Shown here: in pieces, positions 1-52,219 of the stretch | How the letters are laid out: the number at the start of each line of letters is the position of its first letter | How positions within the stretch are numbered: the first letter of the stretch is position 1 | Assembly: GCA_002633005.1 (NCBI GenBank) | Contig: NMRA01001125.1 | Coordinates: 1 to 52,219, forward strand | DNA from: Phoronis australis | Lineage: Eukaryota; Animalia; Phoronida | Reading direction: 5' to 3' | Length of the DNA stretch: 52,219 nt | Made by a program: the position numbers and the translations under genes | The notes under the pieces: model-generated | Database searches by the model: none | What the model was told of the DNA's origin: nothing | The model's input: only the letters and a program-made list of their open reading frames with translations

Positions 1-177
1 AAGTGGAATAATTCGGTGAGTACAACAGCAAGTCGGTTTTATGCTTAGGCGGACGAACATTGGGTTCCCCAGTATATGTGTTAATTATAACTCCACGAGC
101 ATATATGCATGTTTCATTTAATTTTTTTGTTGAATTTTGAGATGACTAACTTGTCATGGGGATGTACAATTGCCCCT

Positions 178-311
178 GTGGGCACAAGTCGGATATATAA
201 TTGACCCTGATTTAGAGAACCAGGCAATCACTAATTAACAGCCAAGTTATTAAGTAGACGACTTAACTGTGGTTCTCTAAATCATGGTCCTCTATATCCG
301 ACTACTCCCAC
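178..311. repeat. Small fold-back (MITE-like) element
   Basis: GTGGG..AGTCGGATATA..GACCCTGATTTAGAGAACCA pairs with TGGTTCTCTAAATCATGGTC..TATATCCGACT..CCCAC. Related GAGAACCA/TGGTTCTC hairpins occur near 8566-8617 and 11886-11998. Confidence 0.55.
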
Positions 312-550
312 CCCTGTAAACCTGCGGCATTCAGGTCCAATGGCCCTATGGGAGCATCTGCTAAGACAAGTAAAGACGACAACACTGTCCAGCAATTACT
401 AGCTGTATTTTGATGAGTCTTCATACAGCTAAATTGCTGGCTTGGTTAAGCCAACATAACTGAGCTTGATTTCAAGCTCGAACAATTTCTGTTTTTTCTA
501 ACTGACAGTTATTAACTTATCTACCAAAATGGCAAAATCCCAATTAATAA

Positions 551-702
551 TGTTGTAGATGTGCTTCCGGTGAATTATATGAGCCTCTGTTAGCTACTCG
601 CTAACGGGCAATAGCCTATTAGCTGAATGGTTAGCACGCTTGCCGGTTTTATGGGGGTCGCGGGTTCGATCCCCGGGTCGGGTAATCTCGGCTATTACTA
701 CA
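551..702 (+). repeat. 5' LTR of TRIM
   Basis: Begins TGTTGTAG and ends TACTACA. Identical to 937-1088 except GCAATAGCC vs GCAATTGCC. Confidence 0.92.
614..683 (+). promoter_or_regulatory. tRNA-like segment in LTR (Pol III type-2 A and B boxes); repeated at 1000-1069
   Basis: A box TAGCTGAATGG (620-630). B box GGTTCGATCCC (663-673) sits in the T-arm hairpin CGGG-TTCGATC-CCCG. No clean anticodon or acceptor stem, so not called as a tRNA gene. Confidence 0.8.
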
Positions 703-704
703 AA

Positions 705-718
705 TGGCGTAGTCGGCA
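705..718 (+). other. Primer-binding site complementary to the tRNA-Ser 3' end
   Basis: TGGCGTAGTCGGCA is the reverse complement of ...TGCCGACTACG-CCA, the 3' end of animal tRNA-Ser as I recall it. It lies 2 nt after the 5' LTR. Confidence 0.8.
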
Positions 719-936
719 AAGGGATGATCTACCGATGAAGCACTGCCAACTAGTACCCACGGACCTCGGGACAGCGCGCGTGGAAGGTTCCATGAGTCAA
801 GGACCTGTATGAGAGACGACCTTGTGTTCACCTGTGTTGTGGTGGTAAAGGTACCAAGGGACGTTGATGACCTGTATGCGAGACATCCTGGTGTTCACCT
901 TCCTGTCGCGTGCCCGTTCCGTAGGAAAGGGGGGAA

Positions 937-1088
937 TGTTGTAGATGTGCTTCCGGTGAATTATATGAGCCTCTGTTAGCTACTCGCTAACGGGCAATTG
1001 CCTATTAGCTGAATGGTTAGCACGCTTGCCGGTTTTATGGGGGTCGCGGGTTCGATCCCCGGGTCGGGTAATCTCGGCTATTACTACA
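937..1088 (+). repeat. 3' LTR of TRIM
   Basis: Second copy of 551-702, preceded by the PPT and followed by the ATAA TSD. Confidence 0.92.
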
Positions 1089-2347
1089 ATAAAGCTAAAG
1101 CATAAACCACACCCATTCCCCATTTTTCAACCTTTAACTTCAAGATGACAATTCAACGCCACTTAAATGATCTAAATCAAAAAGTATTTTTATTACGAAT
1201 TACAACAGACTGTATTAAGTTGCAGCTCAGAATTTTTGTGAGTCATTCTGTGGTGACATGGACAAACAGGACATACGCCTACGATTGGTTTTTAGCCCGT
1301 TTCAGTGATTAAAACAGTTTACATGTTCAATTGACCTAAATAAAAAGACGAGGCCAATACTCACCGGTAACTTTAGAGTGTGATTACGTCCAAGAACAGT
1401 GTTAAGTGGAAAAATATTCAAACAAAATATCCAAAATAAATATCGGCTGTAAGCCGCCATGATAGATAGTGACGTCATTTTAGTTTTCATTTTACTCACT
1501 AGGAGTAAAAGAGAACACGTTCACACACGTCTTGACTGCCAGGGGGAGGGGTAAATCTGGATGACGTATAGGTTAATTGGTGTGCCCCTCAAATAACTGA
1601 ATTAATTTTTTTTACTGAGAAATAAATATCTGAACTCCAACAGAGCTACAATATCAGTGAAGACCCAATATTTTGTCTCGTAGACAAATACGGCGAAAGC
1701 GCGATAATCATGGTGCCGGGCCGGGTTCCGTAGCGCCAAATGTGGACGCGGTCCCAGTCGGGAGAGGCGGGTTGAAAGTTGTGTTTTTGCCCGGCTCTGC
1801 AGTAAAATCAGCCCTCGACTACTTTACTTCAGCAAGGTCGGTATTTGCGCCTAGGGCGGCAACATCCAACGACCCAGATCGCGTTCTCAGTCAGAATCCG
1901 ACGTTGCCATTGATACCGTATACTCATATACTCACCTGCTTTACGTTGTTTGTCCCGATGGCAAATGCAAGTACAAAAGCATTCGCACAATTCTTGTTTC
2001 AAAACATTTAAAGAGTTTAACCACGGTGTTTCCGGCCACTTTTGACTTTAAAAACAAAAATTGTCGAACTCATCACGAACCGGCTATAGTGGTTGTTGCG
2101 CGTGAGCCGGCGAGTGCTCTCAGTTCCTTTGCGCCACCGCACACGTCTTGCCCTCAAAACCACAATGCTAAGAGACGTACTCGTTTGTGAGCGAACTTGC
2201 TTCTTTGTGTAGTGTTTATTCGATGCTTTATATTTTGTGAAACCAGTCCTACAGAAAAAGTTGCTGTACTTCACTGAGTAATAAGTATAAAATATCCAAA
2301 AGACCAAATCAGTGGCCGGAATTAACCACCGACATTTTCTTTGCTCG

Positions 2348-2600
2348 ATTGTCTTAATTTTAATGTTTGACAAAGAGAGATCATGAGTTATTGAGTGATT
2401 CAATAAGGCCGCCCCTTCCATTAAAATTTACATCTACCAGCAGCTTCTGTTTTTTAACGTCACTCAGTTTTCTTTGAAAAATAAAGTAGAGTTTCCTTCA
2501 CAGCACAGTATAACATGGTTCCCGGGTCACATCTGACGTCACGGATAGGACCAATCCAAAGGGTCTGTGCAGCAGTAGAGCAGACGCTGGAAACGGGGTG
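2348..2600 (+). repeat. Interspersed repeat copy (similar to ~4860-5042)
   Basis: Shared blocks in the same order at both sites: ATTGTCTTAA..GTTTGACAAAGAG..ACCAGCAGCTTCTG..CGTCACTCAG..GAGCAGACG..GGAAACGGGGT. Confidence 0.6.
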
Positions 2601-5600
2601 ATAGCGCGTGTTAAGTTTGAAAGCGCAGTTAACTTCCTTTAGTTAACAAAAAACGGAAATCGAATAGGGGTGAAATGTAAACAAGGACCTGGAACACATT
2701 TTACACTTGAGACTCTGGAAAATAACTATATTCTTAACAAAGCGATTTCCATCTAAGAACGGGAGATATGGGTCAAGCCCAAAACAGTTGGCAAATGCAG
2801 TGTAAGCGGTGGACAACACAGAGTATTGAATGGCTTTTACAAGGTAGACTTTTTTATTTCATCTTAATTTCATTTTAGGGTATTGGTAAATACTCCAGAT
2901 GAACAAATGAGTATGTCTCAGTACTGCTCAGAAATTGAATTAACAAAAACGTCACCCGGCCGGGCAATAGGTCTATTTACCGCAGAACATTCAGAAACCA
3001 AACGTCACTTCTTTCCAACTCACTGTAACAAGACTTGAACATCAAAAAACTGTCTTTTTGAATATCTCCTTGCAACGGTTTGATAGGCTGTCGAAATTGG
3101 TTCGCGGATGGGAGCTTCAGTTGGTATTCCAGGGATAGTAAAGTTTTACATCATTGTGTCGAAGAAACGAGTCCACATATAAATTTTACAAAGAATCCTA
3201 TCGTTATGTCAATTAATTAACAACTTGAAGCCGGGTGAACGAGGGGAAGACGATGTAGTCTAAATCGTCATCTGACCTTGCCACGGCGCAACACTGAAGA
3301 AAGTGGGGGTCTATACCTCCCTCAGACCCCAGTGGTGCACCCCTTAGTAGACCACTGGGCGCCGAAACACTGAAGCCTGAGTGGGGCTATAGCCCCCCAG
3401 CCCCTAGAGTGCGCCGTCAATGAGTTAGGCCTATGTCATGTTTTTGACTGCATCCACGGTAAATTCCATCACTGACCGTGGCCGTTAGGGCATGAACATG
3501 GACCGAAGTTCGGTTTCAAAATTGTGACAGCAGGACCAGTACTGGCGTTTTCTACCCGCTACGTGTAAACTAAGGAAACAATCGTTTTATTCATGTTATT
3601 ATGCATAACGCATCAAGTCCCATTATAAAGATCGTGCTAATGGAAACATGTTGGCTGCATTCTACTCCTAAATTAAATGCACGCCAATTGTAGATCGTTT
3701 CTCTTATTATATTGGCACGGTGCCTGGGCCTACAAATACCGTGACAAGTGATGATAATATCGCCGTGCACGCACCCAGACAAAGCCACAGGACTTCCTCA
3801 AACGCAAGGAACACACGAACACGCAAGATATCCCAGGGCATAACAAGTAAAGCACGTGATTAACATTCGCCCTACCCCCATTTGGCGACTCAGTGGACAA
3901 AAAGGTCAGCCCATAGAGAAACAAAAATAAGGCCACAGGAATCCGGCGCAAATACAAAATTCATAGACCTGAACGTACGCAGTACCCTAGACTTTTTAAG
4001 TAAAAGGTCCAGATACTGAAAAATTCGAACCCCCATATTTTAGACTGGGTGCACGCATGATTATGCAGATTCCATCTAATGAGGGGACGGAAATCCCACT
4101 TGCACGTGCGATTTACATGTGTATACTGGCTCCATCCGGGAAAAGACAGTGTAGAGTCATTCTGCCAGTATTCTAGAACTACTCCATCCTTACAATACAT
4201 AGTCATCCTGAACCACATGGGACACCACTTCATAAGTTTATCATAGCCCCCTTGAGAGAGCAAGACACAGACGAAACACCTCACTTCTTTGTTTAAATTA
4301 TAGCCACACTGTTTCTCCATTCATTTTACATCATTTAATAGCAATTCTTACACTTCATTAGGTGACACGCGACACGGTCAGCCACGCAGACTGCGCAAAA
4401 CAAAATACCAGGCAGAGGATACATCCTCAGTGGCGGATCTAGGATATCACAAGGGGGCGCCCAACATTTTGTCCGGCTGTAAGCATTTGCGCAAACAACG
4501 ATTGTAGATGCGCATAGCACCGAAAGGAGGGAGGTCGGGAGGGGGGTTTACCCAAACCCCTCCCGCGACCAGCAAATTTTTTCTGCTTTTCCTCAAAAAA
4601 TCAATTTTCCTTGAGCGCGCGTGCTTTACCTCTACAACACCACGAATTAACTACTAAACCCATTTTAAGAGACCTATTTGTTTATGGCCAACAGCGTTTG
4701 CGCGCGAAACCCGTTTCTTTTTGTCGGTAATGTTTATTACACGTTTTATATTTTGTGCAATCGGTTCTTCACAAATTTGTTGTATGTAAAATAGTCTTCA
4801 AATGCCCAAAATACCAAATCTGTTTTTCTGTTGTCAATAATGACGGGATTGCTTTGGAAATTGTCTTAAACTAATAAGTTAAGGTTTGACAAAGAGTTTC
4901 TGAGTGATTAACTAAGGCTTCGATAAAAATTCACATCTTACCAGCAGCTTCTGCTTTTTCATCGTCACTCAGGTTCCATTTTCTTTAAAAAATGAAGTAA
5001 ATTTTCTTCGTTGCACAGTGGAGCAGACGACGGAAACGGGGTCGTAGTGCGCAGCACCACTGCCATTCGCCTGGGATATCGCGGTAGAGCCTATACTTAG
5101 CAATAGTTCCGTTACGAATGCGCAGTGTTCCGAATTTGACACATGAAATTGGGTCTTGCCCCCCCCCCCCCACCCCCCCAACACTAAATCTGCACACATT
5201 TAAATCTTGTTTTATCCGCATAATTTTATGAATTACCGGGGTTAATTAATGAACTCAACATTTCCNNNNNNNNNNNNNNNNNNNNNNNNNNNNNNNNNNN
5301 NNNNNNNNNNNNNNNNNNNNNNNNNNNNNNNNNNNNNNNNNNNNNNNNNNNNNNNNNNNNNNNNNNNNNNNNNNNNNNNNNNNNNNNNNNNNNNNNNNNN
5401 NNNNNNNNNNNNNNNNNNNNNNNNNNNNNNNNNNNNNNNNNNNNNNNNNNNNNNNNNNNNNNNNNNNNNNNNNNNNNNNNNNNNNNNNNNNNNNNNNNNN
5501 NNNNNNNNNNNNNNNNNNNNNNNNNNNNNNNNNNNNNNNNNNNNNNNNNNNNNNNNNNNNNNNNNNNNNNNNNNNNNNNNNNNNNNNNNNNNNNNNNNNN

Positions 5601-7071
5601 NNNNNNNNNNNNNNNNNNNNNNNNNNNNNNNNNNNNNNNNNNNNNNNNNNNNNNNNNNNNNNNNNNNNNNNNNNNNNNNNNNNNNNNNNNNNNNNNNNNN
5701 NNNNNNNNNNNNNNNNNNNNNNNNNNNNNNNNNNNNNNNNNNNNNNNNNNNNNNNNNNNNNNNNNNNNNNNNNNNNNNNNNNNNNNNNNNNNNNNNNNNN
5801 NNNNTCGAGAACTCAACTTGAGGAGGTTGGTCTAGAACAATAACAAAATAGTCAGTTCTTTCGTTACGCCCAGAAATCACAGACATTCCAACTAAGGGAC
5901 AGTTTGAGACCAATTTCATGGCAGTGGCGGATTTAGGGAGGGGGCCAAGAGGGCCATGTCCCCCTAAAATTCTCCCAGATTCCATTTGGCCGACCCCTGC
6001 CCCTCAACTCAAAAATCCTGGAACCGCCTTTTCATGGGTGGTCTTAATCAAGAAGTTGCTCTTCATGGTGGAAGAGGATTAATTATTACCAACTTGAGTT
6101 CTTCATCTTTTTAGCACACAATAGTGTGATGCGACAATTCAACATCACATTTCTCACAAAAAGACCGCCAAGAAAATCATATTTAAACACTGAAAAACAA
6201 AGTGTGTACTGCTTTGCCGTTATAAAACAGCACAACACAATTTTTCACTATCTATGACATTAGAGCCATGATCATTCGCAAGACACAATAAGTGAATTAC
6301 AGAAACTATCATTGACTTTAATGCACATTTTTGTTACAGATCCTTAGACTCTTTCCTAAATAAAACAGTCGCGGGACAAAGTATCCCGCTTCAACCGACT
6401 AGTTTTGCTAGGATTCTACAACCTGTCGCCAACATTGTCCTTTAAGGAAAAGAGCAAAACTCATTCTTGGACAGTAAAATTGATTCTTACAAATAAGGCG
6501 ATGTGTCCTCAGTGACACAAAAATTGTCATCTAGTATTGTTGAACATGTTTATCAAGTAACATAAACAGGGTAAAGCCAACCTTTGCCACACGCAAACAT
6601 TCCTCTAGAAGTCAAGGCAATGCCATCTGTTGATCACAAGAGAAGCATGCCTTCCGTGTTTTGAACAAGTCTCATTGACTACCATTAATCAGCCTCACAA
6701 GTACTCAGTAGCAGCAATGTCACTCAAAATCCATTTTGAAAAATGCTCCTGTCCACCTCAACGAAGGAGTTATACAGGTATCACCATTGCCGCGCTGGTG
6801 ACTAGTAACTTACAAGTTCGCTATTGTCTTGAGTGCTAACTTTTATTATAGTGCTCCAACCATATTGGGACGCCTATAGGCTGCACAATCTATCAGTCAT
6901 TGCTTCCCTTACTAGGCTTAAATGCCTAGGCTGCACAATCTATTACAGTATTCGTGAGTGTTCACTCAATGGGTACCTGGGCGCCACGATTTATTATAGT
7001 GATCACGATTCTGCATGCTTCACTACAGTTCCACTGCCTGTTTCACTACACATGATCTTCATTATTATAAA

Positions 7072-7440
7072 CCTTATCACTCTTCACTACACATTATAGG
7101 CCTTGTGACTCTTCACTACACAATACACCTTGTGACTCTTCACTACACAATACACCTTGTGACTCTTCACTACACAATACACCTTGTCACTCTTCACTAC
7201 ACAATACACCTTGTGACTCTTCACTACACAATACACCTTGTGACTCTTCACTACCCATTATAAACCCCTGACTCTTCATTACACATTATAGGCCTTGTGA
7301 CTCTTCACTACACTCTTCACTACGCATTATAAACCCCTGACTCTTCACTACCCATTATAAACCCCTGACTCTTCACTACCCATTATAAACCCCTGACTCT
7401 TCACTACACATTATAAACCTTCTGTCTCTTCCCTACACAC
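7072..7440. repeat. Minisatellite, ~27-bp unit CCTTGTGACTCTTCACTACACAATACA
   Basis: About 13 tandem copies with 26/27-bp variants. Produces the spurious HLVTLHYTI ORF. Confidence 0.95.
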
Positions 7441-8012
7441 TTAAGAGTAAAGTATCTCCCCTGCAGGACACAACATGGCCGACAACTGAAATATTATTTT
7501 ATACTTTCCATGCAATATATGCAGCAGTAAATTAAATGATAATCGTGTTCCACGTTTTGTACCACAGCTACCAAGAGACAAAGTTTGAAAAATCTTGGAC
7601 ATTAACAGAAATAATAGACACAATGAAGAAAGGGGTGTCATGGCAACTTCATTTCTCTCGCTATAGGTGAGAGTTTACTGTAGTCATGGTTATCTTCACT
7701 GTAGTTGATGCCTTGTGCCTGCAGGTATTCACCAAACATTATTCATTACAATCTCGCCATATTCAGACTAACATAATAGCCAAAATTGGACATTTTCACT
7801 TTTTTAAGACTCTGCTGGTTGGAAAGCTCAAAAATTTTCAATGCATTGCGAGGCTGATGAAAGCTTTACCTTTGGCATACAACACACAACGATAGACCCT
7901 TTACTTGGTAATAATGAACACGTGAAAAAAGAAAAAAATAAAATTTCCTTTCTATGCCACATTTTGTCCTACATTGATGAGATTTAACCTTGAACTTGTT
8001 CACTGGCATTAA

Positions 8013-8498
8013 AGGGGCCTGGAATGCGATAAACAGTCTAAACTCCAATTATATTGAAAGTAGTTCTCTGCCACTAAAACAGAATTCCACCTGATCAGCG
8101 GGTATTTTTAGGTTTTGTAATTAAAATATTTTTACTTTCTGTTGATATCAAAGCATAATCTTTCAGTTTCATATTTCAAGAGAAAATCACATCTCCTTAA
8201 TTGGTATGAAAAGACATAGACAAAGTATATTCCCGTGATAAGGAAAATGTAGCCTTTGACCTCAACAGACTTCAAGCAACAGACTGTGAGCACGTGTGGA
8301 AGTAAGACTAAAAAACTATGTGGTAACCGCAGTTTTTTCTTCATGCGTATTTCAAAAATCACGAATTTTGTGTCATTTTTTCTGGAAATTTCCTCACAGG
8401 GGAAAGTGAATTGCTTTGTTCTAGACCTTACAATAGGGCACCTTTGTCAGGAATTATTCAACAGATATTTTTGATGAGCTTTCGCATTCCATGCCTCT
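8013..8498. mobile_element. Non-autonomous TTAA-targeting DNA transposon (Kolobok-type ends)
   Basis: TTAA|AGGGGCCTGGAATGCGA ... TCGCATTCCATGCCTCT|TTAA: 15/17 inverted match with TTAA on both sides and purine-purine termini. Confidence 0.75.
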
Positions 8499-8685
8499 TT
8501 AACAGCCTGGTTAGAATGATCTGTATTCAGCATAACAGGTCATGGTAACTTACAGGGTCCTGTAATTTGAGAACCAGTTCTCTTTACCAAATAGCAGGCA
8601 TCAAACTGGTTCTCAAAATCCAGGGCAAGTGACTATTGTCACATCCCGAATGTGCACTCTTTCCAATAGCCCATGCCACTTCTCA

Positions 8686-11515
8686 TTAGACATTATAGTC
8701 ATCGTGGTGATCACTGGGGTTAGAAGCCTGTGCCGCATGCTGCATCTGTAGCCATTGTTGCTGCTCAATTTGAGCCTGTTCCAGACGAGCCTGCAGGATA
8801 GATCAACAAGGAATGGAACGTATTACGCAACCACAGAGCTTAGAGACAAGTTTTGTGAAAAGATTGGCCTTGTGATTGCTGACCACCCACGTGTGCCATG
8901 GGTGCAATGGTATATATTAAGCCTGATCTGAATGCTGATTTAACAATTACAAATTGTTGATGATAGAACATGATTGTGTGTTTTAGAAGAATATTCTTTT
9001 TTATGAAACAGCGGAAAATCTATAATGTTCACAAACCACTCATTTCGGAGTGTAAATTTCCGAAATTTGGGTGAATATCCTTGGTTATCAGAACCTAGTC
9101 TAAAACAATAACTGTCAGTTTTCTTATGCTCAAGAACACTTTAGATCTGATCAAAGAATAATTTGAGACCAATCATATAACAGTAGACAGTCTGAGTAAA
9201 AGGTTATTCTTTGACAGCTTTATAGTCCATGATATTGTTGCCTCGAGAGCTGTCACAATGAGACATAACTTATTATCGCCCCCGATACCGCATGTATGCC
9301 TAGGTCCAGGCATGGACAAGTCCAATAACTTTGATAAGTTCCTCCACCTGATCTAGGATACGAGATGGATTCTTCACGTTTTCAGAATGCGGATCAAGAG
9401 TTTGAGCAGGGAGGCTACCAAAAATTGAAGAGACTGAAACACATTTTGAATATCCCAAATGTTAATGATTCCAAAATTCAAACATCCCAGTGTTGTTCAT
9501 AATAGTCAGAACATACATGTAGAACAGGGCAGTTCCCTCTATTTTTAATTTGTTTTCAAGATGGTAGAGAGAACTACCCAAATGTGAAGCAGCATGGATA
9601 CCCCATCATGCCTAATGCACTTTGCACACCTTTGCAAACAGTTCCTGCTGTTGACGTAGAAGTTCTTCTTCCGGAATACCCAGGTTTTCCAGACGTGTAC
9701 TCGCACGTCTCCTTTTGGCGGCCACGGCTTGCGCTTCACGCATGACACTCTTGGCCTCGTCCTTGTACGAACTGAACCCAAGACTATCCAGAGCTGAATA
9801 AGAACACATAGCACTGAAGCTTACCAACATAACAATTTGTCATTCACAGCATCAAACAAACCTCTACTGACTAGCACAAAACAAGCACATGTAACAATTG
9901 ATGTCTCTGCTAGTATTGTATTTTAGAAACTTTGCTATTGCTTGGGAACACCAGTGTATCCGTGACTACTTTGTACACATTAGCACAAACATTCACCTTG
10001 TACCAGACATGTGCAGGTCGCTAAGGTGGGTACATTGCAAAGATCAACTGGAAAAATTTTATGCATTTAAAAAACCAACTCAGGAGCGACTAGCAGCCAG
10101 CTTTATCAATGTAAAGTTAAAAACCAACTGCGGAGCTACTACCAGGTACATAACCCAGAGTGGTGACTCAAGGGTTTAGAGGTGTGTCCCAGTTAGAACT
10201 GAACCCACAACCTTACAGTAAAGGAAGAGGACATTGATCCTACTAGGCCACACCGCTTCCCACCTTGAAGGACGAAGCAGTGTTTTTGGCATTAAGTAAT
10301 ATTTACTAGGAAATTAAAATTTACAGTAGTGTTTTAAGGGACATATTTCAGCTTTAAACTGGAATAATCAGTATTTTTTCCAAAACCAGTCCCAAGACGT
10401 ATACAAACTCCTGACCTTGCCATTTCCAGTCCCAAGTTTTACTAATTTTAGTAGCTAATCTCCACTTGACAAGTACTAAACACACCTTAAGCAAAACTGA
10501 CTGAAAACTAGATTTCAACAAATGACTGGAAGCCAAGGCGAGAATTGGCACTTTGTAACATAAAATCACAGAAACGTGACAGATTTCGTTGTTTTATAGC
10601 TCTGGCCAAATTTAATAATAATTAATAATAAACATAAACACATCCAGAAATAATCCCACAAATGTCTTCTAGCCCTCAAATCAAACCTGTCCATTTAATT
10701 ACTGATTACCCAGCTGATTCTTAACCAAACACATTAGAGCAATAGAGTGAAAGTTACCAAACACATTAGAGCAATAGAGTGAAAGTTACCAAACACATTA
10801 GAGCAATAGAGTGAGAGTTACCAAACACATTAGAGCAATAGAGTGAGAGTTACCAAACACATTAGAGCAATAAAGTGAGAGTTACTTCTGCAATGAGACC
10901 TCTACATCCCGATCACACAATCAATTTTATTGAAGAAAAACAATGGCCGTATCAAATCAATAGTTTCTCACAGATTTTGCGACCAAAAAAATAAATGGAT
11001 TTTTAAAAAATTATTACAACGGCTTTTAACTTCTTTAACGTGAAGCAGATATACTGTCAATGTAGTATTTTTTATTTCTCAAAAGGTTGATCACATTTCA
11101 AAAGAGCTCAGAATTTGACAAAGGATTTGTTTAATGAAACGTTAAATTCAAAACAACTTTGGACAAAAATAACTGCCGAAATAGACATTATTCAACTTTT
11201 CCTCGGTGAAACAATTGTCCGACATATTTGTGTTTGTTAGATTTTACTGTAACTGAATCATATTAGTCGCCAATAAACAACAGACTCACCGGCCAATATG
11301 TGCTCTGGTGTGATTGTTTTCTTCTGCTGTTTATTGCAGATATCGTTGGCCTCTGAGGACACTAAGTGTATAAACTCTGTACAACAATTGGAGATGAGTT
11401 CTCTGGCATCATTGGCAACCCGTATATTTGGCACCACTTCCTTAATCATCTTATTGAGCGCAGCTCGTGGTATACTCAGTTCATCGTCCTCCTTCACCTC
11501 ATTCACACTCGCCAT
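8686..11515 (-). CDS. DR1: Protein Dr1 / negative cofactor 2 beta (histone-fold TBP repressor), 164 aa, 3 coding exons
   Basis: Exons 11515-11290 (MASVNEVKEDDELSIPRAALNKMIKE..CCTEFIHLVSSEANDICNKQQKKTITPEH), 9793-9630 (ALDSLGF..KRRRASTRLENLGIPEEELLRQQQELFAK) and 8790-8686 (ARLEQAQ..WLQMQ..*). GT-AG introns with compatible phases 1 and 0; total 495 nt. Motifs are characteristic of DR1. Confidence 0.96.
10180..10260 (-). mobile_element. Decayed tRNA-derived SINE head in a DR1 intron
   Basis: Minus strand reads GGAAGCGGTGTGGCCTAGTAGG (A-box-like)...GTGGGTTCAGTTC (degenerate B box). Confidence 0.4.
10724..10885. repeat. Tandem repeat, 32-bp unit x5 (ACCAAACACATTAGAGCAATAGAGTGARAGTT)
   Basis: Copies start at 10724, 10756, 10788, 10820 and 10852. 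Confidence 0.95.
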
Positions 11516-14500
11516 GACGACACGACAGAATAAACAAGCTTGCCTAATATCACGTCAGTGTTCGTGCTTTTCACATCTGCAATCACATGTAGAACACTGT
11601 GGTAAAGGCAAGGACTGATTCGGTAGAAAGTGAATTTCTCAATTTTTACAGATCTTCGCTGTGGAAAATATGTCAGTTGGTGGTTTGATATTCTTGTCAT
11701 GTAGTTCAGCTACTTGTAAAGGACTCTCCATCTAGTTTTAGCTGCCTAAACTTGCCAGTTCCCATGGTCTGAAATTTCAATAAGCCATTTGTTGGAAAAT
11801 GCCGGTTTTTTTGCTCGAAAAACTTGAGAAGTGCCTAATCAATTTCGAAAAGTAAATATTATGCATTACGGTATCAATTGCATAGGTGGGTCCCAAATTT
11901 AAAAGTGATTTGAGAACTAGCTACTCCCACTGAATGGTGCCTGTTATTCTGTGGTAGTCACTGGTTCTAAAAATTATTCTTAATCAGGGATCCACCCACT
12001 CAATTGTTACCAACATTCCAACAGTGAAGCTATCACTTCAGGGTAAAAAAATTGAATGACCGAATCTCTCTAAAGTTAACTAAGTTGTGGTCCAGATTGG
12101 CTACTTTCCTGCCTGGCCCACAGGCCCATGAATCTATAAGTTTCTCATATCAACCAATGGATAGATACCCAATAAACACATAGGTTCAACAATAAAAATC
12201 AGTATTAACAGGAATTTCTACTCAGATTATGTAACTACAACCAAATCAGAGTCGAACAAATCTTTAAATACCTATCTTCACTTGTTTGCCTCTGAGTGAT
12301 GACTTGGTTTCAAAAATCTCAAAAAGGACCAAAATTATGAGATCATTTAAAGGCTAATTTGTGATGTCACAACAGACACACTTTGCATAAATCCGAGTTT
12401 TCAACGGATACTCCCTACTCTTTTTGTTGTGCACCCTTCATCAACTCAATCAAACACATAATGTAGTGCCAGGGATACTGTGAAAAGCATTGATTATGAC
12501 CGAAGAATTAAGGGTTGTAGGCTATTACAGTGCTGTGGAATCTGCTATCAACCAAAAGTTCCTGACATTGCCACTGGTGCTACTGGTTCAAATTCAAAAT
12601 TTCACTTTAATTGCCACTACCCCACATTTGTCATGACTAGACTGTGACTAGGATATCTTAGAACATTTGATGGTGTGACTAAAAAGTGACTAATATTAGT
12701 TCGTGACTAAAATATCAGAACAAGTTACCTCAACTGAATAACAGGTGTTATTCATTGGTTCTCAATCATGGACCCATCTATGTGATTATAGTAACGGAAC
12801 CCCTTTCTGGTTCCATGTGAATCCTCAAAGAGGCAGGTCCACAGGAATTAAGATAACTTCACTTCTTGGTCTGTATTAACTTACCCACAGCACGCTCTAA
12901 CCACAAAATATTTCAAATGACATAATTCGAGTTAGGCCACAACAAGCATGAGACTGGGGAAGCATATCACCTGACAGTCACATGTAAAAAGTATTTAAGC
13001 ATGTGAAGATATCTGGACAAATTATCTTGGGAAGATTTGTGTCTCTTGTCAATTGTGCTGACTAAAAATTGTCTTTAGAGTCATGGAATGTGTTAAGTAA
13101 ATCAATGCCTTATGTATTCTTCAATTCATGTTACTCGCTGTATTTTGAAATTGGTAATTTTTAGGAGGGTATGATGTCGGTTGTGTAGGCTTGCAGCCTC
13201 CAGAGTCGTTGTAAATGCTGAAATGCTGACGGGAAATTGATTACTAGTGTTAGCCAGTTGACACGATTGTTGGTTTCATCGATTCAATGGTTTGATTCGT
13301 GGGTCGGGTGATAAGAGTAATTCCACTGCCTTCAAATCCACAGAACTGTAAGTTTCGGGCTACAGCTAGTTTGGGGAGAGGCACCTTATAGTATGAAGGT
13401 ATACTAGTCCATAAGTTTACCAGTCCGAAGGTTAACCAATAAGGCGGAACTGAGCCATTGAACTTTAAAATGCAATTTTTGAGGACATTCTACGAAATTC
13501 ACTGATGCACCCGAAAACTATTACAAGAATGCCTCAATTTTAGACTGTTGGCAAATGGCTAAATTCACTTCCTGGCATCATGATCAATAATGACTTTGTA
13601 TTCTTTCAAGCAGAAAGATTTTGGTACATTATTCTTTCAGCACACAGCAATTGCCTATGAACAGTTAGCGCAGGCTTGATGGCTTTATCGGGGTGGTTTG
13701 ATTAACAGGTCAAGTAATTACAGTTGGCATAGTTGGCAAAAGGGTGATATACTAAGAGCGACGAAACACTGCCAACTCAGGCCATGGGGCCTGTGAACTG
13801 CTAGGCAATGACCATCGCCTCTGTTGGCCCGAAACAGCCGTACAGGGCGCAAATTCGACACCAACGACACGGAGAAGTGCTTCCGCTCAGGGCAACTCCA
13901 GGGCGACGGCCCTAGTGTGGTTCGATTCACAAGGCAAGGAAACTTGTGATGGTATCCCAATACACTATGCATAATACTAAACATGTGCACTGCCGAGGGG
14001 GACGATCAGAAGCTACGCCCGGAAGCCTGTGCCTGTGGACTGTGTGAGGTTTTCGATTCCGGTATCGGGTTATCCGAGTTCAGCAAACTATGTCCCGTAA
14101 GTTGCTATACGTACCTGTTGAGCACACAGAGACATCACTTCGACGTCTTCGAATCAAGCAATAGACGCAACTTTCACATTTGCGCGAAGCACCACAGCGA
14201 CGAGCCAGGGGAACAACAACGAGTTGGTTTTTAGTGGACTCGCTATTTTCTGAGAACACGGTCTGCTCGCCCCCTGGCGAGGATGTCTTGCGCACCAAGC
14301 GGTGAACATAGTAACTACTACTCCCTGATTTGATCTGCCCTTCACGGGGGTGGCGGCTGGTGAAATAGTATTACTTGGGCGCACCCATGGGGGGGGGGTT
14401 GGGGCTCGAACAAGCCCCCCAATTTGGCGAATAGGGCAAAAAGGTCCACCGCCTCAGTGAAACAAAAAGTCCGAGTAAACGAGACAAAAGTCAACAAAGT

Positions 14501-16800
14501 CCACAGGAATTCGGCGCGGGACAGTGCAAGATTGCCAGGCCTGAACCAATAGTCGCCACGATATTTTTTGTCCTCGATGATAGTTTTCAGTAAAAGTTCC
14601 GCATATCGAAGAATTCGAGCCCCCCTATATTTTAGGCTGGGTGCGCACGTGTATTATAGTAACCCGTCTTATGTCGATTTCATGTTTTTTGTTGTGTACC
14701 TATATACCATGATGTACATGTAGTATAAAACAAAAAACACTCCCAGAATGTGAATTACATGTATACCCGCCGTTTGATCTTGATGTCTCTGCCGGTGGGC
14801 CTGATCATCGGCACTCCGACAACGCGCCGCCGGCCGGGTGTCTGTGTACGTTAGCATGCACTTCTGATCAAGCATATTGACTGGGTCTTGGAATCACCCG
14901 AGTGGAGTGTACTGCCTACCGTAATCACTCCACAAGGGTTTGCTCTGGAGTATATTGTATCATCTAATCTTACTATTAATTAAGGGACGCGTGAAGATAC
15001 AATTCAACCCGTTCGCCCCCAGAAAAATGGACCCGGCCATGGGCCGCTCAGTTCTACCCGGGCATTGTGCTACAAACTGAAAAAAATTACCGTGACACCG
15101 GAGTTATCAAAAACTTATTCTGACTATTCTCAAAACTTTATTTAACCAGGGACCAGAATTGCACTGGATTGTTTCTCCAAAATATTTTCTAACAACTTCG
15201 ATTGGTGCAAAATTGTTTCGCATATTCTGTGTAGGCTATCATGCCATTTTCCCAGGGAAGGAATCTCTTCGAAAAACACCCAAAGAGTGATTTTTAGCTT
15301 TTTTAGTTATTTTGAAATTTGCAATTATTTGCCCCACCGAAGGTTTTTACCTCTTCCGTGTAGCATAAGCGCGTTTCTTTTTAAACATAGCAGTTTGTTT
15401 ACACAGATTTGTGACATAATCTGTTCGCACTGCACGAGCAACTATTTGATCTAGACTTTCTGATAAGCACTTAGCGAACACTTACTGTAGTTCTGTTACT
15501 CGTCAAGTATCCCAATGTAGGTAAATGTGTACGATTGCGATGTTGATTTGCTAACGCTACAACTACTGTCATACACACAATTACATGTACTTGCAACGTT
15601 ACAAACGACAGTCACAAATCCCATCGGCCTCTTCTAGACCGCCCCTTTATGAAATATTGTGGCGTTTGCACCAAGTTCAAAAGTGTTTGTGTGTACACCG
15701 GCGCTGCCATGGGTGCATGTATGTCCGGTTCCGAAAATGCACTCGAAGAGGTCATGTTCCGCGCCCTTGGAGACCTTCTACAAGAGGGTAAAATAGCTGG
15801 CTGACGATTTGCATTACGGCGCAGATACACAAAATGCGTTTTTTGCAATATGGACCCGGGTACTCCAGGCTCTAGGAAGAAATCTTTATCTCATGCCGAC
15901 CAAGACCGTTATCTCCTCGACGTCTACCACTGTTTCACGGTGGATTTGGTTGGATGGTCATATATCTGCTAGTCGTCATTGAATAGCCAGTCTCATGTCC
16001 TGCTCTAGACTCGAGGCTTACATACGTTCCTTTATTGACGCCTATAAGGCTCTTGCGCAAGTCCTCCCTCGTTGCTCTCAAGTCCTTTCACCATTAGACG
16101 AGTCGATTGCAGGCTTCACATACCAAGACAAGGTACCTCAATGAGTGGCCATCATTGCAGCACCTTCGCTCAAGCCCAACAATTACTCAAGTCCCACAAG
16201 CGTATTTACTTCGACCCTCCGACCATTTAGAATCGTCTCGGACGGCTCTGTTGGTACATGTATGCATGGACTTAGTGCAACACTGTATGTTACACGTGGC
16301 CAATTGCCGGGTTTTACAGTGACAAACTTCGCAAGCCTCAAATCACTTGACTGAAGCCCTATCTATAGCTGCCTCCGTCTAACAATTCAGCCCATTTGTT
16401 ACTTAGTCGCACCAAGATCGCACTTGACTTCTCAGAGACAGCAAGCCATGCGTCTAAGCTTGGCCATAGGAAAGCTTTGCCGAGGGGAGTTCTCATCTAG
16501 CCCTCGTGTGATATTTTTATCTACTGTTAGCCGCTACGTGGTTCACTTATCACTTCTGGTTGATGTAGCTAATATTACATCTGACTTCGCAAGTCGCAAC
16601 TCCTCCTGACCGCAGTGATCCACGTTGTCAGGTGTGCTTATTTACATGTACCATTTGCCCCAGAAGATTCTGTCGTTAAAGGTGCATGTACATGTACCTC
16701 TGTTGACAATTACATCCTAATAGGTTCCTTGTCTACTGTTTACAACTGGCTCTGCCAGGAGCTACCCAAATAGAATGCTCTGACATTAGACACGTACATG

Positions 16801-17175
16801 TATGGGCGGCCGTTTATGCAAAAAACATTAAAATGTATATTCAATTCCATTTAATGAACTCAATGCCAACTGTATGACAATTCAATCCTATCTTGTGTAT
16901 TCAATGCTATTACATCAATCCAATCCACATTCGTCGATTCTATGTCGTGAACTCAATGCTGTTTTGTATATTCTATCCTGTTTACTGAATTCAATGTTGT
17001 TTAGTCGATTCTGTTTCGTCTNATTCTATACCGTGAACTCAATGCTGTTTTGTATATTCTATCCTGTTTACTGAATTCAATGTTGTTTAGTCGATTCTCT
17101 TTCGTCTATCCTATCGTCTCCCACTTCATGAATTCAATCCAGTCTCGTCGATTCTGTTTCGTCAATCCTGGCGGC
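16801..17175 (+). repeat. Left terminal inverted repeat
   Basis: Reverse complement of 47492-47772. Contains an ~85-bp duplication across the N at 17022. The ORF track shows near-identical MTIQSYLVYS ORFs on opposite strands. Confidence 0.93.
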
Positions 17176-17295
17176 CTAAGACACAACTAATATATGGCAT
17201 ATGCGCATGCGCCTTTGTGCTCCTTGGCGATAACCATTGAGCTATATATATATCAGTGCTATATTTATCTCATTGGCGAAAATTTCAAGCTGGAG

Positions 17296-20200
17296 ATGTC
17301 GACGACAAGACTGTTTACTCTTGAAATAGAAACTTTGAGAACACATCTTCAAGAAACACTACAATTCGATGACGGGTTCCTATATAGGTTGGAGCATTTG
17401 CTTAGGAGAATTTTGGATGTTCCAGGACTAGAAGATGCGGCTTTGCCTTTGTCACGAGCAGCCGATATTTTTAGGAATGCAAGTGCCCTTAGTGACCATG
17501 TTCATGGTGATGCACGTAATCAACCCGATATTTTACAAAATGGANATGTTGGATGTTCCAGGACTAGAAGATGCGGCTTTGCCTTTGTCACGAGCAGCCG
17601 ATCTTTTTAGGAATGCAAGTGTCCTTAGTGACCATGTTCATGGTCATGCACGTAATCAACCCGATATTTTACAAAATGGAAAACAAGGAAGACCAAAGTT
17701 TAACATCGATTATAGACAGCTGAGATTCTTTGTAGGTAAGTTTGGTACAAACATGTTTGAGATTTAATTTCGCACAAATACTTGTACAGTACATTCGGCA
17801 AGCCAGTTCGGGACCACCTCGCACGCAAATTACTAAATTAAATTTTAAAGAATTAATTAACTAATATTACAGCCATCGACTTGTGTTTATTTTGTTATCT
17901 TGGATCGCCAAGCTTTAGATCAACTGCTTTGTGCCTTTAAACCACTAAAAGAATTTGATGGACTTTTTAAGACCCACCTAAGAAAAACCACGACGGTTAA
18001 GAAAAATGAACTTTCAATCAAAACTAAAAGATTGCGCTGCGAATCAAGAACCACAACTTCAAAAAGGAGATCTACTTAAAATAATTTTCGTACACGTACG
18101 TTGACAAACATCGTGGGTATCCCGGGGGTGTGCAGTCCGAAAATCANTAGACCAACTGCTTTGTGCCTTTAAACCACTGAAAGAATTTGATGGACTTTTT
18201 AAGACCCACCTAAGAAAAACCACAACGGTTAAGAAAAATGAACTTTCAATCAAAACTAAAAGATTGCGCTGCGAATCAAGAACCACAACTTCAAAAAGAA
18301 GCTCGACTTAAAATAAATTTCGTACACGTACATGTACGTTGACAAACATCGTGGGTATCCCGGGGGTGTGCAGTCCGAAAATCAAGATAAGCTTACTTGC
18401 TCACCCTTCCGGAAGGTTTGGCCAGTAGAAAGATACCTTTCATGAGGAAATACAATAAAAAGCCAACCTTCCGGGCCACCCCACTCCACTTAATGAGGAC
18501 GTCACAATTACTTTCTTGAGTCGCCGCGCGCCAACTCTGAAGGCCTCTCCGCTAACCGACAACGCAATCGACATGATAAGTGGGTTGTCTGTACGAACGT
18601 CCAAATTTCTGCCTTGTGAAAATTTTAACGCCTACGGGCGTATACATGGCACAATAGGCGACGAGCCTTTTGCAGTCCAATGCGAGAGCGTTCACATAGG
18701 CCTACCCGGAATCGCTTGTGGGTATTCATCGATTTCCCCCTTTTGACACGAACGTTCACTCGTAAGCTTACTCCCCCGCTTAGTCGTGGTTTTGCGCAAC
18801 CATCCTAGTAGTAATGGTCAAGTATGGTTACCACTTACTTGTAATTATAATCAATGTCCGTTAACACACGACCTTATTTGTTAGCTGATATTGGTTATAC
18901 AGTAGTGACATGGCTCTTTTCACAAATAGGCTCAATGGCATTTAAAAATTTGGAAAACAATCTACATAACAGATTATTACTATTTGATCCCAATTTTGAT
19001 TTTCTCTTTCTTTTCAGAGAATGGGTTTACAGTAAAAGAAATATCTAATTTCTATAATGTCAGTCCTCGTACCATCAATTACCGCTTACACGAATTTGGA
19101 TTTTCCGTTCATTCCAAATTTACAGACATCAGTGACGAGCTTTTGGACAGTAAAGTTTTATATTATCTTCAATCTTTTCCTAATGCTGGTAAGTTTGAGA
19201 ATTATCTTACTCTGAATAAACTTGCAGTTCCAACTGCTGCTCGGATAAGTTCATGTTGAGATGTTTCGGAGATATAGCCTTCAAACTTTGGAACGTTTTT
19301 TTTTTTNNNNNNNNNNNNNNNNNNNNNNNNNNNNNNNNNNNNNNNNNNNNNNNNNNNNNNNNNNNNNNNNNNNNNNNNNNNNNNNNNNNNNNNNNNNNNN
19401 NNNNNNNNNNNNNNNNNNNNNNNNNNNNNNNNNNNNNNNNNNNNNNNNNNNNNNNNNNNNNNNNNNNNNNNNNNNNNNNNNNNNNNNNNNNNNNNNNNNN
19501 NNNNNNNNNNNNNNNNNNNNNNNNNNNNNNNNNNNNNNNNNNNNNNNNNNNNNNNNNNNNNNNNNNNNNNNNNNNNNNNNNNNNNNNNNNNNNNNNNNNN
19601 NNNNNNNNNNNNNNNNNNNNNNNNNNNNNNNNNNNNNNNNNNNNNNNNNNNNNNNNNNNNNNNNNNNNNNNNNNNNNNNNNNNNNNNNNNNNNNNNNNNN
19701 NNNNNNNNNNNNNNNNNNNNNNNNNNNNNNNNNNNNNNNNNNNNNNNNNNNNNNNNNNNNNNNNNNNNNNNNNNNNNNNNNNNAGAATAGAGAGGTTATG
19801 GAGAGATGTGTATGAAGCGGTTTTATGTGAATTTAAAGACATTTTTCATTATCTTGAACAGTCTGGCGATTTACAACCGGACAATGAAATGGCATTAGCC
19901 GCCCTTCATTTTGTTTTTGTGCCACGAATCAACAAGAAGTTGGATCTGTTTGTGAATATGTGGAACAATCACAAAATAAGAACAGCACAAAACAAGACCC
20001 CTTTGCAGCTGTTTCTACGGGGGATGACTGGCGGTGCACCTGAAGCGGTTCAACAAGAATACTTTTCAGGAAGGGTAGGCTCCCTCCTTATATTAAGTAG
20101 ATGGCTGCCCATTCTTGATCTAGCAATCCCCTCTGGTCACAGGGGGCGGATTAGAGGGAACTGATGCATGTGTAAATTATGTTTATCTCATACTTCTCTC

Positions 20201-20495
20201 GTAAACTAGAAGCAATAGCAGGTTCATTTACTTTTTTGAGTATCAATGGATTCTTTGCAATTTTTATTTAAATAATAGTATACATGCATATTTGTAGGTA
20301 ACACCCTTTGGCTTTGACCCAGATGGCCCATTTCCTGCAGATGATGATGAAGGTGTGTTTGTACCAGAGGTAGATATCACAGCTCAACCCATTCTGGAAG
20401 ACTTGACCTTGCCTAATGAAGACGAAGACAGATGGGGCATCGAGTCCTATAAACACGTTATGCAAAGTATTTCTGAAAGAACTGGCTCTGAATGA
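17296..20495 (+). CDS. IS3-like / integrase-core-domain DDE transposase (spliced; central part in the N-gap)
   Basis: Exon 17296-17735 (..QGRPKFNIDYRQLRFFV; 17546-17680 duplicates the sequence before the N at 17545). Exon 19018-19188 (ENGFTVKEISNFYNVSPRTINYRL..ISDELLD..PNAG, HTH-like). Gap. Exon part 19784-20074 (RIERLWRDV..LHFVFVPRI..WNNHKIRT..TPLQL). Exon 20298-20495 (FGFDPDGP..WGIESY..*). Visible phases are compatible; the first catalytic Asp residues are not visible. Confidence 0.88.
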
Positions 20496-21072
20496 AGTCC
20501 TCTGGTTAAAGAGTGTAAACTATTAAAAGAGCAACTTAAATCTACACCACTCAACAAAGACGTTGCATATTTTTATGAGTTNAATAGTATACATGCATAT
20601 TTGTAGGTAACACCCTTTGGCTTTGACCCAGATGGCCCATTTCCTGCAGATGATGATGGTGTGTTTGTACCAGAGGTAGATATCACAGCTCACCCCATTC
20701 TGGAAGACTTGACCTTGCCCAATGAAGACGAAGACAGATGGGGCATCGAGTCCTATAAACACGTTATCCAAAGTATTTCTGAAAGAACTGGCTCTGAATG
20801 AAGTCCTCTGATTAAAGAGTGTAAACTATTAAAAGAGCAACTTAAATCTACACCACTCAACAAAGACGTTGCATATTTTTATGAGTTTCTATATTTCGAG
20901 GGCCGTAAGTCAGAATTGGCTGCTTTTTGTCGAAGTACATTTTAATTTGTATGAAAAGTTACCCAAAATAAAGTCTTTGTTTAGATGGACGGATTTAGTA
21001 TTTACTTTTTTCCAATGGTTGACAATCGTATTAATTAACAATGCAAGCGGGTATGTTGCCGTGTGGCGCGTC

Positions 21073-21219
21073 CATGGGCGGATCCAGGATTTTGAGTTAG
21101 GGGGGGCCAGGGCAGAGTATTAGCCAGGATTTTGCCTCTCAGACACTGGCACTCCTGAACTACCCAATGGAATCTTGGAGAATTTTAGGGGGGCATGGCC
21201 CCCTCTAAATCCGCCGTTG
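21073..21219. mobile_element. Short MITE (CATGGGCGGATCCAGG...TAAATCCGCCGTTG); second copy ~36594-36740
   Basis: Imperfect inverted ends GGCGGAT/ATCCGCC with G-rich and C-rich subterminal arms. The same family appears at ~5922-6030. Confidence 0.6.
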
Positions 21220-24200
21220 CCGTCAAAGCATACGGGGCACGAGCTGATCGCTAGTGTTTCAAAATACCGCTATTTTCATTTTGCCGGTATTTTACAAACT
21301 AATGGACGTACAGGTGTGAAATTTTCAAGGTGTTTTTGAAAAAGAATGCGTTTCCATAAAATATTAAAATCACAAAATATTGGAATATTTTGACTTATTA
21401 GTCTGAACCACGACTACGCTTTTTGGACACCTGTTCACGTATCGGTGGCGTTAAAAATGGCGAATAAGATTACGTAGTCGTTAGAATGGTGTTTCTCAAA
21501 AACCACACCACGGATTAAGCATTGAAAACTTCATAAAAAACCACGTTGAAGTCCTGTTCTCACACTCTCACACGTTGTTAACCCTTATCACATGGTTAGA
21601 GGATGTTATAAGGATCCAAGAAGTACCTACCCCATAACTAATACACGACCCGTACTAGAAAAAAATTAAATGAACGCGCCACTCACGATTCGCACCCGAA
21701 GAACCACCGCCATTTTGAACTTGCCGCGAACCTGGAAGTACAATTCATTCAGGAACCCAGACTAAGAAAACGCTGACAGTGTGAATGGACGAGTGCCTGT
21801 TACCAGCCTGAAAACGAGGATAAAATAATGGACAGCGCGCCTTAATTTTAATAAAATCAAAATACGGACAATTTTGTAGAATTTGCTGAAGAAATGTGGC
21901 GAATATATTTTGACAGAAATTATTTTTGCCGGACNTGTGAATGGACGAGTGCCTGTTACCAGCCTGAAAACGAGGATAAAATAATGGACAGCGCGCCTTA
22001 ATTTTAATAAAATCAAAATACGGACAATTTTGTAGAATTTGCTGAAGAAATGTTGCGAATATATTTTGACAGAAATTATTTTTGCCGGACTCGGGACCGT
22101 AGCCGGTGCGGATCGAGATAAGACACTGGCGAACGGTAAAGGCATGCGGTTGCAAGCTGTTTTGTCGAAGTGAAATGTTCAAATCATAAATGCCGTATAT
22201 ATTCAGTTTCAGACACTTGCATAAAATTACGGGCTGGTTAATCCTGTGTCACATTGCCGCGGCAGCCCTTAGCTGGCCTCAGTGCCAGCTACCAGTATGA
22301 AGACTACCGTCAAAATACAGCTAGCTTGTTAGTAGGCCCATACAGCTTTAGGCCTAGGCTACCCTCCTTTTTCGCTGGCCACAGCGCTCGCTCAAACGAG
22401 GATTATTTATAACTTGGGTACTGTTGGCTTTCAACAGAGATTCCCAGACTTCGTATGAGCGCACCAAGCTTAAAAAATGGGGGGCTGGAATTTTTGGGAA
22501 TGTCTATCTTTGACTATAAGATTCAAGAGGTATGTTTCGGAGTTCGTGCTTCTCTGACTGAGGCAGACCTTTTTCCATTTCTCCAAATAGGGGGCTCGTT
22601 CAAGCATATAAGTATGACAAGTCCAATACTAAATGTTATCATTTTTTATTCATTAAGCCAAAATGATTCAACCTTTTAACATAATAAGTTACTTAAAATG
22701 CGCAATACTTTACAACATTTAGCATTACAAACACTATTCAACAGCAAAAGTCTCCACGATATGAAAGTGGACATACATGTAACTATTACCATGGTGATCG
22801 AATAGTGTTTCCTTACACCAGAATTTGACCAGCATGATTAAAAAATATGAAGTTGCAAGGAACAAGAATTGGAGNNNNNNNNNNNNNNNNNNNNNNNNNN
22901 NNNNNNNNNNNNNNNNNNNNNNNNNNNNNNNNNNNNNNNNNNNNNNNNNNNNNNNNNNNNNNNNNNNNNNNNNNNNNNNNNNNNNNNNNNNNNNNNNNNN
23001 NNNNNNNNNNNNNNNNNNNNNNNNNNNNNNNNNNNNNNNNNNNNNNNNNNNNNNNNNNNNNNNNNNNNNNNNNNNNNNNNNNNNNNNNNNNNNNNNNNNN
23101 NNNNNNNNNNNNNNNNNNNNNNNNNNNNNNNNNNNNNNNNNNNNNNNNNNNNNNNNNNNNNNNNNNNNNNNNNNNNNNNNNNNNNNNNNNNNNNNNNNNN
23201 NNNNNNNNNNNNNNNNNNNNNNNNNNNNNNNNNNNNNNNNNNNNNNNNNNNNNNNNNNNNNNNNNNNNNNNNNNNNNNNNNNNNNNNNNNNNNNNNNNNN
23301 NNNNNNNNNNNNNNNNNNNNNNNNNNNNNNNNNNNNNNNNNNNNNNNNNNNNNNNNNNNNNNNNNNNNNNNNNNNNNNNNNNNNNNNNNNNNNNNNNNNN
23401 NNNNNNNNNNNNNNNNNNNNNNNNNNNNNNNNNNNNNNNNNNNNNNNNNNNNNNNNNNNNNNNNNNNNNNNNNNNNNNNNNNNNNNNNNNNNNNNNNNNN
23501 NNNNNNNNNNNNNNNNNNNNNNNNNNNNNNNNNNNNNNNNNNNNNNNNNNNNNNNNNNNNNNNNNNNNNNNNNNNNNNNNNNNNNNNNNNNNNNNNNNNN
23601 NNNNNNNNNNNNNNNNNNNNNNNNNNNNNNNNNNNNNNNNNNNNNNNNNNNNNNNNNNNNNNGTAGGCGAAAACAATTTACACAAAGTTTTAAACTTGTA
23701 ACTTATACCGCTGTCCTCCAATATGGCCGACGCGATCCACACAAAGTGACCCAAATTTCGCCACAAAAATTCTACTAACTCTACAGTGCTTTCCCCGATT
23801 TTGATACTTTTTCGATTTTTACTGAGTGGAATGCATTAACTTTCCGATGATAGCAAAGAACTTTTTCAAAACGAGAAAAAAATCAAAACGGAAAAAATGG
23901 TTCGACTGGTATTGATAGGTTCGGCCGTCCTACGTAAGGAATTAAACACCAATGCTATTTTAACATAATAAGTACGCGTAACATTCCAAAAAAAATTCAA
24001 CGACCATTAATTACAAACTATAAATACACTACACACACAAACGAATTACGAGATATTACAAATAAATAAATTTTATGCAGTAAGTATTTTCGGATACTGG
24101 AACCACATGGGCAGTTTGAGACCAGGACTTTCAAGTACCTATCCTAAAGACTGTCTAAATCTATGTTTTTATCGTCAAGCAACCCAAAATAAGTTAACGC

Positions 24201-24374
24201 CGAAATGGAAACCCTGCAGCGCGCAGTTGGTAACGATGTCGGTGCCCATGAGACCCGACCTAAACGCTATTCTTTCAAAATACCATTATATTTGTTTNAT
24301 GGATTTTAATAATACATTAAATTCGTTATGAAATATTGGTTAAATTTTAATGTATTTGTCGGAACGATGGATCC

Positions 24375-24395
24375 GCTTTTTTGAGACACCCTGTA
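24375..24395 (-). mobile_element. Tc1/mariner-type terminus (CAGGGTGTCTCAAAAAAG) followed by TA; other end probably in gap 22875-23662
   Basis: Sequence ...CTTTTTTGAGACACCCTG|TA. Only one end is visible. Confidence 0.45.
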
Positions 24396-24481
24396 AGTGA
24401 AAAAGTTCAGATAGCGCTACAATAATCATACCTAACAAACCAAAATAAACAGAGGACAGACGATTTGCTTTCATTTCTTTA

Positions 24482-27400
24482 TTATAAAAGGCCAAAATAC
24501 GTGTTTGCGAAGCATAGATCATAAATATCAAAGAGGTTATGTCGGACGGGGGCTCTAAGAGGAGGCAATGGCTCAACGGGAAGTCTTAGAATATTGCTGC
24601 AGGTTGATGCTGTTGGTGAGAATCCCTGATGTGGTGTAGCACAGGGAAATTCTATTGTAGGTTCGATGGAAAAGTCCAGTATGGGGCGACGCTCCAGCCC
24701 AGTGACGAATTTAAGGATGTGGCTGAGGGTTATGCAACCACGTTTTCCAGCTAAAAAGAAAGGTCATACTTTGAGAATGATTTCAACAGACGGCAACTGA
24801 ACCCACAAGATTTACAATACAAACAAACATTCAACAATACTAAGTATCCCATTAAGTATTGATGCAGAAATGGAATGGTGACCATTTAGAAATGCAAACA
24901 AATATTCACTCTTTTAGTTCAAGCCAGCAGTTCTTAATTACTAATTAAGTATTTATGGAGAATTTTAATTGGAAGTCTAACAGCATAGAGTGACAGTATA
25001 CTGTCATATTTACCGGTAGCTATCTATTGATGAAAGTTTAAGTTACAGGCTGAGTATCTGGCATATGCTCCTACACTGCTCCATGTTTCATATCTACAAT
25101 TGGTTCCAACATCTACCTGCAACATCTTTAGTGTATCTAACAAATCTTTTGTAGATCTCCTCCTCCGATGCCCTTCTCACTGAACCAAGAGGGGAAAAAT
25201 TGGCACGAAACATTTTTATCAATATTCTAGATGTCATTTGTCCCTCATCGGAACCTGGCATCAGGAGGAACTTGATGGTGGGTTTCTCTTTCATCAGCTG
25301 TAACACAAAGTTGAAATAAAAAAAAGCAAACACAGTGCTGGAAAGTCCACGTCGCTTGGTTAAAACAAATGACTATGAGCTATGCAATATTGCAATGGCG
25401 ACTTTCAGTGGTCTCAGCTACAAAATTTTTCGTCTATACGAATGTGGTCACGTGGCCTGTTATTTCATATACGGTTTAGGTATCACGAATGTACTGTTGG
25501 TAAATTAGGCTACTAGGGCACAACTCGGCAAAATGATCACGACAAGATTTTTGTCGTATAGTTGAAAAAAACCCATGTTTAGCTGACATGGCCTCGAGAC
25601 CGATCTACTTTGTGATTCAGCCATTTCGACTGGTTCGGACTGCGCCGCTAAATTAGTATTGCTTATTCACCGCTTGGGGCGCTAGTTTTTCGACCATTGC
25701 GGCGAATGGCAAGATGGCGGAGTAAATTCTCCTATTCTGGTACACTACATGATCCAATCAGCTTCGTACAAAGTCGGCTCATCGAGGAAGAGCACTGTTT
25801 ACATACCTTGTCATTTTGTTAATTTCATCAAAAACTACAGGACAATGGAATCATTGCTGGCCAAATCTGTGGTACTTAATGGACATTTGACATGTTGCAA
25901 TGTCTTATCCAGTCGCCATTTGTGTATTTGTTGTTGCCTATGGCGATGAAAAAGCGATGGATTTTTTGAGCACTCAGAGAAATAATTATCGATTACGGGG
26001 GACAATTGTGATTTTAACCCCCATGGATTGTCTCAGCTCATAAAAATAAAGTTTACAACATAAACTAACTGTACTGACACAAAAACCTCTAGTTTAGTGG
26101 GATACTTTTTCACTGGCATCATAGACATGGACTTCCAACTCCGTATATTTTCAACTGACGAAATCTAACGACACCAAGCAAATTTAGCAATTCCGCCAAG
26201 TACGTTGTCTGCTAATCATGGTCGGCTGTTGTGTGGTCAGGTGCCAAAAGTACTCATGATACCAACAGAGTCATTGGAAGACTTTGAACAACGCTTCAAT
26301 GCCATTTTTGTTGTACTGGACGGTAAAATAGAAACGAGAATTTCCCGTCACAATACATTAATCAGCAACTGAAATTGGTTATTTAGGAGAGTGGCACCTC
26401 CTCTACTAGAATAGTACGCAAGAAAATGTTAGAGTTGCGAATCTTGACTATAATCTATGCTGGCATGTCATGTGTGTTAGTGAATGTGAGACAGTAACGC
26501 ACAGTTATTGAGCACAGGACTGATCCTGAGATGAGAGAGTTATTTTGAATGCATAGATACTCATCTGCATAGAATAACGCGCACACAGTCAAGTCGTGAT
26601 TAAAGCTACATGTATTCAGGAAGAATCATGCTACCGTTATACGAATATGTATGATGTTGCATATCTTAATTATTGTACTTTCAATTAATATTTGGTAATT
26701 GTCATTCATTTTAATATAAAACTGGCATCATAAAACTGAACAATGTGAAACTCTCACTTGTAAACAATTCCATTTTGTATCTCAAAACGTTTTTGCCAAA
26801 CACATTATCAACATAACCTCAAATGAAATGTAGGAAGACTAACCTGAATAAGACCAGTTCTCCTGACACCGGTAATAAACTGGTCTCTTTCCTCACTATC
26901 ATCACCACTGTCACCACAGAGTACATTGTGTAAGAAGCTAGGTCTTGGGCCTCCTTGTATCAGAGATAGTCCTGCATAATAAATGAAATTATTTAATGCA
27001 ACATTGACAAAGTGAAACTTGATAATGCCACGACCAATAACTTACCAGGACTTTTGCGATTCTAGGATGGGTGCCTTCATAAAACTGAATTGTGTGAGAG
27101 TGTTATTAAATGGTTGGTGCCTTCTCAGTATGCTGTTAAGATAACTGTAGACCTTGTTTACAAGGTTGTACTCACGTGCAAATATTTTATATTTAGCTCT
27201 AACCTCAGCAAATTATATATTTTCTGAAAGGTGAATAAATTTCGGTCCTAACATAATTTATCATTCTAATTTACTTGTCTTATTTTTTCAGGAGATATGC
27301 ATTTTAAATAAAAAATATTTGTGTGACTTTGAAAATTGTCCCTCCAATCATATTGGTCTTTCACCAACATGTTGATAACGGCATTTTCAAGAGAAATGTG

Positions 27401-30400
27401 TCATTTTTGAAATAGGTTTTAGTCTTTAACTTACGACTTTTTAGAGCATTTTGAGCAAAAATAGCCACTCCTTGATTTTTGAATGACTCCTTCCGAAAAA
27501 ATAGGGGTTAGAGCTGACAGAATTTAAGTTATTTGCACATGAGTACAATCTGGTAAACAAGGTTCACAGTTACCTTAAAAATACATCCACTCACACTTAC
27601 ACCAGACAATTATTATTGATGGTAACAGTGTTGCCAATGGACGGATATGATGATGCACAGTATCACAAGCAGCATAATTAAGATTAAATTGTTCTTAGCA
27701 GTCACACTGTACTGTATGAAAGTATGCTCATCACATTTTTCAAAATAATTAATTATAAACAGCGGAGAATTTGCGTGAATTTATTGTACCTTCACTTTAT
27801 ACAGTCAGGAACACAACTGAATTACCTGTTAGGACTCCTGCCACAAAGAAATGCATTTTTGCCAGGCCATAATCGTCTCTTTTCACCTTAACTTCTCCCT
27901 CATCCTCAATCAAAAATCTCTCCTTAACTTCTTTGATTACCAGAGTTAAAAACTCTCTCCTCGGTCCACCAACATCCTCTGCAACTTCCCCATAAAATGA
28001 CACATTCAAGGGAAGCCGTATGTTGGGAAGATCCAGAATCTCCTCCACACAAGTCTCCCAGAGGCGTTCTCTGGACACATCTATTTCGGCGGTGTCACCT
28101 ACAGGGGCACAGGATGTGTCGGTTATATCCAATGGCCGTCCTTGTAGAAAAGCTGCTTGGAAAGCTTTCATGATCGTTACAGGTTCTCTGCCCAGCCTAT
28201 AAAACGTGGGTATATAATGCCATTCAGAAATTAATGCGTAAATACAGTGATTGTAGAATATTCGGATTGATCTTTACCTGTTTTATGAAACCTAGCAGTG
28301 CTAGTTTTTGATAAAAAGTTTGTAATCAGTATAAAAGTGCTCGCAGAGCCAAACTAGATATTACTAAGAATCTATCATCTTTAAATTGTCCTGGTTATTT
28401 TCAAACAATTAATGAAACAATATTGTTGGGCTGAATTTGTTAGTTCAATCTCTCACTTACTCAGTATCACAGGCCAGTTTCACTATCTTGCTGATGACTT
28501 CATCAATCTGTGCATCTCCTTCAAATGAACCAGGTATGGAAAGGGGTGTAGAACTGTGTAGGGAAAAGGGTACTGGCTGAAGTTCCTGAAATAATTCACA
28601 TCAATTTATAGTTTTGTTCTGGAAACACTGCTTTCATGAACCCATGTGTTTGAGGATTTTCACGAGGCTGAGGTACTGTAGGCCTCATAAAAATCCTACA
28701 AAAACATCCCAGATGAGCTGTTTTTGGGTTCCATATTCACCGTGTGCCACAACATTGTTATAACACATATGCAAATGGGAATTCAATGACTGTCACCTGC
28801 ACGCTTTGTGCCAACAGCCAAACATGTATTTGGTATATATATTTTCATCAATATTATTATCATTATCTTTATACTATATTAATATTAGTTTACCTTTAAT
28901 GATTTGAAAAAAATGTTATTGTCACAATTGTTGTGACGTTTTCTGTCACGTGGATTATACAAGATGTACCTCAAAGTGTACATTATTTGCTGTCGTATAG
29001 GTCGTATAAATCAGCCAAAATGGATTTAGGAAATTTTTAGTTACCTCAGATTCACGGGTCTCTTCAGCACTAGTAGTAGCCAGTAGATGTTGGGAGGCTG
29101 ACTCATGTTCCTGTAAAATTCACACAATAACAGTGTTCCATAATCACTCAATAGCGTGGACGTATGTGTTCTTTTTGTTTTGTCGTTTGACGAAATGATC
29201 TTTGTACATAATTCATCCAATGATGTGTGGTTAGCCAAAATTGTTTTCTTTCCAATGTGCGTGGTTTCCTTATAAAGAAGAATCTTTGACACTAAATAAA
29301 TGTATCGAAAGACTCACTTGAGATATATTAGGTGTGAAAAAATGCCCCAACTAGTGTCCCTACCTCAGATTCACGGGTTACTTCAGCACTAGTAGTAGCC
29401 AGTAGATGTTGGGAGGCTGACTCATAATCCTGTAAAATTCACAGAATAACAGTGTTCCATAATCACTCAATAGCGTGGACGTGTTCTTTTTGTTTTGTCG
29501 TGTGACAAAACGATCTTTGTACACAATTCACTCAATGATGCAGGGTTAACTAAAATCGTTTTCTTTCAAATGTGCGTGGTTTCCTTATAAAGAATTATCT
29601 TCGACACTAAATATCTTAAGACTCCCTTGAGATATATCAGGTGTGAAAAAGGCCACAACTAGTGTCCATACCTCAGATTCCCGGGTTTCTTCAGCACTAG
29701 TGGTAGCCACTAGATGTTGGGAGGCTGACTCATATTCCTGTAAAATTCACACAATAACAGTGTTCCATAATCACTCAATAGCGTGGACGTACGTGTTCTT
29801 TTTGTTTTGTCGTTTGAGGAAATGATCTTTGTACATAATTCATCCAATGATGTGTGGTTAGCCACAATTGTTTTCTTTCTAATGTGCCTGGCTTCCTTAT
29901 AAAAAATAATCTTGACACTAAATATCTAAAGACTCACATGAGATATATCAGGTGTTAAAAATGTCACAACTTGTGTCCAGGGTTGTGCATTAGTTGAGAA
30001 TATACATGTGTGTATATATATATATNGTTATATCCAATGGCCGTCCTTGTAGAAAAGCTGCTTGGAAAGCTTTCATGATCGTTACAGGTTCTCTACCCAG
30101 CCTATAAAAACGTGGGTATATAATGCCATTCAGAAAAGAATGCGTAAATACAGTGATTGTAGAATAATCGGATTGATCTTTACCTGTTTTATGAAACCTA
30201 ACAGTGCTAGTTTTTGATAAAAAGTTTGTAATCTGTATAAAAGTGCTCGCAGAGCCAAACTAGATATTACTAAAAATCTATCATCTTTAAATTGACCTGG
30301 TTATTTTCAAACAATTAATGAAACAATATTGTTGGGCTGAATTTGTTAGTTCAATCTCTCGCTTACTCAGTATCACAGGCCAGTTTCACTATCTTGTTGA

Positions 30401-33400
30401 TGACTTCATCAATCTGTGCATCTCCTTCAAATGAACCAGGTATGGAAAAGGGTACTGACTGAAGTTCCTGAAATAATTCACATCAATCTATAGTTTTGTT
30501 CTGGAAACACTGCTTTCATGAACCCATGTGTTTGAGGATTTTCACGAGGCTGAGGTACAGTAGGCCTCATAAAAATCCTACAAAAACATCTCAAATGAGC
30601 TGTTTTTGGGTTCCATATTCACCGTGTGCCAAAACATTGTTATAACACATATGCAAATGGGAATTCAATGACTGTCACCTGCTCGCTTTGTACCAACAGC
30701 CAAACATGTATTTGATATATATATATTTTCATCAATATTATTATCATTATTTTTATACTATATTATTATTAATTTAACTTTAATGATTTGAAAAAAATGT
30801 TATTGTCACAATTGTTGTGACGTTTTCTGTCACGTGGATTATACAAGATTTACCTCAAAGTGTACATTATTTGCTGTCGTATAGGTCGTATAAATCAGCC
30901 AAAATGGATTTAGGAAATTTTTATTTACCTCAGATTCACGGGTCTCTTCAGCACTAGTAGTAGCCAGTAGATGTTGGGAGGCTGACTCATATTCCTGTAA
31001 AATTCACACAATAACAGTGTTCCAGAATCACTCAATAGCGTGGACGTATGTGTTCTTTTTGTTTTGTCGTTTGACGAAATGAACTTAATTCATCCAATGA
31101 TGTGTGGTTAGCCACAATTGTTTTCTTTCCAATGTGCGTGGTTTCCTTATAAAGAAGAATCTTTGACACTGAATAAATGTATCTAAAGACTCACTTGAGA
31201 TATATTAGGTGTGAAAAAAATGTCCCAACTAGTGTCCATACCTCAGATTCACGGGTTTCTTCAGCACTAGTAGTAGCCAGTAGATTTTGGGAGGCTGACT
31301 CATAATCCTGTAAAATTTACAGAATAACAGTGTTCCATAATCACTCAATAGCGTGGACGTGTTCTTTTTGTTTTGTCGTGTGACAAAACGATCTTTGTAC
31401 ACAATTCACCCAATCAACGGGGTTAACTAAAATCGTTTTCTTTCAAATGTGCGTGGTTTCCTTATAAAGAATAATCTTCGACACTAAATATCTTAAGACT
31501 CCCTTGAGATATATCAGGTGTGAAAAAAGGCCACAACTAGTGTCCATACCTCAGATTCCCGGGTTTCTTCAGCACTAGTGGTAGCCACTAGATGTTGGGA
31601 GGCTGACTCATATTCCTGTAAAATTCACACAATAACAGTGTTCCAGAATCACTCAATAGCGTGGACGTACGTGTTCCTTTTGTTTTGTCGTTTGACGAAA
31701 TGATCTTTGTACATAATTCATCCGATGATGTGTGGTTAGCCACAATTGTTTTCTTTCTAATGTGCGTGGTTTCCTTATAAAAAATAATCTTGCCACTAAA
31801 TATCTAAAGACTAACATGAGATATATCAGGTGTTAAAAATGTCACAACTTGTGTCCAGGGCTGTGCATTAGTTGAGAATATATATATTATATATATATAC
31901 GTCACCCAATGTGGATTTAATCTCTATACTTACCTCGGATCCACGGGTATCTTCAGTACTAGTAGTAGCCAGAAGATGTTGGGAAGCTGACTCAAATTCC
32001 TGTAAAATTCACACAATAACATTGTTTGAGATCCACTCATTAGCGTGGACGTGTTCTTTTTGTTTTGTCATGTGACAAAATGATGTTTGTATACAGCGCG
32101 CCCAATGATGCGTGGTTAACTAAAATCGATTTCTATCCAATGTGCGTGGTTTACTAATAAAAAACAATCTTTGATCTTGAATACCTAAGGCGCACTTGAT
32201 TATATCAGGAGTTAACAATGCCAAAGTTGTGCATTAGTTGAGAGTATGTGTGTGTGTGTGTGCCCGCGTGCGCGCGCGGGTGTATGTGTATAGACGTCGG
32301 CCAAAGAAAGTGGATTTAATCTTTATTTTTACTTCGGTTTCATGAGTCTCTTCAGTACTGGTAGTAGCCCATAGATGAGGTGATGTTGGCTCAAGTTCCC
32401 AGAATAAGTGTTCTCCAAGGACGTATGGTTCACTGAATGTCCATAATTTCCTTTCAAAAATATGCTTTCACCCTAAATATCTGAAAACTGACCTAATTAC
32501 AAAAGGTGTTCAAAAAAGGCCATAATGTCCATGCAAAGCTATTCTCATTGATAATATATACATCATTTAAAGTGTTTTGTAATGCGACGAAATGATGTTT
32601 GCGCACGAATCACCCAAGTATGCGTGATGCATGGATAACTAAAAACACTAATGCGTATGATCTTCAAAATAATGTTTGTTTCTAATATCAAAAGACTCAA
32701 TTAAGTTATATCAGCTGTTCAAAAAGGCCACAACCGTCCAGAGCTGTGCTTTAGTTGAAGTCGTCTACCTTTATATTTACCTGGATTTCGGGAGTCTCTT
32801 CTGAATCAGATGCATCCCCTAGTGTATGAGAAGCCGACCCAATTTCCTGGAAAATTCACAGAACAACAGCGTCGGTGAAGTACCCAATAACTTTGGACGT
32901 GTTCTTCTTTGGTTTGTCATGGGACAGATGGATATTTGCACACGATTCACCGAAGGATGCATGCATGCTTAATTTATGTGCATGGTTTCCTTCCAAATTA
33001 AACTTAGGTAATACAGATCTAAAGGCTCACTTGATTATATCAGGTGTTCAAAAACATGCGAAGATAAACGACGTTTCTTTAACATATGAACATCAAGGAA
33101 TCTTCATTTTGACTTATGAATGCACAAAGTCGCAAATTTACACGTTTTTTATATAGTAATTACCTCGCAAGACTCGGTGTGTTCACGGAGATTGTGAACC
33201 AAGATGTCTGTGTTACACCAAACACATCGCGATGTCTCCCTAGATTCGACAGTAGTATCAACAGATGTATCAAGATTTGACTGAATTGGTCTGATGTATA
33301 TTTTAGCCAACGACGAACTGGTCATTATTTTAAGCTGGTCGCAGTCGCAAAACCCAGTATTGCATACAACCAAACGCGACCTCCTGGACTTGTCTACTGT

Positions 33401-36400
33401 CAGGAATTCAATGCCATTCCTGCACTGTATAAGCTTTGGATATGCCCTGAAAAGACAGTTAAAAGCAGGCAATATGATCATCAATCATGTTTTAGATGTA
33501 TTTTGTTTTGTATATGCAGTTTTTCAAACATAGCTCTACAATAAAGTAATTTGCTAACGCCTCACAAAGCTACAGGTGTTACAAAGCAAATTTGTGGGAG
33601 AAATCTGACATCAAAAATACCTAATGAATACCATTTGGTTCCTGGTATCCTGTAAAAATAGTAAATACTTGCTCACCGAATTTAAAAATCTTTCAGTTGA
33701 GGGGATTACAAAAGAATAGGGTTTGTAAACAAATTGAATGGATTACACATTCTCAAGCCGGCTGACCTGGACACAACAAAGACAACCAAATCGGCCTCGC
33801 CACCCGATTGATTAGGACAATCCAGAATGCATTCCAGCCCTGAACATTCTGCAACATGGTTAGTACAATTTTTCCACAAGTATTTGGCAAGTTTGCAGCT
33901 AACTGATCTTTTGCACTAACTCCTGCAAACACTGCCTTTTGGTACGGGGATGAGGTATTATACTGTATAGTGAGAAATGTTTAGTGTCAATGATAAAATG
34001 TTTATACCTGTGAAGTGCTTTCTTCACTTCTTCTTTTGACCCAGCAGAGGGAAATGAAACTTTCCGTTCCCCTAGCCCACTCCTCTGCAGGTCCTGCTTC
34101 TCCTGAAAGCTTGATGGTGGGGAGTCGGCATTTCTATCGCCAAAGACAAATATTGTCTTTACGAAAGTACGACTTCTACCTTGAGCGCCTACAAACATTT
34201 GTCGTTATTGATATAAATAACTTCAAATGACTAACACTTAAACATATTTATCAACCTATAGACATAGTCACATTCATTCCGTGATTTTAATCAAAAATGT
34301 TATATCACAGCAAAATTATTTGTGTTATTAGATAGAGTTTTACTCTCCATATCGCAACAAAGCTTGGCAAGTTCAAAGCTTATTACGAAGTCAGGCTAAG
34401 GCTAGTACCGATAAATGTACGTCTGCTTAAGGTATTCACTTACGGGCCTTTCGCAGAGTTAGTGCGGTAGACTAGCATTCTTTCTCGATCACAAGAGTTT
34501 TATGGGGTCTGGATTTGGTACGGTACTCAAGTTAGTACACTCGAAAAGACCGGACACTAAAGCTAGGGTACCCAAGTTGGTCCGATTACGTAAGCGCAAT
34601 GAGAAAAGTTTGGTCCGGACTATTTCGTACTAACTTATCTCTCACTTCACGCGAGAGCGGATTTCTTCCCGCCAGGATACTTACATTGCTTGTCTAAAAC
34701 CCGGAGATTTGTCACCGGATTTGGGAGCGACGTACACTATTGAGTGATGCCTTTGGTATAGCGTGGGCGGCGCAGCAGTGANGATGACTGGCGGTGCACC
34801 TGAAGCGGTTCAACAAGAATACTTTTCAGGAACGGTAGGCTCCCTCCTTATATAAGTAGATGGCTGCTTCTTGATCCAGCAATCCCCTATGGTCACAGGA
34901 GGCGGATTGGAGGGAACTGATGCATATGTAAATTATGTTTATCTCTTACTTTTCTCGTAAACTAGAAGCAACAGCAGTGAAGTAGACAGGGCTTGGAATT
35001 TTCCGCGGAAACGCGGATTTCCGCTTTTTTCAAACATGCTTTCCGCTTTTTTATAATATTTCCGCGTAAAAAATCGGATTTGATATAAAATTTCCGCGGC
35101 AAATTCCTTTCTTACCACGGCGGTGCAGACGACGTTCACCTCGAAAAGCGGAAGTTGCTCTTTATGTTTCGGAGGAACGTAAATTATCAACATTGCCGGG
35201 ACATCTGGGACAGCGTGGTGGGATTTTCAATGGCGTCTCGTGTTATTGTTAAGCGCGGCGACAAATACTACCGCTCTGCAGTCAAAAATGTGTGGGTTGG
35301 GAGTGGACGGGCGAGCTAAAAGGACGCAGACGCATGCTACTGATGGTGATAACGTTTTTTTTTTTATTAGTCCTCCCGATTTTTGTCGGGGAAAGGTTCG
35401 CATTCACCATTTCAAGGCTGGTTATCGCGCATGATTTAGGCCGTAAAAGTTTCCGCGTTTTTTGTCACTGGTCATTCCAAGCCCTGTGTAGAATAGTGGA
35501 GAATAACTCGACTTAGTAGCAGCGTTGTGTTGTGTTGTGGACAATCTCGGTCCGTCAGAGAGATGGTTGTATTCAGTAACTAAGTGTGGAACACTCAATT
35601 ACACTAGTAATAGCCACTGGCAGTAGCGAAGATGAGGACTGTATTAGGCAAGTGAACGGATTTATATACAAGTTACAAATATGTGGGTTGCATGCACTAA
35701 ACTTTATGATTCAATATTCTACAGGAAAATAACAGGAAGCAACTATAAAAACTTTCACAACAATCATCTGAACTACTCTGTTGTGTTTGCCATATATGGT
35801 AATGGTCAGCCGTCTTTAGGCAATGTTTCTGTGAATGACCATTACGCAATCTTGTTTACTACAGAGATCACCAAAACATGTGTGGATGCACCGGGTGGGT
35901 TGGTCGCTGACTCAGCTAACAGCCTAAACAAGTTTCTATAAACACAAACAATTGGCTAGCAAAGAAATAATATCAATGAGTAATAACACTATCAAAGTAA
36001 CGTGCAAAGAATTATATATATATTATGAATGTCACGGATTTCATGACAAGCAGGTTCATTTACTTTTTTGAGTTTCAATGGATTCTTTGCAATTGTTATT
36101 TAAATAATACATGCATATTTGTAGGTAACACCCTTTGGCTTTGACCCAGATGGCTCATTTCCTGCAGATGATGATGAAGGTGTGTTTGTACCAGAGGTAG
36201 ATGTCACAGCTCACCCCATTCTGGAAGACTTGACCTTGCGCAATGAAGACCAAGACAGATGGGGCATCCAGTCCTATAAACACATTATGCAAAGTATTTC
36301 TGAAAGAACCGGCTCTGAATGAAGTCCTCTGATTAAAGAGTGTAAACTATTAAAAGAGCAACTTAAATCTACACCACTCAACAAAGACGTTGCATATTTT

Positions 36401-39400
36401 TATGAGTTTATATATTTCGTTGGCTGTAAGTCAGAATTGGCTGCTTTTTGTCCAAGTACATTTCAATCTGTATTAAAAGTTACCCAAAATAAAGTCTTTG
36501 TTTAGATGGACGGATTCAGTATTTACTTTTTTCCAATGCTTGACAATCGTATTAATTAACAATGCAAGCGGGTATGTTGCCGTGTGGCGCGTCCATGGGC
36601 GGATCCAGGATTTTGAGTTGGGGGGGGCAGGGCAGAGTATTAGCCCGGATTTGGCCTGTCAGACACTGGCACTCACTCCCGAACTGCCCAATGGAATCTT
36701 AATTTTAGGGGGGCCATGGCCCCCTCTAAATCCGCCACTGCCGTCAAAACATACGAGGCACGAACTGATCGCTAGTGTTTCATTTTGCCGGTATTTTACA
36801 AACTAGTGGACGTATAGGTGTGAAATTTTCAAGGTGTTTTTGAAAAAAATGCGTTTCCATTAAAATCATAAAATATTGGAATATTTTGACTTATTAGTCT
36901 GAACCACGACTATGCTTTTTGAACACCCGTTCATGTATCGGTGGCGTTAAAAATGGCGAACATTACATTGTACGCAGTCGTTAGAATGGTGTTTCTCAAA
37001 AACCACCCGACGCATTAAGCATTGAAAACTTCACAAAAAATTGCAAACGAAATCAATATATTTTGAAAATGGTTAGAGGATGTTATAAGGATCCAAGAAG
37101 TACCTACCCCATAACTAATACACGATCTGTACTAGAAAAAAATTAAATGAACGCGCCACTCACGATTCGCACCCGAACAACCACCGCCATTTTGAACTTT
37201 CCGCGAACCTGGAAGTACAATTCATTCAGGAACCAAAGCTAAGAAAACGCTGTCAGTGTGAATGGACGAGTGCCTGTTACCAGCCTGAAAACGGGGATAA
37301 AATAATGGACAGCGCGCCTTAATTTTAATAAAATCAAAATACGGACAATTTTATCGAATTTGCTGAAGAAATGTGGGGAATAAATTTTGACAAATTATTT
37401 TTGCCGGACTCGGGACCGCAGCCTATTGGACCGGGTGCGGATCGAGATAAGACACTGGCCAACGGTAAAGGCATGCGGTTGCAAGCTGTTTTGTTGAAGT
37501 AAAATGTTCAAATCACAAATGCCGTATATATTCAGTTTCAGACATAAAATTACGGGCTGGTTAATCCTGTGTCACACTGCCGCGGCAGCCCTTAGCTAGC
37601 CTCAGTGCCAGCTACCAGTATGAAGTGACTACCGTCAAAATACAGCTAGCTTGTTAGTAGGCCCATACAGCTTTGGGCCTAGGCTACCCTACTTGGTCGC
37701 TGGCCACAGCGCTCGCTCAAACGAGGTTTATTTAGAAGTTGGGTACTTCTGGCGAACTATGCAAAGTTGTTGGCGTTCAACAGACATTTTCCCAGACTTC
37801 GTATGAGCGCACCAAGCTTAAAAAATGGGGGGGGCTGGAATTTTTGGGAATGTCTATCTTTGACTATAAGATTCACGGGTTATGTTCAGAGTTATGAATT
37901 TCAGACGCTAAATTTTGGTACTTCCTGTTTTCTAGTGGAATATCGTCCCGTTTTCTACTTTTTTCGGAGTTCGTGCTTCTCTGACAGAGGCAGACCTTTT
38001 TCCATTTATCCAAATAGGGGGCTCGTTCGAGCACATAAGTATGACAAGTCCAATACAAAATGTTATCATTTTTTATTCATTAAGCCAAAATGATTCAACC
38101 TTTTAACATAATAAGTAACTTAAAATGCACGATACTTTACAACATTTAGCATTACAAACACTATTCAACAGCAAAAGTTTCCACGATATGAAAGTGGACA
38201 TACATGTAACTATTACCATGGTGACCGAATAGTGTTTCCTTACAAAAGAATTTGACAAGCATGATTAAAAAACATGAAGTTGCAAGGAACAAGAATTGGA
38301 GGCTTGAAGCTTCACAATCCAACATAGCTTATTTCTCAAATTAAGATTATTCATATTGTTGACTTGATAACCTGAATTAAGAAGCAATAAGTTACAAAAC
38401 ATGACTTGAAAGCAATTGAGACTTAAAATGATAAAATGTTTATACCTGTGAAGTGCTTTCTTCACTTCTTCTTTTGACCCAGCAGAGGGAAATGAAACTT
38501 TCCGTTCCCCTAGCCCACTCCTCTGCAGGTCCTGCTTCTCCTGAAAGCTTGATGGTGGGGAGTCGGCATTTCTATCGCCAAAGACAAATATTGTCTTTAC
38601 GAAAGTACGACTTCTACCTTGAGCGCCTACAAACATTTGTCGTTATTGATATAAATAACTTCAAATGACTAACAATTAAACATATTTATCAACCTATAGA
38701 CACAGTCACATTCATTCCTTGATTTTAATCAAAAATGTTATATCACAGCAAAATTATTTATGTTATTAGATAGAGTTTTACTCTCCATATCGCAACAAAG
38801 CTTGGCAAGTTCAAAGCTTATTAATACGAAGTCAGGCTAAGGCTAGCACTGATAAATGTGCGTCTGCTTAAGGTATTCACTTACGGGCCTTTCGCAGAGT
38901 TAGTGCGGTAGACTATCATTCTTTCTCGATCACAAGAATTTTATGGGGTTTAGAACGGTCTAGATTTGGTACGGTACTCAAGTTAGTACACTCGAAAAGA
39001 CCGGACACTAAAGCCAGGGTACCCAAGTTGGTCCGATTACGTAAGCGCAATGCGAAAATTTGGTCCGGACTATTTCGTACTAACTTATCTCTCACTTCAC
39101 GCGAGAGCGGATTTCTTCCCGCCAGGATACTTACATTGCTTGTCTAAAACCCGGAGATTTGTCACGATTTGGGAGCGACGTACACTATTGAGTGATGCCT
39201 TTGGTATAGCGTGGGCGGCGCAGCAGTGAAAAAAGTGGATTGCTAAAGCCCCCCAGCCCCCTATGATAAGCCGCCGGCGTGTATAGTGTTTTGTTTCATG
39301 ACGCCGTCGGACTTTCTTGTTCCTAGGTTATTCGCGAATGCCCGCTGAGACGCAGACGATAATATTCTGGAGAGCGTGCAGTAAGCCTAGTTGTCCTAAA

Positions 39401-42400
39401 AAATCAGATTTTGCAAGTTACGTTGCCGCGTCATCTTGACGGACCACGTGATTTGGATTAATTTCTGGCCGCGAGTTAGTTACTGAACGCTTCTGTAAAT
39501 ATGTATTATGTGACATCAAAAACACGGACCCCCCAACTGAATGCTACTCCTTAATAAACGGAAACATATGTTCAAAGGGCGTCTCACGAAGGCGTAATGT
39601 TTGCCCGCAGTTGCAACTCTTTTTGTGCTTGCCAGATTCGGGCGCGCCGGCGGCTGCCTAATCAGTGACGGATCTAGGATACCATAAGGGGGGCCCAACA
39701 TCCGAAGATGTTGTCTCGGGGAAATTGGGCAAGGCGTTATTGTGTTTGCAGCAGAGGCCCGAAAGTTGCAGGGACCGGTTTTGTGACTTTCTGATCGAAA
39801 AATCTGCTATTGGACTAAAAAAAATCCCGCCNNNNNNNNNNNNNNNNNNNNNNNNNNNNNNNNNNNNNNNNNNNNNNNNNNNNNNNNNNNNNNNNNNNNN
39901 NNNNNNNNNNNNNNNNNNNNNNNNNNNNNNNNNNNNNNNNNNNNNNNNNNNNNNNNNNNNNNNNNNNNNNNNNNNNNNNNNNNNNNNNNNNNNNNNNNNN
40001 NNNNNNNNNNNNNNNNNNNNNNNNNNNNNNNNNNNNNNNNNNNNNNNNNNNNNNNNNNNNNNNNNNNNNNNNNNNNNNNNNNNNNNNNNNNNNNNNNNNN
40101 NNNNNNNNNNNNNNNNNNNNNNNNNNNNNNNNNNNNNNNNNNNNNNNNNNNNNNNNNNNNNNNNNNNNNNNNNNNNNNNNNNNNNNNNNNNNNNNNNNNN
40201 NNNNNNNNNNNNNNNNNNNNNNNNNNNNNNNNNNNNNNNNNNNNNNNNNNNNNNNNNNNNNNNNNNNNNNNNNNNNNNNNNNNNNNNNNNNNNNNNNNNN
40301 NNNNNNNNNNNNNNNNNNNNNNNNNNNNNNNNNNNNNNNNNNNNNNNNNNNNNNNNNCCCCCCCCCGTAAATCCGCCTATGCTAATACTCTGCTTCCCGC
40401 CATGTCGCACACTCGACGTTGTTGCTCTTTCCGTTTCAATACCCACTTTTCACTGAACAACGTTATAGTCAAACCTGGGAGTAATATGAACATAGTCCTA
40501 GAGCCAAACGTACTTTGTTTCAAAATATTAATAAAATTAGCATTGGTTGTCTGACATTGACCAATTACGATACATTGCGCGTAGCAACATCTCGTGTTTA
40601 GTACGATTTAAAACTAGGACGGCGGAATGTTAGTCCGGTCTAGTGAGAAAGGTAACAATCAATTTGGAACGGTAGGTTTTCTCGGTGATCTCAAATATGA
40701 AACAAGATTAAGCCAGTTAGGCATGTGCCCAAAAGACGCGCGCGCGAGAAAGGTAACAATCAATTTGGAACGGTAGGTTTTCTCTGTGATCTCAAATATG
40801 AAACAAGGTTAAGCCCGTTAGGCATGTGCCCAAAAGACGCACGCGCAACCGAAGGTGTCCCACACTACTGATTAGGGCTGTTTTCCGGCGATGCTGAGGG
40901 CGCTGAAGGCAAAAGAGACCCTTGTGTCATCTAGGTTTCTTCCAAACCAAGTTTTAGAAGACAGTTGGGAATAAACCTGCCCGAAAATCCTCAACGCCCG
41001 AATTCTTCAGCTTGTGACCGATGATGTCTAACGTAATTTATTATCATCGTTCATTCCTTGGTAATGCGGCCCGCGAGTGATATTGCGCAATACTTCGGGA
41101 ACGACGTACATGAAGTACCGGCTGTCAATTTTCAGCCACGTTGCCCGGGAAGCGAAGTAGAGATCCGCGTAGTTGTGTCACAGTTACTTTTGACGGCTAC
41201 TGTACGTGTTATCACAAATATAACGACCCAGCATGAAACACTTTTTCTTACAGTTTATCAAATTGTTTAATATTTTCTGGGTTTCTTAATTTTCCGACTC
41301 CCTGACTGACTAGGAGATACTATGTTTTCTTAGAACGGCAACAACTTGCAAAACAACATGGCAGACATTTTGTATAGTTTGGGACAGAGTGTAATAATGA
41401 ATTAAACATAGATAGTTTTTCATACAGACAGGTGAGGTAACTGCGGGGATGTTGTACACTGCTTAACATTTTCATCCCTTTATGGCAAATATAAGAGAAG
41501 GTAACTTACCTCTAGGTACACCCTGACTGGGTCTTGCGTATGGCTGAAACCTCGGAAACTGGCGGTCAACAGCTGTGCTCGATGACTACACATAATAAAT
41601 AAATTTATTGAGGACAATATTAGTCAGTATATTTTGATAAAATTTGAAGATTGATGTGATGAGGTAAAACTTTGCCCATTAAAAAATTGCATAAACACCT
41701 CAGAAATTTTGTCGGCAAACGTAACAGCTTATAACTTCTTCAGAAATACAACAGCTGTCAAGTACGCCTGAGGTACTTGTGCAATTTTTGGATAGACAAA
41801 ATGTATCTCAACACTCAAAGTTTAGTTCACCATTCACGTTTAGAAACGTTTGAAGATGATGCAATTTTGTTTCTCTACACTGCTTTTAAATCATTAACAC
41901 ATTAATTTAGCTTAACTCGTTAAAAACTAACATCTTAAAAACTGCAAAACGACATTTAGAAGAAATGGAAAAGACAGATGATATTACACGTGTTTTCCCT
42001 TGGTTCTGAAGATATTTGTTTTGGACCTATTTTATTAAACGGGTACAATAACCTTCACGTGTTCTTTTTTGAAAAGTACTCAATTTCAGTTTCCATGCAG
42101 TGAAATTGGGACACAGTCCCACGAAGAGTCTGGAATATATTGCTTTGCTGCTTTCTTAAAAGTTGAAATAGGAAAAAATGACTTGTTTAGACCAGTTGGT
42201 TTACTAAGATCGTGGAACTTCTCATGTGCACACCCATGAAATAATCTACTAATCTGTACTTTATTGCATGTACCATAATTCATTGTGGCAAATTCCTCTA
42301 TTGTGTAATGCATGCTTTTCAACAACTATGTTGCATGTTGCTCTGTCATTGGTTGTGTTATTTGTTTACAGTCTTGATACATGTACCTGTAAGTGTAATA

Positions 42401-45400
42401 AAGTTTGTAACGGAGGGGAGGTTAAAATTAAAGATCAGTGTTCTAATGCTCTAATCCCCACACTATTTCTGTCCCACGCAAAAACTGATAACACGTGAAT
42501 AAAATCAAAATTTCGTGTCGAATGTTTTGAGCTTTTCCGTTTGTTATGGCACTAGTACATTCATATACCTGTTGTACTCTGGGTGTTGGTCTAAACAAAC
42601 GCCGATGCTCATCCAATACTTGTTGCTGTTGATTTCCACCCTGTACCGGAAATTCAAAAGTTTAATCAACTGACAATATTACAATCTCGCTATATTAGTA
42701 GTAATGATGCTTATTTCAGAGTCGGTGAGGTTTAACAATGAAACATTACCACGAGTACTATGATCCCACAAATTAAAAACCTACGAACCTAAACTACAAA
42801 AACTTAACTACAAGCTAATTATAGAGTACAGATAAAATACAGAACATAAACATAAATATAAAAGTAAGTGTAACTGAGTATGTGTTACGGGGTGTGTAGA
42901 CATCTGTAGCAGTTCTCACAACAGCAGTTCACAGAGAAAAAATAATCAATTAAAGCAATATATTTTCTCATTGCCGGTTACAACCACCAAAAATTATTCA
43001 CCATTTTCTATTATTTTCGTACAACTGGAGAGTGGCACTCCGAGCCCGTAACGTATTTTGTCCCTAGTTGAAGTGCCTTTGTAGGCGGTCTCAACAGCGT
43101 GTAAAATTTCTCTCTCCGGCTGAGTGTGAAAATGTTTACTTGGTGAGATGCCAGTCTTGTGTCATAAAAATGTTTACTTGGTGAGATGCCAGTCTTGTGT
43201 CATAAAAATGTTTACTTGGTGAGATGCCAGTCTTGTGTCATAAAAATGTTTACTTGGTGAGATGCAAGTCTTGTGTCATAAAAATGTTACGTAAGCTAAT
43301 GTCTTGCCGACTCAATACGGGTGTCATTCAATAACATAAAACAAAAATTTTCTTTATGTACGGAACGCGTCCGCGTGAGCAGTAATTTGTTTGCTACTGG
43401 AAAAGGCTCGCCGGAGTTTGTTTTTGCAGTACGTGTTTCAGGGTGCTCCATCGAAACTGGAACCCCGGTGAAAACAAATATCCCGGAGTCGAAGGAGGAC
43501 TCCCGCGCCTTCAAAAAAGCTAACCATACCGGCAAATATGAACCACCTACCTTTATTGTATGAGAATTTTAGACAAACTTATGATGAATTGGCTTTCAAC
43601 ATTATTCTACTGCAAAAGTTATGGAGCGATCCCAGGGGCGGATCCAGGATTTTTTAAAACGGAAGATTTTCGTTGCCCATCTCGTAGTGTAACGCTGCGT
43701 TTTCCAAACGCAAACCATTCTTAATACTATTACATGGCCTTCATTTTTGAACAATGGATTACGTGAAACTTTTTGTTGGAATTGTATCACAAACCTAGTG
43801 CTTTTCAAGCGTACTTAACCATTTAGCTTTAAGGGTTTTCATTTTCATGACATTTGGTGCTTTATGCCGAATCTGTGTCTAAGGGCCACGAACTGCAATG
43901 TAATAATATTTCTATATACTTTTAAGACGCATAAGTCTTCGACCGGCACTTGACAAGCAAAATAGAACTGTTGGTCATTCCCAATGGAGTTCTCATACCT
44001 ACGAATGATTTCCCTTGAACACTAAGGGACTGTTGAATGTGTGGCGGGCATAATTTCACAAAAGACTGCTTCAATCTCTGTTAGATAAATTATTGGTCAG
44101 AACTAGGTAGCTTTTTCGTTGGGGCGTATTTTATGTAGGTAAAATGCGTGAGTTTGCATTTTGGCCTTACAGCTTTAATTCTTCCAGGACATAGTGAGGC
44201 AGGAAGGTTGCAATCATATTCTTGAAGGGTGGTTAGGAGCTCATGCGAAGCGGACACGCCGGTTTAGTGAAATCCGTCATCAAACAAAACGTGGGTGACT
44301 GGGTTGCGTCCGCATGGGGTACGGTGTGCACTTATTTCGTACAAATATAATACTAATTAAAATTGCTTTGACTGAAAACCAGACGTTAACATAACTATAG
44401 GAAAGACGTGAATGGAGACTTATGAGTTTAGGTACGTACAGTATACGCTTTTGCGCATGCCGCAAGTGTGGGTTACATTGTGTATGGACAAAATCCGAGG
44501 TGGTTCTTAGAGAAAAACGTGTGAGTTCAATATGATGTATTAAAGGCTACTGGTCTGATAGTATAACGACATAACATATAACATTCAAGTGAACCTATTC
44601 GACCAATCAGAATGTGCGCCAAATATAAAACTAACCAATGGGGAAACAGGAAATACCTAAGCTAAAAAATCACGAAAACCTGTCGTAAACACAATCCAAT
44701 AGCAATTAATTTTAATAAGGTCACCAATCATTACTGCTGGCCAGAGCAGTAGGGAAACTAATAAACCATGAAAAACTGTCATAAACGCATTCCAATAGCA
44801 AACGTTTTGTTAGAGAGTCACTAAAACACGCATGAACACATTTCAATACACAGCCATGCCTGCTGCTTGATCTGTTCGTACAAGATCCAAAGGAGTCCAG
44901 ACATGCACAGTGCATTGGTGGACATCGCGCCTCAAACCGATTCTGGTGCACGATTTAATCTCTGTTTCAACATCATTTACGGCGTAGATTCTTATGCACC
45001 GGCAAATGCCTCGATGCGTTCCAAGTGTTGGAAGTAGTGGAGCAATAAAAAGTGTGAATTTCTTCACCCGCTACGTTTTTAATAAAAGACACTTAGATCG
45101 AGATTTCAGCCCTCTATTTCCACATCCTGCTCCCATGAAAGTGCTTGCTAATTATTCGAAAACACGTTTCTGTAATATAGTGCGTCGCGTACTTGAATGT
45201 CGAGAAAGGCGTGTCGTTAACCATTCGCGGGTGCACTGCACGGATTCAATGTTCACCTGCCCTCAGTATTCGAGTCCCCAGACAGTTGTTACTGATCGCT
45301 ACGTATTCGGCTAAATGCCCATCAATATTTGGGTAAGCACACGTCATCGAGTTTTTAACATAAGCAACATTTTTTGTTGTTTTTTTAATTTTGTGGGTCT

Positions 45401-47243
45401 CTGTAATCATACGTTCTGCACTGTTTCTTTGATCAGCCATGTAGATGTAACAGCCGTTTTGTTGCTGTTTCCGGTATTTTGTTTGCCTTTCTTAAAATAT
45501 GAGCACAAGCGCGGTGTGACCTGACCATCATCCTTCATCCTACGAACACCACAAGATAGCGAACGGTGGTATTTCTAAGCTAAGGACGGTTTAAAATATA
45601 ATTATTTTTTTCATAGTCATAATCAGGCGAATACTAGAGAAGTAGACTAAGACGACTGTGCATCTGATATATACACATGTGCAAGCCATAGTAACAGCAA
45701 CAATAAACAGTCTATGAGTAACTGCAATCTAACACAGAATGGTATAAACAACATGCGACAGGTAATGCATTAACACCCCATTCACAAAGACAAACATGGC
45801 AAAAGATAAGTAACCTTGCTGACAAATATTAACCGTCTGGAAACCCCACGTTGCATTAACATTGACCAAATATATCTGTAGAATATCGAAATTGACTTGC
45901 AACAACTTAGTTAACACACAGTTACATACACATAATAATACACATGGTATTGAGCTATGGGTCCACCCAGCCATAAACTGGATCAAACCTAGAGTGAAAA
46001 GATGCCAAATCCATAAAATGTCTACCCATTCCAAATTTCACATAGAGACCCATTCAGTTACCAAATCCTGGTCAACGTCACCCCGTTCGGCGCTAAGCGC
46101 ATAGCTAATGGCGCAAAGCACTTCCCTTTTCCAATGCCCTTCAAATTTAATATGAATTATTCTCGGGCGATTTTCCGATTCGAATTACTGATAAGTCCTT
46201 AACAACCCAAGAAAATGAAATTTTACCAACTGACGAAGATTATTTAGGGAGAGGCAATTTTGTGCCACAGGCATAAACATTGCGAATCAATTGGATTGTG
46301 AGAAAATAACCAGAGTAATCACAACCAAGCTGCATAACAAGTATAAATATTAAATTTAGAAAAATCAACATAAAATAATGCAAACGCAGGGATATTGTTA
46401 ACGAAATATTTCGATGTCTTTCAGTTGACGAAAACTCAACTGTTTTCCAAGTTTTGGTTTAAAACTCAGAAATTAACTACTTAGTACATTACACGTACGT
46501 GTTTTTGTTTGAAACGCTCCTGAAAGCGCTCTAATAAATGGCCGTTGTGGTGATTCGCTTGCTTGCCGGTGAATTTAGCTCTCCCCCTCATAGTTTTACT
46601 TTCCGACATTTAAGCAGAAAAAATGGCTATTGATGAACACAAAACTCCATAACATTTTTATTTAGTGCACTGACGCACTGGTGTCCCCCGAAAGCATTGC
46701 GGCACTTCATGAATATCCAAGGCACTGCGGCTCAGATGCGGAAACACGTTCCCGTTTTTTTGTTTTTTGTTTTTTTTTTATCCTGAACAGCAGGTCTACG
46801 TCCTTGACCCCCGCAACTTTCGAGCCGCCAATACACATACAACAATGGCGCTTTGCCCAATTCCCCCTAGGATTTTGGCCGCCCCGCCCTTATGGCATCC
46901 TAGATCCGCCACTGACTAATGCGTGATTTTAAACTGGCGTGATAAAAATAAATACTTAATACGAACAATTGAATATCGCAAATGGAACTGTAAACACACA
47001 AGAACTCACCCTGTTGCCAAGTGCACCTGCAGTGCCTGAAACAACGGCGGAGCCGGAGGCACTGGTGGGTCTCGCATCAGTTGACGCTAAGTTTCCCGAC
47101 GTAGTGTCCCTCAGTGCCGAAGTAGCGGCCAGAATCCGCTGGGTCGGGGATTGTGTGTCAGGCTGGTTGTTGACATTTTGCAGCTGGTCAACTGCATCGG
47201 TTAAAAGACCAATGATATTTGACAACAGTTCTCTCTGTGACAT
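24482..47243 (-). CDS. G2E3-like HECT-domain E3 ubiquitin ligase (~741-749 aa, ~15 exons), second gene of the transposon
   Basis: Phase-consistent GT-AG chain: 47243-47010; 42640-42569 (EHRRLF); 41585-41510; 38626-38446 or 34188-34008; 33446-33164 (YPKL..YIRPIQ..CVWC-x11-H-x3-C); 66-nt exons 32846-32781, 31999-31934 and three more; 28585-28461 (or 30467-30367); 28196-27826 (GEVAEDVGGPRREF); 26971-26844 (SLIQGGPRPSFL..QFITG); 25297-25117 (FSPLGSVRRASEE); 24750-24482 (ILKFVTG..PTASTCSNILRLP..YFGLL*). AATAAA overlaps the stop. Confidence 0.87.
29045..32846 (-). repeat. Tandem ~310-bp exon+intron units, each with a 66-nt phase-0 exon (EYESASQHLLATTSAEETRESE)
   Basis: Exons at 29110-29045, 29429-29364, 29737-29672, 30994-30929, 31307-31242, 31615-31550, 31999-31934, 32398-32333 (acceptor GG instead of AG) and 32846-32781. 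Confidence 0.88.
30027..31900. other. Duplicate of ~28123-30025 (probable second haplotype joined at the single N 30026)
   Basis: Near-identical sequence with SNPs and small indels, including a 24-nt in-frame indel in one exon. Starts mid-exon directly after the N. Confidence 0.8.
34783..39229 (+). pseudogene. Second partial copy of the transposon interior: transposase 3' exons joined to HECT-gene exon 4, HECT domain deleted
   Basis: 34783-38302 matches ~20023-22874 (last transposase exon at 36125-36322). 38427-39229 matches 33989-34781. Confidence 0.8.
34986..35487. mobile_element. MITE with perfect 14-bp TIR ACAGGGCTTGGAAT
   Basis: ACAGGGCTTGGAAT...ATTCCAAGCCCTGT flanked by GTAG on both sides, with subterminal TTTCCGC repeats. 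Absent from the other copy at ~20220. Confidence 0.8.
40645..40846. repeat. Tandem duplication, 101 bp x2
   Basis: GAGAAAGGTAACAATC...AAAAGACGC(G/A)CGCGC starting at 40645 and 40746. Confidence 0.9.
43129..43289. repeat. Tandem repeat, 38-bp unit x4
   Basis: AAAAATGTTTACTTGGTGAGATGCCAGTCTTGTGTCAT repeated four times. Confidence 0.95.
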
Positions 47244-47491
47244 TGTCAGAAATTATTCTTGCTTCGATTTTGACAGCAGACTTTTACGCAACGAGCCGAC
47301 AACCGGGAGCTCAAACGCATGCGCACATGCGACACATTGGTTTCGTCCTCACGCTAACAAAATAGGATTGAATTCACGATAGGATAGAATACACGAAGTT
47401 ATTAGTTTCACCCATAGGCCGCTAGGATTGACGAAACAGGATTGAATTCACGACAGGATAGAATACACGAAGTTATTAGCTTCACCCATAA

Positions 47492-47772
47492 GCCGCTAGG
47501 ATTGACGAAACAGAATCGACGAAACTGGATTGAATTCACGAGACAATAGGATAGACGAAAGAGAATGACTAAACAACGTTGAATTCAGTAAACAGGATAG
47601 AATATACAAAACAGCATTGAGTTCACGATATAGAATCGACGAATGTGGATTGAATTGATGTAATAGCATTGAATACACAAGATAGGATTGAATTGTCATA
47701 CAGTTGGCATTGAGTTCATTAAATGGAATTGAATATACATTTTAATGTTTTTTGCATAAACGGCCGCCCATA
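47492..47772 (-). repeat. Right terminal inverted repeat
   Basis: The outer ~115 bp are a perfect inverse of the sequence from 16801 onward, with high similarity continuing to GCCGC at 47492. Adjoined by a 74-bp tandem duplication (47364-47511). Confidence 0.93.
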
Positions 47773-50208
47773 AAACTTTCCCTATTATATTTGACGTCAA
47801 AACGTTGACCCGGGTACAAAAACCGTGAGTCCGGCTTCCCAATTCCTATACGATGATGACGAAAAAATTGAATCAGCTAGGTCACAGTCAATTCTCGGAA
47901 AAATCTGATGTGACGCGATTATATTGTTAGATATGCGACTTTGGGAATTTTTCAGTTGTACAAGGATTAGAGATCATGATAAGCATCGATGCATCGCAGC
48001 GTTCAAAAAGGGGATAATAGTCACTTAAAGGGGTCCCGCAGTTGAGAATCAGTATGATGTCTCGATCGACCGACTGAGGAGAAAATTGGTTCTCCATATG
48101 CCCTGTAAACTATCATTATCAGTCCCAAAAATCTACCGATCTTTGTTCATTTAATTTGAATTTAGCAGTCTTATACGTCAAATCCGAGTCCACCAAAAAC
48201 GCCTTAAAGAATTTTCTTTTATATTGCCGCTTTAGAAAGCAAGACCTGACCCAGTTTAATTTATTGTCTATTGTTTATTATCATGTTGACCTCAGGAGGT
48301 TATGAGGAACTTTGATACCCGAGCACTGCGATTGTGCACTTAATCACGTATCTGCATATCTTAGTAAAGGCACAGGTTTTGTAAATAGTTTGTATAATTT
48401 AATGTCCCGAATGTACACGAATCTGTCATTGATCTTGTTTGGGTCACGTGATGAGTTCAAAACTACCATTTAGGAAAAAAGGTATACTCACAGCAAAACA
48501 ATTGTAACGATAATATGATATAATTTCCTTTTTTTGAGATCTCAAAAACGCAGTCATATTTTTTAATTTTAACTTTTGTAAATTGCAACCTTTTGATTAT
48601 TTAAAAAATTATGAAAGTCCTAATTTTCGATAGCTTTTTCTGATCAGTAAAATTCTAAACCATGTCCCACCAGCCATCGTTGAACACTGCATGAGTTATT
48701 ATATCTAATTCTCCACCCACCGTTTACAAAAATCGAAACTCGTAAAACAACGGATAGTTACTTTGGATGCCAGTGCCACATCGAATGTACTTATATTACT
48801 GATCGTTAAAACTTTATATACTGTCACCTCCGGTTGCAAGTCGTCCCCTCTGTTACGTTTTGTCCTGACTGACAACAGAAGAGTGTCTTATTCAAGTTGT
48901 TAACCATAGCCAAATAATGGTCAAAGCGTTGATAGTTTACAGAATATCATAGATTTATCCCCAGTTATTAATCATCCTTTTGTTGTGGAGGGGACGTTTG
49001 AACTTGGACATGGCTTATAATCCCTTGGATAAAATATTTTCAAAAAAACATGACAGGCAACAACTGCAACTAAAGCTGAACATAATACATTGCTTGTAAA
49101 TACATTTCAATTGCATCATTCGTGTCTTGTCCTTGATAGAGTACGCCGTCCGAAACGTGGGGAATTTTAGTACTGATACTCGTCGTTTTATTTTTACTAT
49201 TTTATATTCTTATCAGTCAGTAACTGCACGGCATTCAAGCATCTATTTTATATAGTTAATAATTTTTATTGTCCCCCCGCTATAAGTAGTTAAGTAACCC
49301 GTCTTTCATCGAAACCTAGACTTTGCTGCCCACGCGAGGCTCAGACCTGCCCGCGCACAAAATTCTTCACTCGTACACGCTATTCCCGCACCCGTTCCTT
49401 ACGGGTGTGCTACTCCTCTCACCGTGACGTAAATTTCCCCTCCCGTAAATCTTTGTTCGTACTCACCATTCCCTGTTTGACTTCTCCACTCACGGACATA
49501 CTCATCGACCGTATCTTTTCCTCGATCACTACATACAGTGAAGCTAGGTTAGGCAATAAATAAAATTTCGTTTAAAAATTATCGATACTTTGTCGATACT
49601 TCTGTATTGAACGCTAAGTGAGTTCAATAGCACTTTCAGTGTGTCGTTAACAAATAATTTTTTTTCAAATTTACATGCAGTAATTGCAAAATGGTTCTGT
49701 TGAAAAGGAATAATCGAAAATTGGTGGACATGTGTTTACATGAAAGGGCTTTCCATTGCTGGTTTGTGGGCGGGGAGAAGAGTTGGTCCGGCAAAGATAT
49801 ATCTGCAATACGCAAAAAGTGGTGTGGGAAGAAAAATATAAGTCTACGAGAGGAATAGCTTGCGCGAGACTCTCCGAGAGAAGTTTGGCGCGCAGGCAGG
49901 CACGTGCCGCACGGGAGCAGAAAAGTCTAAATACGTGCCTTAAATAACTAAGTTTTGATTTAGGTCACTTCCTCTATAAATCCCTTTTTATCGTATATGT
50001 TCGTATTTAGGCCCATCCGCCTAAATGCAGAGCTCTATCTATTCAGAATATAGCGTTTGAGAAACACTTTAGCAAAAATAACGAATTTATAAAATTGTAT
50101 TTCCTCAGTAGGTCTGTTTAGCTTCCAAAACGACAAGAAATGAATGAAACCTTTTGGGCTCATCATCAATTTCTAACCGTGATAGATAATTACTTCTGTT
50201 ATCACGAC

Positions 50209-50354
50209 CAGTGGTGTAGTGGTAAAATTAGAGGTAAGTAGGCGCTCAAACCTCATCGTATCACCTTGGGCACTGAACGTAACTTACGCTGCGTAGGCGC
50301 TACGTTCAAATGCCAAAAGGTGGTTGGCTGCGCCTACGTCCCACTACAGCACTG
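50209..50354. mobile_element. hAT-type MITE, 146 bp
   Basis: TIR CAGTGGTGTAGTGG / CCACTACAGCACTG (13/14). 8-bp flanks ATCACGAC / ATCACAAC (7/8). Confidence 0.75.
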
Positions 50355-50808
50355 ATCACAACTAACGTCAGAAGAAACCTTCAGTTTACTGAGGTTGGTC
50401 AACCACCCTAAAATTGCAAATTCGAGAAAGGCGCATGTGCGTATTGCCTGAGACTACGCGTGTGCGTTTTGCCTATGAGACTACGCATGTGCCTATTGCC
50501 TATGAGATTTGAGTTGTCGGCTCAGTCGTCATTAGATCAGCATCGGATTACTGTGGTAATGTTTCTTAACCCAAAATAGTTTCGGCTAAGAATTCGAGAT
50601 GAATAGCGGAGTAGTGCCGAAATACACCTAAAGCAGCATGCGAGTCAGATTTCACTTTTTAAGGGCCCCCGTCTAATCTTTTTATTCGGAAATATTTTTG
50701 ACATTTTCCACTCCATTTTCATAAAAACTCAAAATAATTATCTGTAATTCTGTGCTAAAGTATACTATGATTTATATGGATAATTGTATAATCCTATTTT
50801 GCTTACAG

Positions 50809-50961
50809 GCAACGTCAGCCCTGGAGTTCTGCGCCTTCTGCTGTCAGGGGGATGGTCTGGGGAGGGGAATAATGCATATCCCCAATGATCCTGTCCGCGA
50901 CAGGTATTACAGGGTGTCCTATTTTGCACTTGATGACCCCAGCATCGAAATCATCAGTTAG
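50809..50961 (+). CDS. Possible terminal coding exon of an unidentified gene
   Basis: Good acceptor TTTTGCTTACAG| followed by an open, higher-GC frame ATSALEFCAFCCQGDGLGRGIMHIPNDPVRDRYYRVSYFALDDPSIEIIS*. Product not recognised and upstream exons not located. Confidence 0.4.
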   Translation, partial: ATSALEFCAFCCQGDGLGRGIMHIPNDPVRDRYYRVSYFALDDPSIEIIS

Positions 50962-52219
50962 AGTCTGAACTCTAAATCTCAGGATGAGGGACAAGGTTCT
51001 CCATTCTTGTGTGGATTTAAGGCAGTGGGATATTTCCAGCATTTTTTAATATTTTTGTGACCCATCATACCATCGAATTGCCACTGTTGAGCAGAAAATA
51101 ACAAACGTGTAAAATGTCCGTGAATGAATGAAATTGTGTTTCGCTGGTGTCAACTGGGCCCGCCTTGCCAACCAGATAAGAAACTGGAACAAGTGAAAGC
51201 TACTTTTGTGTCTCCCAGCACTAAAGAGCTCTGTGGAGAATGCTTCTCATTGCAAGCAGAAAACAAATATTCACGGAGGTTCATAATGATACAAAATGTA
51301 TTTACAAAACATTATAATACAAATGTCATTAAATATGTATTTGCATGCTCCTAACTATGCTAATGAACAGCAGGAACTACACTACAATAATATTTTAACA
51401 TAATCTATGCTAAACAAAACACAGTTGTATTCAGTGACAAATTGTAAATGTGAAAACAAAAAATTCTGCAAACAGGTGACCTTTGCATTAAAGACGGTCA
51501 GATAGCTTGTATCATGCAGTGCTATTCCCCAGCACCATGTCACGATACTTACTGGACACAGTTCAGTGATTTACGGTGGATCACTTTTGCCACAAAACCC
51601 ATTCTTAGCAACACTTGACAATTTTCAACCTGCTTTGTATTTACATTGTGGCTATATGTCATGTTTCTTACTAATTTGGCCAAGCAATCATAGAGATGAT
51701 TAATTAGTCCATAAGTTCCACTTCAAGGTTACGTAAGACCCTTGAAAAAATGTCCAAATTTGGCTAACTTCGGAACACAGCTCAGAAGAGGGATAACCCC
51801 CATATGCAATGACATTCTATTCCTTTTTGTGTAGTATCTAACAATTTTTACATCTCAAACAAATGAAAGACCAATACATTTTACTAACACCTGTGTAGTA
51901 ATGCTTCATAATTCTTGAGAGAATGAAGCATACCAAGAAAAGTGACAATATCTAACATGTGTCAAAAGCAGATTCCAATACGCTTAACATCTAGAAAGTA
52001 GAGCCCAACACTACACTTTATGCATGTATAAGTCTAAGTTATATGCATCTGGTCGGAAATATATTTCATCTCATTATTATACTTTACACATCACACTTGT
52101 CACAACATGATCATCACGTAAATAAACATCTCTTATATTTTTGAATTTACACGATTTTCTTACCCTACAACACTTCATATTTAAATAGAACAGACACAAA
52201 GACAGTCCCATGTTCAATG

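Follow-up and report, generated by a model that had tools for sequence, protein, structure and literature searches.

Described relatives of the element and its ligase

DNA transposons of the IS3EU/GingerRoot type are defined by TA..TA termini of the form TAYGG..CCRTA (PMC10045372, PMC12730594), and their structure and function have been called largely unexplored (PMC11934779). Among them, the TET+ IS3EU elements of rust fungi have 6-bp target site duplications (TSDs) and a gene for a protein-modifying enzyme opposite the transposase, namely an alpha-kinase, together with TET/JBP (PMC12730594). For the HECT ubiquitin ligase gene considered here, the nearest named proteins are G2E3 and the GL-Metazoa group (class IV HECTs), which have a highly divergent HECT domain; that of mammalian G2E3 is described as non-functional (PMC3673628). 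The word HECT does not occur in the text or supplement table of PMC12730594, nor in PMC6431247 or bioRxiv 2021.09.26.461848, the main text of PMC10045372 mentions neither HECT nor ubiquitin, and the string 'transpos' is absent from the main text of PMC3673628 and from PMC2837046. No paper combining IS3EU with HECT was found, and the literature searched by title and abstract held nothing on a transposon-borne HECT; Repbase reports, the Kojima 2019 review and some supplements lay outside these searches and may name the protein. In the searches made, a HECT-bearing form of IS3EU/GingerRoot was thus not found in print.

The Phoronis australis element

We analysed a stretch of 52,219 nucleotides from Phoronis australis (assembly GCA_002633005.1, contig NMRA01001125.1, positions 1-52,219, forward strand; hereafter the window), in which the candidate element occupies positions 16801-47772, or ~31 kb as assembled. 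It is a DNA transposon of the IS3EU/GingerRoot type, in agreement with the sequence-only reading that preceded this work: it starts with TATGG at 16801 and ends with CCATA at 47772, its integrase-like DDE transposase matches Pfam rva_4, and its inverted arms (16801-17006 and 47567-47772) are 206 nt long at 99% identity, the terminal inverted repeats (TIRs) of the group exceeding 30 bp. The 6-bp TSD was found in two relatives with the same gene pair (L045 and L082). The window element differs from described members in its HECT-type second gene, where the rust-fungus elements have alpha-kinase and TET/JBP, in its length of ~24 kb after correction for duplicated sequence, in its many introns and in having no TSD.

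In all, the TIRs comprise ~290 nt. The left one (16801..17178, plus strand) is rich in TTCAAT, has a tandem overlap of 86 nt at a single N (17022) and is joined to the left flank by one contig of single-copy depth (22.4), while subterminal repeats run on from the right one (47489..47772, minus strand) to 47357. They enclose two convergent genes, the transposase on the plus strand facing the HECT gene on the minus strand, with the start codon of the former 118 nt inward of the left TIR and that of the latter 246 nt inward of the right, much as had been noted from the sequence. The further claim that 16801..47772 forms one TIR-bounded element holds for the TIRs and the gene pair, but a TSD of 4-10 bp is lacking, with TACATG and AAACTT as flanking sequences, and the interior contains duplicated blocks. 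Besides tandem overlaps located at single Ns, 34783-38301 repeats 20023-22874 (89-96%), 38427-39229 repeats 33989-34781 (96.5%) and 28122-30022 repeats 30027-31899 (95%). Once these ~7 kb are removed, ~23.7 kb are left, of which ~3 kb belong to a nested repeat of very high copy number that separates the two genes (21071..24131, approximate ends, containing an assembly gap at 22875-23662). Its summed contig depth exceeds that of the gene exons more than 100-fold, and loose contig ends lie at 21071-21076 and 24131. The segment 34783..39229 is a second allele or copy, carrying the transposase 3' end, a truncated nested repeat and ligase exon 4, and lacking ~11 kb that include all HECT exons. Given the missing TSD, the assembly gap in the transposase and the duplicated blocks, the 31 kb probably combine, as a mosaic, two alleles or copies of a ~24-kb element. 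Its two ends may come from different copies, and it is doubtful that both TIRs lie on one molecule.

The transposase gene begins with an exon encoding an N-terminal region that bears no SAM domain (17296..17735, with a 136-nt overlap at a single N, 17545), followed by a helix-turn-helix exon (19018..19188) that is matched by coral relatives in tblastn (E 3e-9 to 6e-10) and weakly by Pfam HTH families. An assembly gap (19307..19783) covers ~150 codons, under which the catalytic core largely disappears, together with the first and second Asp of the DDE triad. Beyond it lie the core exon with the catalytic Glu (19784..20074; RIERLW; rva_4, E 4e-30) and the last exon to the stop (20298..20495), which is repeated at 20607-20801 and 36125-36322. 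The window transposase is 57-59% identical to full-length coral relatives, and its Glu motif, compared by eye, agrees with the GingerRoot query in PMC6839031. Fifty other frames were scanned and held no Polinton or retroelement domains, and these readings of the locus were rejected.

Open, in-phase exon chains had been proposed for both genes. This is borne out for the ligase, which shows AG/GT at all modelled introns and one terminal stop, but not for the transposase, whose chain is broken by the gap. The ligase model has 12 exons and 683 aa, or 749 aa when further mini-exons are added. For exons 1 to 3 the prediction uses only phase and splice signals, whereas exons 4 and 5 and the HECT exons are supported by homology. 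Exon 1 (47010..47243) has the start codon (ATG) and encodes an N-terminal helix, probably amphipathic, but no SAM, and is followed by exon 2 (42569..42640) and exon 3 (41510..41585). Exon 4 (34008..34188, with an identical copy at 38446-38626) and exon 5 (33164..33446) encode the two halves of a ubiquitin-like domain (profile match E 4e-22), the latter also a C-x2-C-x11-H-x3-C zinc finger. In hhalign the window domain matches that of the relative P0001 at 96.9%, and the model of the P0001 domain folds as a beta-grasp (Z 7.4); the single-sequence fold of window exon 5 is too poor to use (pLDDT 33). Tandem 66-nt, phase-0 mini-exons encoding acidic Ser/Thr stretches come next (29045..32846; at 32846, 31999, 31615, 31307 and 30994), those at 29737, 29429 and 29110 falling within a duplicated block, and then an exon preceding the HECT domain (28461..28585), of which an in-phase copy, 24 nt shorter, lies at 30367-30467. 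The HECT domain itself spans an N-lobe exon (27826..28196; GGPRREF; 42% to P0001), the exon 26844..26971, an exon for the end of the N-lobe and the hinge (25117..25297, from exon model and homology) and the last exon with the C-lobe (24482..24750). This last exon scores 25 bits against Pfam HECT (cut-off 23.9), so that both domains expected of an HMM search, integrase core and HECT, were recovered, and it retains the catalytic Cys (PTASTCSN, codon 24601-24599) and the -4 Phe (FGLL*) that had been pointed out.

In host DNA, contigs of the transposase and of the 3' HECT exons are alike in depth, at 6-13 times single-copy contigs (234-309, 222-224 and 22-52, respectively, in run X2; 42-54, 43-45 and 5-8 in run X1). 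Summed depth over the ligase exons at 27892-28700 is far below that of the 3' HECT exons, indicating that many host copies are deleted or diverged there. RNA was taken from three samples of the same species, 18-19% of each run being read. The transposase is transcribed in sense (depth 4-23 over 19612-20439) and spliced, with a GT..AG joint at 20074|20298 in 4, 0 and 4 reads. HECT exons have a depth of 0-7 without consistent sense bias, and no ligase splice joint occurs among the 15 listed of 28 joints; splice junctions are thus seen for one gene of the pair.

Linkage of ligase and transposase across the family

Evidence that the ligase belongs to the element comes from its relatives. At metagenome loci found with the ligase, a transposase is present in 19 of 80, and in all 19 it lies downstream on the opposite strand. 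When only loci with at least 1.5 kb of downstream sequence are counted, the figure is 18/24, against 0/23 for those with upstream room. Counted by sequence cluster, a convergent transposase occurs in 12/48 (11/16 with room, against 0/15 upstream; Fisher p 7e-5), and position and orientation stay the same even in clusters whose identity falls to 31-55%. The gene pair also sits in two complete elements, L045 and L082, which have TATGG TIRs and 6-bp TSDs; in the latter, a longer-type HECT fills the same slot. Beside the HECT remnants L038 and L046 we encountered Harbinger transposases, which we read as later insertions rather than partners because both HECTs break off there. Viral contigs held no relatives of either protein, and accession numbers of 10 clusters gave no evident case of neighbouring transposase and ligase genes.

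The two genes have also diverged together. Correlation of the distance matrices of the two proteins gives rho 0.58 (p 0.0006, 14 elements) and rho 0.60 (p 0.01, 10 families), and dN/dS in the HECT domain is 0.17-0.49 in 5/5 pairs. In one element (L055), ligase and transposase belong to different clades. Seen from the transposase, the link is looser: of 10 long-flanked transposase loci, 2-4 show a convergent HECT trace and five show no HECT trace of any kind. Together with the alpha-kinase in the opposite-strand slot of rust-fungus elements, this indicates that the HECT partner is not universal. The expectation that the pair co-occurs convergently between TAYGG TIRs therefore stands when starting from the ligase and is weaker when starting from the transposase, and the idea that the ligase is an integral partner rather than a fresh host capture is upheld. 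We conclude that the ligase is very probably a stable gene of the element.

A further correspondence concerns the N-termini of the two proteins. When ligase N-termini were made into a SAM profile, it matched the transposases of L018, L045 and L065 at their N-termini (E 3e-11 to 6e-8) but not the 14 other N-termini examined. Both proteins of L045 bear SAM, while the L001 family, L007, L082 and the window element have it on neither protein. This matching, SAM with SAM or neither, suggests from sequence that ligase and transposase may bind each other. Since the SAM/SAM elements are a single clade, the SAM match counts as one event in evolution, which could have its origin in one ancient duplication between the element's ends.

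A shortened HECT domain

The fold was tested on P0001, which is 35% identical to the window ligase over 340 columns. Its model has the two-lobe HECT fold, aligning with HUWE1 at Z 21.6 (273 residues, rmsd 3.3) and with the class IV ligase UBR5 at Z 21.4, among its top matches. Canonical HECT ligases (HUWE1, Smurf1, E6AP, Rsp5, AREL1) share this fold (Z 15-21.6), the GGxxxE motif, the Cys and the -4 Phe, and 101/110 relatives with intact tails, though only 30-55% alike, preserve the Cys motif together with a terminal Phe/Tyr. In contrast to the canonical enzymes, the N-lobe's E2-binding small subdomain is apparently deleted: GG motif and Cys are 201 residues apart in the window and 152-218 in 93/93 measurable relatives, against 275-286 in E6AP, Rsp5 and AREL1. 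The ligase is thus ~80 (75-85) residues short in all measurable relatives (93-94), and the exon 26844..26971 is where ~77-85 residues are absent, with 23 at this place against 100 in L082. From motif positions and the usual HECT layout, we take the missing stretch to be the canonical small subdomain. A profile search of the PDB with the HECT middle region gave no matches, and searches with the extra stretch of L082 gave none that were meaningful. In HECT ligases the E2 site lies in the small subdomain (PMC3077247). With ~80 residues missing there, a shortening that the sequence-only reading had overlooked, the Cys and -4 Phe are no proof of an ordinary ligase. Unlike G2E3, the protein has no three PHD/RING fingers, bearing a ubiquitin-like domain and one C2HC finger instead, and it differs from G2E3 and GL-Metazoa HECTs alike in the ~80 missing N-lobe residues and in being mobile.

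Possible functions of the ligase

We propose that the family-borne ligase of IS3EU/GingerRoot binds the transposase of its own element through the matched N-termini and would tag the transposase-DNA complex, a reading whose chances we consider evenly balanced. Direct binding through these modules is the part we hold to be somewhat probable. Ubiquitin placed on the transposase-DNA complex would then lead to clearance of the spent complex and repair of the insertion site, and would limit transposase levels as well, a sequence of events to which we give slightly less than an even chance. A precedent may be found in the proposed removal of HIV-1 integrase by a host E3 after integration (PMC9603942).

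An alternative hypothesis is that the ligase acts on host silencing or chromatin factors, possibly recruited by the transposase, and so keeps the element expressed. The rust-fungus elements with alpha-kinase and TET/JBP have been read as escaping silencing (PMC12730594), ubiquitinated chromatin could be what the ubiquitin-like domain and the zinc finger recognise, and the swap between transposase clades in L055 fits a host target. The matched N-termini, however, point to the transposase as the partner, and Pfam searches of seven ligase exons found no PHD, RING, chromo or similar host-substrate domain; we regard this hypothesis as rather unlikely. The trimmed HECT might instead transfer no ubiquitin, acting as a scaffold, or as a decoy that binds ubiquitin, and either protecting the transposase against host E3s or aiding assembly of the complex. 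Such a role would suit the loss of the E2-site residues in all measurable relatives, and a non-functional member is reported among G2E3-class HECTs (PMC3673628), yet the catalytic Cys motif and terminal Phe/Tyr persist across very divergent relatives and L082 has a longer-type HECT in the same slot, making it improbable.

That the HECT gene is a recent host passenger with no role, placed in the window by a scaffolding accident, might be suspected from a mosaic locus with no TSD, from the unseen ligase splice joint and from the known capture of gene fragments by GingerRoot elements (PMC6839031). At the family level this is largely refuted by the constant slot and orientation in 12 clusters, the existence of complete, TSD-flanked elements, a dN/dS under 0.5 and the multi-copy depth, and we consider it highly improbable. 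Returning to a ligase directed at its own transposase, the broadest version envisages a widespread animal transposon lineage in which a minimal HECT, lacking the canonical E2-binding subdomain and charged in a non-canonical manner, is tethered to the transposase by co-evolving SAM-SAM or helix-bundle modules and ubiquitinates the transposition complex, much of the divergent G2E3-like HECT expansion of marine invertebrates being transposon machinery. As a whole, this version is unlikely.

Implications

A stable ligase partner provides a testable role for the second gene of IS3EU, and connects cut-and-paste transposition with a ubiquitin control exerted by the element. A HECT that keeps its Cys while lacking the E2-binding subdomain is predicted to be a natural minimal enzyme. 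Furthermore, database relatives of the ligase type form 416 clusters at 50% identity (E up to 1e-30). One relative (P0209) carries the name G2E3, and it is plausible, as was proposed from the sequence, that many of the annotated G2E3-like genes are transposon genes. Hundreds of database proteins annotated as host or unknown may belong to transposons, and where transposon ligases are annotated as host genes, counts of HECT expansion would be distorted.

Convergent ligase and transposase genes across the family

With an alignment of 45 relatives as query, 210 metagenome loci were listed and the 80 best of them retrieved. Among these, a transposase is present in 19, in every case downstream of the ligase and on the opposite strand (19/19). 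Where 1.5 kb or more of downstream sequence is available it occurs in 18 of 24 loci, against 0 of the 23 with that much upstream, and after clustering at 90% (48 clusters) in 11/16 against 0/15 (Fisher p = 7e-5). One of the six negatives belongs to a positive family but carries a frameshift, and two end at Harbinger transposases. At L045 the element is complete, 5.96 kb long, bounded by TATGG TIRs and flanked by a 6-bp TSD; five further loci have one TAYGG-type end.

The reverse search recovered 18 intron-bearing transposase loci (L081-L098) in genome records whose titles name prokaryotic MAGs; intron-bearing eukaryotic transposons on long bacterial or archaeal MAG contigs suggest host contamination of the bins, and we read these as host contigs. 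Ten loci, on 6 contigs, had more than 8 kb downstream, and of the 92 frames of 80 aa or more listed in their flanks, 80 went through a Pfam scan. L082, a complete element of 7.3 kb, is flanked by a 6-bp TSD and has a HECT gene convergent with its transposase, L092 carries a convergent HECT exon, L096 and L098 retain HECT-like remnants under Pfam's threshold, and five of the ten yielded no HECT in the frames scanned. In L091 (3397-14007), a possible head-to-head variant, the HECT gene is upstream of the transposase and the two diverge, with weak inverted repeats of 47 nt on either side. The convergent co-occurrence proposed from the sequence alone is thus borne out from the ligase side, and is looser from the transposase side (L082, L092 and two remnants of ten).

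Other arrangements were also observed. At L054:1432-5896, HECT exons lie between 256-nt TA-ended inverted repeats in which no transposase was found, possibly a non-autonomous ligase-only element. Harbinger (DDE_Tnp_4) transposases immediately follow truncated HECT genes at L038:7161-8134 and L046:4066-4470; these are probably insertions, although the ligase may instead have passed to another superfamily.

The element in Phoronis australis

Long TIRs enclosing a plus- and a minus-strand gene were confirmed: the arms (16801-17006 and 47567-47772) are 206 nt each, 99% complementary, and start with TATGG. Moreover, the genes do start just inside them, 118 nt past the left TIR (plus strand) and 246 nt past the right (minus strand). 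A TSD of 4-10 bp was sought at this element and none was found. Comparison of the window with itself showed that 34783-39229 is a second allele or copy, in which the 3' part of the transposase gene and a nested repeat run directly into ligase exon 4 and every HECT exon is missing. Additionally, 28122-30022 duplicates 30027-31899, and five smaller overlaps occur at single Ns, leaving an element of approximately 23.7 kb once duplicated blocks and overlaps are removed. At the left end, one contig of single-copy depth runs from the flank into the TIR, and the two ends probably derive from different alleles or insertions. The family-level result is solid; the window copy is a poor exemplar. A host histone-fold exon (11261-11554, minus strand; Pfam CBFD_NFYB_HMF, E 4e-22) lies about 5 kb to the left, and minisatellites occur at 7067-7442 (27-28 nt unit), 10724-10885 (32 nt) and 43129-43288 (38 nt).

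In the plus-strand gene, an HTH exon precedes a core exon that scores against Pfam rva_4 (E 4e-30) and shows 57-59% identity to 483-aa coral proteins. The minus-strand gene can be traced across 12-15 exons with AG/GT ends, unbroken phase and a single stop (683-749 aa), so that the phase-consistent chain described for both genes holds for the ligase; in the transposase an N gap of about 150 codons, including two catalytic Asp, interrupts it. Within the ligase linker (28900-32900), enlargement has occurred through tandem duplication of a unit of about 310 nt bearing a 66-nt phase-0 acidic Ser/Thr exon; in one of the units, near 32330-32400, the splice signals have been lost.

Two DNA read runs from one sample, which may be the window's own source, give contig depth as a rough guide only to copy number. 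Transposase-exon contigs (234-309 in X2, 42-54 in X1) and 3' HECT-exon contigs (222-224 and 43-45) are similar in depth, at 6-13 times flank- or variant-specific contigs (22-52 and 5-8). Summed depth drops sharply over 27892-28700, indicating that many copies lack, or are divergent in, the first HECT exons. About 3 kb between the genes (21071-24131) is a very-high-copy repeat by contig depth; it sits between transposase and ligase in each allele or copy (again at 36580-38426) and is abundant in RNA.

Three RNA samples from a single study, of which 18-19% of each run was read, show sense transcription of the transposase core (depth 4-23 against 0-0.5 over 19612-20439). The RNA junction check succeeded for the transposase, with joint 20074|20298 in 8 reads, and failed for the ligase, with none of the 15 joints listed (of 28) belonging to it and HECT-exon depth of 0-7 showing no consistent sense bias. 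The commonest transposase joint (20067-20297, 38 reads) is 5 nt shorter than modelled and would shift the frame and truncate the C-terminus, so that part of the RNA signal comes from variant copies.

Anatomy of the ligase

The last exon scores above the Pfam HECT cut-off and retains PTASTCSN and FGLL*, as first read. A structure model of relative P0001 (pLDDT 79) aligns with HECT domains (Z 21.6 over 273 residues, rmsd 3.3) and includes a ubiquitin-like domain of beta-grasp fold, which scores Z 7.4 against the TBK1 domain, with 30 further rows on the same residues. Window exons 4-5 match this domain (hhalign 96.9%) and, across the exon junction, a mollusc profile (E 4e-22). The domain is followed by a C-x2-C-x11-H-x3-C finger, which may resemble UBZ4 ubiquitin-binding fingers.

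From GG motif to Cys the window ligase measures 201 residues, whereas E6AP, Rsp5 and AREL1 measure 275, 280 and 286; the span is 152-218 in 93/93 measurable relatives, a set seeded with short types and hence biased towards them. The HECT of L082 is longer: at one place within a single exon it counts 100 residues to the window's 23, and this apparently places the missing stretch at the small subdomain, the putative E2-binding site. One passage of PMC3077247 locates E2 binding on that subdomain; another places E2 on the large one.

Matched N-termini

When 17 sequences were searched with a SAM profile derived from the N-terminal ends of ligases, the transposases of L018, L045 and L065 were also hit at their N-termini (E 3e-11 to 6e-8; Pfam SAM E 7e-4, 8e-4 and 0.07). 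L045 carries SAM on both proteins; the ligase start of L065 is off the contig, and three contigs of its cluster carry SAM. For L034 and L074, the ligase carries SAM and the start of the transposase lies beyond the contig. SAM is absent from both proteins in the L001 family, L007, L082 and the window; as read from sequence, SAM-less elements have instead a short helix at the ligase N-terminus and a helical stretch in the transposase, the window's match to helix-type profiles being weak. No SAM mismatch between the two proteins was found in 6 families, but the SAM elements form one clade.

Role of the ligase

Purifying selection is evident in dN/dS of 0.17-0.49 for HECT (5/5 pairs), with 0.05-0.52 for the transposase. 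Protein distances of ligase and transposase correlate (rho 0.58, p 0.0006, 14 elements; by family, rho 0.60, p 0.01, 10 families) with a single discordant element, L055, after leaving out 5 of 18 aligned loci, four for near-identity and one for its shortness. A common history is to be expected of linked genes, and the correlation therefore reflects long co-inheritance, not contact. Convergent linkage, the complete L045 and L082, purifying selection and co-inheritance uphold the view of the ligase as an element gene rather than a captured host gene: this is a TIR element with two co-inherited genes, each starting just inside a TIR. That the ligase is a passenger is very improbable. The Cys motif is kept in 101/110 relatives with an intact tail, and a catalytically dead scaffold, to which the short HECT might point, is unlikely. 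An anti-silencing factor is conceivable, if still doubtful; the N-termini are matched to the transposase.

Passages of PMC10045372 and PMC6839031 group IS3EU and GingerRoot in a single lineage, whose members have TA..TA ends and TSDs of 6 bp. Rust-fungus IS3EU members, in a passage of PMC12730594, carry an opposite-strand alpha-kinase, whereas the window and its relatives carry an opposite-strand HECT ligase; we found no published report of HECT in IS3EU/GingerRoot elements, in literature other than Repbase entries and the 2019 review. The reading we favour is that, through its matched N-terminal module, the ligase would dock on the transposase and, once docked, ubiquitinate the transposase complex, such that spent transposase would be cleared and gaps repaired. 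A proposed parallel, called unproved in a passage of its source, is E3-driven removal of HIV-1 integrase after integration (PMC9603942).
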